Assembly: GCA_963734175.1 (NCBI GenBank)
Contig: CAVTGC010000004.1
Location: 7,875 to 71,874 of the forward strand
From: an uncultured Candidatus Rokubacteria bacterium
GTDB taxonomy: Bacteria > Methylomirabilota > Methylomirabilia > Rokubacteriales > CSP1-6
Direction: 5' to 3'
Length of the DNA stretch: 64,000 nucleotides
Part shown: positions 1 to 64,000 of the stretch, in pieces
Layout of the letters: every line of letters starts with the position of its first letter
How positions within the stretch are numbered: the stretch's first letter is position 1
Notes under the pieces: model-generated
What the model was told of the DNA's origin: nothing
What the model saw: only the letters and a program-made list of their open reading frames with translations
Databases searched by the model: none
Made by a program: the position numbers and the translations under genes

Positions 1-414
1 CCAGCCGGTCGGGCGCCAGCCCCGCCCGCTCGAGCGCCTCCCAGCTCACCTCCAGCACGAGGCGCTGCTGCGGGTCCATGCTGGCCGCCTCGCGCGGGGA
101 GATCCCGAAGAGCTGCGCGTCGAAGCGGTCGACGCCCTCGAGAAACCCACCGTGGAAGGCCGGCAGCCGACGCCGATCCTCGGGGCTCCACCGGTCGGCC
201 GGCACCTCGGTGACCGCGTCCACCCCGTCGTGCAGCAGCGTCCAGTACTCCTCGGGGCTCGTCACGCCGCCCGGGAACCGGCAGCCGACGCCGACGATGG
301 CGATCGGCTCGCGGCCTCGCCGCTCGGCGGCGTCGAGCTTGGTCTGCATCTCCTCGACGGCGCGCAGCGCCTCGCGCAGGAGCGAGCGACGGTCGGGCGT
401 CGTCGGCTCGTCGC

Positions 415-418
<4 letters not shown>
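1..418 (-). CDS. Modular type I PKS subunit F, N-terminal fragment (docking helix and start of KS); gene continues beyond left window edge
   Basis: Minus-strand translation from ATG at 418 (ATGA overlap with stop of upstream subunit at 415-417) gives [51 protein letters not shown]...[19 protein letters not shown]. This is a coiled-coil N-terminal docking segment followed by KS N-terminal motifs. The frame stays open to position 1. Confidence 0.8.
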
Positions 419-7094
<6,676 letters not shown>

Positions 7095-7098
<4 letters not shown>

Positions 7099-10000
7099 GC
7101 GCGCGGCTCCCGCAGGCGCGCGGCGAAGAGCCGGTCGACCTCGTCGTCGGAGAGCTGCTCGATCTGACCGATGGCGTCGACCGGCGCCGGCTCGGGAGTT
7201 GCCGCCTCGAGCGCGGGTGTCAGGGCGAGCACGTCCCGGACGAGGAACTCGGCGATGGCCTCCACCGTCGGATGGTCGAACACGAGCGTCGCCGTCAGCG
7301 GCGTCCCCAGCTCCAGGTCCACCTTGAGCTGGTTGCGCAGCTCTACCGCCATCAGCGAGTCGAGGCCCAGCTCGTTGAGCGGGCGGCGCAGGTCGAGGGC
7401 GCCGTCGCCGAGCCCCAGCACGCGGGTGACGCGGGCCGCGACGTGGGCGACCAGCAGCGGCGCGCGCCGGGCGGCGGGCGCCTCGGCCAGCCGCTGGCGC
7501 AGCCCCGGCCCGGCCGGCGCGGCGGGGGCTTCCGCCACTCCGAGCACGTCGGTCAGCAGCGAGTGGCCGGCCGCGCCCGCCCGGCGTCCGCGCAGGCGCT
7601 CCCAGTCGATGACCGCCGCCGCGACCTGGGCCTGCCCGGACTCGAGCGCGCACTCCAGCGCGGCGATGCCCTCGGCCGGCGTCATCACGCCCACGCCCTG
7701 CAGCCGGATGCGTCGCTCGCGGTCGTCGCGCGCGACGGCACCCACCTCGGCCCACGCCCCCCAGTTCACGCTCAGCCCGGGCAGGCCGGCGGCCCGGCGC
7801 TGGTGGGCCAGGGCGTCGAGGTAGGCGTTGGCGGCGGCGTGATTGCCCTGCCCCGGCGCGCCGAGCAGCGAGGCGATCGACGAGAACAGGACGAAGTAGT
7901 CCAGCGGGTCACCCTGCGTCAGCGTGTGCAGGGCGGCGGCCCCGGCCACCTTCGCCCCCATCACGCGCGCGAACCGCGGCCAGTCCTGCTGCGGGAGGAG
8001 ACCGTCCGCGAGGGAGCCGGCGGCGTGGAAGACGCCGCGCAGCGGCGGCATCGTGGCGCGCACGTCGTCGAGCACCCGCGCGACCTCGCCCGTCACGGAG
8101 ACGTCGGCCTGCAACACTCTCACCTCCGTACCGTCGGCGCGGAGCGACTCGACCGCGGCGAGCGTGGCCGCGTCGGGGGCGCGGCGCCCGACCAGGGCGA
8201 GCGCGCGGGCCCCCCGGTGCGTCAGCCACCGCGCCACCTCGATCCCGAGGCCGCCGAGGCCGCCGGTGATGAGATAGCTCGCGTCCGGACGGATGGCGGG
8301 CAGCGCACGGCCGCCTGATCGCGCGGGCACCGTCACCACGACCTTGCCGATGTGGCGGGCCTGGGCCATGTGGCGAAACGCATCGGCGACGCGGTCGAGC
8401 GAGAAGGTCCGGCGCGGCAGTGGCGTCAGCGCACGATCCCGGCAGGCGCCGACGACATCGAGGAGGACCGTGCGGATGGCATCCGGCGAGACGGCGGCCA
8501 CCTCGCCCCAGTCGATGACGTGGTACGAGGCGCCCGGCCGCCGCTGCGCGACCTCGGCGGCCGTCCACACGCCGCGCTTGCCGATCTCGAGGAAGCGGCC
8601 GCGCGGGGCCAGGGCGCGGAGGCTCTCGGCGATCGCCTCGCCCGACAGCGAGTTGAGCACCACGTCCACGCCCCGCCCGTCCGTGGCGGCGAGGATCTCG
8701 TCGGCGAACGCGGCCGTGCGCGAGTCGAGCACGAGCCGCGCCCCGAGGGCAGCGACGTGCTCGCGCTTGGCCGGCGTGCCGGCGGTGGCGAAGACCTCGG
8801 CGCCCACGGCGCGGGCCACCTGCACGGCGGCCAGCCCGACCCCGCCGGCGGCGGCGTGGATCAGCACGCGCTCGCCCGCGCGCAGGTTCGCGACCGAGCG
8901 CAGGCAGTACCACGCCGTCACGAATGCCACCGGCACCGAGGCGGCTTCCTCGAACGTCCAGTCGGCTGGCTTGGGCACCACCAGCGCCGCCGGCGCCGTG
9001 ACGTGCGTCGCGAAGCTCCCCGCCGCCACCGCCATGACGGGGGCGCCGGGCGCCAGCCCCTCCACGCCGAGACCGACGGCGGTGACGACACCCGCGCACT
9101 CGCTGCCGAGCGGGCCCGGGTCTCCCGGGTAGAGCCCGAGGCCGCTCAGCACGTCCTTGAAGTTCAGGCCGATCGCCCTGACCTCGATCTCGACCTCACC
9201 GGGCCCGGGAGGACGGCGAGCCTGCGGCCGGAGCTCGAGGCTATCGAGCACGCCCGGCGTCGCGGTGACGACGCGGAGCGCGTCCTCGCGGGCCGCGTCG
9301 CGCCGCTCGGCGGCGAACCGGGTGAGACGCGCCACGTGGCGGATCCCGTGGCGGTACGCGACCTCGCTCTCGGTGTCGCCGGCGAGCAGCTCGGCCGCCA
9401 CGAGATCCGCGGCCGCCGGCCCGTCGGTCGGGTCCAGGTCGAGGCAGCGAGTGCGCAGCTCCGGGTGCTCGAGCGCGATCGTCCGCGCCAGCCCCAGCAC
9501 GGGCGCCTGCGCCACCGCCACCGGGCCCTGGTCCACGGCCTGCGCGCCTCGCGTCAGGATCGTGAGCGCCGGGGCGGCGACGCGGCCGCCAGCGGTCAGG
9601 GCCTGCGTGAGGAACAGCAGACTGCCGCAGCTCTCGCGCTGGGCGGTGTCGACCTCGGCGCCGCGCCCGTCGGCCGGCGCATCGAGCGCCGCGCAGTGCA
9701 CGACGCCGCGCCAGCGTCCGCCATCACCCGCGCCCTCGGCGACGACCCGTGCGAAGTCCTCGCGCGCCCCGGGGCCCACCGACCACCGACGGGCCGCGAG
9801 CGGGCCGCCGGCCCCGCCGGCGGAGGCGAGCACGACCGGCTCCCCCCGGCGCTCGAGCGCCGCGGCCAGCGCCTCGCCGAGGCCGGTGCGGTCGGCGAGC
9901 ACGAGCCACGGCGCCGCCGCGGACTCGCGCGGCGCCGAGGCCACGATCACCGTGTTGGCCGCGAACGTCCCGCCGATCGCGGGCGTCGCCGGGACCGTGC

Positions 10001-13000
10001 CCGCCTCGGGGACACCGAGACCGGCCAGCACCGAGCGCCACTGCGACGACGACAGCAGCGGCGAATCCGTGCGGAGGTCGTGATCGGTGAAGTGCCACCA
10101 GCCGTCGGTCAGCCCGAAGGTGACGTCGATCCAGCGCTGGGCCGCGGTGACCTCGAGCAGCACCAGCAAGCCACCCGGCGCGAGCAGCCCCAGGCAGTGG
10201 GCGAGCGTCCGCCGGAGGTCGCGGGTCGCATGCACCACGTTGGCGGCGAGGATCAGATCGAAGCTCCGCGCCTGCAGCCCCTGCTCGAGCGGATCACGCT
10301 CCAGGTCGAGCGGCTGCGTCCGCACGAACGGCCGGTCGCGGAACCGCTCGGCGGCGCGCGAGGTGAACGCCGGCGAGACGTCGGTGAACAGGTAGTCGGT
10401 GGCATCAGCGGGAAGCACCGGCAGCACGGCCGCCGTGGTGCCGCCGGTGCCGCCGCCGACCTCGAGCACGCGCAGGCGCCGCGACGGGGCGAGCCCGGCA
10501 CATGCCGCCGCCACCGTGGCTGCCACCAGCTGCCCGCACGCGCGGGCCGGCGGCGAGTCCGTGTAGAGCGCCTCCGCCACCGCGGTCGAGCCGCCGGGGA
10601 ACAGCAGGTCGAGCGGATCGGCGCCGCCCGTCAGCACCTCGGCGAGCGCGCCGCCGCACCGCTCGGTGAGCGTCAGCTCGGCGCTCGCCTCCGGGTGGCG
10701 CCGGCGCAACGCCTCGAGCCTCGGCCCCGGGGCCGGGGACGGCAGGCGGCCGACCACCGTCCACTCCTGCCCCGTGCGACGCACGATGCCGATCTCTCCG
10801 AGGATCTCGAGGAAGCGGCCGAGCAGCTTGCGATAGCGCGCCAGGACGCCGAGGCGCACGGCGAGCGCGTCCGCGCTCACCCGCTCGCCCGCCGCCGGCG
10901 ACCATCCGAGGCGCGCCAGCGCGGCGACGACATAGTCGGCGGCGATCGCCTCCAGCTCCGGGGTCATCGCGTCGTAGGCGGCAAGACCGGCGTGGGCCTG
11001 GACGCGCGCCAGCTCCGGAGTGACCGCCGTCGCCACCGCGGCGGCATCGGGAAGAGCCCCGGGCTCGCCGGCGCCGGCGGCGAGCGGACGCGGCTCCCAC
11101 TTCACGGCGTAGAGCAGGTCTCGCACGCGGCCGGCGCTCAGCCGTTGCAGCGCGTCGCGGCCGATCGGGACGAGTCGCACGCCGTCGAGCGCCACCAGCA
11201 GCACGCCATCGTCGTCGACGATGCTGACGTCGGCGACCACCGCCCCGCCCGCCGCGCCCTCGCCGCGCACCCGCGCGTGGCTCCAGCACCGCCGGCCCGG
11301 CCGCGCCCACTGCTCGACCCGGTCGATGGCGACGGGCACGTAGCTCGCGGGGCGCCCCGCGAGCGCCGCGCCGATCGGCTGCAGGCAGGCGTCGAGCAGC
11401 GCCGGATGAATCCCGTAGGTCTCGATGTCGAGCTCGTCGGGCATCCGGATCTCGGCGAGCGCCTCGCCGCCCGCTCTCCACACGCGGGCCACGCTCCGGA
11501 GCACGCCGCCGTGCTCGATCCCCCGCCCCCGCATCTCGTCGTAGAGCGCGGCCGGCTCCATCGGCTCGACGCAGCGGGCGCGGATCGTGTCCAGCGGGAG
11601 CGCCGGGGCCGCGCTGGCCGCGGCGAGGCTACGCACGCCGGCGGTGGCGTGCCGCCGCCACGCATCCGGGCGATCGTCGTCCGCGGCGAGGGCCCAGATC
11701 TCGCACGGCAGCACTCCGTCGGCGACGGGGCCGGCGACGATCTGTACCGTCCGGCTCGTGTCCTCGGGCAGGACCAGCGCCTCGTCGAGGGTGACGTGGT
11801 CCGCGCTCCAGGCCTGGCCGCCCAGCACGCGCGCGCCGACGGCCAGGAACATCTCGACGAAGCCGGCCGCGGGCAGCACCGCGACGCCGCCGACGCGGTG
11901 GTCGGCCAGGTACGCGGCCGATCCGGGGCCGAGCTCCGCCTCGAACTGGATCGGGCGGAGCGCGGAGCGAAGCCGGCGCCCGAGCAGCGGGTGCCCGGTG
12001 GCGCCACCCGCGGCGGCCGCACTCGCCACGGCCGGGCTCGACGGCGCCAGCCAGTACCGCGCCCGCTCGAACGGCGAGGTCGGCAGCGAGATCTTTCGCC
12101 GCACGAGGTGACGGTCGACGCCCGTCCAGTCCACGGCGACGCCGCGGATCCAGAGCGCGGCGAGGGCGTCGAGCATCTGGGTCCGATCGGGGCGTCCGCG
12201 CCGCAGCGAGGCGAGCCAGGCGCCGTCGTCCCCGGCCATGGCGTTGCGCGCCATCCCGACCAGCGTCGTCCCCGGACCGATCTCGACGAAGGTGCGATAG
12301 CCCTGGCTCCACAGCGCGCGGATCCCCTCGCCGAAGCGAACGGGCTCCCGCAGGTGGCGGCGCCAGTAGGCGGCGTCGATCTCGTCGGCGCCCGCCACCA
12401 GTCGGCCCGTCACGTTCGACACCCACCCGACCTGCGGCCGTACGGGTCGCAGCGTCGCCGCCACCGACTGGAAGCGATCGAGGATCGGGTCCATGAGCGG
12501 GGAGTGGAACGCGTGGGAGACGGCGAGCGGCTGGGCCTTGACCTGCATCGCGTGCAGCGCGGCCAGGATCGTCTGCACCGCCTCGCCGGCGCCCGAGATC
12601 ACGACGTGCTCGGGACCGTTGACGGCGGCGACGGCCACGCGGTCGCGGTGCGCGGCGACCAGCGAGGCGACGCGCGCCTCGGGGGCGAACACCGCGGCCA
12701 TCTCGCCGCCGCCCGGCAGCGTCTGCATGAGCCGGCCGCGCGCGACGACCAGCCGCAGGGCGTCCTCCAGCGTGAGCGCGCCGGCCGCGCAGGCCGCCAC
12801 GTACTCGCCCACGCTGTGACCGAGCACGGCGGCCGGCGTCACCCCCCACGAGCGCCACAGCTCCAGCAGCGCCCACTCCAGCGCGAAGAGCGCGGGCTGC
12901 GTGTAGGCGGTCTGCCCCAGCCACTCGGCCGCCTCGGCCTCGCCGAAGAGCACGGGCAGCAGCGGACGATCGAGCTCCGCGGAGGCGAGCTCCGCGCACC

Positions 13001-14763
13001 GGTCGAGCGCCTGCCGGAACACCGGCTGGCTGTCGTAGAGATCGCGGCCCATGCCGGGGTACTGCGCCCCCTGCCCGGCGAAGAGGAACGCGATGCGCGG
13101 CGCGTCGGGCCCGGCCGGACATCCGCGACTGACCCCGGAGCCCACCTCGCCCGCGGCCAGCGCGGCGAGCGCAGCGCGCGCCTCGTCGAGCGAGGTCGCC
13201 CGGATCGCCGCCCGGTGGGGCAGGCTCGCGCGCCCGGTGTTCGCGCTGAACGCCACGTCGCCGAGCGCCAGCGTCGGCTCGCTCTCGAGCCGCTGCGCCC
13301 AGCGCCCCGCCAGCTCGCGAAGCGTCGTCTCGCCGCGGGCCGAGAGCGTGAGCAGGTGGGGGCCGCCCGCGGACGCGGCCGGCGCCGGGGCCGGCGCCTC
13401 CTCCACGACGACGTGGGCGTTGGTCCCGCTGAAGCCGAACGAGCTCACGCCGGCCACGCGACGGCGCGGGCCCGCCGGCCACGGCGTCAGCTTGGTCACC
13501 ACCTGGACGGCGAACTCGTCCCACGGGATGTGCGGGCTCGGCTGCTCGAAGTGCAGCTGGGGCGGCAGCGCCTCGTGCTGAAGCGCGAGCACGACCTTGA
13601 TCAGCCCGGCCATGCCCGCGGCCGCCTCGGCGTGGCCGATGTTCGTCTTCACCGAGCCGATCAGCAGCGGGCGCGCCGCCGACCGGCCGCGCGCGAGAAC
13701 GCTGCCGAGGGCTCGGACCTCGATCGGATCGCCGAGCGCCGTCCCGGTGCCGTGCGCCTCGACGTAGTCGACGTCGGCCGGCGCGAGCCCGGCCCGGCCG
13801 AGCGCCTCGCGGATCACCGCCTCCTGGGCGGGGCCGTTGGGCGCGGTGAGCCCGCTGCTGGCGCCGTCCTGGTTGATGGCGGTGCCGCGCAGGAGCGCCA
13901 GCACCCGATCGCCGTCCGCCACGGCGTGCGACAGGCGCTTGAGCACCACGACGCCGCACCCCTCGCCGTCCACGAAGCCGTCGGCGCCGGCGTCGAACGC
14001 CCGGCAGCGTCCGCCCGCCGAGACCATCCGCGACTTCGCGAAGGCGACGCCGTTCTCCGGCGAGAGGATCAGGTTCACGCCGGCGGCCAGCGCCATCCGG
14101 CACTCGTCGGCCCGCAGGCTCTGGCAGGCCAGGTGGAGCGCCACCAGCGACGAGGAGCAGGCGGTGTCCACCGACACGCTCGGGCCCTGCAGCCCCAGCA
14201 CGTACGAGATCCGGCCGGAGGCGACGCTGTGGGCGATGCCGGAGGCGTAGTACGGGCCCACCCGGCCGAGGTCGCCGGTCTTGAGCTGCAGCGCCGCGTA
14301 GTCGCTCGACGCGAGGCCCACGAAGACGCCGGTGCGGCTGCCGGCCAGCCGGTCGGGCGCCTGGCCGGCATCCTCCAGCGCCTCCCACGTCACCTCCAGC
14401 AAGCAGCCGCTGCTGCGGATCCATGCCGGCCGCCTCGCGGGGCGAGACGCCGAAGAACTGGGGATCGAACCGGTCCACCGCGTCCAGGAACCCACCCCGG
14501 CGCGCGTAGCTGCGGCCGGGCGCGTCGGGATCGGCGTCGTAGATCCGCTCGACGTCCCACCGGTCGGCCGGAACCTCGCGCACGGCGTCGACGCCGTCGC
14601 GAAGCACGCGCCAGTATCCGGCCGGGCTGTCGGCACCGCCCGGGAAGCGACAGCCGAGGCCGATCACGGCGATGGGCTCGGTGAGCGCGGCCGTCTGCGC
14701 GTCGAGCCGGGCCTGCATCTCGTCGAGCGCGAGCAGCGCCTGCTTGAGGGGCGAGAGCGGCAC
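7095..14763 (-). CDS. Modular type I PKS subunit D: KS-AT-DH-cMT-ER-KR-ACP (fully reducing, C-methylating module); one frameshift in KS at ~14400-14420 in this assembly
   Basis: The ATG at 14763 gives [43 protein letters not shown]...DPQQRLL in ORF 11629..14763. It continues in ORF 7095..14636 ([12 protein letters not shown]...DTACSSSL). [16 protein letters not shown] plus [21 protein letters not shown] plus [10 protein letters not shown]. c[26 protein letters not shown]...[43 protein letters not shown]-terminal [22 protein letters not shown]. Confidence 0.85.
8339..9269 (-). other. Enoylreductase domain of PKS subunit D (approximate)
   Basis: [26 protein letters not shown] ... [30 protein letters not shown] (MDR-type NADPH site). 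Confidence 0.55.
10004..11099 (-). other. cMT domain of PKS subunit D (approximate boundaries)
   Basis: [21 protein letters not shown] at ~10440-10470, followed by [13 protein letters not shown] and [13 protein letters not shown]. It is located between DH and the KR structural subdomain/ER. Confidence 0.6.
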
Positions 14764-14781
14764 CGGGCGCTCGGGCAGCGG

Positions 14782-17700
14782 TCATCGGAGCGACTCCAGC
14801 CGCTTGAGGAGCATGGCCTCGACGTCCTCGTCGGCGAGGCCGGCCACCTCCTCGACCGTGAGCCGCGGCGCCGAGGTGACCGCCGGCGCGCTCGCCGGAT
14901 CGTCCGGGGTCGCGACGGGCTCGAGCTCGCCCGCGAGGAGACGAGCGATGGCCTCGATCGAGGGGTGGTCGAAGACCAGCGTGGCCGGAAGCGCTCGCGC
15001 CAGGCCGAGCCCGACCCCGAGGCGCTGGCGCAGCTCGAGGGCCATCAGCGAGTCGACGCCCAGATCCATCAGGCGCTGCCGGCGGTCCAGCTCCTCGGGG
15101 GCGTCGAGGCGGAGCACCCGGGCCACGGCCTTGCGCACGTAGCCGATCAGCGCCTCGTGCCGCTCGCTGCCGGCGAGCGCGGTCAGCTGATGACGGAGCT
15201 CGACGGCCGCGGTGGGCGCGGCGGACTCGTGGTCGAGCCCGGCGTCCGCCGCGGCCGCGGCCTCCGCCGTGGGCGCCACCGAGGCGCGCGGCGCGGTGCC
15301 CGGGACCATCGCGACGATCACGTGGTGGGCGAGGACCTCGGCGGGCGAGCCGACCGACGGAAACGCCTCGACCTCGGTGAAGCCGTGCGCGCGGAGCGCC
15401 TCGCTCCAGCGGGCCGGCGCCAGCAGCGGGTGATCGACGCGCCAGCGATCGTCGAAGCGCTGCCAGCCCTCGATGAGGCCGGTCGTCACGTCGAACCACG
15501 ACAGGTGGTCGGTCCCCTCGAAGGCGACGAGGAGCCCGCCCGGGGCGAGCAGGCCGCGGACGTGGTCGAGCGTCCGGTCGAGGTCCTGGGTGGCGTGCAG
15601 GACGTTGGCGGCCACGACCACGTGATAGCTGCCGGGCGCCCATCCCTGCTCGGCCGGCGCCCGCTCGAGATCGAGCAGCCCCGTCTTCACGAACGGATAG
15701 GCCGCGAACTTCCGCGCCGCGTGGCCGAAGAAGAACGTGGACACATCGGTGTAGTGATAGACGGTGCGGGACGCGGGGAGCACGGGCAACACCGCCGAGG
15801 TGGTGCCGCCGGTCCCCGCCCCGACCTCGATGACCCGCAGCGCCAGGTCGGCCGGCTGCGCGCGGACCCACGCCTCGACGGCGGCGCCGACGATCCCGTT
15901 CATGTAACGGGCGAGCGGCCACGCCTGGTACAGGTACTCGGCGGTCTCGACGCTGCCTCCGGGGAACAGCGTCTCCAGCGGACTCTCCGACCCGGACAGG
16001 ATCGCGGCCAGCCGCGTGCCGCAGCGCTCGACGTACGCCATGAGGGGCGGAGTGTCGGCGAGCGCCGCGCGCGCAGCCTCGCGCGACCCCTCGACCGCGC
16101 TCGCCGACAGCGGGGCGGGGCTCACGAGCTCGTCGCCCTCCTCGACCAGGAGACCGGCGGCGACCAGGCGCGCGAGCCAGCGGGACAGCAGGTGCCGCCG
16201 CGCGGCCGGCAGGCTCCAGCGCTCGGCCAGCGCGGCCGCCGTGTGGCGCTCGCCGGCGCGCGTGAAGCAACCCAGCTCCACGAGGGCGGCGGCCACGTAG
16301 GCCAGCGACAGCCGGGCGAGCGACGACCACTTCGCCGGGTAGGAGGCCACGGCGAGATCGAGCGGGCCCTGCTCCGTCTGGCGGCGCCCCGCGGCCACGA
16401 TGCCGGCCCACGCCGCCTCCGGCGTCGCGCTGGCGGGGCGCGGGCGCTCGGCCTCGACCCAGTACCGCGCCCGCTGGAACGGATAGGTCGGCAGCGCGAC
16501 CCGCCGGCGCGACCGGCCCCGCTCGATCGCGGCCCAGTCGACGTCGACGCCTCTCACGTAGAGGGCGGCCAGCGTCTGCAGCACGCAGGCCCGATCGTCC
16601 TCGCCGCGCTTGAGCGTGGGCAGCCAGGTCGCCTCGCCGGGGATGCACGACGGGCCGAACGGCACCAGGGCCGGATGGGGCCCGACCTCCAGGAAGACCT
16701 CGATGCCCTCGGCGTGCAGGGCCCCCAGCCCCTCGGCGAAGCGGACCGGCAGCCGCGCGTGGCGCGCCCAGTACGCGGACGTCACCTCGCCGGCTCCAAC
16801 GACGCGACCGCTCACGTTGGAGACCAGGGCGATGCTCGGCTCGCGGTGCTCGATGCCGGCCGCCTCGGCGCCGAGGGCGGCGAGCGCGGGCTCGACCATC
16901 GGCGAGTGGAACGCGTGCGTCATCGACAGCGGCCGGACGCGGACGCCGTCGCGCTCGAGCGCCGCGCACACCGCGCGGACCGCTTCCACCGTGCCCGACA
17001 GCACGACCTGACCCGGCGCATTCACCGCGGCGATCGACACGTCCGCGCCGTGGGGCGCCAGGCGCGGCGTCACCTCCGCCTCGGACATCCACACCGCGGC
17101 CATCGCCCCCTCCGGCAAGGCGTCCATGACCCGCCCGCGGAGGGCGACGAGGCGCGCGGCGTCGGCCAGCGGGAAGACGCCGGCCACGCAGGCCGCCGCG
17201 TACTCGCCCAGGCTGTGGCCGATCACGGCCGCGGGCTCGACGCCGTAGGCGCGCCACATGGCGGCCAGCGCATACTCGACGGCGAACATCGCGGGCTGGG
17301 CCTCGCGGGCCTCGGCGAGCGTCGCCGGCGCCGCCGGCGTCCGCGGCGAGGAGCGTCCGCAGCGGACGGTCGAGGTGCGGATCGAGCGCGGCCGCGCACT
17401 CGTCGAGCGCGCGTCGGAACACGGGCTCGCTCTCGTAGAGGCGCGCGCCCATGCCGGCGTACTGGGGGCCCTGCCCGGTGAACAGGAAGGCGACGCGCGC
17501 CGGCCCGATCGTACGCGCCGCTCCGGTCAGCACCCCGTCGGCCTCCGCCCCCGCGGCGAGCGCGCCGAGCCGCGCCTGCATCTCTGCCGTGCTGCCGGCG
17601 ATGACGGCGGCGCGGTGGCCGAAGTGGCTGCGGCCGGTGGCGGCGGTGAAGCACACGTCGGCGAGATCCTGCCCGGGTGTCTCGGCCAGGTGGCGGGCGT

Positions 17701-19169
17701 AGCGGGCGGCCAGCTCGCGGAGGGCCGCCGGGCTCTTGGCCGAGAGCGGCAGCACGTAGGCCGGCCGCTCGTCGGTGGCCGCCGGTGAGTCCGCGGGCGC
17801 GGCCTCCACGATCACGTGCGCGTTGGTGCCGCTGAACCCGAACGCGCTCACGCCGGCGACCCGCGGCACCGCGGTGTCCACCCACGGCCGCCGCCGCGTC
17901 ACGACCTCGAGCGGCAGCTCGTCCCAGGCGATGTGCGGGCTCGGCGTGTCGTGATGCAGGTGGGCCGGCAGCTCGCCGTGCTGCAGGGCCAGCACGACCT
18001 TGATCAGCCCCGCGATCCCGGCGGCCGCCTCCAGATGGCCGATGTTCGTCTTGACCGAGCCGATCGCCACGCGAGCGCCGGCCGGGCGCGCGCCGAGGGC
18101 CGCACCGAGCGCGCGCGTCTCGATCGGATCGCCGAGCGCCGTCCCCGTCCCGTGCGCCTCGACGTAGGACACGCGCGCGGCGTCGATCCGGGCCGCGGCC
18201 AGCGCCTGGCGGATGAGGGCCGTCTGGGCGGGGCCGTTGGGGACGGTGAGCCCGCTCGTCCGCCCGTCCTGGTTCACGGCCGAGCCGCGGATGACGGCGA
18301 GGATCCGGTCGCCGTCCGCCACGGCGTCACTCAGCCGCTTGAGCACCACCACCCCGACGCCCTCACCCCGCACGTAACCGTCGGCGGCGGCGGCGAACGT
18401 CCGGCAGCGGCCGCCCGGCGAGAGCAGCCGCGCCCGGCAGAAGTTCACGGTGAGGTCGGGCCAGAGGACGAGGTTGGCACCGGCGGCGAGGGCCAGGCGA
18501 CACTCGGCGGCGCGCAGGCTCTGACAGGCGAGGTGGACCGCCACCAGCGACGAGGAGCACGCGGTGTCGACGGCCACGCTCGGGCCCTGCAGGCCGAGGA
18601 CGTAGGACAGGCGGCCGGCCGCCACGCTGTGCGAGGTCCCGGTGGCGAAGTAGGGATCGACGTCGTCGATCGCCCCCGCGCGGGCCTGCAGGTGCGCATA
18701 GTCGTTGGTGCCGATCCCGACGAACACGCCGGTGTCGGTGCCGGCCAGCCGATCCGGAGCCTGGCCGGCGTGCTCGAGCGCCTCCCAGGCCACCTCGAGC
18801 AACAGCCGCTGCTGGGGGTCCAGGCTGCGCGCCTCGCGCGGCGAGATGCCGAAGAACCCCGGGTCGAATCGATCGACGTCGGCGACGAACGCCCCGTGAC
18901 GCGTGTACATGCGGCCGGCGGCGTCCGGGTTCGCGTCGTAGTAGGCCTCGATGTCCCAGCGCTCGGCCGGGATCTCGGTCACGGCATCGACGCCGTCGTG
19001 GAGCAGACGCCAGTAGGCCTCCGGATCGCGGGCGCCGCCCGGAAAGCGGCAGCCCAGCCCGACGACGGCCACCGACTCGGTGGTCAGCCGCTCGGCCGCC
19101 TCCAGACGCCCGCGCAGACGGCGGATCTCGAGGAGCGCCTGCTTGACCGGCGAGAGCGGCTCGTTCTCG

Positions 19170-19177
<8 letters not shown>
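14782..19177 (-). CDS. Modular type I PKS subunit C: KS-AT-MT-ACP (no KR/DH/ER); one frameshift inside AT at ~17300-17340 in this assembly
   Basis: N-term [31 protein letters not shown]...[46 protein letters not shown] begins [16 protein letters not shown] in ORF 14390..19177 and continues as [11 protein letters not shown]...[14 protein letters not shown]...THAFHS in ORF 14782..17289. Then MT ([14 protein letters not shown]), ACP ([13 protein letters not shown]) and docking tail [15 protein letters not shown]. Stop at 14782-14784 lies 19 nt before the subunit D start. Confidence 0.85.
15340..16390 (-). other. Methyltransferase domain of PKS subunit C located between AT and ACP (C-MT or O-MT; approximate boundaries)
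   Basis: SAM motif [24 protein letters not shown] at ~15800-15830, followed by [13 protein letters not shown] and [13 protein letters not shown]. There is no KR between the MT and the ACP. Confidence 0.6.
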
Positions 19178-30970
<11,793 letters not shown>

Positions 30971-30974
<4 letters not shown>

Positions 30975-31747
30975 CGACGGACACTGCCTCCGACCATCGT
31001 CTCGGGGACCGCGGCCAGCTCACGGGCCAGGGCGGCGAGGAGCTCCTCGCGCGCGCTCCGGATGAAGAAGTGCGTGCCGGCGAAACGCGTGAGCGTGAAC
31101 GCCCCCCGCGTCTGGGCTCGCCAGGCGGCCAGCTCCGCCTCGTTCGCAACCGGATCGTCCTCGCCGCCATACACCGAGATCGGGCAGGCCAGCGGCTCCT
31201 CGGCGCGGCACCGGTAGTCCTCGACGAGGGCGAGGTCGGCGCGCAGACAGGGGAGCAGGAGCGCCATGAGGTCCGGATGGCGCAGCACCTCGGTCGGGAC
31301 CCCGTCGTAGCGCGTGCGCAGCTCGTCGAGGAACTCCGCATCCGGCAGGTGCGCGAGCGGAGCGCGCGGATTCGGGAGCTGCGGGGCGCGGTGCCCGGAC
31401 ACGAACAGGTGGGCCGGCGCCGGCGCGCCCTCGGCCCGCAGCCGTCGCGCCAGCTCGAACGCGATGAGCGCTCCCATGCTGTGGCCGAACAGCGCGAACG
31501 GCATGTCGAGATGGGGCCGGAGGACCTGGACGGTGGCGTCCATCATCTCCGCGAATCGGGTATAGGCCGGCTCGCGCAGCCGGTTCTCCCGGCCGGGCAG
31601 CTGGACGGCGCACACATCGACCATCGGCAGCTGTCGGGCCCACGGCATGTACACCGAGCCGCCGCCGCCGGCGTACGGCAGGCAGACCAGGCGGACGCGG
31701 GCCCGCCGATCGCCGCCCGCTCGAAGCAACCACGAGCTCGCGTTCAC
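30971..31747 (-). CDS. Type II (discrete, editing-type) thioesterase, alpha/beta hydrolase
   Basis: 258 aa with LFGHSMGALIAFELARRL (GxSxG nucleophile elbow) and the overall TEII pattern (PYAGGG... N-terminus). GTG start at 31747 with GGGAGG 7 nt upstream. Its stop overlaps the PKS-A start (ATGA). Confidence 0.85.
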
Positions 31748-31872
31748 TCAGCAGCCTCCCGCGCCGGGACCGCCAAGACGGCACTGCGCGACATCAGGGC
31801 TTCCGGGATCGGAAGACCGCTGGGCGAGAGATACCGCGCCCATCGGGTATGCGAAGGGGCCAGACAGCCAGA

Positions 31873-32448
31873 TCATCGAGTCTCGGGACAGTGTCCGGGC
31901 CATGTGCCCGGCGTCTTCCAAAGAGCGCGTACCAGCGAGTCCAGCGAACTGGAAACGATCTCGTCACTCACGCGCGGGCTGGGTGAAACGCAAGCGTGAT
32001 GCCACTCTGACGGGGTCAGTGAGGGGCAATCCCGCGTATTTCTTGAAAGGTTACGGGAGGGCAACATCCTGCGGGGGTGTTGCACCACGCAAACCTTGCG
32101 TTCAGCGCGCAATATTTGAGTGTGCACGATCCTCGAGAGTGTCGACGATCTGACCGGCGGCGCTCGGGGTCCCGTCGGCACAGCGGCAGATCCACCGACA
32201 GGGTGGGGCCCCTCCGGCAGCACGAGCAGCGGCCCTGGGGTGGGCTCCGGAATGGAGATCGGCTCCCGCTCCCAGGCCATGCCGCCGGCATTGTGCTCGA
32301 CGCCGTCGAGATCGGCGCCCTGCCACCCCGGCGCCGCGTCGTCGGCATCGGCATTGGCCAGTGGGCCAACCGTGAGGAGGGCCAGGGTCACCAGGAGGGC
32401 GAGGAGCAGCCTGGAGCAAGGCACCGCCCGGGCGCCGCGTTCTGGCAT
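31873..32448 (-). CDS. Putative small secreted protein (signal peptide); 3' extent uncertain
   Basis: MPERGARAVPCSRLLLALLVTLALLTVGPLANA/DADD has a signal-peptide-like N-terminus with an AXA site. Downstream of ~32130 the reading frame passes through a lower-GC, non-coding-looking stretch, so the real stop may be hidden (possibly by an indel). Confidence 0.25.
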   Translation of the reverse strand: MPERGARAVPCSRLLLALLVTLALLTVGPLANADADDAAPGWQGADLDGVEHNAGGMAWEREPISIPEPTPGPLLVLPEGPHPVGGSAAVPTGPRAPPVRSSTLSRIVHTQILRAERKVCVVQHPRRMLPSRNLSRNTRDCPSLTPSEWHHACVSPSPRVSDEIVSSSLDSLVRALWKTPGTWPGHCPETR

Positions 32449-32528
32449 CTGTTTATTATGCACAACGCACGGATCGGAACCAGACGGCCATCGGGCGCCA
32501 TCGGAGGCGCGGCCCTCCCGGCAGGGGG

Positions 32529-32930
32529 TCAGAACAGCTTCACCACCGCGGCGTGGGCCATGACGACGTCAGGGGACCGCTGAAGCGTCTCGCGATATTT
32601 CGTCTCGAAGGGGCTGTCACCGCCCGACCGCAGCAGGGCGTGGGCCGCGCGGAAGAATCCGTCGACCGTGATGTCGTCGAGCGGAGCCTCCGTCTCGTCG
32701 AACGCCTCGTCGATCGCCGCGATCATCGCCGACAGGGAACGCATCCACGCGAACTGCTCGTGGTGCAGGACGAGTTGCAGCAGGGCCGGCCCCGCCACCG
32801 GGCCGTGCGTCACCTCGTAGCGGGCTCGCTCATCGTCGAGGAGCATCTTGTGGAGCCGGGTCAGGCGGGCCCGGAGGTCGCGCAGACTGGACGTCGTGCG
32901 ACTCCGGCCCGACGGCATCGCAGGAGACAT
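32529..32930 (-). CDS. Hypothetical protein (~133 aa)
   Basis: The ORF has coding-like composition from the ATG at 32930 (MSPAMPSGRSRTTSSLRDLRARLTRLHKMLLDDERARYEV...AVVKLF). No recognised family. It is divergent from the SBP gene. Confidence 0.4.
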   Translation of the reverse strand: MSPAMPSGRSRTTSSLRDLRARLTRLHKMLLDDERARYEVTHGPVAGPALLQLVLHHEQFAWMRSLSAMIAAIDEAFDETEAPLDDITVDGFFRAAHALLRSGGDSPFETKYRETLQRSPDVVMAHAAVVKLF

Positions 32931-32984
32931 GGCTCGATCTTCCAGGAAGGGACCGGTGTTGTCCACTCCTCGAGGGCGCCGGCG

Positions 32985-33012
32985 TTGACTCTCCGGGTGA
33001 TTCGAGGATAAT
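32985..33012 (+). promoter_or_regulatory. Candidate sigma70-type promoter for the plus-strand SBP gene
   Basis: TTGACT (32985-32990), 16-nt spacer, GATAAT (33007-33012). Lies ~60 nt upstream of the ATG at 33076, which has a GAGGAGG SD. Confidence 0.4.
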
Positions 33013-33075
33013 GGCGCGACCCGTTTCCGTCCGCGCTCACTTTCGAGATACAACCGCTCGCTGAGGAGGCCGACG

Positions 33076-34602
33076 ATGCGTCCTGTCCGGGTTGTCGTAT
33101 CCGTTCTGTTCGCGCTGATCGTCACCGTCGGCCCCGCCACCGCCGCGCCCGAGGGCCAGCTGACGTGGGGCGTGCACATCTCGCTGGCTCCCACGTGGTT
33201 CGATCCCGCCGAGACCCAGGGCCTCATCACGCCGTTCATGGTGATGTACGCCATCCACGACGCGCTGGCCAAGGCGATGCCCGGCAACCCGACCGCGCCC
33301 AGTCTGGCCGAGTCCTGGCAGATGTCGCCCGACGGCCGCGTGTACGAGTTCACGCTGCGCAAGGGCGTGAAGTTCCACAACGGCGAGGCGATGACCTCCG
33401 AGGACGTGAAGTTCTCGTTCGAGCGCTACCGGGGCACGGCCGCCAAGCAGATCAAGGATCGGGTGGCCGCCGTGGAAACACCGGGCCCGCTCCAGGTGCG
33501 ATTCCGTCTGAAGAACCCGTGGCCGGACTTCCTCACCTTCTACACCGCGGCCAGCGGGGCCGGCTGGATCGTGCCCAAGAAGCACGTCGAGAAGGTCGGC
33601 GACGACGCCTACAAGAAGGCGCCGATCGGGGCCGGGCCCTACAAGTTCGTGTCCTTCACCCCCGGCGTCGAGCTCGTCATGGAAGCCTTCGACGGGTACT
33701 GGCGGAAGACGCCCACCGTGAAGCGGCTCGTCTTCAAGGTCCTCGGCGACGAGTCGACCCGGCTCGCCGCGCTCAAGCGGGGCGAGGTCGACATCGTGTA
33801 CTCGATCCGCGGCGAGCTGGCCGAGGAGCTGGTGCGCACGCCCGGCCTCACGCTGAAGCCCACCGTCATCCAGTCGCCGCAGTGGATCAGCATGCTCGAC
33901 CAGTGGGATCCACGCTCGCCGTGGAACGACCGGCGCGTCCGGCTGGCCGCCAACCTCGCCATCGACCGCAAGACCATCAACCAGGCCATCACGCTCGGTC
34001 ACTCCCGGCTGACCTACAGCGTGATCCCCAGCACCTTCGACTTCTTCTGGCAGCCACCCGCCTACGCGTTCGATCCGGCCCAGGCCAAGAAGCTCCTCGC
34101 CGACGCCGGCTACGCCAACGGCTTCGACGCCGGCGACTACTACCTGGACATCGCCTACGCCAACGTGCAGGAGGCCGTCGCCAACTATCTGCAGCAGGTG
34201 GGCATCCGGACCAAGCTCCGGCCGCTGGAGCGCGCGGCTCACTGGAGCACCTACACCGACAAGAAGTACAAGAACCTGGCCTACACGGCGAGTGGCGCCT
34301 TCGGCAACGCGGCGACCCGGCTGGAGAGCTTCGTCGTCACCGGCGGGGCCTTCGTATACGGCGGCTACCCGGACATCGACTCGCTCTTCAAGGACCAGGC
34401 GGCCGAGCTCGACCGCAAGAAGCGCGAGGCCCTGCTCCACAAGATCCAGCAGCTCATGCACGAGAAGGTCATGCACATCCCGATCTGGGAGCTGGCCTTC
34501 ATCAACGGCCACGGGCCGCGCGTGCAGGAGTCGGGGCTCGGCCTCATCCCCGGCCACGCCTACTCGGCGCCCTACGAGGACGTGAAGCTCAAGGGCAAGT
34601 GA
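33076..34602 (+). CDS. ABC transporter substrate-binding protein, family 5 (peptide/opine/nickel type, DppA/OppA-like), with signal peptide
   Basis: 508 aa. N-terminal signal MRPVRVVVSVLFALIVTVGPATAAPEG. Family-5 SBP-like sequence throughout (LTWGVHISLAPTWFDPAE..., RKGVKFHNGEAMTSEDVKFSFERY). Strong SD. Its stop TGA at 34600-34602 directly abuts the stop of the convergent minus-strand gene (TGATCA). Confidence 0.85.
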   Translation: MRPVRVVVSVLFALIVTVGPATAAPEGQLTWGVHISLAPTWFDPAETQGLITPFMVMYAIHDALAKAMPGNPTAPSLAESWQMSPDGRVYEFTLRKGVKFHNGEAMTSEDVKFSFERYRGTAAKQIKDRVAAVETPGPLQVRFRLKNPWPDFLTFYTAASGAGWIVPKKHVEKVGDDAYKKAPIGAGPYKFVSFTPGVELVMEAFDGYWRKTPTVKRLVFKVLGDESTRLAALKRGEVDIVYSIRGELAEELVRTPGLTLKPTVIQSPQWISMLDQWDPRSPWNDRRVRLAANLAIDRKTINQAITLGHSRLTYSVIPSTFDFFWQPPAYAFDPAQAKKLLADAGYANGFDAGDYYLDIAYANVQEAVANYLQQVGIRTKLRPLERAAHWSTYTDKKYKNLAYTASGAFGNAATRLESFVVTGGAFVYGGYPDIDSLFKDQAAELDRKKREALLHKIQQLMHEKVMHIPIWELAFINGHGPRVQESGLGLIPGHAYSAPYEDVKLKGK

Positions 34603-35907
34603 TCAGGGAGCGACGGCCTGCCCCATCTCCTGCACGCGCCGCCGCACGAGGTCCAGATGCACGCGCAGGTGGTAGTAGGCGTCGGAGTAGCCGAGCGGCA
34701 CCCGGAGGCCCCGGATCTCGTCCTCGATGTGCTCGAGCCGGGTCAGCAGCTCGGCCCGCTCCTCCGGCGAGGGGCGCCGGGTGAGGAGCTGGTCGACGTC
34801 CACCACGTCGCGGTACCGCTTGATGATCTTGGAGCGGATGCGCCAGGCATAGACCGCGGGCACCAGGCGCGCCAGCGGCACCAGCACGAGCAGCGGCAGC
34901 AGCAGCACCTTGACGCGATCGGCCAGCGTCGCCGCCCAGAATGGCAGGTAGCGAGCCAGCAGCGGCGGTCCCGACTTGTGGTACCGCTCGGCCTCGCCCA
35001 TGAGCGGGAACTCCAGGTACTCGGGAGAGGGAAACTGCTTGGGCGCCTCGAACATCCCCCGCTGGCCGTGCACGGAGGCGGCCGTCACCAGGATCAGATC
35101 CACCAGCGCCGGATGGAAGTCGGTCCGAACGACCAGGGTGGCGGCCGGCGCCAGCAGCAACGTCTCTCGGGGCGGCAAATTCGACTCCAGACTGATGCCG
35201 CCGGCGGGCAGGACGAGCTTCGTCAGGAACGGAAACCGCTTGGTGTAGGCGTCGGCCCGGGGGAAGCTCAGGAGCGCGATCCCGGGGGTGCCAAGCATCT
35301 CCCGCACCGTCGGCGAGGTCGTTCCGGCTACCAGAAAGACGGTATCGACGGCGCCCCGGCGCAGCGCGTGGGCGGCCTCGATGCCCGTCAACGGGAGCAC
35401 GCGGGCCGTCGAGGCACTGATGCCGTTGGCGGCCAGCAAGGTGAGCGCGACCGCGCGGGTGCCGCTGCCCTCCGGACCGACGGCCAGGCGTCGGCCTCGT
35501 AGCTCGCGCAGGTCGGTCGGGCCGGGATCCGCGCGCGAGAAGACCCAGAGCGGCTCGAAGTACAGGCTTCCCAGCGACACCAGCTTGTCCGGGGCCGCGC
35601 CGCTGCTGGTTCCGCCCTGGACGAAGCCGATGTCGACGCCGCTCTGGGGATCCTCGAGGAGACGGATGTTCTCGACGGCGCCGGAGGTCTGCCGCACCTC
35701 CAGCGTGATGCCCTCCCGGGCGAGCCGCGTGCGGTACTGCTCGGCGAATCGATAGTAGGCGCCGTCGGCGCGGCCGGTCGCGATGACCACCCGGCTGGGC
35801 GGCGCCGGCTTCACCCACTGGAACGCCACGATGAAGGCGATGACGACCGCGATCGTGGCCGGCCCCACCACGGCCAGCTGGTCCCGCCACGCCCACCGCG
35901 ACTTCAT
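34603..35907 (-). CDS. Membrane-anchored TAXI-family (TRAP-associated) solute-binding-like protein with extra C-terminal TM segment and cytoplasmic tail
   Basis: 434 aa. N-terminal TM (LAVVGPATIAVVIAFIVAF). TAXI-like core (VVIATGRADGAYYRF..., SGAVENIRLLEDPQSGVDIGFVQGG). C-terminal hydrophobic stretch LLLPLLVLVPLARLVPAVYAW followed by a charged ~90 aa tail. No DctQ/M-like TRAP membrane genes nearby. Confidence 0.6.
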   Translation of the reverse strand: MKSRWAWRDQLAVVGPATIAVVIAFIVAFQWVKPAPPSRVVIATGRADGAYYRFAEQYRTRLAREGITLEVRQTSGAVENIRLLEDPQSGVDIGFVQGGTSSGAAPDKLVSLGSLYFEPLWVFSRADPGPTDLRELRGRRLAVGPEGSGTRAVALTLLAANGISASTARVLPLTGIEAAHALRRGAVDTVFLVAGTTSPTVREMLGTPGIALLSFPRADAYTKRFPFLTKLVLPAGGISLESNLPPRETLLLAPAATLVVRTDFHPALVDLILVTAASVHGQRGMFEAPKQFPSPEYLEFPLMGEAERYHKSGPPLLARYLPFWAATLADRVKVLLLPLLVLVPLARLVPAVYAWRIRSKIIKRYRDVVDVDQLLTRRPSPEERAELLTRLEHIEDEIRGLRVPLGYSDAYYHLRVHLDLVRRRVQEMGQAVAP

Positions 35908-37433
35908 CGCGCCCCCCTGTCGCGGAGCGTCTTGCGGTCGATCTTCCCGGCCGGGGTCTTGGGCAGCTCGTCCACGATCTCGATGGCCCGCGGGTACTCG
36001 TGCTTGCTGAGCCGGTCCTTGACGAACTCCTGGAGGTCACGGGCAAAGGCCGCCGTCTTGCCGACGGCGACGACGAATGCCTTGGGGATCTGGCCGCGCA
36101 GCTCGTCGGGGACGCCGATCACCGCCGCCTCCCGCACGTCGGGGTGGCCGAGCAGCGCCTGCTCGATCTCCAGCGCGCTCATCGTCCACCCGGCCGAGAT
36201 GATCACATCGTCGGAGCGGCCGGCGTGAAAGAAGTAGCCGTCGGCGTCGACGGAGCCGCGGTCCTTCACGCGGAACCACTCGCCCCGCCGCCGCACCGCG
36301 ATCTCGCCGAGCTGTCCGGGCGGCAGCGGACCGTCGGCGCCGACGACCGCCACCTCCCAGCCCGGGGCCGCCGTCCCGAGCGCCCCCCGCCGGACCTCGT
36401 AGCCCTCGAAGCCGGGATAGTTGACGATGATCACCCCGACCTCGGTGCTGCCGTACATGCTGCAGGGCTTCCGCCCGAACGTCTGCTCGACGAACTCCCA
36501 CGTCTTGCCGTCCATCGGCTCGCCGGTGAACGACAGCTTCTCCGGCGTGAACCGCCGGTCACCGGCGGCTCCCGACTCGCGGATCATCCGGTAGACCGTC
36601 GGCGCCGCCGCCAGGTTGGTGATGTCGAAGGCGCGCAGGGCCTCGACGAGCCGGTCCGGGCTGAACTTCCCGGCGTAGCTGCCGACCGCGATCCCCAGCG
36701 CCAGGGGGGCCATCGTGCCGTGCCAGAGCCCGTGGCCCCACGCCGGTGACGACGGGCAGAAGTACCGATCGCCGGCCCGCAACCCGACGCCGTAGAGCGC
36801 GGCGACCATGAGCGTGACCACCGAGCGATGGGTGTGGCGCACGGCCTCGGGCAGCGCGCGCGTGGTTCCCGACGTGTACTGGAACAGCGCGAGCTCGTCG
36901 GGCCCGGTGGCCGGCACGTAGCGCGGGGACGCCGCTCGCAGCCGCTCGGCGAGCGAGTCGACGGCGACGACGGTGACGCCGGGGAACCGCGCCTGCCAGC
37001 GCTCGGCGTCGTGCTCGACGACCAGCATCCGGGGCCGGCAATCGTCGATGCGCAGCGCCAGTCCGTCGGGCCCGAACAGCGTGAACAGGGGGACGGCGAC
37101 GGCGCCGCGCTTGACCGTCCCGAACACGGCCCCGTAGAAGGCCAGCGAAGGCTCCAGCATGATCGCCACCCGCTCGCCGCGGCCGACGCCGGCCTCCTCG
37201 AGCACGTTGGCGAAGCGGGAGGACCAGTCGGCCAGCGCGCCGAAGTCGTGCTCCTCGCGCCGGCCGTCGGCGAACTGGATGCGCAGCGCCGTGCCCTTGC
37301 CCAGGTGGCGGTCGACGCACTCGTGGGCCAGGTTCAGGCGCTGCCGATCGCCGTCCACCAGCTCCCACAGCGCGTCCCACCGGAACTGCTCCCGCGCCTC
37401 GGGATAGCGGCGCACATCGAGGATCGAGCTCAT
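35904..37433 (-). CDS. AMP-dependent acyl-CoA synthetase/ligase
   Basis: ~509 aa from the ATG at 37433 (MSSILDVRRYPEAREQF...). AMP-binding motif LFQYTSGTTRALPEAV, then YGSTEVGVIIV and ELPKTPAGKIDRKTL. ATGA overlap with the upstream MaoC stop; its stop overlaps the TAXI start. Confidence 0.85.
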   Translation of the reverse strand: MSSILDVRRYPEAREQFRWDALWELVDGDRQRLNLAHECVDRHLGKGTALRIQFADGRREEHDFGALADWSSRFANVLEEAGVGRGERVAIMLEPSLAFYGAVFGTVKRGAVAVPLFTLFGPDGLALRIDDCRPRMLVVEHDAERWQARFPGVTVVAVDSLAERLRAASPRYVPATGPDELALFQYTSGTTRALPEAVRHTHRSVVTLMVAALYGVGLRAGDRYFCPSSPAWGHGLWHGTMAPLALGIAVGSYAGKFSPDRLVEALRAFDITNLAAAPTVYRMIRESGAAGDRRFTPEKLSFTGEPMDGKTWEFVEQTFGRKPCSMYGSTEVGVIIVNYPGFEGYEVRRGALGTAAPGWEVAVVGADGPLPPGQLGEIAVRRRGEWFRVKDRGSVDADGYFFHAGRSDDVIISAGWTMSALEIEQALLGHPDVREAAVIGVPDELRGQIPKAFVVAVGKTAAFARDLQEFVKDRLSKHEYPRAIEIVDELPKTPAGKIDRKTLRDRGAR

Positions 37434-38512
37434 CGCGTGGGCAGCACGACCTCGGCGGTCCCGGCCGCGATCACCTCGCCGCGCTGGTTCGTTCCGTCGA
37501 TCTCCAGCGTCACCACGCCGCCCGGCGCCTTGCCGGTGACGCGGCCCCGGCACCACGTGGTGTCGCCGATCAGGTTGTGGCGCAGGACCTTGGCGTGCAG
37601 ACGGCGCAGGAAGCCGCCGTCGCCCATCCAGTTGGTGACGAGGTGCCCGAGCCAGGCGACGCGCTCGGGGCCGTAGTCGTAGGCGCCGGGGACCCCGACG
37701 GCCCGGGCCATCGCCTCGTCCCAGTGCACGCGCTCGGGCGGCTCCGGCACGCCGAAGCCGTTGGGAATGCCGAGCGCGGGATGACGCTCGAACATGTCGA
37801 AGGCGAGGCCGTGCGCGCGCACATACAGGCTGCCCCATCCCTGCACGAAGGCGACGACCGAGGTCACGGTCAGCGGCCCCTTCACCACCTCGGGCATCGC
37901 CTCCCCCACCGTCACGTCCTCCCAGTAGCGCGGCGTCGCGCCCCGGATCGCCTCCGTCGCGTACGCGTGCTTGATGGCGGCCAGCTCGGCGGCCGAGTAC
38001 TGGTGGGGTCCCTCCGAGGTGTACTTGCCGCGCTCGCGCGCGGTCTCCCGCTCGGTGCGGAAGCACCACGAGTCGGCCTCGCAGACGACCTCGCCGCGCT
38101 GGTTGGTGAAGGTCGTCCGGTAGATCTGCTGGATGGCCCGCTTGGCGAACTTCGACGGCTTCTCGATCAGCGCGTGGAGCACGCTCTCACCGACGATGCG
38201 ATCGTCCATCCGGATCGGGCGCTCCCAGCGGAAGTCGGTCCCCGCGTACATCGCGTGGATGCCGGGCAGGCCCCCGACGTAGCCGGAGACGATCCGGTCC
38301 AGCGCGAACAGGATCGTCGGGGGGGCGACGCCGGCCGCGGTCCAGTACGGGTTGCGGTCGCCGATGCCGTGGGCCCAGTGCCGGATGGCGTCCCGGGTGG
38401 CCACCTCGATGTAGGGCTCAGGACGACGCACGGGCTTGCCGAGCCGGGATTGGAGGTTGGCGAGCGCCTCGGGCGTGATGGAAGGAAAGCGCGTGGAGGC
38501 CAGCGTGGTCAT
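37430..38512 (-). CDS. MaoC-like double hot-dog (R)-enoyl-CoA hydratase/dehydratase
   Basis: 360 aa, matching the two-domain N-terminal half of MaoC plus MaoC dehydratase arrangement (PYWTAAGVAPPTILF..., VAFVQGWGSLYVRAHGLAFD..., GRVTGKAPGGVVTLEIDGTNQRGEVIA). GAGAGGA SD. Confidence 0.8.
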   Translation of the reverse strand: MTTLASTRFPSITPEALANLQSRLGKPVRRPEPYIEVATRDAIRHWAHGIGDRNPYWTAAGVAPPTILFALDRIVSGYVGGLPGIHAMYAGTDFRWERPIRMDDRIVGESVLHALIEKPSKFAKRAIQQIYRTTFTNQRGEVVCEADSWCFRTERETARERGKYTSEGPHQYSAAELAAIKHAYATEAIRGATPRYWEDVTVGEAMPEVVKGPLTVTSVVAFVQGWGSLYVRAHGLAFDMFERHPALGIPNGFGVPEPPERVHWDEAMARAVGVPGAYDYGPERVAWLGHLVTNWMGDGGFLRRLHAKVLRHNLIGDTTWCRGRVTGKAPGGVVTLEIDGTNQRGEVIAAGTAEVVLPTR

Positions 38513-38621
38513 GCGGTCATCCTCTCGTCGTCACCGGAGTCCGAGCACGTTGGGGACGATCAGGGTCAGCCGGGGCCAGAACGTGTTGGCACATGGGCAG
38601 CGTCAGCATAACGCGCCCGGT

Positions 38622-38638
38622 CCCGGCGACTCGCCGGG
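38622..38638. promoter_or_regulatory. Perfect GC-rich palindrome (CCCGGCGA-C-TCGCCGGG) in the dppC-maoC intergenic region; candidate attenuator/stem-loop
   Basis: 8-bp inverted repeat with a 1-nt centre in the 143-nt gap between the stop at 38655 and the start at 38512. No U-tract follows. Confidence 0.3.
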
Positions 38639-38654
38639 GAGTGTCGCGTCGGGC

Positions 38655-39626
38655 TCAGGCCTTCCGGCCCCCTGCCATCATGCGCAGGAACGCCGGCGAC
38701 AGGCGGGGGTCGAGCGTGTCACGGATCCCGTCGCCGAGCAGGTTGAAGGCGAGCACCGTCACCGTGATGGCCAGGCCCGGGAAGAAGGCCAGCCACCACG
38801 GCGGCACCAGGGCGGTGATCGAGTCGGCCAGCATGTTGCCCCAGGTCGGCGTCGGCGGCGGCACGCCGACGCCCAGGAAGCCGAGCGCCGCCTCGATGAC
38901 GATCGCCACGCCCAGGTGGGTGGTGGCCAGCACCAGGTAGGGCGCGATGCACTGGGGCAGCACGTGCAGGGTCATGATCCGCAGCGCCGAGCCGCCGCTC
39001 GCCCGCCCCGCCTCCACGTACGGCATCTCGCGCACCGACAGCGCCACCGAGCGGATGACGCGGCCGCCGAAGGGAATGCGCGTGATGGCGATGGCGAAGA
39101 TGACAGCCTGCAGGCCGGTGCCGATGGCCATCGAGATCGCCATGGCCAGGATGAGGTCGGGGAACGCCTGCATGATCTCCATGATCCGCTGGCTCACGAG
39201 ATCGAAGCGTCCGCGCAGGTAGCCGCACGCCACCCCCCACAGCGAGCCGACCGTCGTGCCCAGGATGACCGCCGAGAACGCCACGAACAGCGAGGTGCGG
39301 GCGCCGTAGATCACCCGGCTCAGCGTGTCGCGGCCCACCTGGTCGGTACCGAGCAGGCTCTGGGCGTCCGGCGGCTTGTTCATGCGGCGGAAGTCCGCCT
39401 TCAGGGGATCGCGCGGGGCCAGCAGCGGCGCCGCCAGCGCCACGAACACGATGAACAGCCCCACGACGCCCCCCAGGGCCGACAGCGTGTTGCGGCGGGA
39501 GAAGCGCACGAGCTCGGCGAGGACGGCCTTGAGCGCGGGCGCCCGGCGGGCGCTCGACGCCGGCGGCTCCACGGCCCCGACCGCGGCCTCGGCCATCAGC
39601 TGTACCGGATGCGTGGGTCGAGCCAC
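38655..39626 (-). CDS. ABC transporter permease, DppC/OppC-type
   Basis: 323 aa with a binding-protein-dependent transport inner-membrane signature region (LAFFPGLAITVTVLAFNLLGDGIRDTLDPR) and multiple TM segments. Confidence 0.8.
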   Translation of the reverse strand: MARPTHPVQLMAEAAVGAVEPPASSARRAPALKAVLAELVRFSRRNTLSALGGVVGLFIVFVALAAPLLAPRDPLKADFRRMNKPPDAQSLLGTDQVGRDTLSRVIYGARTSLFVAFSAVILGTTVGSLWGVACGYLRGRFDLVSQRIMEIMQAFPDLILAMAISMAIGTGLQAVIFAIAITRIPFGGRVIRSVALSVREMPYVEAGRASGGSALRIMTLHVLPQCIAPYLVLATTHLGVAIVIEAALGFLGVGVPPPTPTWGNMLADSITALVPPWWLAFFPGLAITVTVLAFNLLGDGIRDTLDPRLSPAFLRMMAGGRKA

Positions 39627-40552
39627 GCGTAGCTGAGGTCGACGAGGACGTTGACCGCCACGAAGATCACCGCGTACAGGAGCACGAGGTTCTGCACCAC
39701 GATGATGTCACGCTCGATCACGGCGGTCACCAGCGCGCGCCCCAGCCCGGGCACGCCGAAGGCCTGCTCGACCGCCACCGAGCCGCCCAGCACGAAGCCG
39801 AGCAGCACGCCCGAGATGGTGATGACCGGCAGCAGCGCGTTGGGCAGCGCGTGGCGCATGACCACGAACCCCTCCCGCAGCCCCTTGGCCCGGGCCGTGC
39901 GCACGAAGTCCTCGCTGATCACCTCCAGCAAGCACGAGCGCGACATGCGCGCGATGTAGGCGCCCTGGGCGAGGCCGAGCACCAGCGCGGGCCCGATGAC
40001 GATCTGCAGGTTCTCCCACGGGCTCTGCCAGAGGTGGACGATGACGATGGGCGCCTTGTAGCCGAACCAGAACAGCAGGGCCAGCACGATGAGCATCCCC
40101 ATCCAGAAGCCGGGGACGGCGATGAACAGCACCGACAGCGCGCGGGCCACCCCGTCGGGAAGGCTGTTGGGTTTGAAGGCGCTCAGGATGCCGACCGGGA
40201 GCCCGACCAGCCACGAGACGACCAGCGCCAGCACCGCGATCTCGGCACTGATGGGCCCGCGGTGGAGGATCTGCTCGGCCACGGTGTCGCCGCGGAAGAA
40301 CGACTTGCCGAGCCGGCCGGCCCCGATGTCGACGAGCCAGCGGCCGTACTGCACGGGCAGCGGGGCGCTGAGGCCGAGGTCGGCCATGATGCGCTCGCGG
40401 TCGGCCGGCGTCATCCGCGCGTGGCCCTCCACCCCGAGGATGGCCACGAGCGGATCCCCCGGCAGGATCCGGAGGATCACGAAGATGCTGATCGACACGC
40501 CGAGCAGCGTGATGGCGGCATACACGGCCCGGCGCGCTAGATACTTCCTCAT
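39596..40552 (-). CDS. ABC transporter permease, DppB/OppB-type
   Basis: ~318 aa from the ATG at 40552 (MRKYLARRAVYAAITLLGVSISIFVILRILPGDP...). The 31-nt 3' overlap with the dppC-type gene is typical for these permease pairs. Confidence 0.8.
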   Translation of the reverse strand: MRKYLARRAVYAAITLLGVSISIFVILRILPGDPLVAILGVEGHARMTPADRERIMADLGLSAPLPVQYGRWLVDIGAGRLGKSFFRGDTVAEQILHRGPISAEIAVLALVVSWLVGLPVGILSAFKPNSLPDGVARALSVLFIAVPGFWMGMLIVLALLFWFGYKAPIVIVHLWQSPWENLQIVIGPALVLGLAQGAYIARMSRSCLLEVISEDFVRTARAKGLREGFVVMRHALPNALLPVITISGVLLGFVLGGSVAVEQAFGVPGLGRALVTAVIERDIIVVQNLVLLYAVIFVAVNVLVDLSYAWLDPRIRYS

Positions 40553-40557
40553 TCGAG

Positions 40558-40627
40558 GTGGGGGGCCCCGAAAGGGCCCCCCACACCCCCCAGCGTTCGG
40601 GGGGCCCCGGCGGAGCCGGGGCCCCCC
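40558..40627. repeat. Two tandem, related, perfect GC-only hairpin palindromes in the SBP-permease intergenic region (REP-like or mRNA-stabilising stem-loops)
   Basis: GTGGGGGGCCC-cgaaa-GGGCCCCCCAC at 40558-40584 and GGGGGGCCCCGG-cggag-CCGGGGCCCCCC at 40599-40627. Both are built on a GGGGGGCCCC core. The first ends 5 nt from the permease start codon. No T-tract. Confidence 0.6.
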
Positions 40628-40695
40628 TCTATCGAGCGATCGATGGCTCCTCGCGACGCTCTGAAGGCGCTTGACCGCGCCTGCTGTCACGCCGT

Positions 40696-42375
40696 CTATC
40701 CGAGCCAGGCGTTGTCCCATCGGACCACGTCGTAGATGCCGAAGTAGGTGTTCGGGTTCTGGCCTTTGACCTTGTTGAACCAGCCGTCGTAGATCTGCTC
40801 GTACGACACGGGGATCAGCGGCGGGTCCATCTCGAGCATGTCCTCGGCCTTGCGCACCATGGTCTTGCGCCGGCTGTCGTCGACCTCGCGCTCGATCTGG
40901 TTGGCCAGGTCGTGGAAGGCCGCATTCGTCCAGCGCGAGTAGTTCTGCGGGCCGTTCTTGCCGTACCACGCGCTGAAGATGTCGGACGGGTCCATCAGGG
41001 TGGAGACGATGGCGCTGATGGCCAGGTCGAAGTTGCCGGCCTGCGCTTCGTCGAACCAGACCGACGTCTGCACCACGCGCAGGTTGCTCTCGATGTTCAG
41101 GTTCTCCTTCAGCATGGCCTGGATGGCCACCGCCCACAGCTTGAAGGTCGGGATGTCGCGCACGACGAAGTCGAGGCCCTTGAGGCCGTTGGCGTACCCG
41201 GCCTCCTTCATCAGCCGCTTGGCTTCCTGCACGGCCGCCTTGGGGTCCTTCTGGTAGCCGAGCTTCTTCTCCAGCTCCGCGCGCGGCGTGGACATCTCGT
41301 GGAACGGATAGACGAAGCCGCCCACCTGCATCGGCGCGGTGTCCTTCACGACCTCCACCAGCGTGTGGCGGTCCATCGCCAGGTGGATGGCCCGGCGCAC
41401 CTTCGGGTCGGCCAGCGCCTTGTTCTTCTCCATGTTCGTCCAGAACGCCTGGATGACGGACTGGTTGAAGACCCCGGCGGTCATGCCCTGGGTCTCCTTC
41501 ACCTTGCGCCAGCTCACGGGGTCCAGCAGCCGCGCGTAGTCGACGCGGCCGGACAGGATCGAGGCGCCCAGCTCCGGCGTGAACGGCAGGAAGTGGTAGA
41601 TCTCCAGCTTGTCGACGAGCGGCAGCCCCTTGTTCCAGTAGTCGGGGTTGCGCTCCATGATCCAGACTTCCTTGTCCTTGCGCGAGACGTGCTTGAAGGG
41701 ACCGGTGCCCGGGTAGTTCATCACCTGGCGCAGGTTGCCCTGGTTGTCGTCCAGCGTCTTCTTGCGCACGATGATGTTCCAGCCGCTGGCGAAGGCGCCC
41801 AGCATGTACGCCTTGGGGCGCGCCTCGGTCATCCGGAACTCGATCTTGTGCGGATCGACCACGACGATCTCGCCCACCGTCGCGAACAGCGGCGTGCGGG
41901 GGATGACCACGCCCTTGGGTGGATTCCGGATGCGGTCGTACGTGGCCTTGACGTCCTCGGCCGTGAAGTCGGCGCCGTCGTGGAACTTCACACCCTTGCG
42001 CAGGTGGAACGTGTACTTCTTGTTGTCCGGCGAGATCTCCCACCGCTGGGCCAGGTCCGGGATGATCGTCTGCCCGTCCTTGGGGCTGCGCCGCAGCAGC
42101 GTGTCGTACATGGGGCTCTGGGGACCGATGTTGGCGACCGTCCCCGACTGGTGCACATCGAAGTGGGCGGGGGCGTTGTGCACGGCATAGCGCAGCGTGC
42201 CACCGCGCTTGGCGGCGGGATCGGGCCGGAAGGTGGCGTCCTGGGCCGCCGCGATCCCCGGCACCGACAGGCGGCTGGCCACGACGACGCCGGCCCCGGC
42301 CAGACCCGCTCGCTTGAGGAAGGTACGGCGGTCGACGGTATCGGGAGACTGCGGAGCGGTCGAGCGGTCGCTCAT
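40696..42375 (-). CDS. ABC transporter substrate-binding protein, family 5, with Tat signal peptide
   Basis: ~559 aa from the ATG at 42375 (AGGAGGA SD). MSDRSTAPQSPDTVDRRTFLKRAGLAGAGVVVASRL has a twin-arginine motif. Family-5 SBP-like sequence (RKGVKFHDGADFTAEDVKATYDR...). Confidence 0.85.
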   Translation of the reverse strand: MSDRSTAPQSPDTVDRRTFLKRAGLAGAGVVVASRLSVPGIAAAQDATFRPDPAAKRGGTLRYAVHNAPAHFDVHQSGTVANIGPQSPMYDTLLRRSPKDGQTIIPDLAQRWEISPDNKKYTFHLRKGVKFHDGADFTAEDVKATYDRIRNPPKGVVIPRTPLFATVGEIVVVDPHKIEFRMTEARPKAYMLGAFASGWNIIVRKKTLDDNQGNLRQVMNYPGTGPFKHVSRKDKEVWIMERNPDYWNKGLPLVDKLEIYHFLPFTPELGASILSGRVDYARLLDPVSWRKVKETQGMTAGVFNQSVIQAFWTNMEKNKALADPKVRRAIHLAMDRHTLVEVVKDTAPMQVGGFVYPFHEMSTPRAELEKKLGYQKDPKAAVQEAKRLMKEAGYANGLKGLDFVVRDIPTFKLWAVAIQAMLKENLNIESNLRVVQTSVWFDEAQAGNFDLAISAIVSTLMDPSDIFSAWYGKNGPQNYSRWTNAAFHDLANQIEREVDDSRRKTMVRKAEDMLEMDPPLIPVSYEQIYDGWFNKVKGQNPNTYFGIYDVVRWDNAWLG

Positions 42376-42445
42376 GGGCTTCCTCCTAGAAGCGGATGCA
42401 GGCCTGAAAGCTGAGGAAACATAGCAGAACTCCGCCCCGACCGCA

Positions 42446-43021
42446 TCACGCACCGCGGAAACGGCCGGCCACCGTGAACCGGCCCCCGCCCAGGGGCGTC
42501 AGCACCACCATCTCGGCCGGGGCCGGGTTGATGCCGGTCAGCGCCGCGATGGTCGAACCGTGGGTGACCAGGACCAGGTTGCCGCCGGCCCTCCGCTCGC
42601 CGGCCAGCGATTGCAGCTCCCGCACCTGGTCGGCCCGGTTCTCGGGGCGCCCGAAGAGGTTGCCGAGCGGCCACCACGGCTCGGCCGCGCCGAAGGCCAG
42701 GCGCCCGGTCTCCAGGCAGCGGCACCACGGGCTCGACAGCACGCGCGCGACCGGGATGCCGCGGGCGCGGAATGCCTCGCCGAGGCGGCTGGCGTCGCCC
42801 CGGCCCTCGTCGGTGAGGTTGCGCTGGGTGGCGCAGTCGTCCGGGCGAAAGCCCGGCGGGTCGCCGACGCCGGGGGTGGTGATCGCGTGGCGGAGCAGCA
42901 CCACCTGACCGCCGGCTTTCAGCAGCGCCCACAGGGGCTCATCGGCGGCTCCCGCCGCGGTGGCGACGGTCACGGCAACCAGGACGGCGGTGATCGCGAC
43001 CCGGCGAGACAAGTGGTTCAT
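42446..43021 (-). CDS. Histidine phosphatase superfamily protein (SixA/phosphoglycerate-mutase-like) with signal peptide
   Basis: 191 aa with LLRHAITTPG (RHG-type catalytic motif), TDEGR and LVTHGSTI. N-terminal hydrophobic signal. Confidence 0.7.
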   Translation of the reverse strand: MNHLSRRVAITAVLVAVTVATAAGAADEPLWALLKAGGQVVLLRHAITTPGVGDPPGFRPDDCATQRNLTDEGRGDASRLGEAFRARGIPVARVLSSPWCRCLETGRLAFGAAEPWWPLGNLFGRPENRADQVRELQSLAGERRAGGNLVLVTHGSTIAALTGINPAPAEMVVLTPLGGGRFTVAGRFRGA

Positions 43022-43036
43022 GTCAATCCCCGCCGG

Positions 43037-43210
43037 CTAGGACAGCAGCACGACGAGCATCAGCAGGAGGGCGACGAGAACGAGGCAGCCGTAGAACCCG
43101 GTGCGGATCCGCGCCAGCAGGGCCCGCTCGGCGCGAGCCTCGGCAGCCAGGGCCATGCGCAGCTTGCGCTCGGCCTCGGCCTGCGGGTCGTTCTTGCGAT
43201 CGTCGTTCAT
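43037..43210 (-). CDS. Small (57 aa) protein with C-terminal membrane anchor, translationally coupled to livF
   Basis: [57 protein letters not shown]. Its ATG overlaps the livF stop (ATGA at 43207-43210). Confidence 0.35.
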
Positions 43211-43942
43211 GCTGCGCTGCCTCCCCCGGCGCCCGGCCGCCCGAGGCCCAGGTATGCCGCACGGATGCGCGGATCCTCCACCAGGTCCGTGCTGAGCCCG
43301 GCCGCCACGACGCGCCCGGTCTCCAGCACGTAGCCCCGGGCGGCCAGGGCCAGGGCGGCTCTGGCGTTCTGCTCGACCAGCAGCACGGCCACGCCCTCGG
43401 CGTTGATCGCACGGATGACCCGAAAGATCTCCCCGACCAGCCGGGGCGCCAGCCCGAGCGAGGGCTCGTCGAGCAGGAGCAGGCGGGGCCGGGTCATGAG
43501 CGCCCGGCCGATCGCCAGCATCTGCTGCTCGCCGCCGGACAGTGTGCCAGCGAGCTGGCGGCGGCGCTCGGCCAGCACGGGGAACAACGCGTAGGCCGCC
43601 TCGAGCCGGCCCCGGACCTCGCGGGCCGCGACGGTGTGGGCGCCGACCAGCAGGTTCTCGAGCACGGTGAACTCTCCGAAGATGTCCCGCCCTTCGGGAA
43701 CGTGGCCGATGCCCCCGACGACGACGGCGTCGGCGGTTGACCGTGCGAGATCCCGCCCGTGCCAGCGGATGGTCCCGCCAGCTCGGACGGACGAGGCCGG
43801 AGATCGCGCGCAGCGTGGTGGACTTGCCGCTGCCGTTGGCGCCGAGCAGCGTGACGATCTCGCCGGCGTTCACCGTGAGCGACACGCCGTGCAGCGCGCG
43901 CCGCTGCCCGTAGGCCACGCTGAGGTCGGTCAGCTCGAGCAT
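43207..43942 (-). CDS. livF: Branched-chain amino acid ABC transporter ATP-binding protein LivF-like; one frameshift at ~43760-43790 in this assembly
   Basis: N-terminus [50 protein letters not shown] (Walker A) in one frame. Continuation ...[12 protein letters not shown]...[33 protein letters not shown] (signature motif plus Walker B) in ORF 43207..43665. Confidence 0.8.
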
Positions 43943-44721
43943 CAGGCCGGCCCCGCGTCGGCGGCCGTTCCCAGGTACGCCTCGATCACCGCCGCGTCGG
44001 CGGCGATCGTGCGCGGCGGCCCGGTGGCGATGGTGCGACCGTGGTGGAGCACGGTGACCTGGTCGCAGATCGACATGACGAGCTCCATGTCGTGCTCCAC
44101 GAGCATGACCGTCAGCGCCAGCTCGTCGCGCAGCCGGCGGATCAGGTCCATCAGGGTGTGGGTCTCGGTCGGGTTGAGGCCGCCGGCCGGCTCGTCGAGC
44201 AGCAGGAGGCGCGGCCGCGCGGCCAGCGCGCGCGCCATCTCCAGCCGCTTCTGGCTGCCCAGCGGCAGGCTGCCCGCCGCGACCTCGGCAACGTCGCTCA
44301 GCCCCACCCGCTCCAGCAGAGCCCGCGCCCTCTCGCGGGCCGCGGCCTCCTCGCGCCGCACCGCCGGCAGGCCGCAGGCGGCGGCCAGCAGCCCTGAGCG
44401 CAGGTGGCCGTGCTCGCCGACCAGGACGTTGTCGAGCGCCGACAGCGCGCGAAACACCTCGGTGTTCTGGAACGTGCGCCCGATCCCCCGCCGCGCGATC
44501 TCGTGCGGCGCCAGTCGCGTGAGATCGACACCGTCGAACACCACCCGCCCCGCCGACGGCGCATACAGCCCGCTGAGAATGTTGAACACCGTCGTCTTCC
44601 CCGCCCCGTTGGGCCCGATGACCCCGACGATCTCCCCCACCCCCACCGTCAAGCTCACATCACTCAGCACCACCAACCCCCCAAACGAGATGGAGAGCCC
44701 CTCGATCCCAAGCAACCCCAT
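43942..44721 (-). CDS. livG: Branched-chain amino acid ABC transporter ATP-binding protein LivG-like
   Basis: 259 aa with [16 protein letters not shown] (Walker A), [31 protein letters not shown], and a LivG-like C-terminal extension. Confidence 0.85.
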
Positions 44722-44837
44722 CGACTACTGGATCGCCACGTGGAGCGCGGGGAAGGCGGCGGCGCCGCCGGCCGGAGCGGGGGCCGCGGCTCACGCGGGC
44801 CACTTGATGGCGAGCCGTTGTCGCTGTTCGAGCGGAG

Positions 44838-44923
44838 AGAGCGACGAGCGCGCCACCGACGACTCGGCTCGACCTCAACCGATCCCCCCTGGGGGATGGG
44901 GGGCTCGCGCGAGTCGCTCTCGG
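44838..44923. promoter_or_regulatory. Structured element (nested inverted repeats) in the 295-nt livK-livG intergenic region
   Basis: Inner hairpin ATCCCCC-ct-GGGGGAT (44882-44897) is flanked by imperfect inverted arms GAGAGCGACGAGCGCGCC and GCTCGCGCGAGTCGCTCTC. Confidence 0.3.
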
Positions 44924-45015
44924 AGCGAGTTACGGCGACAGGCGAGCCATGCCGTGGCCCGCGTGGGCCGAGGCCCCCGCCCGGCTGGCGGCGCCGCCGC
45001 GTTCCCCGCGCTCCA

Positions 45016-46182
45016 CTACTCCGACTTCAGCCAGTCGGTGAGCTGCTTGAAGTGGCCTTTCTGCACCGTGACCCAGAACCCCTGGCGCTGCGTCTCGTGA
45101 TCGGGCCCGATGGTGAGCGGCGGCAGGATGCCGCTGTCCCAGCCCTTGATGCCTTCGAGGGCGGTGACGAGGCCGTCGCGCGTCAGGTTACGACCCGCAC
45201 GCTTGGCCCCCTCGGTGAACAGCATGGCGGCCACGTAGCCGGAGAGCGAATAGCGATTCGGCTCGTTCTTCGGGAAGTACTTCTGCATCGCGTCCCGGTA
45301 CGCCTTGACGCCGGGCAGATCGGAGCCGACCGGGTCCGGCCACAGCGACAGTCCTTCCACTCCCTCGGCGGCGTCGCCGGCCAGGGCCAGGTAGCGCTCG
45401 TCGGTGAGCGGCCCCGAGGAGACCATCACGGTGTCCGTCCAGCCGATCTTCTGCCGCTCCTTCAACGCCTGGGCGCCGGCCGGCGGCGTGAGCACGAGGA
45501 AGGTCACCTGCGGCTTGGCCGCCTGCAGCTTGGCGATCTGGGCGCTGACGTCGGTGACACCCCGCTTGACCGACTCGGCCGCGGCCAGCTTGAGGCCGTG
45601 CCGCCCGAGGTCCTTCTCGAACGCGGTCAGGAACGCCTTGCCGTACTCGTCGTCCTGGTACAGCACCCCGAAGGTCTTGAGCTTCCGCGGCCCGACCAGG
45701 TAGTCGATCATCATCCGCGACTGCCGGTCGTAGAGCGTCATCCCGCTGAAGACGTACTTGCGGCCGCGGGTGACCGGCGAGCCCTGGAACGGGAACAGCA
45801 GCGGGACCTTGTTCTCTTCGAGGTACTCCATGGTGGCGACGACCGGCGGGGTGCCCTGGGGCGCGATGACCGCGAAGATCCGGTCCTGCTCGACGAGCTT
45901 CTTGGTGTTGGCGACGGCCTCCTGCGGCTTGTAGCCGTCGTCGTAGTACACGGTGCGGACCTTGCGGCCGTGGATGCCGCCGGCGTCGTTCACGACCTTG
46001 AAGTAGAGGTCGACGCCGAACTTCGTGGCCTGCTCGCCGGTGAAGGCCAGCGGGCCCGAGAACGAGTTCGAGCAGCCGAGCACGATCTCGGCGTCGCCGA
46101 CGCCCGTCTGGGCGGTGGCGAGCGCCGGAGCGCCGGCGGCGAGCAGCAGGACGGCGACGAGACATCGGATGGCCGAACGCAT
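45016..46182 (-). CDS. livK: Branched-chain amino acid ABC transporter substrate-binding protein (LivK/LivJ family) with signal peptide
   Basis: ~388 aa from the ATG at 46182 (AGGAGG SD 6 nt upstream). MRSAIRCLVAVLLLAAGAPALATAQTG signal. Liv-type periplasmic-binding-protein sequence (VLGCSNSFSGPLAFTGEQATKFGVDLYFKVVNDAGGIHGRKV...). Confidence 0.85.
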   Translation of the reverse strand: MRSAIRCLVAVLLLAAGAPALATAQTGVGDAEIVLGCSNSFSGPLAFTGEQATKFGVDLYFKVVNDAGGIHGRKVRTVYYDDGYKPQEAVANTKKLVEQDRIFAVIAPQGTPPVVATMEYLEENKVPLLFPFQGSPVTRGRKYVFSGMTLYDRQSRMMIDYLVGPRKLKTFGVLYQDDEYGKAFLTAFEKDLGRHGLKLAAAESVKRGVTDVSAQIAKLQAAKPQVTFLVLTPPAGAQALKERQKIGWTDTVMVSSGPLTDERYLALAGDAAEGVEGLSLWPDPVGSDLPGVKAYRDAMQKYFPKNEPNRYSLSGYVAAMLFTEGAKRAGRNLTRDGLVTALEGIKGWDSGILPPLTIGPDHETQRQGFWVTVQKGHFKQLTDWLKSE

Positions 46183-47124
46183 GGAGAGCCTCCTGGAGGC
46201 GGTCACCGCCGCCCGGACGCGCGCGCCCAGGCCGGTGAGGCCGCCCGGCATGAACAGCATGCAGGCGACGAGAAGCACGCCGAAGATCAGCGGCCGGTAG
46301 TTCTGGAAGGCCGCCAGGCTGTCGTGGAGCACCGTCACCACGGCGGCGCCGACGATCGAGCCCGGCACCGAGCCGAGCCCGCCCACGATGATCATCACGA
46401 CGAAGTCGACTGACAGGAACACGTCGAAGGCGTCGGGCGACAGGAAGCCCACGACGAACGCGAAGAGTCCGCCCGCCACGCCCGTGTAGAACGCCGACAG
46501 GCCGAACGCGATCGTCTTGTAGCGCGCCACCGGCACGCCGCTGGCCTGGGCGGCGATCTCGCTCTCGCGGATGGCCAGCAGCGCCCGCCCGGTCTTGGTG
46601 CGGACCAGGTTGAGCGCGGCCACGACGAGCACGGCCGCCACCGCCGCTACCAGGTAGTAGCGGCCGGTGTCGGTGCCCAGCCGCCAGGGACCGAGCCGGG
46701 CCGCCGGCACCCGCAGCCCGTCGGCGCCGCGCGTCAGCACCTCCAGGCTCAGGATCGCCTCGGTGATGACGAAGCCGAAGGCCAGCGTGGCCATGGCCAG
46801 GTAGAGCCCGCTCAGCCGCAGGCACGGCACGCCGAACGCGAGCCCCACCGCCGCGGTCATCAGGCCGGCCGCGGCCAGCGTCACCACGACCGGCACCGCC
46901 GGCAGGTGAATCGTGAGCAGGGCGGCCGTGTAGGCGCCGATGGCCAGGAACCCGGCGTGCCCGAACGAGAGCTGGTTGGTGTAGCCGGACAGAAGATTGA
47001 GACCGATCGCCACCACCGCGTTGACGAGGGTGAGGCTGGCCAGGAAGACGAAGTAGCGCGGCGCCAGCCACGGCCACGCCGCCAGCAGCCCGACCACCGC
47101 CGCCAGCGCCGCCCGGCGCTTCAC
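46183..47124 (-). CDS. livM: Branched-chain amino acid ABC transporter permease LivM-like; no in-frame stop before livK (reads through into livK in the same frame)
   Basis: GTG start overlapping the livH stop (VKRRAALAAVVGLLAAW...). LivM-like TM core (ASLTLVNAVVAIGLNLLSGYTNQLSFGHAGFLAIGAYTAA...). The frame is continuous with the livK ATG at 46182 in ORF 45016..47655. Confidence 0.75.
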
Positions 47125-48018
47125 ACCTTCCTCCGCTCCACCCGCCCCAGCAGCCCGGCCGGGCGCACCAGCAGGATGCCGATGAGGACGATGAAGGGCA
47201 CCGAGTAGCGGATGCTGGTGGGCAGGTAGAGCGGGGCGAGATTCTCCAGCACGCCGAGGACCATGCCGCCCAGCACCGCCCCCGGCATCGAGCCGAAGCC
47301 ACCCAGCACCGCCGCCGTGAAGCCGTTGATGACCACCAGCCCCATCTTCGAGGACAGGAAGATGACCGGCGCCACCAGCACGCCGGCGATGGCGCCCACC
47401 ACCGCCGCCAGCACCCACGCCGTCGAGTACACGCGCTCGACGCTGATGCCCATGAGCCGGGCCGCCCGCTGGTTCTGGGCCACCGCCCGCATCGCCCGGC
47501 CCAGCCGCGTCCACCGGAAGAGCGCGGCCAGCGCCAGCATGATGGCCAGCGAGGCGCCGATGATGCCGAGCGAGGCGGGCGCGATGCGCACCGGCCCCAG
47601 CGCCACCGGCCGGTTCGAGAAGAACGACGGGAACGGGAACTGGTCGTGCGTCCACGCCACGCCGGCGCCCGCCTGCAGGGCCAGCGACAGCCCCAGCGTG
47701 ATGATCAGCACGTCCCAGTGGGTGGCGCCGATGGCGCGCCGGATCACGAGCCGCTCGACCGCGAAGGCCAGCGCCGCCGCCGCCACGATCGCCACCAGCA
47801 GCGTGACGGCCAGCGACAGGCCGAAGGCGCGCTGGGCGCTCCAGCCCACGAAGGTCGAGATCATCAGCATCTCGCCCTGGGCAAAGTTGAGCGTGCGGGT
47901 GGCGTTGTAGACGATGACCAGGCTCAGCGCCATGAGCGCGTAGATGCAGCCGGTGGCCAGGCCGGACACCACCACGTGCACCAGCGCCGCCCCCGTCACT
48001 CGACGCGGGCCTCGAACC
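47121..48018 (-). CDS. livH: Branched-chain amino acid ABC transporter permease LivH-like
   Basis: ~299 aa from the GTG at 48018 (GTGA overlap with the V4R stop). VTGAALVHVVVSGLATGCIYALMALSLVIVYNATRTLNFAQGEMLMIST... is a typical LivH N-terminus. Confidence 0.8.
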
Positions 48019-48476
48019 GGCAGTGGGCGGCCCCGGCGGCCGCGCACTGGGTCTCGACGACGCGGGTCGGCCGCTCGAGCGTCAGGATCGCCAGCGACTC
48101 GAGCGACGCCGCGGGTGAGGTGGCACACCGGCGACGCCGCGGCGCCATAGGCCTCGGCGAACGGCGAGCGCCGGACCGTCACCACGAGCCCGTCGCCCGC
48201 GAAGCGCTCGAGGGCGAACTGGCCCCACCCCAGCGCCCCACCCATCGCGACCAGTCGTTGCGCGCGCTCCTCGCCCGCCCCCGCCAGCGTCGCGGTCGCC
48301 CGGGCGCCACCCGCGCGGCCGCCGGCGGCCAGGCAGTCGGAGGCCTGGCGGCCGGCCGCGGCCTCCACCGCCTTCTGCAGGGCCGCCAGCGTCTCGGGGC
48401 GGATCAGCAGGTAGCGGGCACCGTTGATCGTCAGCGCGCCGGCCCCGTCGTCCTCGAGGGGCAGCGCCGGCGTCAC
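48015..48476 (-). CDS. V4R-domain (4-vinyl-reductase-type, small-molecule-binding) protein; one frameshift at ~48110-48125 in this assembly
   Basis: GTG at 48476 overlaps the stop of the upstream gene (GTGA). ...ARYLLIRPETLAALQKAV...LVAMGGALGWGQFALERF...SPVCHLTRGV, then after a 1-nt shift LESLAILTLERPTRVVETQCAAAGAAHCRFEARVE*. These are V4R-type conserved Cys motifs. The TGA at 48015-48017 overlaps the livH GTG. Confidence 0.55.
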
Positions 48477-49579
48477 CGGATCACCCGCGACCACCCGTGC
48501 GAATCCCAGCCGTCGTGGAAGAGCGCGCGGACCTCGCGCTGGGTGAGGTCGCCGAGGCCGAGGTGATCGAGGGCGCGCCCGCCGGTCAGGTCGCGGTGGA
48601 GCAGGGCGCCGAAGACACCGAGCAGCCCCGACACCGCCGGCGTCGCCACCCCGGCGGTGCGGCCGGCCGACTCGAACAGCGTGAGCCCGAGGGCCACGTC
48701 CTCGGTCACGTAGCGGTGGTCGTAGCCGACGACCTCGCTCCACAGGCCGCTCTGCACCACCTTCTGCCGGGCGCCGGCGCCGTAGAGGCCCTCGGCCGCG
48801 CGCGCCTCGTCGTAGTAGGTCGCCAGCTCGTAATGCGGCGCCGGATAGCCCAGGCCCCGCCGCGAGGCCAGCCGCTCGGCGTCGACCGCGTCGATGAGCC
48901 GCCGCGCGCTCGCCGTCGTCCCCGCCGCGTGGATGTCGAAGCGGCCGCCATCGATCGATCCCGCGTTGACCAGCACCAGGGGCGGATGGATCACCACGCC
49001 GGCGTTGGTGAGGGCGGCGTCCAGCACGTCGACGCACGGTCGCGCCGCCGGGAACAGCGCGGTGATGCGCGGCAGCGCCGCCGTCGAGCGCGACGCCGGG
49101 AAGACGCCCACCGGCAGGTTGGCCGCCCGCACCGGGGCGGCGACCGTGGTGGGACCGGTCTTGCGCGCCAGGTAGGGCAGCGTGCCCGTCTCCGCGAAGG
49201 CCAGCGGCAGTGTCGCGCCCGCGCGGGCCAGCCCCCGGGCCAGCACGAAGCTGCCGAGCGTGCCCGGGGTAAGCAGCACCACCTCGCGGCCGGTGAGCCG
49301 CCCGGCCAGCCGCGTGGCGAGATCGTCGTGGCAGGTCGCCGGCAGTGGCACCACGACGACCTCGGCGCCGTCCAGCGCCTCCTTGATGTCAGCGGTGGCG
49401 CGATCGAGGCGGGCTTCACCCTGTCGCCCCTCGGCCACCAGCGTGATGGTGCCGGCGGCGCGGACCGGAGCGAGCTCGCGCTCGGATCGCCGCCACAGCC
49501 GCACGCGGTGGCCGGCCAGGGCGAGATCCGCCGCGGTCGCGTAGCCGCCGTTGCTTCCGCCGAGCACCGTCACGTTCAC
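48473..49579 (-). CDS. NAD(P)-dependent opine (octopine/nopaline) dehydrogenase-family oxidoreductase
   Basis: 368 aa. N-terminal Rossmann MNVTVLGGSNGGYATAADLALAGHRV. The two-domain length and sequence are characteristic of the NAD/NADP octopine/nopaline dehydrogenase family. Confidence 0.65.
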   Translation of the reverse strand: MNVTVLGGSNGGYATAADLALAGHRVRLWRRSERELAPVRAAGTITLVAEGRQGEARLDRATADIKEALDGAEVVVVPLPATCHDDLATRLAGRLTGREVVLLTPGTLGSFVLARGLARAGATLPLAFAETGTLPYLARKTGPTTVAAPVRAANLPVGVFPASRSTAALPRITALFPAARPCVDVLDAALTNAGVVIHPPLVLVNAGSIDGGRFDIHAAGTTASARRLIDAVDAERLASRRGLGYPAPHYELATYYDEARAAEGLYGAGARQKVVQSGLWSEVVGYDHRYVTEDVALGLTLFESAGRTAGVATPAVSGLLGVFGALLHRDLTGGRALDHLGLGDLTQREVRALFHDGWDSHGWSRVIR

Positions 49580-49616
49580 AGGCCCGCCTCCCCTTCGACC
49601 GCCGCTCGTCCGTGCC

Positions 49617-50810
49617 TCACTTCACCACTCCTTCCCGGCGGAGAGCCGCCAGGCGCTCGGCCGGGTACTCGAGCAATCCCGTCAACACGCGGTCCGTGTG
49701 CTGGCCGAGCGACGGCGCCGCCGTCACCGGCAGCGCCGTCGCGCCGTCGACCTTGATCGGCGTGCCCAGTGTGGGCAGCGGGCCGTGGGTCGGATGCTCG
49801 ACCTCGACGACCATGCGGCGATGGCGCACCTGGGGATCCGACAGCACCCGGTCCACCGCGAGGATCGGGGCCGCCGGCACCCCGGCGGCGTGCAGCCGCG
49901 CCAGCCAGTCCTCGGTGCTGCGCTCGAGAAACACTGTCTCGATCAGCGGCATCAGCACCTCGCGGTGGAGCAGCCGCTGGCGGTTGGAGGCAAACCGCGG
50001 GTCGGCCTCCCACTCGGCACGCTCGAGCGCGTGACAGAACCCGCCCCAGAACTTCTCGGCGAAGACGGCGACGATCAGGTGGCCGTCGCGCGTGGCCAGC
50101 GCCTGGTAGGGCACGACCGAGGCGTGGCCGGAGCCCATTCGCCCCGGCACCCGGCCGTCGGCCCAGAAGTACTGCGCGATGTAGGTGAGAAGCGAGACCT
50201 GGCAGTCGAGGAGCGAGAGGTCCAGATGCGCGCCGCGGCCAGTGCGCGTGCGCCGCAACAGCGCGCCGGCCACCGCGAAGGCGCCGAACATCCCGCCGGC
50301 CAGGTCGCCCATCGGCAGCCCCATGCGCGCCGGCCGCCCGCCCTCCTCGCCGGTCAGCGACATGGCGCCGCCCATCGCCTGCAGCGCGAGATCGAACGCC
50401 GGCCAGTCGCGATAGGGCCCGTCCTGACCGTAGGCGGAGATCGAGCACAGGACGAGGCCGGGGTTGACGCCGGCCAGCGTCGCGTAGGCCAGCCCCAGCC
50501 GCTCCATCACGCCGGGCCGGAAGTTCTCCCACACCACGTCGGCGTGGCGGGCGAGGTCGAGGAAGACCTCGCGCCCGCCCGGCCGGCTGAGGTCGAGCGC
50601 CACCGACTGCTTGTTGCGGTTGATCGACAGGAAGTACGCGCTCTCGCCGTCGGGCAGGAACGGCGGCCCCATCACCCGCATCGGATCGCCGCCGTCGGTG
50701 TCCTCGATCTTGATCACCTCGGCGCCCATGTCGGCCAGCAGCATGGAGCCGTAGGGCCCGGCCAGCATCCGGGAGAGGTCGAGCACGCGCACACCCTCGA
50801 ACAGGTTCAC
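49617..50810 (-). CDS. Family III CoA-transferase (CaiB/BaiF/formyl-CoA transferase family)
   Basis: ~397 aa from the GTG at 50810 (GTGA overlap). VNLFEGVRVLDLSRMLAGPYGSMLLADMGAEVIKIE is the hallmark N-terminus. ...ENFRPGVMERLGL.... Confidence 0.8.
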   Translation of the reverse strand: MNLFEGVRVLDLSRMLAGPYGSMLLADMGAEVIKIEDTDGGDPMRVMGPPFLPDGESAYFLSINRNKQSVALDLSRPGGREVFLDLARHADVVWENFRPGVMERLGLAYATLAGVNPGLVLCSISAYGQDGPYRDWPAFDLALQAMGGAMSLTGEEGGRPARMGLPMGDLAGGMFGAFAVAGALLRRTRTGRGAHLDLSLLDCQVSLLTYIAQYFWADGRVPGRMGSGHASVVPYQALATRDGHLIVAVFAEKFWGGFCHALERAEWEADPRFASNRQRLLHREVLMPLIETVFLERSTEDWLARLHAAGVPAAPILAVDRVLSDPQVRHRRMVVEVEHPTHGPLPTLGTPIKVDGATALPVTAAPSLGQHTDRVLTGLLEYPAERLAALRREGVVK

Positions 50811-53071
50811 GCCGGCCGGCTCGCGAGGGCGGCGTGGACGGCCGCCGGGGTGAGGGGCAGCTCGGTGAAGCGCACGCCGGTGGCGTCCTTCACCGCGTTG
50901 GCCACCGCCGCCGAGACCGGGATGACGCCCGACTCGCCGAGGCCCTTGGCGCCGAACGGCCCCTCGGCGTCGCCCGCCTCGATCAGCCGGACGATCAGCT
51001 CCGGCATGTCGTCGGCCTTGAGCATCGCGTAGTCCATGAACGACGCGGTGAGGATCTGCCCCTCCCGCACGATCAGCTGCTCGCTCAGCGCGTAGCCGAG
51101 CCCCATGTGGATGCCGCCGTGGACCTGCCCCTCGGCGGCCAGCGGGTTGAGCGCGCGGCCCACGTCGTGGGCGGAGACGATCCGCCGCACGCGGATGCGG
51201 CCGGTGGCCGTCTCCACGTCGAGCACGGCGGCCTGGGCCGCGAACCCGTAGGTGGCCGAGACGTTGCCGCGCAGATCCTTGTCGAGCATCTCCGTCGGCG
51301 GATCGTAGAACGCCTCCGCCACCAGCGTCTGGCCGTGCTCGCGCAGGTGCCCGGCCCGGGCCGCGCGGTCGTAGGGAATGCGCCGGGCCGGCTCGTCGTC
51401 CACGAAGATGAAGCCGTCGGCGCTGCGCAGCCGCTCGGCCGGCGCCTCCAGCTCGGCGGCCGCCATGGCCAGCAGCCGCGCGCGCAGCTTCTCGGCGGCC
51501 AGGCGGGCGGCGTTGCCGGCGATGAACGTGGTCCGGCTGGCGTGGGCACCGACGTCCCACGGCTTGATCGCGGTGTCGGAGTTGACGACGTCCACCCGAT
51601 CGAGCGGCACCCCGAGCGTCTCGGCCACGATCATGGCCAGCACGGTCTCCGATCCCTGGCCGATCTCGGTGGCGCCCGTGACCAGCGAGACGCGCCCGAA
51701 GTCGTCGAGCTTCACGATGGCGCCGCAGCCGTCGGAACGGTAGATGCGGGCGCCGCCGCCGACGTGGAACATGGCGGCGTAGCCGACCCCGCGCGTCCAG
51801 CCGGCGGCCGGCGGCGGCACGTCCCGGGCGGCGCCGTCCAGCGCGTCGAGGCACTCGGGCATCGCGCAGGACGAGATCGCGAAGCCCTGCGGATTGGCGT
51901 CGCCCGGCCGGGTGACGTTGCGGCGGCGGATCTCCAGCTTGTCGAGGCCGAGGCGCTCGGCCAGCTCGTCCATCTGGCTCTCGACGGCGAAGGTCGACTC
52001 GAGGTTGCCGTAGCCGCGCATCGAGCCCGAGTAGGGGTTGTTCGTGTAGGCGATCGTGGTGTCGAAGCGCACGGCCGGGCACCGGTAGAGGCCGGCCACC
52101 GTCGAGAGCATCACGTACGGCGTCGTCGAGCCCCACGAGACGTAGGCGCCGTTGTCGATCACGACGTGGCAGTCGCGGGCCAGCACCCGGCCGTCGGCGG
52201 CGGCCGCCGTGCGCAGCCGGATCGTGCACGGCTCCCGGGTCGGGCACGCGACGAACTCCTCGACGCGCTCGAACTCGATCTTCACCGGACGCCGCACCCG
52301 CCGGGCCAGCAGCGCGGCAATGACGTCGATCGGGTAGAGGTCGAGCCCGCGGCCGAAGTTGCCGCCCACCGGCGGCTGCAGCACGCGCACGCGGTCGCCG
52401 GTCGTGCCCAGCGCCTGCGCCAGGTCTCGCTGATAGAGGAACGGCACCTGGGTCGTCGACCACATGGTCAGCCGTTCCTCGAGGTCCCAGTCGGCGATCG
52501 CCACCATCGTGCCCAGGCAGGCCGGGGTGACGAAGTTCAGCCGGTACTCGCCCTCGACCACGGCGGCGGCGGCGGCGAACGCGCCCTCGACGTCGCCGTG
52601 GCTGAACTGGTAGCGCAGGTCGGTGTGGTTCGTCGGCCGCCCCTCGTGCACCAGCGGCGCGCCCGGTCGCACGGCCGCCACCGGATCGAACACCGCGGGC
52701 AGCTCGGCGTACTCGACCTCGATCAGCTCGAGCGCCGCCTCCGCGATGGCCGGGCTCTCGGCCGCCACCGCGGCGACCTCGTCGCGCACGCAGCGGACCT
52801 TGTCCGTCTTCAGCGCCACCTGGTCCTTGGCGAAGCCGAACGGGTGCTGCTCGACCTCGACGCCGGTGAGCACGGCCAGCACGCCGGGCAGCGCCGCCGC
52901 CCGCGTCGTGTCGATCCGCACGATGCGCGCGTGGGGGTGCCGGGCTCTCAAGATCTTGCCGTGGGCGAGCCGCGGCAGCGTCAGGTCGTGCAGGTAACGC
53001 GTGCGGCCGGTGACCTTGTCGGCCCCGTCGCGCTTGGGCACGTCCCGGCCGATGACGGCCAGCGTGGTCAC
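50807..53071 (-). CDS. Molybdopterin-binding large subunit of a xanthine dehydrogenase/aldehyde oxidase-family hydroxylase
   Basis: ~754 aa from the GTG at 53071 (GGGAG upstream). VIGRDVPKRDGADKVTGRTRYLHDL..., Mo-cofactor domain stretches (GGNFGRGLDLY, GQGSETVLAMIVAETLGVP) and a ...GAKGLGESGV C-terminus. No 2Fe-2S or FAD subunit gene is adjacent. Confidence 0.8.
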   Translation of the reverse strand: MTTLAVIGRDVPKRDGADKVTGRTRYLHDLTLPRLAHGKILRARHPHARIVRIDTTRAAALPGVLAVLTGVEVEQHPFGFAKDQVALKTDKVRCVRDEVAAVAAESPAIAEAALELIEVEYAELPAVFDPVAAVRPGAPLVHEGRPTNHTDLRYQFSHGDVEGAFAAAAAVVEGEYRLNFVTPACLGTMVAIADWDLEERLTMWSTTQVPFLYQRDLAQALGTTGDRVRVLQPPVGGNFGRGLDLYPIDVIAALLARRVRRPVKIEFERVEEFVACPTREPCTIRLRTAAAADGRVLARDCHVVIDNGAYVSWGSTTPYVMLSTVAGLYRCPAVRFDTTIAYTNNPYSGSMRGYGNLESTFAVESQMDELAERLGLDKLEIRRRNVTRPGDANPQGFAISSCAMPECLDALDGAARDVPPPAAGWTRGVGYAAMFHVGGGARIYRSDGCGAIVKLDDFGRVSLVTGATEIGQGSETVLAMIVAETLGVPLDRVDVVNSDTAIKPWDVGAHASRTTFIAGNAARLAAEKLRARLLAMAAAELEAPAERLRSADGFIFVDDEPARRIPYDRAARAGHLREHGQTLVAEAFYDPPTEMLDKDLRGNVSATYGFAAQAAVLDVETATGRIRVRRIVSAHDVGRALNPLAAEGQVHGGIHMGLGYALSEQLIVREGQILTASFMDYAMLKADDMPELIVRLIEAGDAEGPFGAKGLGESGVIPVSAAVANAVKDATGVRFTELPLTPAAVHAALASRPA

Positions 53072-53087
53072 GCGACCCGGTGCTCCC

Positions 53088-53780
53088 TCACGCCAGCGTG
53101 CCCACCCGCAGGCGCTCGTACAGCATGCTGATCCACTCGGCGTGGGCGGCGTCGCGCCACACCTGGAAGAACGGCGAGGCCTGCATCTCTCTGAACTCGC
53201 GGCTCGCGCGGTCCCGGGTCTCCTCCGACGTCTCGCCGGACTTCGGCGAGGTCTGGGCGGCACGGATGCGGTCCTTGCGGTAGACCTGCGGGAACTCCGT
53301 GTAGCGGTACAGCTCCCGCATCTCCCGGGTGAAGAACACGACGACCGGGATCGACTGATAGGTCGTGCCATCGCGGCGGTTCAGGTACTGCGCCATCAGG
53401 TCGGCGTTCGGCGACTCCCGGGGGTCGGGCTCGGGGGTGGCGCCGAAGCGCTGACCGTCGCGCGGGAAGATGCGCAGCTCGAGGCCGACGGTGTCGGCAA
53501 CCTTGCCCAGCAGCGGAATATCGCGGCGGCAGTCCGATGACCACTCCTCGGAGAGCGCCAGCACCTTGGCCGGTCCACCCGGCTGGCCCACGAGCCACGT
53601 CCAGGCGGCCTGCTCGGCCGCCGACAGCTGCGTGGCGTCGTACGTCTCCTGCAGGTGAGCGCTCCAGCGCCGGCCGGAGCCGCCGGGCGATGCCTCCCGC
53701 TTCAGGTTCTCGGGCGTCGCCGTGAATGCCACGTACTGCGCAAATGTCATCCCCTGCCCGAACCGCTCCGCCGTCACCAT
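53088..53780 (-). CDS. Thioredoxin-like fold protein (single Cys; function unclear)
   Basis: ~230 aa from the ATG at 53780 (AAGGAG SD), overlapping the upstream stop in ATGGTGA. Weak thioredoxin-like pattern (SEEWSSDCRRDIPLLGKV...VVVFFTREMRELYRY). Confidence 0.4.
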   Translation of the reverse strand: MVTAERFGQGMTFAQYVAFTATPENLKREASPGGSGRRWSAHLQETYDATQLSAAEQAAWTWLVGQPGGPAKVLALSEEWSSDCRRDIPLLGKVADTVGLELRIFPRDGQRFGATPEPDPRESPNADLMAQYLNRRDGTTYQSIPVVVFFTREMRELYRYTEFPQVYRKDRIRAAQTSPKSGETSEETRDRASREFREMQASPFFQVWRDAAHAEWISMLYERLRVGTLA

Positions 53781-55370
53781 CGCACGGGCTCCTTGTGCTC
53801 GCCGAAGACGCGTTTCATCGACTGACAGATCTCCCCCAGCGTCGCGTACACCTTCACCGCTTCCAGGATGGGCGGCATGAGGTTGCCGGTGCCGCGCGCC
53901 TCGTCGGCCAGGCGGCCCAGCGCCGCCTGCACGGCGACACCGTCGCGGTCGCGCCGCACCCGGGCCAGCTTGGCGAGCTGGGTCTCGGACACCCGGGGAT
54001 CGAAGGCGTACAGCTCCACGTCCTGGTCGGCCTCGGCGGCCCGCTCGCCCACGTGGCAGTTGACGGCCACCTTGCGGATCTCGCCGGAGACCATCGCCTG
54101 CTCGAACCGGTAGGCCTGACGGGCGACCTCGGCCTGGATGGCGCCGGTCTTCACGGCCTCGACGATGCCGCCCATGCGCTCGACCGCGGCCAGCTCCTCG
54201 ACGATCTTCGCCTCCATCTCGTTGGTCAGCGCCTCGACGTAGTAGGACCCGGCCAGCGGGTCCGCGGTGTCGGCGGCGCCCGATTCCTCGGCGCAGATCT
54301 GCATCGTCCGCAGCGCGATGAGCTGGGCCTTGGGCGACGGGATCGTGTACGCCTCGTCGTAGGTCGGCAGCGCCATCGTCTGGGCCCCGCTCAGCGCGCC
54401 GGCCAGCGCGATGTAGGCGCCGCGCACGATGTTGTTCTCCGGCTCCTGCATCGTGAAGGCCGAGCCGCCGCCGCCGATGAGCGAGCGGAACATCCACGAC
54501 TTGGGGCTCTGGGCCCCGAACCGCTCGCGCAGCATCCGGGCGTAGAGCCGGCGGCCGGCCCGGAACTTCGCCACCTCCTCGAAGATCTTGCCCCAGCGCG
54601 GTGAAGTTGAACGAGATACGCGGCGCGAACTCGTCGACCGTCATCCCCCGCGCCAGCATCATCTCCACGTAGGCGGCGGCGATGGCCAGGCCATAGGCCA
54701 TCTCCTGGGCCGTGGTGCAGCCGGCCTCGCGGATGTGGTAGCCGCACACCGAGACCGGGTTGGAGCGCGGGAAGTGCCGGGCCGAGAACTCGATGAGGTC
54801 GCCGACCAGCCGCAGCGAGGGCTCGACCGGGTAGATCCAGGTGCCGCGGGCGACAAACTCCTTGAGGATGTCGTTCTGCGGCGTCGTCACCACGCGGTCG
54901 GCGGCCGCCCCCTGCTGCTCGGCCACCGCGTAGTACATGGCGGTGATCGGCGCCGCCATGCCGTTGATCGTGAGCGAGACGCTCACGCGGTCGAGCGGGA
55001 TGCCGGCGAACGCCGCCTCCATGTCGGCCAGCGTGTCGATCGCCATGCCGACGCGGCCCACCTCGCCCTCGGCCTTGGGATCGTCCGAGTCGAGACCGAG
55101 CTGGGTCGGCAGGTCGAAGGCGACGTTGAGGGCGTCCTGGCCGTGGGCCATCAGGTACTTGAATCGGGCGTTCGTCTCCTCGGGCGTGCCGAAGCCGATG
55201 TACTGCCGCATCGTCCACAGGCGGTCGCGGTACATGTGCTTGTGGATTCCGCGCGTGTACGGATACTCGCCGGGCGCTCCGATGTCGCGGGCGGCGTCCC
55301 GCCCGGCCAGGTCCTCCGGTCCGTATACCGGCTTGACCGGGATGCCCGCGTGCAGCTTCACGTCCCTCAT
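53774..55370 (-). CDS. B12-dependent acyl-CoA mutase, large catalytic (TIM-barrel) subunit without fused B12 domain (IcmA/HcmA/split-MCM type); one frameshift at ~54575-54590 in this assembly
   Basis: ATG at 55370 (GGAGGA SD). [21 protein letters not shown]...[78 protein letters not shown]...[12 protein letters not shown] in one frame. Then (I/L)[18 protein letters not shown]...[51 protein letters not shown]...[13 protein letters not shown]... in ORF 53774..54574. Total ~532 aa. Confidence 0.8.
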
Positions 55371-56248
55371 GCCGTCCTCCTGCTCGCCGTACGTTCGAGG
55401 AACCGGGCGACCAGCGTCGCGCTCTCCGGGCCCCGCTCCTCGGGCGGCGCGTGGCCCACGTCGGGGAGCTCGACCACCTCCGCCTCGCGGAAGAGTGAGC
55501 GCCACCGCGGCAACACCGTGGCGAACGCCGGGTCCTTCATGCCCCAGATCAGCACCGCCGGGATCGCGGCCAGGTGCTCGCGACGCCGCCACAGCCCGTC
55601 GAACCAGTCGCTCGAGCCCATCAGCTCGCGTGCGTAGATCCACGTCGCGTGGCGCGCGGCCGGGTCGCGCTGGGGGGCCGCGTACTGCGCGTGCACCGCG
55701 TTCGTGTAGCGCGAACGATCGGCCACGGCCCGCCGGAACAGCACGTTCAGCGAGGCGCCCAGCCGCTCGTAGAGGAATCGCCCGACGCCGCTGGCCAGCA
55801 CGCGTCCGATCCGCTCGTAGCGGCGCTCGCCCGCGAACGACCACATCCACGTGTTGAAGAGGACCAGGGTACGGACCTCGCCCGGATGCTCGAGCGCCCA
55901 CGCCAGGCCGATGGGGCCGCCGAAGTCGTGAGCGACGAGGACCACGTCCTTCAGGCCGAGCGCCTCCACGAACAGGCCCAGCCGACGCGCCTGGTCCTGG
56001 GGCCGGTAGGCGTCGCCGCCCGGCTTGTCCGACAGGCCGAAGCCCAGGTGGTCCGGCACCACGCAGCGATAGCGATCGCACAGCCCCTTCACCAGGTGAC
56101 GGTACATGAAGGACCACGTCGGCGTGCCGTGGACCATCAGCACGGTGGGCCCCTGCCCCTCGTCCACGTAATGCATCCGCGCGCCCTCGATCTCGACCCA
56201 GCGCGAGGCGAACGGGTACTCGGCGCGGTCGAGCCAGGCCGGCGTCAC
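55367..56248 (-). CDS. Alpha/beta-fold hydrolase (haloalkane dehalogenase/epoxide hydrolase-like)
   Basis: 293 aa. [30 protein letters not shown] (nucleophile elbow with Asp as in dehalogenase-type enzymes), C-terminal His region. GTGA overlap with the upstream mutase small-subunit stop. Confidence 0.75.
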
Positions 56249-56622
56249 CGCGGCTCCTCGAACGCGGCCACGATGTCGGGCAGCGGGGTGCCCATCGGGA
56301 ACACGCGGGCCACGCCCATCGCCAGCAGCGCCGGCACGTCGCGCGGCGGGATGGTGCCACCGACCACCACGCGGACGTCGCCGGCGCCCTGGGCGCGCAG
56401 CCCGTCGAGCACCCGGCGGGACAGCGTCAGGTGCGCGCCCGAGAGGATCGACAGCCCCACGACGTCCACGTCCTCCTGGACCGCCTCGGCCACGATCTCC
56501 TCGGGCGTCCGCTTGAGCCCGGAGTACACGACCTCCACTCCGGCGTCGCGCAGAGCGTGGGCCACCACCTTGGCACCGCGGTCGTGGCCGTCGAGGCCGG
56601 GCTTGGCCACCAGGACCTTCAT
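56245..56622 (-). CDS. B12-binding small subunit of split acyl-CoA mutase
   Basis: ~125 aa. [36 protein letters not shown] has the DxHxxG cobalamin His-ligand motif. The ATG at 56622 overlaps the upstream stop (TGATG). Confidence 0.8.
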
Positions 56623-57101
56623 CACCGGGGGACCTCGAGCGTCACCAGCGTCGCCTGCACGCGAGGGCCGGTGACGGTCAGGCGGGCCACCGAGATCGGC
56701 AGCTTGAAGCGCCGGGGGCCGGCGCTGCCCGGGTTCAGGTAGAGGACGCCGGCTCGCTCCTCCACGCGCGGCTGGTGGCTGTGGCCGGCGATCACCGCGG
56801 CGAAGCCGGCGGCGCGCGGATCGAGGTCGAGCTCGTGCAGATCGTGCAGGACGTAGAGCGAGACGTCGCCGACCTCGACGACCTCCGTCTCCGGGATGCC
56901 GGCCGCCCACGCCGCCCGATCGTTGTTGCCGCGCACGGCGGCGACGGGGGCGATGCGCCCGAGCGCGGCGAGGACGTCGGGGCTACCGATGTCGCCGGCG
57001 TGCACGATGCGCTCGACGCCGGCCAGCGCGGCCACCGCCTCCGGCCGCAGCAGCCCGTGCGTGTCGGAGATCACGCCGACGGTGTGAATGCGGGGAGCCA
57101 T
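56622..57101 (-). CDS. Metallophosphoesterase (YfcE/MJ0936-like calcineurin-family phosphodiesterase)
   Basis: [18 protein letters not shown]...VHAGDIGS...VRGNND...GHSHQP metal-binding motifs. An alternative GTG start near 57080 is possible. Confidence 0.65.
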
Positions 57102-57502
57102 CGCGGGTTGCCCTTGGGATCGGGATCGACGGCGAGCGGCTTCAGGCGCACGCGCTGGCCGATCGTCACGCGGGCGGGATCGGCGTCGAGCAGGATCGAG
57201 AAGACCCGGTGCTCGCCGACTTTCACGATCGCGAACACCCGGGGCGCGGTGAAGCCGGCCGGCAGCCCCGTCTCCTGCACCGTGAAGCCGTGCACGGTGC
57301 CCTCGGCGGGCAGGTCGGCCCAGTCGAACGCGTCGCTGCCGCACTCCGGGCAGAAGCCGCGCGGCGGCCACGCCGTGCGGCCGCAGCCCGAACAGCGGGT
57401 GGTACAGAGGCGGCCCTGCCCGAGCCGCGTGTAGAACTCGTGCAGCTTGGTGAAGTCGGCCGCCTCCAGCGGGAACGGATCGGTCGCGCGGAAATAGCTC
57501 AC
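57071..57502 (-). CDS. DUF35 family Zn-ribbon/OB-fold protein (partner of SCPx-type thiolases)
   Basis: CSGCGRTAWPPRGFCPECGSDAFDW is a rubredoxin-like Zn ribbon, followed by an OB-fold-like tail. The GTG at 57502 overlaps the amidohydrolase stop (GTGA). An alternative ATG lies at 57517. Confidence 0.6.
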   Translation of the reverse strand: MSYFRATDPFPLEAADFTKLHEFYTRLGQGRLCTTRCSGCGRTAWPPRGFCPECGSDAFDWADLPAEGTVHGFTVQETGLPAGFTAPRVFAIVKVGEHRVFSILLDADPARVTIGQRVRLKPLAVDPDPKGNPRWLPAFTPSA

Positions 57503-58860
57503 GGGAGCACCGGCCATACGCTGTCGATCCGCACGCCGGCCCGCCGCACGTGCTCGCGACTGAGCCGCTCCACGCGCTCGTACAGCGTGCGCTCGTCGAG
57601 CGTCGTCAGCCGTCCCTCGTCGAGCACGACCCGGCCGTCGATCAGCACGGTCCGGACGCTGGCGCCGCTGGCGGCGTACACCAGGTTGTTGACGGGATTC
57701 AGCAACGGCCGCCACTCCGGCGTGTCGAGGTCGTACAGGACCAGATCCGCGCGCTTGCCCGGCTCGATGGAGCCGATCTGCCGATCCAGCCGCAGCGCCT
57801 CGGCCCCGCGGATCGTGCCCATCTCCAGCACCCGCTCGGCCGGCAGCACGCCGACGTCGTTGCGGGCGTCCTTGTAGACGGTCGCGGCCAGGTACATGAG
57901 GCGCAGCATGTCGAAGTGGTTGGAGCCGTTGCCGCTGTCGCCGCCGAGCGAGACGCACACGCCGGCGTCGACCATCTCCGGGAAGCGTCCGTGCGCGGCC
58001 AGCCCCTTGGTGTGCTTGAGCCCCGCGGTCGGGCAGTGGGCGATCTTGACGCCGCGCCGGGCCAGCAGCGCGATGTCGGCGTCGTCCACGTAGACCATGT
58101 GGGCCAGCTTGGTGCGGGCGTCGAGCACGCCGAGCGCGTCCAGACGTGTCAGCGGGATCGTGTCGCGGCTCGGGCGCGAGGGGTGCAGCGCGCTCTGCAT
58201 CATCCCCCACCCCACGCCGTGGCGCCCGGCCAGCGCGTGGGCGCCCCGGATGAGTGCCTCCGAGCAGGTGCCGAAGCCGAGCAGCAGCGGCCAGGCGCCG
58301 AGGCGGCCGTCGGCACGGCCATTCACCTTGCCGAGCACGTCCTCGGTGAGCGCCAGCGCCTCGTCCGTCGTCTGCTTCATGCGGCCGCTCTGCCCGTCGA
58401 GGTCCCACGTCCATCGGCCGAGGATCGCCCGCATGCCGACCTGCTCGACGGCGTCGGCGACGGCGGCCACGTCGAAGAGCGTGCCCGCCTCGCAGAACGT
58501 CGTGGTCCCGGTGCGGATCATCTCCACGCAGGCCAGCAGGGCGGCCGCCTGCTCCTCCTCCGGCGTCACCGTCGAGTAGAGCGGCAGCAGCCAGTCGGGC
58601 AGGTAGCGCGGCACCGGGACGTCGTCGAGCATCAGGCCGCGGCTCAGGTGCTCGGTGAGGTGCACGTGGGTGTCGACGAACCCGGGTGCCACCAGGTACC
58701 GGCGGCCGTCGATCACCCGGTCCGGGGTCCGCGGGGGCCGGACCGACGCGGCCGGCCCCACCTGCACCACGTCGCGGCCGTCCACCAGCACCGAGCCGTC
58801 CGCAAGGATCCGCCGCTGGGGGTCCAGCGTGAGGATCGTGGCGTGCTCGATCAGGATCAC
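57499..58860 (-). CDS. Amidohydrolase-superfamily metal-dependent hydrolase (chlorohydrolase/nucleobase deaminase-like)
   Basis: ~453 aa from the GTG at 58860 (GTGA overlap). VILIEHATILTLDPQ..., PGFVDTHVHLTEH (HxH metal motif), later HCPTAGLKH and D-containing C-terminal motifs. Confidence 0.75.
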   Translation of the reverse strand: MILIEHATILTLDPQRRILADGSVLVDGRDVVQVGPAASVRPPRTPDRVIDGRRYLVAPGFVDTHVHLTEHLSRGLMLDDVPVPRYLPDWLLPLYSTVTPEEEQAAALLACVEMIRTGTTTFCEAGTLFDVAAVADAVEQVGMRAILGRWTWDLDGQSGRMKQTTDEALALTEDVLGKVNGRADGRLGAWPLLLGFGTCSEALIRGAHALAGRHGVGWGMMQSALHPSRPSRDTIPLTRLDALGVLDARTKLAHMVYVDDADIALLARRGVKIAHCPTAGLKHTKGLAAHGRFPEMVDAGVCVSLGGDSGNGSNHFDMLRLMYLAATVYKDARNDVGVLPAERVLEMGTIRGAEALRLDRQIGSIEPGKRADLVLYDLDTPEWRPLLNPVNNLVYAASGASVRTVLIDGRVVLDEGRLTTLDERTLYERVERLSREHVRRAGVRIDSVWPVLP

Positions 58861-59816
58861 GAGCGCTCCGATCGCAGGCGTCGTAGCAGCGCCCGCACCT
58901 TGTCGGTCTCGAACGCCTCGCGCCGGTCGCCGGTGTAGTCGAAGAAGCCGCGGCCCGTCTTGGGCCCCAGCTCGTTGCGCGCCATCTTCTCCTCGACGAG
59001 GCGGGCCGGCCGGAACCGCTCGTCGCCCGTCGCCTCGGTCATGTAGCGGCTGGCCCGGTACAGGATGTCCACGCCGCCCCAGTCGATGAACTCGAAGATC
59101 CCGATCGACGCGTAGCGAAAGCCCATGCCGGCCTTGAAGGCGCGGTCGACGTCCTCCGGCGTGGCCACGCCCTCCTCGACCAGCCGCACCGCCTCGTTCA
59201 TCAGCAGCACCTGCAGCCGCGGGCCGATGAAGCCGGGCGAGTCGCCGCACCGCACCGGGGTCTTGCCGAGGCTCTCGAGCAGCGCCAGCGTCCGTTCGAC
59301 CGTGGCCGGCGCCGTGCGCGGGCCCGGTACCACGTCGACGAGCGGGATGATGTGAGCCGGGTTGAGCCAGTGGGCGACCAGGAACCGCTCCGGCCGCTCC
59401 ACCGCGTCGCACACGTGGGAGGGCGAGATCGTCGACGACCCCGAGGCGACGATGGCGTCGGCGTCGACGACGCCGCTCACGCGGGCCAGCGCCGCCTGCT
59501 TGAGCGGCACCGATTCCGGCAGCGCCTCCTGCACGAAGCCGCACCCCTTCAGCGCGTCGAGGCCCACCCGCTCCTCGATGCGGCCCAGCACGGCGGCCGC
59601 CTCCGCCTCGTCGATCACGCGCTCCTCGACCATGAGGCCGACGTCGCGGACGATCTCGCGGCGGGCGTCGGCCAGCGTGCGCGCGGCCTCGGCGGCCGGG
59701 CGCCCGTCCTTGACGTCGACCAGGCGCACGGGGCAGCCGCCCAGCGCGAAGGCCAGCGCGATCTGGCGGCCGATCCGGCCGGGCCCGAGGACGGCGATCG
59801 TGGGCCGCTCCGTCAC
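58857..59816 (-). CDS. 3-hydroxyacyl-CoA dehydrogenase (NAD-binding, HBD/FadB C-terminal type)
   Basis: 319 aa. IAVLGPGRIGRQIALAFALGG Rossmann motif. ...SGSSTISPSHV..., HWLNPAHIIPLVDVV, FIGPRLQ. Confidence 0.8.
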   Translation of the reverse strand: MTERPTIAVLGPGRIGRQIALAFALGGCPVRLVDVKDGRPAAEAARTLADARREIVRDVGLMVEERVIDEAEAAAVLGRIEERVGLDALKGCGFVQEALPESVPLKQAALARVSGVVDADAIVASGSSTISPSHVCDAVERPERFLVAHWLNPAHIIPLVDVVPGPRTAPATVERTLALLESLGKTPVRCGDSPGFIGPRLQVLLMNEAVRLVEEGVATPEDVDRAFKAGMGFRYASIGIFEFIDWGGVDILYRASRYMTEATGDERFRPARLVEEKMARNELGPKTGRGFFDYTGDRREAFETDKVRALLRRLRSERS

Positions 59817-60982
59817 GCGGGGTCCTTGCCGTAGATCATCACCACGTGCTCGCCCATGCCGCTGTTGTTGTGGGTGAGGCCGATGGCGGCCTCCGGCACC
59901 TGCCGGGCGCCGGCCTCGTCGCGCAGCTGAACGAAGACCTCGGCGGCCTGGGCCACGCCGGTGGCACCGAGCGGATGGCCACAGCCGATCAGCCCGCCCC
60001 GCGGGTTGACGACGAGGTCGCCGCCGTAGTCGCTGCGCCCGGCGGCCGCGAACGGTCCCGCCTCGCCCTTGGCGCAGAAGCCCAGCTCCTCGTAGGCGAT
60101 CAGCTCGGCGATCGCGAAGCAGTCGTGCACCTCGGCGAGGTCGACGTCACCCGCGGTGATCCCGGCCATGCGGTAGGCCGCCGCGCCCGCGCGGTGCAGC
60201 GCGGGCCAGCGGGCGTAGTCCTCGTGCAGCGAGGTGAGCTGGAAGCCGTCGAGGGCCTGGCCGGTACCGCGGATCCACACGGGCCGGTCGGTGAGGTCGC
60301 GGGCCCGCTCCTCGCTGGCCAGCACGACGGCGGCCGCGCCGTCGGTGATCGGCGAGCACATGAACAGGCGCAGCGGGCTCGAGATCATCCGCGAGCCGAG
60401 CACCTGGTCGAGCGTGGCGCCCTTGTTGAAATGGGCGTTGGGGTTCTTGGAGGCGTGGGTGTGGTTCTTCACGCCGACCCGGGCCAGCTGCTCCTCCGTC
60501 GTGCCGTACTCGGCCATGTGGCGCTGGGCGGCCAGCGCGAAGCAGGGCGGCGCCGTGAGCCCGAACGCCGCCTCCCACTCGCGGTCCACGCCGGTGCCCA
60601 TGTTCAGGATCGCCTCGTCGCCGCTCGGCTGGTTGAGCTTCTCCACGCCGAGCACCATCACCAGGTCGGCCAGGCCAGCGGCGATGAACGCGTAGGCGTA
60701 GCGGATGCCCACGGTGCCGGAGGCGCACATGTGCTCGGTGCGCGCGCTCAGCGTGCTGGGCCGGATGCCGAGCGCCTCGGCGGTGAGCGACGAGATGTGA
60801 CTCTGGAACGCCGTGCGCTCGGGCATGACGGAGCCGACGACGAGCCCGTCGACGTCCCGCGGCTTCACGGCCGGCACCGAATCGAAGCAGGCCTTGCCGG
60901 CCTCCCAGATCAGGTCGCGGTACGAGGCCTTGCGGACGCCGAACTTGGTGACCCCGGCGCCGACCAGCGCGACGCGCTTCAT
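59813..60982 (-). CDS. SCPx-type (non-decarboxylating, lipid-transfer-protein-like) thiolase
   Basis: 389 aa. MKRVALVGAGVTKFGVR..., active-site Cys context (TEHMCASGTVG), C-terminal GGLIGCGHPLGATG. Typical partner of DUF35 proteins. Confidence 0.8.
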   Translation of the reverse strand: MKRVALVGAGVTKFGVRKASYRDLIWEAGKACFDSVPAVKPRDVDGLVVGSVMPERTAFQSHISSLTAEALGIRPSTLSARTEHMCASGTVGIRYAYAFIAAGLADLVMVLGVEKLNQPSGDEAILNMGTGVDREWEAAFGLTAPPCFALAAQRHMAEYGTTEEQLARVGVKNHTHASKNPNAHFNKGATLDQVLGSRMISSPLRLFMCSPITDGAAAVVLASEERARDLTDRPVWIRGTGQALDGFQLTSLHEDYARWPALHRAGAAAYRMAGITAGDVDLAEVHDCFAIAELIAYEELGFCAKGEAGPFAAAGRSDYGGDLVVNPRGGLIGCGHPLGATGVAQAAEVFVQLRDEAGARQVPEAAIGLTHNNSGMGEHVVMIYGKDPA

Positions 60983-61545
60983 GGCAGCTCTCCCCGGAGC
61001 CGGCGCGCGACGTGCGCGTGGCCCTGTTCCTCGGCGATCGTGAGTGCCGTCTTGCCGTCGTCGGTGCGCGCCTCGGCCGCCGCTCCGTGGGCCAGCAGCG
61101 CGTTGACGACCGGGACGTCGTCACGGAAGGCGGCGATGTGCAGCGGCGTGTAGCCGCGGGCGGCCCGGGCGTTGACGTCGGCGCCGCCGGCCAGGAGCCG
61201 GCTGACGATGCGGAGGTCGGCGCGCCCGGCCAGTCCGGCGTGCAGCGCGGTGTTGGCCTCGTGGTTGTCGGAGCGTGCCCGCACGTCGGCCCGCGCGTCC
61301 AGGAGCGCGTCGACGGCGTCACCGTGACCGAAGTGGGCGGCCAGGTGCAACGCCGGCCAGCCGTCGGGGCTGCGTATTCCGAGCGAGGCCGGCTCGGCCC
61401 GGGCCAGCGCGCGCACGCGGGCGGCATCGCCGAGGGCGGCGGCCTCGCACAGCGTCGGCGTGGCCCCGTCGGCCACGAGCCGCTCGGCGGCGGCGCGGTC
61501 GCCGCGGTAGACCGCGGCCAGGATCGGCGTGGGCGTGGCCGTCAT
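60979..61545 (-). CDS. Ankyrin-repeat protein (~188 aa, 3-4 repeats)
   Basis: ATG at 61545 (ATGA overlap with the HAD stop). Repeats such as DGWPALHLAAHFGHGDAVDALLDARADV, NTALHAGLAGRADLRIVSRLLAGGADVNA and GYTPLHIAAFRDDVPVVNALLAHGAAAEA carry the TPLH/ALH ankyrin signatures. Confidence 0.6.
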   Translation of the reverse strand: MTATPTPILAAVYRGDRAAAERLVADGATPTLCEAAALGDAARVRALARAEPASLGIRSPDGWPALHLAAHFGHGDAVDALLDARADVRARSDNHEANTALHAGLAGRADLRIVSRLLAGGADVNARAARGYTPLHIAAFRDDVPVVNALLAHGAAAEARTDDGKTALTIAEEQGHAHVARRLRGELP

Positions 61546-62210
61546 GCCTTGGTCAAGAAGTCCGCCGCCTCGGCCAGCGTGCGGAACTCGTGGTCGGCGC
61601 CGCGGCCGTCCAGCGGCCGCTCGCTCTTGCGGTTGATCCACACCGTCGGCAGGCCGAGCGCCCGCGCCGGCTGCACGTCGTGGAAGTAGCTCTGGGCCAC
61701 GTGGGCCCACGGCGCCGTCCCGATGCGCTCGCGCGCCGCCGTGAAGTGCCCGGGCGCCGGCTTGTAGGACCCCACCTGCTGGGCGGTGACGACGAAATCG
61801 AACTCCACCCCGAGGTGGCGTCGGGTGCCGGCCAGCAGGTCGTCGTCGACGTTCGAGAGAATCACGAGCCGGTGACCGGCGTCCTTCAACCGGCGGAGGG
61901 CCTCGTTGGTATCCGGGAACGGCGGCCACGCCGGCAGGCTGTCGGGCAGGAAGGCCTCGCGGTCCGGCGCCAGCCGCCAGCCGAGCCGGTCGGCGACCGC
62001 GCGCGCGGCCAGGGCCAGGACCTCGCGATAGCGCCGGTAGCGCTCGGCCTGGATCCGCGGCTCCAGCTCGTGATAGGCGCCCAGCACGGCCGCCCCGTCC
62101 AGCGTCACGCCGTCGGCGCGCGCGGCCGCCGCGAAGGCCTCGCCAATGCCGCGCTCCCAGTCGATCAGCGTGCCGTAGCAGTCGAAGGTCAGCACCTCGA
62201 AGCGCCTCAC
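61542..62210 (-). CDS. HAD-superfamily hydrolase (haloacid dehalogenase type II-like)
   Basis: 222 aa. VLTFDCYGTLIDWE (DxYGTL motif I), ...LSNVDDDLL..., SYKPAPGHF (motif III Lys). Confidence 0.65.
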   Translation of the reverse strand: MRRFEVLTFDCYGTLIDWERGIGEAFAAAARADGVTLDGAAVLGAYHELEPRIQAERYRRYREVLALAARAVADRLGWRLAPDREAFLPDSLPAWPPFPDTNEALRRLKDAGHRLVILSNVDDDLLAGTRRHLGVEFDFVVTAQQVGSYKPAPGHFTAARERIGTAPWAHVAQSYFHDVQPARALGLPTVWINRKSERPLDGRGADHEFRTLAEAADFLTKA

Positions 62211-63367
62211 GCGAACGCCCCTGCACGGTCCCAGTCCAGCTCGCGCCCGATGACCAGGCGCAGGATCTCCGAGGTCCCCCCGCCCGGCAGCAGGAAGCGG
62301 GCATCACGGAAGTAGCGCTGGACCGGATACTCCATGGCCAGGCCGTAGGAGGCGAAGATTCGCGCGGCCTCGTCGGTGATCCGCACCGCGGTCTCGGAGG
62401 CGAACAGCTTGGCCATCGCCGCCTCGCGGCCGATCGGGCGGCCGGCGTCGAGGCGGGCCGCCGCCTGGTAGGTCACGAGGGCGGCGGCGTGCAGCGAGGT
62501 CAGCATGTCGGCCAGCTTGAACGAGATCGCCTGGTGCTCGCCGATCGGCTTGCCGAACGCCCGCCGCTGCCGCGCGTAGGCGAGCGCGGCGTCGTAGGCG
62601 GCCCGGGCCAGCCCGACCGAGAGCGCGGCCGTCATGATGCGGATCTCGGCCAGGATCGACCCGATCTTGTCGACGCCGCCCGTCTCGCCGCCGAGCAGAT
62701 GCTCGTCGGGCACCTCCACGTCCTCGAGGATGATCTCCCCCGTGACCGAGCCCCGCACCGCCATCTTGTCGATGGCCTTCCCGAGCGTGATGCCCCGCAT
62801 CGTGGAGCGGTCGAGCAGGAACAGGGCGATGTTCTTGAGGCCGCGCTCGTCGGAGGTCTTGGCGGCGACGGTCAGCATGTCGGCGACGGGCGCGCTGGTC
62901 ACCCAGGTCTTGGTCCCGCGCAGCACCCAGCGATCGCCGCGCCGCTCGGCCCGCGTGGTGATGGCGGCGACGTCGGAGCCGGCGTCGGGCTCGGTCAGCG
63001 CGAAGGTGGCGACGAGGTCGCCGCGCAGCGCCGGCGTCAGATAGCGCGCCCGCAGCGCCTCCGAGCCGTACTTGAAGACGAAGTACGTCCCCATCAGCGA
63101 CTGCATGGCGGCGGCCGCCGCCAGCGACAGCGAGCCCCGGGCCAGCTCCTCGGCGAACACGCAGTACGTCGTCATGTCGGCGTCGGCGCCGCCGTACTGC
63201 TCGGGGTAGCGCAGCCCCAGCCAGCCCTGAGCGCCGATCCGCTTGAACGGCTCCCGCGGGAACTCGCCCCGCTCGTCGATGGCGTCGGCCTGGGGCACGA
63301 CCTCGGCGTCGACGAACCGAGCGACGGTGCGGCGAAAGGTCTCCTGCTCGGCGGTGAAGGCGATCAT
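62207..63367 (-). CDS. Acyl-CoA dehydrogenase
   Basis: ~386 aa from the ATG at 63367 (ATGA overlap). ...YGGADADMTTYCVFAEELARG..., LTEPDAGSDVAA, GGTSEILRLVIGREL and a catalytic Glu region near the C-terminus. Confidence 0.85.
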   Translation of the reverse strand: MIAFTAEQETFRRTVARFVDAEVVPQADAIDERGEFPREPFKRIGAQGWLGLRYPEQYGGADADMTTYCVFAEELARGSLSLAAAAAMQSLMGTYFVFKYGSEALRARYLTPALRGDLVATFALTEPDAGSDVAAITTRAERRGDRWVLRGTKTWVTSAPVADMLTVAAKTSDERGLKNIALFLLDRSTMRGITLGKAIDKMAVRGSVTGEIILEDVEVPDEHLLGGETGGVDKIGSILAEIRIMTAALSVGLARAAYDAALAYARQRRAFGKPIGEHQAISFKLADMLTSLHAAALVTYQAAARLDAGRPIGREAAMAKLFASETAVRITDEAARIFASYGLAMEYPVQRYFRDARFLLPGGGTSEILRLVIGRELDWDRAGAFA

Positions 63368-64000
63368 GCGGAGGCCGACTGGCGAAGCCATTCGGTGGCG
63401 GCGGCGTCGACGCGCAGGTCGAATCCCTCGCCCATGATCACGACGCCGTACTCCGCGCGAGCGGCCTCGATCGAGACGTAGTCGTCGAGCACGTCGTCGA
63501 GCACGCGGGCGGGATCGCGCGCGAGCGGATCGCCGTAGCCGCCGGCTCCGGACTGCTGGAAGGAGATGACGTCGCCGTGAGCGAACTCCCGCGACTGCTT
63601 GCCGTTGACGAGCTGCTCTCCGGGACCGGGGTTGATGACGGTGCGGGCCAGCCGGCCCGGCTTGCCGCCGAAGACGCCCCAGGGGGCGAAGCGGTGGCGC
63701 TCGGACAGGTTGGTGAGCTGCCCCTCGTCGGCGAGGAAACGCAGATCGCGCCGGATGCCGCAGCCGCCGCGGAACGTCCCGGCGCCGGCCGAGTCGGGAA
63801 TGAAGCCGAACTGCTCGACGACGATCGGCTGCGCGGCCTCCTGGGCCTCGACCGGAATGTTGGAGGCGTTGAAGGCCCACGACATGCCCTCGCAGCCGTC
63901 CCGCGTCGCCCGGGCGCCGGTGCCGGACAGCACCAGCTCGTAGGCGACGAAGCGCCGCCGGCGCGCGCGGTCCCGGCCGCCGAAGGTCGGATTGGCGAAG
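63364..64000 (-). CDS. Hydantoinase B/5-oxoprolinase/acetone-carboxylase-alpha family protein, C-terminal part (gene continues beyond right window edge)
   Basis: ...FGFIPDSAGAGTFRGGCGIRRDLRFLADEG...GVFGGKPG... is HyuB-type C-terminal sequence. The frame is open to position 64000. Confidence 0.7.
   Translation of the reverse strand, partial: FANPTFGGRDRARRRRFVAYELVLSGTGARATRDGCEGMSWAFNASNIPVEAQEAAQPIVVEQFGFIPDSAGAGTFRGGCGIRRDLRFLADEGQLTNLSERHRFAPWGVFGGKPGRLARTVINPGPGEQLVNGKQSREFAHGDVISFQQSGAGGYGDPLARDPARVLDDVLDDYVSIEAARAEYGVVIMGEGFDLRVDAAATEWLRQSASA

Follow-up and report, generated by a model that had tools for sequence, protein, structure and literature searches.

The window analysed here, a stretch of 64,000 nucleotides from an uncultured Candidatus Rokubacteria bacterium, contains part of a polyketide synthase operon in which one subunit, C, carries a methyltransferase (MT) domain between its AT and ACP domains. 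The question that this module raises is whether the MT would act on carbon or on oxygen, how many methyl groups it would transfer, and what becomes of the beta-keto group. The biosynthesis that we propose, and hold to be very probable, is C-methylation of a malonyl-derived unit with the beta-keto group kept.

The gene for subunit C begins with a GTG at 19177, overlapping the stop codon of subunit B, and ends with a stop codon at 14782 (Table 1). Its KS was recognized by Pfam (ketoacyl-synt, E=4.5e-102; Ketoacyl-synt_C, 4e-43) together with the KS-AT linker, the Acyl_transf_1 match is spread across two frames (1.9e-9 and 6.1e-49), and C-terminal to the AT are matches to Methyltransf_12 (1.8e-18) and PP-binding (3.9e-11). 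There was no Pfam match to a KR, DH or ER in subunit C, and since the stretch between MT and ACP is only about 50 residues long and that between the AT and the lid of the MT about 40, there is no room for these domains. The motifs of an extension module are complete, namely the Cys, His and His of the KS, the GHSxGE and specificity motifs of the AT, and the Ser in the DSL of the ACP. Pfam matches, motifs and domain spacing thus bear out the KS-AT-MT-ACP order without a reductive loop given in a preliminary description of this DNA, which was also right in placing the MTs of subunits D and E in the classical DH-to-KR position (DH-MT-ER-KR in D, DH-MT-KR in E).

Subunit C belongs to an orthologue group of its own, formed by KS-AT-cMT-ACP proteins of about 1460 aa (median length 1458 aa). 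Among its best 120 homologues none had a KR Pfam match, and the KR NADPH motif was found in 0 of the 114 that have the AT GHSxGE motif. The absence of a KR is conserved across about 100 subunit C orthologues.

Table 1. Features of subunit C and of the operon around it (positions in the window).
Feature	Position	Strand	Remarks
Subunit C, KS-AT-cMT-ACP	14782..19177	minus	~1464 aa after frameshift repair
KS domain of subunit C	17951..19078	minus	Cys in DTACSSS, HGTGT, NIGH
AT domain of subunit C	16546..17488	minus	GHSLGE 17203-17220, HAFH 16903-16917; malonyl-type
1-nt frameshift within AT of subunit C	17337..17348	minus	probable assembly error
C-methyltransferase domain of subunit C	15283..16413	minus	N-terminal helical lid and class I SAM-MT core
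AEYLY with conserved active-site Tyr	15928..15942	minus	subunit C MT
SAM-binding motif [13 protein letters not shown], ExGxG form	15799..15834	minus	subunit C MT
AANVLHAT with predicted catalytic His	15589..15612	minus	subunit C MT
LVAFEGT with Glu of His-Glu dyad	15511..15531	minus	subunit C MT
ACP of subunit C	14935..15141	minus	GVDSLMA, Ser at 15040-15060
Type II thioesterase (TEII), first operon gene	30971..31747	minus	
Subunit A, KS-AT(VASH)-degenerate DH-like region-KR-ACP	25617..30974	minus	
Subunit B, KS-AT(YAFH)-DH-ER-KR-ACP	19170..25638	minus	frameshift 21947-21961
Subunit D, KS-AT(HAFH)-DH-cMT-ER-KR-ACP	7095..14763	minus	frameshift 14401-14414
Subunit E, KS-AT(HAFH)-DH-cMT-KR-ACP	415..7098	minus	frameshifts at 3571 and 1842
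Subunit F start (KS)	1..418	minus	truncated by window edge

The MT of subunit C is predicted, from its sequence and its modelled fold, to be of the carbon-methylating type and not O-methylating. Its best PDB match by phmmer was the C-MT of CurJ from the curacin PKS (5THY, E=2.2e-62), followed in order by the DisA/DszA C-MT, PksCT CMeT, CalH, AprA MT2, LovB and PsoF. When the AlphaFold model of the domain (pLDDT 94) was compared with the PDB by Foldseek, the same structure came out first (5THY, TM 0.88, rmsd 2.2), then 6CCA (0.84), 6D6Y (0.84) and 5MPT (0.82), with the next fold matches outside the C-MTs at TM below 0.5. The alignment to 5THY runs across 355-373 columns and includes residues 1-190, in keeping with an N-terminal helical lid fused to the core. 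In the class I SAM-MT core, EVGAGTGG and YTDVS align with EIGAGTGG and FTDIG of CurJ, and both the acidic residue after strand 2 and the ExGxGxG motif I are present; an ExGxG motif I is characteristic of C-MTs (PMC2613160). The Tyr (EYLY), His (NVLHAT) and Glu (FEGT), residues whose catalytic role in C-MTs has been described (PMC9821293, PMC7327777), align with those of CurJ, DisA and PksCT and are invariant in all 84 full-length subunit C orthologues.

CurJ (5THY/5THZ) resembles subunit C also in being part of a cis-AT module with a malonyl-type AT. Its MT, in contrast, belongs to a reducing module, where it follows a DH and is able to add one methyl only, whereas that of subunit C directly follows the AT, precedes the ACP and has the signature GLIEGWQxF instead of GLLEGWWxF. 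The exact regiochemistry and the methyl count are therefore what we infer for a domain with 35.5% identity to CurJ and a clade of its own. Tight clustering with the MTs of D and E, which the preliminary description had taken as the mark of simple C-methylation, was not found: identity is 42% to D and 41% to E, lower than the 49% that D and E share, and the subunit C MT falls in a separate clade from both (neighbour-joining, 200 bootstraps; bootstrap 64%), yet it still has the features of a C-MT. The different position of this MT is real, and a different function may be reflected only in the number of methyl transfers.

Subunit C would act as the third extension module in a cis-AT line of six PKS and four NRPS modules. 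Its AT would load malonate, and its KS would condense this with the chain coming from subunit B. The CurJ-type C-MT, using SAM, the His-Glu dyad and the conserved Tyr, would then transfer a methyl to the alpha-carbon of the beta-ketoacyl chain on the ACP, and the resulting 2-methyl-3-oxoacyl chain, or the 2,2-dimethyl-3-oxoacyl chain if the MT acts twice, would be handed to the KS of subunit D. One of these two units is expected since the AT is malonyl-type (HAFH), and the ketone would probably be retained into the final product because KR, DH and ER are lacking in subunit C. A single methyl transfer seems to us only a little short of an even chance, and two transfers a substantial possibility ranking just below it. 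Should the degenerate DH of subunit A be inactive, a six-membered hemiketal could form between the ketone and the hydroxyl of module A, which would then be in a 1,5 relation.

Exhaustive methylation, in which the malonyl-derived unit receives two methyls, either ahead of condensation or following it, to give a 2,2-dimethyl-3-oxo unit (gem-dimethyl ketone), is a sub-variant of the main explanation and does not contradict it; we regard it as plausible at somewhat less than even odds, with yersiniabactin HMWP1 and epothilone module 8 as precedents. In gem-dimethylating modules methylation can come before condensation, as Poust et al. (Angew. Chem. 2015) reportedly showed. Of the 84 full-length orthologues, 8 have YASH as their AT specificity motif and 14 have QASH, IASH or WASH; these motifs are methylmalonyl-like and stand beside invariant MT residues, and the orthologues that have them are located in the same A-E operon. 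If methylmalonate is what these ATs load, an active MT has to work on an alpha-methyl substrate and produce a gem-dimethyl centre, and the same enzyme given malonate would transfer a methyl twice; orthologues that combine YASH-type ATs with intact MTs may thus hint at gem-dimethylation. Consistent with it are also the lack in subunit C of a DH, which would require an alpha-proton, and of a competing KR, the separation of the C-type MTs from the necessarily mono-methylating domains of D, E and CurJ, and the fact that MT domains with gem-dimethylating activity are well established as a class, although no sequence signature is known for the activity (PMC7327777).

Comparison with known gem-dimethylating systems speaks less for two methyls. 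HMWP1 (KS-AT-cMT-KR-ACP) has its MT directly after the AT, as in subunit C, and gives a colinear AT-MT match of 35.5% identity, but it has a KR; HMWP1, epothilone module 8 and the DisA/DszA MT share with subunit C the absence of a DH and C-MTs of one fold (6CCA, TM 0.84), while DisA belongs to a trans-AT line. The subunit C MT is 32% identical to that of DisA and 33% to that of HMWP1, and so no closer to them than to mono-methylating CurJ, and in the neighbour-joining tree (200 bootstraps) these two group neither together nor with the subunit C clade. Moreover the AT motif varies across orthologues in subunits A and E as well as in C, and in E (HAFH/LAAH/IAGH) the DH is incompatible with a gem-dimethyl centre, so drift of this motif may not report the substrate. 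Malonyl-like upstream motifs are kept in the YASH orthologue, and PyrF, of the same architecture, is described as giving a propionate-equivalent, single-methyl unit.

A more far-reaching proposal, rather unlikely in our view, is that the subunit C family is a module specialised in exhaustive C-methylation with the ketone kept, and that the PKS-NRPS pathway around it is ancient or has been transferred widely. If this were true, the MT would always drive the alpha-carbon to a quaternary gem-dimethyl centre and the AT motif could drift between malonyl-type and methylmalonyl-type forms without a change of product, which would account for its unusually wide range (HAFH, HAAH, QASH, YASH and others) in a family whose MT active site does not vary. 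The same variation offers a ready comparative set on the control of single versus double methylation, a matter without a known sequence rule and of relevance to engineering gem-dimethyl groups into polyketides.

C-methylation would lead to a 2-methyl-3-hydroxy unit and not to a ketone if the beta-keto group were reduced in trans by a free-standing KR, as Pyr2 does on PyrF. The pyridomycin subunit PyrF resembles subunit C, by description and not by sequence, in its KS-AT-MT-ACP order, its C-MT-derived methyl branch, its lack of a KR and its place in a PKS-NRPS hybrid, and it relies on the FabG-like Pyr2 encoded in its cluster; with the genome seen only in part, a comparable KR could be encoded beyond the visible region. 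Within and beside the subunit C cluster, in contrast, there is no SDR/FabG-type gene, and neither the window flanks nor the downstream regions available for the related contigs L009, L006 and L086 yielded a FabG-like stand-alone KR. The genes upstream of TEII are those of transporters and primary metabolism, the L009 cluster finishes with an NRPS-TE and a PPTase, and the Piscinibacter locus has EamA transporters as its sole addition. We consider reduction in trans improbable.

The window has no continuous ORF for subunit C: there is a single frame change, inside the AT, a caveat that the preliminary description had not included. A genuine frameshift there would break the AT and make subunit C a pseudogene or a skipped module, and in favour of this the shift at 1842 of subunit E is shared by L006, another assembly, which has 98.8% identity to the window. 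We hold this to be unlikely, given that both halves of subunit C are colinear with intact orthologues of 1461-1462 aa (P0004, L004_C) and that the shifts of subunit E vary between near-identical assemblies. Comparable 1-nt shifts occur in subunits B, D and E, isolated in each of the five large genes, with full colinearity and no further decay. The one at 3571 in E is a C4 versus C5 homopolymer difference relative to assemblies 94-99% identical to the window, and both E shifts (3571, 1842) are absent from L009, the 94%-identical MAG that is the most intact relative. The related contigs are long-read metagenome assemblies, themselves full of split genes, and codon-position GC is gene-like on either side of the subunit C frameshift (GC3 ~0.95). 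Judged from the behaviour of the other shifts and not from this site itself, the frameshift in subunit C is most likely an assembly artefact.

The active site of PKS O-MTs contains a catalytic Glu in the beta-hydroxy type and a Gln in the beta-keto type. Transfer of the methyl to the enol oxygen of the beta-keto intermediate, to give a beta-methoxy enol ether, was the other alternative of the preliminary description, and although the module order and the 3-oxoacyl-ACP substrate are those of MtaF/CtaF (PMC10127204) and two onnamide MTs once annotated as O-MTs look like C-MTs (PMC2613160), we reject it as highly improbable, given the CurJ-type sequence and fold with lid, ExGxG motif I and catalytic residues kept, the 41-42% identity to the MTs of D and E, which must be C-MTs because they are located with DH/ER/KR domains, and the lack of any O-MT match in the sequence and fold searches. 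The PKS O-MTs, including StiD/StiE (PDB 6ecu/6ecx) and the related beta-keto enzymes LynB2/BarF/JamN and MtaF/CtaF, are a separate family (PMC10127204), and 6ecu and 6ecx appeared neither among the 13 PDB phmmer matches at E<=1 nor in the top 50 Foldseek matches. Because of the onnamide case, family membership is strong evidence and not absolute proof of C-methylation. With the question settled for carbon, the predicted chemistry is that of a methyl-branched ketone and not of a methoxyacrylate-type pharmacophore.

The module type is already known, while the cluster around subunit C is an uncharacterised polyketide-peptide cluster present in several phyla. Clustered at 50% identity, the proteins of this module type found in the MT search make up more than 100 clusters, and the A-B-C-D-E gene order was found again in six other loci from several phyla; the operon occurs in Rokubacteria, Gemmatimonadales, Anaeromyxobacter, Burkholderiales and probably Chloroflexi. 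A search of the plasmid collection for an annotated or characterised orthologue of this cluster turned up nothing but relatives of 36-43% identity from cyanobacteria and from the yersiniabactin system, and the literature searched for the module architecture and for Rokubacteria contained no description of it. The MT closest to that of subunit C outside the orthologue family (44% identity) belongs to a PKS on pNLP2 of Nostoc sp. 'Lobaria pulmonaria' (WP_104910212.1), which is likewise a single KS-AT-MT-ACP module followed by an NRPS and has the EGWQ signature; its locus differs in having a haloperoxidase, a P450 and one PKS module.

Subunit C is thus the marker of an orphan cluster, with six PKS and four NRPS modules, that is conserved across many uncultured soil lineages. 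In the nearest relatives the operon reads TEII-A-B-C-D-E-F, with an NRPS-TE of four modules and then a PPTase after it, and subunit F is KS-AT-DH-KR-ACP. The 139-aa N-terminus of subunit F, used as a query, retrieved mostly short KS fragments, plus a 99%-identical contig that shows the downstream context.

The first 31 kb of the window have a G+C content of 72-77% and hold, on the minus strand, an operon of giant genes encoding the consecutive PKS subunits A to F, whose domain order was read from Pfam scans of translated pieces. The start and stop codons of adjoining genes overlap or almost touch. Subunit A opens straight with its KS, a loading module being absent. Past approximately 32 kb the G+C content drops, the genes belong to transporters and primary metabolism, and no more biosynthetic genes were found in the window.

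Features of the PKS operon and of related loci (window positions unless a locus is named)
Feature	Position	Strand	Remark
Type II thioesterase	30971-31747	minus	Pfam; first in operon, overlaps start of A
A, KS-AT-KR-ACP	30974..25617	minus	Pfam
A, AT-KR region, 540 aa	26790-28410		residues about 855-1395
B, KS-AT-DH-ER-KR-ACP	25638..19170	minus	Pfam
C, KS-AT-MT-ACP	19177..14782	minus	Pfam; GTG start 19177, stop 14782
C, HAFH of AT	16903-16917		
C, motif I of MT	15799-15834		
D, KS-AT-DH-MT-ER-KR-ACP	14763..7095	minus	Pfam
E, KS-AT-DH-MT-KR-ACP	7098..415	minus	Pfam
F, KS-containing	1-418	minus	first 139 codons only, runs past window start
Frame change in B	21947-21961		
Frame change in C	between 17348 and 17337		inside AT
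Frame change in D	14401-14414		
Frame changes in E	3571 and 1842		
Downstream continuation of assembly line	L006 10001-20618; L009 4371-24542		near-identical assemblies
EamA-family transporter genes	L086 11874-13678		Piscinibacter aquaticus
Relative's locus	L002 8672-15838		66% identical
Stand-alone PKS, then NRPS	L008 10213-18653		Nostoc plasmid pNLP2

The domain matches in subunit C are far past chance (Pfam E-values from 1e-9 to 1e-102). The KS contains DTACSSS, HGTGT and NIGH, the AT contains GHSLGE and HAFH, motif I of the MT reads [12 protein letters not shown], and the ACP contains GVDSLMA. Since the gap between MT and ACP is only about 50 residues and the MT lid comes directly after the post-AT linker, no cryptic KR, DH or ER can hide in that stretch. 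Pfam content, motifs and gap lengths agree with the preliminary description, which had placed the MT of C between AT and ACP without KR, DH or ER; the Pfam scans also bear out its position for the MTs of D and E, between DH and ER or KR.

Nearly all of the best 120 homologues of the AT-MT-ACP part are about 1460 aa long and share the Pfam content of C. None of these 120 has a Pfam match to KR, and the KR NADPH motif occurs in 0 of the 114 that could be scanned. Identity is 45-52%, the 83 near-full-length homologues have a median length of 1458 aa, and among the names of their sources are Chloroflexi, Anaerolineae, Rhizobacter, Burkholderiaceae, Anaeromyxobacter and Gemmatimonadales. When 1.84 billion cluster representatives were scanned in full with HMMER, 3579 proteins matched the C-MT at E<=1e-30. 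Of the top 150, over 100 are proteins of about 1460 aa in which the MT occupies approximately residues 920-1300, or pieces of such proteins.

The order A-B-C-D-E, with matching sizes, recurs in an Anaeromyxobacter MAG, a Gemmatimonadales MAG, two JGI metagenome contigs and one NCBI assembly, and the locus of Piscinibacter aquaticus (GCA_007994965.1), visible from D onwards, fits this order. In the closest relatives F is a KS-AT-DH-KR-ACP protein followed by a 4609-aa NRPS, (C-A-T)x4-TE, and then by a PPTase, and because of this continuation the cluster is a PKS-NRPS hybrid. The line also runs on into an NRPS in P. aquaticus. In this isolate of the Burkholderiales, E is separated by two EamA-family transporter genes from the PKS gene that follows, a variant of F with an extra ER, and the NRPS begins with a TubC_N docking domain. 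Neither a described product nor a named cluster turned up for the subunit-C family in searches of the plasmid collection and the literature. Modules of the type KS-AT-cMT-ACP are already known, for example PyrF and gem-dimethyl modules; the present one belongs to an uncharacterised PKS-NRPS cluster that spans phyla and strictly conserves this KR-less C-methylating module, even as the specificity motif of the AT drifts.

Two alternatives had been put forward for the MT of C, namely a C-MT giving an alpha-methyl or gem-dimethyl beta-keto unit and an O-MT giving a beta-methoxy enol ether. When its 377-aa region was compared by phmmer with all PDB chains, the top match was the CurJ C-MT (5THY, E=2.2e-62), followed in order by the DisA/DszA C-MT (6CCA), PksCT CMeT (5MPT), CalH, AprA MT2, LovB and PsoF. 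Nothing else was significant beyond these C-MTs, and the solved PKS O-MTs StiD and StiE (6ecu, 6ecx; PMC10127204) were absent from the matches even at E<=1. Foldseek searches of the PDB with an AlphaFold2 model based on the MT domains of 25 orthologues (mean pLDDT 94) gave a consistent picture, with the CurJ C-MT at TM 0.88 (rmsd 2.2 Å over 355 columns), DszA C-MT and AprA MT2 both at 0.84 and PksCT CMeT at 0.82, followed by PsoF, CalH and LovB; the first match outside the C-MT family falls to TM ~0.45, and no PKS O-MT appeared among the top 50. Moreover, the active-site Tyr, His and Glu of C-MTs (PMC9821293, PMC7327777) have exactly aligned counterparts in C ([13 protein letters not shown] and LVAFEGT), and its motif I has the ExGxG form typical of C-MTs (Ansari et al., PMC2613160). 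Because sequence, fold and residues all indicate a C-MT, O-methylation to an enol ether was rejected and C-methylation is what stands of the two alternatives.

Tight clustering with the MTs of D and E, which the preliminary description would have taken as a sign of simple C-methylation, was not seen. The MT of C is 42% identical to that of D and 41% to that of E, whereas D and E share 49%; identity to the CurJ MT is 43-44.5% for D and E and 35.5% for C. In a neighbour-joining tree all MTs of the KS-AT-MT-ACP type stand apart, with 64% bootstrap, from a group made up of D, E, their orthologues, CurJ, DisA, PksCT and HMWP1. The C-type MTs have in common the signatures SPLETLF and GLIEGWQxF, in place of DPLQLLF and GLxEGWWxF in D, E and CurJ. 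Despite this loose clustering the MT of C is still a C-MT, and its separate position marks an old orthologue group of its own rather than another class of chemistry. In one relative's locus (L002) the gene after C has an MT that falls with the E-type of the window (91% bootstrap) instead of the D-type, so the order of modules may have been rearranged there.

GHSLGE together with HAFH is a malonyl-type AT signature (PMC7327777). From their motifs the ATs of C, D and E are predicted to be malonyl-type, so that the methyl branches of the three modules would derive from SAM. As to how many methyls module C receives, there is no sequence rule that separates one from two methylations (PMC7327777). 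A single methyl is judged only marginally more likely than two. PyrF, whose KS-AT-MT-ACP architecture is identical, has been described as supplying a unit equivalent to propionate, with a single methyl, which speaks against two. Three observations favour a gem-dimethyl centre: module C is without a DH, the domain by which D, E and CurJ are held to mono-methylation; its MT belongs to the separate clade; and the AT motif varies strikingly across 84 full-length orthologues while the Tyr, His and Glu of the MT are invariant in all of them. At the HAFH position these orthologues read HAFH (23), HAAH (11), QASH (10), YASH (8), HGFH (6), IASH (3) and others, and the YASH and QASH forms, represented by one of the two JGI contigs and by the NCBI assembly, respectively, occupy the same operon as the others. 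If such xASH ATs load methylmalonate, a gem-dimethyl centre must result wherever the MT beside them is active, and the same MT fed malonate would be expected to methylate twice. The AT motif is always HAFH in D (8 of 8 readable loci) and always YAFH in B (7 of 7), but it drifts in E too (HAFH, LAAH, IAGH), where the DH excludes a gem-dimethyl centre. Also against two methyls, the YASH orthologue retains malonyl-like flanking motifs, and the MT of C is no nearer the gem-dimethylating DisA or HMWP1 than CurJ.

If it works as CurJ and other C-MTs do, the MT of C would act on the alpha-carbon of the beta-ketoacyl-ACP and, without a KR in C, the 3-oxo group would be passed on to D. A trans-acting KR could reduce this ketone, as Pyr2 serves PyrF, but no candidate gene was found in or beside the cluster, including the window flanks and the downstream parts of the relatives. 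The AT motif of A, VASH, is methylmalonyl-like. The region between its AT and KR has no Pfam match and is colinear (E=1e-43) with a region of an orthologue (L087) that holds a recognisable DH; the corresponding motif in A reads HPWLTAHVRP, suggesting that its DH is degenerate and possibly inactive. Should it be inactive, we infer that the module-A hydroxyl and the module-C ketone would be 1,5-related and could form a six-membered hemiketal.

The frame of subunit C changes once inside the AT, a feature absent from the preliminary description, and like isolated 1-nt shifts occur in B, D and E, each of the subunits B to E holding one or two and remaining colinear with intact orthologues. Both halves of C are colinear with orthologues of 1461-1462 aa, and the repaired protein would have about 1464 aa. 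At 3571 the length of a C-run (C4 vs C5) sets the window apart, by one base, from both a long-read metagenome contig (L006, 98.8% identity to the window) and a Candidatus Rokubacteria MAG (L009, 94%), and in the MAG both shifts of E are absent and one ORF runs through. For these reasons the shifts look like long-read assembly errors in very GC-rich DNA; the one in the AT of C is probably another, by extension from the behaviour of the others. That C is a true pseudogene is unlikely in view of the same observations.

The closest relative of the MT outside the subunit-C family (44% identity, with the EGWQ signature common to both) is found on plasmid pNLP2 of Nostoc sp. 'Lobaria pulmonaria', in a stand-alone KS-AT-MT-ACP PKS followed by an NRPS. 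This PKS adjoins a vanadium haloperoxidase and a P450. In the window itself, the stretch at about 36-38.5 kb has one gene like those for acyl-CoA synthetases and one for a MaoC-type hotdog protein. At 53774-54640 and 58857-63880, 23-33 kb upstream of the cluster, there are a methylmalonyl-CoA mutase fragment and a series of genes of the beta-oxidation type (for 3-hydroxyacyl-CoA dehydrogenase, thiolase and acyl-CoA dehydrogenase). One may speculate that these CoA-metabolism genes are linked to its precursor supply.

Follow-up and report, generated by a model that had tools for sequence, protein, structure and literature searches.

What does a long run of co-directional genes, mixing acyl-CoA processing, cyclic-amide hydrolysis, and transport, do in an uncultured Rokubacteria bacterium, and is it a new catabolic route? 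We analyzed a window of 64,000 nucleotides (contig CAVTGC010000004.1, positions 7,875 to 71,874) and, by GC3 frame analysis and Pfam, identified 28 minus-strand genes, all co-directional, from position 34603 to the window edge, which truncates hydantoinase B, the first gene of the array. An earlier note had claimed about 32 genes; the same-strand minus array is real, but the count is 28. Pfam bore out every enzyme family named there and identified ankyrin, Metallophos_2, Thioredoxin_9-like, V4R, and His_Phos_1 families in addition. Overlaps were found at 20 of the 27 junctions (15 by 4 nt, 3 by 1 nt, 1 by 7 nt, and 1 by 31 nt) and gaps at the other 7 (16, 37, 294, 185, 70, 143, and 142 nt), with the 185-nt (LivF to HisPhos) and 70-nt (HisPhos to SBP5) gaps omitted from the previous list. 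Of 16 overlaps cited earlier, 15 lie where they had been placed, but 48015-48018 is no junction, and those at 62207 and 59813, read as ATGA, exist as GTGA. In compact high-GC operons, the 4-nt overlap is the commonest junction type, and the overlap density is therefore high, not anomalous. Relatives have short gaps at many junctions that overlap in the window.

We consider it likely that the conserved genes at the core of this array form an iaa-type cluster for CoA-dependent, oxygen-independent conversion of the plant hormone indole-3-acetate to 2-aminobenzoyl-CoA and acetyl-CoA; homology and synteny are what point to indoleacetate as the substrate. Aromatoleum evansii and A. aromaticum are the species from which this pathway was originally reported, and its published functions include the IaaGH mutase, IaaL CoA-transferase, IaaF, IaaM binding protein, IaaB ligase, and regulators. 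The Aromatoleum iaa locus serves indoleacetate (auxin) degradation (PMC8360864), and IaaCE is a hydantoinase-like hydrolase (PMC8453981). The core genes in the window, and the opine-dehydrogenase-like and V4R genes that the Rokubacteria version has after the transferase, are as follows.

63364..64000, minus: hydantoinase B-type subunit (IaaE-like), C-terminal 211 aa; Pfam Hydantoinase_B 8.4e-42
62207..63367, minus: IaaF-type acyl-CoA dehydrogenase (benzylmalonyl-CoA dehydrogenase subclass); all three ACAD Pfam domains
56245..56622, minus: B12-binding small mutase subunit (IaaH-like); B12-binding 1.6e-25, TIGR00640 158 bits
53774..55370, minus: acyl-CoA mutase large subunit (IaaG-like arylsuccinyl-CoA mutase); MM_CoA_mutase in two frames
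50807..53071, minus: xanthine-oxidase-family molybdopterin large subunit; Ald_Xan_dh_C, MoCoBD_1, MoCoBD_2
49617..50810, minus: family III CoA-transferase (IaaL-like); CoA_transf_3 7.4e-133
48473..49579, minus: opine-dehydrogenase (ODH)-like NAD(P) oxidoreductase; Octopine_DH, NAD_Gly3P_dh_N
47996..48476, minus: small V4R-domain protein; weak V4R Pfam match

The window core and the Aromatoleum iaa locus have in common hydantoinase-like A/B subunits, a GGG-type ACAD, a split B12 mutase, a xanthine-oxidase-family Mo subunit, a family III CoA-transferase, and a Liv-type importer. The order HyuA, HyuB, ACAD(GGG), B12 subunit, mutase, Mo enzyme, and CoA-transferase is repeated in independent lineages, among them Burkholderiales and other phyla. 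The earlier note could not place the array in a described pathway, but it can be assigned to that of the Aromatoleum iaa locus (PMC8360864); a match of this kind was the outcome that the earlier note had named as removing novelty. As a proxy only for the characterised A. aromaticum proteins, to which likeness is drawn from published descriptions, we used L073, an iaa-type locus from Burkholderiales, and found identities of 50% for ACAD, 56% for the mutase, 51% for the B12 subunit, 49% for the Mo subunit, 39% for HyuA, 29% for HyuB, 32% for the CoA-transferase, and 29% for the AMP-ligase. A thiolase and a ligase also lie upstream in L073, in keeping with the iaaA-L lettering, and L070-72 and L074 (the last from Acidobacteriota) carry indolepyruvate-oxidoreductase-like genes upstream of the iaa-type set.

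The ACAD carries the motif FLLPGGGTSEI, in which GGG replaces the catalytic YEG. This replacement is a signature of all IaaF orthologues, and every member of the IaaF branch is located in iaa operons (PMC8360864). GGG was found in 120/120 of the closest ACAD homologues and in 117/120 homologues of a distant IaaF-like protein, and several orthologues carry the JGI label "benzylmalonyl-CoA dehydrogenase." The mutase keeps the Tyr, Arg, Gln, and Tyr-His positions of MCM, where Tyr and Arg bind the carboxylate, whereas HCQTSG is changed to LIGGGG and LHTN..DEA to MALPTYDEA, both invariant in 41 orthologues; the Gly-rich replacement and the TMAL..DEA motif are shared with the L070 and L073 mutases. 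The B12 subunit has a DGHDRG (DxHxxG) motif. Locus L062, 98.7% identical to the window in DNA, extends further upstream, where it encodes full-length HyuB (596 aa), HyuA (689 aa), and a regulator of the GntR/UTRA type. The nearest solved structures of HyuAB are ATP-dependent lactamases (N-methylhydantoinase 7hk5 and caprolactamase 6yra), not carboxylases; HyuAB is relocated in L054 and L037, yet still within the locus.

The Mo subunit, a putative indoleacetate or indoleacetyl-CoA 2-hydroxylase, best matches 4-hydroxybenzoyl-CoA reductase alpha in NCBIfam (615 bits; cut-off 994) and 1rm6 in PDB (438 bits; runner-up 300). The CoA-transferase best matches SUGCT and succinate-glutarate CoA-transferase, with 172 bits to benzylsuccinate CoA-transferase; it likely depends on succinyl-CoA and acts on dicarboxylates, and occupies the same slot after the Mo subunit in the window, L070, and L073. 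Conservation was counted across those 36-37 Rokubacteria loci whose flanking DNA was sufficient, where the Mo subunit was identified in 36/36, the CoA-transferase in 35/36, the B12 subunit in 34/36, and V4R in 21/37, with a 157-aa V4R gene annotated at the equivalent place in L001. The ODH-like gene (nearest structure CENDH 1bg6, 135 bits) is present in every fetched locus by construction, since it was the anchor for fetching; the gene is peculiar to the Rokubacteria version and is absent in L070, L073, and L074. The Rokubacteria version differs further in having SCPx thiolase, HBD, and DUF35 genes inserted after IaaF; these and two further acyl-CoA genes are as follows.

59813..60982, minus: SCPx/archaeal-type thiolase; Thiolase_N, Thiolase_C_1, PRK06064 418 bits, BbsB 198 bits
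58857..59816, minus: 3-hydroxyacyl-CoA dehydrogenase (HBD, PRK08269 type); 3HCDH_N, 3HCDH, PRK08269 353 bits
57071..57502, minus: DUF35 (zinc ribbon and OB fold), thiolase partner; zf-ChsH2, OB_ChsH2_C, weak BbsA match
37430..38512, minus: double hot-dog (MaoC/FAS1-DH-like) hydratase; FAS1_DH_region 6.5e-11
35904..37433, minus: AMP-forming acyl-CoA ligase (g26); AMP-binding, AMP-binding_C

The thiolase (30/36 loci, identity 84-97%), HBD (26/36), and DUF35 (32/36) recur, the thiolase presumably cleaving 3-oxo-3-arylpropionyl-CoA. The hydratase and the AMP-ligase are lineage-specific, each found in 1/37 loci (L003 only); the hydratase could supply the otherwise missing enoyl-CoA hydratase step, and the ligase is a possible IaaB substitute. 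Most other Rokubacteria (about 27 loci) have a PaaK-like ligase 3' of the Liv genes, and none was identified in the window. The transport genes are as follows.

47121..47999, minus: LivH-type ABC permease; BPD_transp_2 1.1e-33
45016..47124, minus: fusion of a LivM-type permease and a LivK-type solute-binding domain (IaaM-like); single 702-aa ORF
43942..44721, minus: LivG-type ABC ATPase; ABC_tran, BCA_ABC_TP_C
43207..43942, minus: LivF-type ABC ATPase with one frameshift; ABC_tran
40696..42375, minus: family-5 solute-binding protein, accessory; SBP_bac_5 2.2e-70
39596..40552, minus: DppB-type permease, accessory; BPD_transp_1, 5/37 loci
38655..39596, minus: DppC-type permease, accessory; BPD_transp_1, OppC_N, 4/37 loci
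34603..35907, minus: TAXI-family TRAP solute-binding protein, last gene of the array; NMT1_3, TIGR02122 95 bits

LivH was found in 26/37 loci. In the fusion, BPD_transp_2 spans residues 26-288 and Peripla_BP_6 residues 347-689; LivM and LivK are also contiguous in L036 and L038 and are separate genes in other loci.

Carried over from the published pathway to the enzyme families identified here, the route would begin with import of the acid by the Liv-type ABC system via its tethered LivK-like binding domain, followed by activation by the PaaK-like ligase in most Rokubacteria, with g26 as the candidate in the window. The Mo hydroxylase would then act at C2 of the pyrrole ring to give the lactam 2-oxoindoleacetate, which ATP-dependent hydantoinase-like HyuA/HyuB would open to (2-aminophenyl)succinate or its CoA ester, with CoA placed or moved by the family III CoA-transferase using succinyl-CoA. 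The split B12 mutase may convert (2-aminophenyl)succinyl-CoA to (2-aminobenzyl)malonyl-CoA, from which GGG-type IaaF would form 2-aminocinnamoyl-CoA by oxidation and decarboxylation, and a round of beta-oxidation would be closed by a hydratase (MaoC here), HBD, and SCPx thiolase with DUF35. Earlier suggestions that the locus serves to import and break down an N-heterocyclic acid, with Mo hydroxylation, cyclic-amide opening by a hydantoinase-type enzyme, and B12 carbon-skeleton rearrangement, and of an SCPx thiolase with DUF35 for beta-oxidation of bulky acyl-CoA were right in outline. The known type of auxin-breakdown pathway would here be found in Rokubacteria, an uncultured soil phylum.

Several observations count against the indoleacetate reading. 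Canonical-type loci have both FAD and FeS genes between the mutase and the Mo subunit, whereas no FAD or 2Fe-2S subunit homologue adjoins the Mo gene in the window or any Rokubacteria locus, the sole FeS match (L055) lying about 7 kb off, next to a different Mo gene. Identity to other iaa-type loci is low for the CoA-transferase (31-32%) and HyuB (29-35%), the PaaK-like ligase is missing from the window and the AMP-ligase is distant from that of L073, the ODH-like and V4R genes 3' of the transferase are not accounted for by the published scheme, the hydratase falls outside the conserved core, and the mutase, V4R, and LivF are frameshifted as sequenced.

An opine, hydantoin, or branched-amide substrate, the earlier proposal, has no support. 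Across related loci, the family-5 SBP importer was found in 4-5/37 (the SBP gene itself, with an AGGAGG ribosome-binding site at its start codon, in 5/37), the amidohydrolase and the alpha/beta hydrolase each in 9/36, the HAD hydrolase in 2/36, and TAXI, like MaoC and the ligase, in 1/37 (L003 only). No Dpp-type ATPase genes follow DppC. The accessory enzymes are as follows.

61542..62210, minus: HAD hydrolase (haloacid dehalogenase type II family); TIGR01428 128 bits, cut-off 125
60979..61545, minus: ankyrin-repeat protein; Ank_2/Ank 1.6e-23, 1/36 loci
57499..58860, minus: amidohydrolase, TRZ/ATZ-deaminase group; Amidohydro_1 1.3e-49, NCBIfam deaminase/chlorohydrolase models each under cut-off
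56622..57101, minus: YfcE-type metallophosphoesterase; Metallophos_2 2.6e-35, TIGR00040, 12/36 loci, shares 31 nt with DUF35
55367..56248, minus: alpha/beta hydrolase (haloalkane-dehalogenase-like); Abhydrolase_1 7.5e-32, PRK03204 217 bits, cut-off 466, mostly deleted in closest relative L003
53088..53780, minus: Thioredoxin_9-like protein; PF14595 9e-13, 10/36 loci, no match among NCBIfam models
42446..43021, minus: histidine-phosphatase-family protein; His_Phos_1 1.5e-7, 3/37 loci

These 7, the family-5 importer, and TAXI are lineage-specific accretions and no conserved part of the pathway. Since only the core recurs among the 36-37 Rokubacteria loci, with MaoC, ligase, TAXI, and other add-ons variable, the 30-kb "super-operon" is a mosaic of a known pathway core and lineage-specific extra genes. 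About 15 genes are conserved together, and relatives have insertions on the opposite strand as well as deletions, so the 30 kb does not hold as a single conserved unit; the array is neither a new pathway nor a proven 30-kb operon, and is probably several transcription units rather than one. Two structured intervals were identified.

44740..45016, no strand: near-perfect palindrome of 277 nt filling the LivK-LivG spacer; inverted repeats I1-I3
40553..40695, minus: pair of perfect GC-rich hairpins 3' of the SBP gene; fold -95.9 kcal/mol, z = -5.45

The palindrome (dG -220.5 kcal/mol, z = -12.4) divides the Liv genes in a spacer of 294 nt, against about 10 nt in relatives, and occurs once in the window and in none of the fetched loci. 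It is likely an inserted hairpin element and possibly a transcription barrier. Of two spacers of about 140 nt described earlier as structured, 40553-40695 is so, but 38513-38654 has no structure (z = -0.2).

Each of three genes, the mutase large subunit, V4R, and LivF, contains a frameshift as sequenced. The mutase is broken by a 1-nt insertion at 54597, an extra base missing in L003 and L062, so that MM_CoA_mutase profile positions 4-253 and 261-512 fall in separate frames, and V4R by a 1-nt insertion at 48104, private to the window relative to L003. As private single-base insertions, these two are most likely assembly errors. In LivF, the break lies at about 43735-43780, with ABC_tran profile positions 1-38 and 60-136 in different frames; in relatives, both parts share a single frame. 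Corrected lengths are 531 aa for the mutase and 159 aa for V4R, and once the V4R insertion is removed, the true V4R/LivH GTGA overlap lies at 47996-47999.

We modeled the genes of the window, whose GC content is 68-78%, from third-codon-position GC and stop-to-stop reading frames and then checked them against Pfam. This gave 28 genes on the minus strand between 34603 and the window edge. The earlier note had described a minus-strand super-operon of ~30 kb with ~32 genes; the co-directional array stands, with the lower count of 28, and it is not a single conserved unit. Every enzyme family named there was found in the array (Pfam), and ankyrin, Metallophos_2, Thioredoxin_9-like, V4R, and His_Phos_1 families, absent from that account, were identified as well. 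With start codons picked by ribosome-binding site and orthologue length, neighboring genes overlap at 20 of the 27 junctions (15 overlaps of 4 nt, 3 of 1 nt, 1 of 7 nt, and 1 of 31 nt) and are separated at the other 7 by gaps of 16, 37, 294, 185, 70, 143, and 142 nt. Fifteen of the 16 overlaps cited earlier lie exactly where they had been placed, with those at 62207 and 59813 reading GTGA rather than ATGA; no junction exists at 48015, and the overlap of the V4R and LivH genes falls at 47996-47999 after a 1-nt insertion is taken out. Two spacers of ~140 nt had been called structured, which is borne out for 40553-40695 but not for 38513-38654 (z = -0.2). The features beside and between the genes are as follows.

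33076-34602, plus strand: convergent gene for a family-5 solute-binding protein (SBP), identified with Pfam.
40553-40695, directly after the family-5 SBP gene of the array: twin perfect GC hairpins of 12-13 bp (fold z = -5.45).
44740-45016: near-perfect palindrome of 277 nt that fills the 294-nt LivK-LivG spacer (-220 kcal/mol, z = -12.4).

The twin hairpins look like an intra-operon stabilizer or attenuator. The palindrome, found once in the window and absent from 65 related loci searched for it, may be a hairpin-type insertion element; the LivK-LivG spacer measures ~10 nt in relatives, as against 294 nt here. Rfam gave no matches on the window, with no riboswitch or leader detected, and scans for consensus promoters and terminators did not rise above chance in this 72% GC DNA. 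The module of family-5 SBP and DppB/DppC genes (38655-42375) is without Dpp-type ATPase genes in the window.

The nearest relatives of the window are metagenome-assembled genomes (MAGs) of Candidatus Rokubacteria (Methylomirabilota). The opine-dehydrogenase-like (ODH-like) protein is 97% identical to a protein on a 3.0-Mb contig of MAG MFD02840.bin.3.55 (locus L003), and it has a homologue in 59 species-level genome loci, a recurrence across Rokubacteria that holds by construction because this gene was the anchor with which the loci were fetched. Another near relative, L062, shares 98-99% DNA identity with 52324-64000 and reaches 9.4 kb past the right edge, where it encodes a GntR/UTRA regulator and the hydantoinase-like pair HyuA and HyuB, followed by the acyl-CoA dehydrogenase (ACAD).

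We searched all window proteins against the fetched loci with tblastn, taking the Rokubacteria loci with ~10 kb of flank. The molybdenum (Mo) enzyme subunit was identified in 36 of 36 loci, the CoA-transferase in 35/36, the mutase with its B12 subunit in 34/36, DUF35 in 32/36, the thiolase in 30/36, the 3-hydroxyacyl-CoA dehydrogenase (HBD) in 26/36, the Liv genes in ~25/37, and V4R in 21/37, and the ACAD and HyuB were present wherever the flanking DNA extends to them. Accessory genes were counted over 36-37 loci: Metallophos_2 in 12, the Thioredoxin_9-like gene in 10, the amidohydrolase and the alpha/beta hydrolase in 9 each, the family-5 SBP with DppBC in 4-5, HisPhos in 3, HAD in 2, and ankyrin in 1; MaoC, ligase, and TAXI genes had a counterpart in L003 only. 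Rearrangements were also identified. The Rokubacteria locus L001 carries 2 opposite-strand peptidase genes within the array, and L003 shows a clean loss of 43218-47990 (4.8 kb, Liv genes) together with most of the alpha/beta hydrolase gene (55410-56240). Liv genes are mostly lost in L003, L001, and L004, L002 holds a LivF gene but has LivK and LivG only as fragments, and HyuA/HyuB have been relocated between V4R and LivH, still inside the locus, in L054 and L037. A recurring core, variable accessories, and these rearrangements together resolve the 30 kb into a conserved core of ~15 genes plus passengers, and the idea that the whole stretch is kept as one unit fails on the same grounds. A stand-alone trio of Mo, CoA-transferase, and ODH-like genes was seen in 2 loci (L018 and L055).

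The decisive lead to the identity of the core was the JGI annotation of several ACAD orthologues as "benzylmalonyl-CoA dehydrogenase", which is IaaF of the Aromatoleum iaa operon for the degradation of indole-3-acetate (IAA, auxin) (PMC8360864). All IaaF orthologues have GGG instead of the catalytic YEG, and the whole branch lies in iaa operons (PMC8360864). Residues 358-368 of the window ACAD (62207-63367, minus strand) read FLLPGGGTSEI, with GGG replacing YEG, and the motif was identified in 120 of its 120 closest homologues. GGG-type ACADs at ~50% identity occur in Bacteroidota, Planctomycetota, Acidobacteriota, and Burkholderiales, so the pathway type is widespread; a plasmid search with the ACAD returned only generic ACADs of at most 44% identity.

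In Aromatoleum aromaticum EbN1 and A. evansii KB740, the iaaABCDEFGHIJKLMPQR genes allow indoleacetate to be degraded anaerobically (Schuhle 2021, PMC8360864). They encode, besides IaaF, the ligase IaaB, the mutase IaaGH, the CoA-transferase IaaL, the binding protein IaaM, and regulators (PMC8360864), as well as the hydantoinase-like hydrolase IaaCE, with IaaC of 707 aa and IaaE of 564 aa (PMC8453981). The conserved core matches these published functions: both have a HyuA/HyuB pair, a GGG-type ACAD, a mutase with a separate B12 subunit, a Mo subunit, a family III CoA-transferase, a periplasmic binding protein, and a regulator, in the order found in the Burkholderiales MAG locus L073. The Aromatoleum locus is said to be covered also by Ebenau-Jehle 2012 and Schuhle 2016, and the abstract of the 2012 paper reportedly adds a Mo dehydrogenase of the xanthine-oxidase family to it.

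Gene order extends the match across phyla. The L073 locus reads GntR, thiolase, AMP-ligase, HyuA (705 aa), HyuB (564 aa), GGG-type ACAD, and B12 subunit, followed by the mutase, FAD subunit, FeS subunit, Mo subunit, and CoA-transferase, which fits the iaaA-L lettering and the published sizes of IaaC and IaaE. Three metagenome loci (L070-72), found through a mutase relative with a similar Gly-rich motif, read HyuA, HyuB, GGG-type ACAD, a fused B12-mutase, a fused FAD/FeS subunit, Mo subunit, and CoA-transferase, and the Acidobacteriota locus L074 has the same cluster start with a partial match in order. The order HyuA, HyuB, IaaF, mutase, Mo enzyme, CoA-transferase is thus common to the window, L070-72, and L073, and partly to L074. 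In the window, the C-terminus of HyuB overlaps the ACAD start by 4 nt, and full HyuA and HyuB genes lie upstream in L062 (98.7% identical). Identities between window and L073 are 50% for the ACAD, 56% for the mutase, 51% for the B12 subunit, 49% for the Mo subunit, 39% for HyuA, 29% for HyuB, and 32% for the CoA-transferase, which occupies the same position after the Mo enzyme as in L070 and L073 with an identity of only 31-32%. Directly upstream of HyuA in L070-72 (1006-4955) and L074 (4537-6220) lie indolepyruvate:ferredoxin-oxidoreductase-like genes (TPP_enzyme_C, Fer4, Pyr_redox, and POR), which suggest that in these loci entry is from indolepyruvate or tryptophan and not from free indoleacetate.

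Judged by sequence comparison, the locus is probably a version of the known iaa cluster for auxin degradation that is specific to this phylum and set amid variable neighbors. The GGG-type ACAD, the gene set, and the cross-phylum order overturn the earlier view that no described pathway fits, and an unassignable new pathway within a single 30-kb operon is not supported; what had been described as a 30-kb super-operon for an unknown pathway is mostly explained as a known pathway core with variable passengers. To our knowledge, a CoA-dependent auxin pathway has been biochemically characterized only in denitrifying Aromatoleum. If the assignment is correct, an abundant uncultured soil phylum almost universally carries such an auxin-destroying pathway, which would bear on the control of auxin levels in soil and rhizosphere and suggests a concrete substrate for the enrichment or cultivation of Rokubacteria. 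Of continuing interest are a cluster that is nearly universal in Rokubacteria, a Mo enzyme whose electron-transfer subunits are missing, and the ODH-like and V4R genes.

The Rokubacteria version differs from that of Aromatoleum, a denitrifying betaproteobacterium as opposed to an uncultured soil phylum, in several ways. It lacks FAD and FeS genes for the Mo enzyme, its IaaF and mutase genes are parted by those for an SCPx thiolase, HBD, and DUF35, and ODH-like and V4R genes come after the transferase; a complete Liv ABC importer also lies within the cluster and in the window includes a permease-SBP fusion, and the ligase is PaaK-like in most Rokubacteria or a distant AMP-ligase in the window. 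The bbs system for benzylsuccinate beta-oxidation in anaerobic toluene degradation (Thauera/Aromatoleum) has in common with the window a succinyl-CoA-dependent family III CoA-transferase, an ACAD with altered YEG, and an SCPx thiolase with DUF35 (BbsAB-like) acting on an aryl-substituted dicarboxylyl-CoA, but unlike the window it has no mutase, Mo hydroxylase, or hydantoinase. The BbsA and BbsB models scored 29 and 198 bits on the window, far under the cut-off, and the motif of BbsG is VEG, not GGG (PMC8360864). The iac genes of Pseudomonas putida 1290 and the iad genes of Variovorax share with the window the presumed substrate indole-3-acetate and, ecologically, a part in turning over auxin in soil and rhizosphere (PMC9613470). 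Their enzymes are unrelated and oxygenase-based (the flavin monooxygenase IacA and the dioxygenases IadDE/IacCD), with no CoA-ester mutase chemistry, and no iac or iad genes were identified in the window.

The steps of the route are taken from the published scheme, with only the enzyme families identified here. The acid would be taken up by the Liv system and converted to its CoA ester, and the Mo enzyme would hydroxylate C2 of the pyrrole ring to give an oxindole lactam. HyuAB would open this lactam with ATP to (2-aminophenyl)succinate or its CoA ester, and the family III transferase would place the CoA. The B12 mutase is predicted to convert the arylsuccinyl-CoA to (2-aminobenzyl)malonyl-CoA, which the GGG-type ACAD would oxidize and decarboxylate to 2-aminocinnamoyl-CoA. 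A hydratase, HBD, and the thiolase with DUF35 would then yield 2-aminobenzoyl-CoA and acetyl-CoA.

The mutase consists of a B12-binding subunit and an MM_CoA_mutase subunit (Pfam). Its large subunit is most similar to 2-hydroxyisobutyryl-CoA mutase (HCM; large subunit HcmA, the best PDB match) and methylmalonyl-CoA mutase (MCM), and it scored 499 bits against PRK09426, whose cut-off is 876. It retains equivalents of MCM Tyr89, Gln197, Arg207, and Tyr243-His244, with the roles that these residues have in MCM, ICM, and HCM; since the carboxylate-binding residues of MCM are kept, the enzyme should bind a substrate with a free carboxylate. Tyr and Ala stand at the positions of HcmA Ile90 and Asp117, the specificity residues of that enzyme, and a 2-hydroxyisobutyryl-CoA mutase pathway was dropped because these residues are MCM-like despite HcmA being the best PDB match. 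HCQTSG and LHTN(S/G)xDEA, of which HCQTSG and LHTN are kept in the solved MCM and HCM structures compared, are replaced by LIGGGG and MALPTYDEA, invariant in 41 orthologues, and an ordinary split methylmalonyl-CoA mutase regenerating succinyl-CoA was dropped because the active-site motifs are not kept. The mutases of the window, L070, and L073 share (I/M/L)(A/I)GGGG and TMAL..(Y/F)DEA. The Gly-rich pocket plausibly gives an aryl group room, and the Gly-rich replacement of HCQTSG together with TMAL..DEA may be a testable sequence signature of arylsuccinyl-CoA mutases. Among 1.8 billion representatives searched, MCM-like large subunits (P0241-P0390) form a large uncharacterized radiation at 40-50% identity, in which HCQTSG and LHTN..DEA are replaced in many different ways; this suggests that many of the acyl-CoA mutase specificities present in metagenomes are still undescribed.

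HyuA and HyuB are homologous over their full length to ATP-dependent lactamases, scoring 449 and 305 bits against N-methylhydantoinase (7hk5) and 384 and 261 bits against caprolactamase (6yra), and an acetone/acetophenone carboxylase was dropped, the scores against lactamases being far higher. By their likeness to N-methylhydantoinase, 5-oxoprolinase, and the caprolactamase CapAB, HyuAB would be expected to open a cyclic amide using ATP, with the gene context predicting an oxindole lactam and not hydantoin, oxoproline, or caprolactam. Succinyl-CoA:dicarboxylate transferases (SUGCT, succinate-glutarate) are the nearest relatives of the CoA-transferase, which matches benzylsuccinate CoA-transferase less well; an exact look-up of the window protein gave no match. 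The SUGCT-like transferase and the likeness of HyuAB to lactamases had agreed with a route from a lactam through an omega-amino acid to glutarate/adipate beta-oxidation, or with lysine/pipecolate degradation; such a route did not account for the mutase and was superseded by the GGG-type ACAD. Nothing specific supported ethylmalonyl-CoA or methylaspartate-cycle-like assimilation, carnitine, or acrylate. The thiolase and DUF35 resemble archaeal and BbsAB-type pairs. A PaaK-like ligase, placed after the Liv genes in most Rokubacteria, was identified in ~27 other Rokubacteria loci and not in the window; the window and L003 carry instead a distant AMP-ligase at the far end (35904-37433, minus strand, in the window), which is 29% identical to the L073 ligase. 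The importer includes an unusual fusion.

45016-47124, minus strand: LivM-type permease and LivK-type SBP in one 702-aa ORF, with a hydrophobic linker that resembles a signal peptide between them.

This arrangement would tether the binding protein. LivM and LivK are contiguous also in L036 and L038 and are 2 genes in most relatives; matches of the LivK domain to the PDB were too distant for ligand prediction.

The Mo subunit has 3 Pfam domains of the xanthine-oxidase family, shows the catalytic-Glu motif GAKGLGE in alignment, and is nearest to the alpha subunit of 4-hydroxybenzoyl-CoA reductase (HcrA among solved structures; 615 bits against a cut-off of 994), yet it is without partners of the HcrB and HcrC kind. 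By tblastn with the FAD/FeS protein of L070, no FAD/FeS partner gene was identified in the window or beside the cluster Mo gene in any Rokubacteria locus examined, the sole FeS match being in L055, ~7 kb off and beside a separate Mo-enzyme gene; in L070, L073, and proteobacterial homologues, FAD/FeS genes adjoin the Mo gene. A Thioredoxin_9-like gene sits in the usual FAD/FeS place in 10 of 36 Rokubacteria loci.

Homologues of the ODH-like protein in Proteobacteria are 41-48% identical. In the proteobacterial loci L063, L064, L065, L068, and L069, the ODH-like gene always overlaps a PRK08269-type HBD-like gene as a pair, and the pair adjoins a TRAP, MFS, or Liv transporter, usually TRAP. On Acinetobacter plasmid NZ_CP090068 (L064, 5887-16136), it adjoins MarR, amidase, ACAD, NTF2, Rieske alpha/beta, SDR, and VanB genes, a cluster that by its gene content looks like an aerobic iac auxin locus. 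On a Paracoccus saliphilus plasmid (L069), it adjoins a cluster of Rieske dioxygenase, ligase, and thiolase genes. The Acinetobacter neighborhood gives a hint, not proof, that the pair may act on an auxin-related compound. It is conceivable, if rather unlikely, that Rokubacteria have rewired the redox step of the pathway, with a Mo subunit working without FAD and 2Fe-2S subunits and the ODH-like NAD(P) oxidoreductase and Cys-containing V4R protein providing a new electron outlet or an undescribed step, which would act on an auxin-related compound. The pair beside the iac-like Acinetobacter locus and the phylum-wide occurrence of the cluster, by which Rokubacteria would be a major unrecognized soil auxin sink, both fit such a rewiring. 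We found nothing relevant in the literature on Rokubacteria or on opine dehydrogenases with the other enzymes.

We consider it unlikely that the same enzymology serves a substrate other than indole-3-acetate in Rokubacteria, such as 2-oxindole-3-acetate, an auxin conjugate or precursor, a phenyl- or naphthyl-acetate analogue, or phenylsuccinate-type compounds. IaaF and IaaL were characterized with the proxies benzylmalonyl-CoA and phenylsuccinate, and IaaF takes alkylmalonyl-CoAs of at least C4 (PMC8360864), which leaves room for this; so do the lack of FAD/FeS genes, the different ligase type, the extra ODH-like and V4R genes, and cross-phylum identities of just 29-56%. Against these stands the retention of all core parts, among them the Mo subunit for ring hydroxylation and HyuAB for lactam opening, which are needed only if an N-heterocycle is opened, and related loci pair indolepyruvate-oxidoreductase-like genes with the same core.

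That the auxin-degradation cluster is a decaying remnant, with real frameshifts and a pathway being lost in this lineage, is improbable. In the sequence as it stands, frameshifts interrupt three genes: that for the mutase large subunit lies in 2 frames with a break at ~54597 (PDB alignments join at HcmA residue ~305), the V4R gene has an extra base at 48104 and reads into LivH, and LivF changes frame at ~43735-43780. The loss of most Liv genes in L003, L001, and L004, their fragments in L002, and the palindromic element between LivK and LivG point the same way. However, the V4R and mutase insertions are single bases missing from L003 (95% DNA identity), and that of the mutase also from L062; apart from the frameshifts, the affected genes share 96-98% identity with intact orthologues; and L003 and L062 have their own scattered 1-nt indels in genes intact in the window (~20 in 11.7 kb of L062). 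Several polyketide synthase (PKS) module ORFs in the left half of the window are likewise broken mid-domain, which suggests further single-base assembly errors. Together, these observations give the V4R and mutase frameshifts the pattern of long-read assembly error rather than decay. The PKS genes (1-31747, minus strand) form a modular cis-AT type I cluster with KS-AT-DH-cMT-ER-KR-ACP modules and a thioesterase.

30974-31747, minus strand: type II thioesterase within the PKS cluster.

The earlier proposal of one 30-kb operon for an unknown branched, opine-like, hydantoin, or cyclic-amide compound, with every module essential, now seems very improbable and is largely refuted by the comparative data. 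The presence and shared direction of the named families, the overlaps at 20 of 27 junctions, and the wide occurrence in Rokubacteria of the ODH-like gene (a count that holds by construction for the anchor gene) agree with it. Set against this, the family-5 importer, amidohydrolase, HAD, alpha/beta hydrolase, MaoC, ligase, and TAXI genes each occur in 1-9 of 36-37 loci, opposite-strand insertions and deletions interrupt the array in relatives, and the core fits a described pathway. The ODH-like protein is only a distant relative of true opine dehydrogenase (135 bits to CENDH, 1bg6) with no NCBIfam equivalog, and with a family-5 SBP module in 4-5 of 37 loci, the features of a bona fide opine system were not found; the proposed substrate class has no support, given the rarity of the importer and hydrolases. 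Equally hard to credit is the opposite extreme of independent modules without shared function lying on one strand by chance in a gene-dense, high-GC genome: variable accessory content and an adjoining 31 kb of PKS genes on the same strand speak for it, but it is already contradicted for the core, in which ~15 genes keep their order over dozens of Rokubacteria species-level genomes and 6 genes across phyla, and remains true of the accessory genes.
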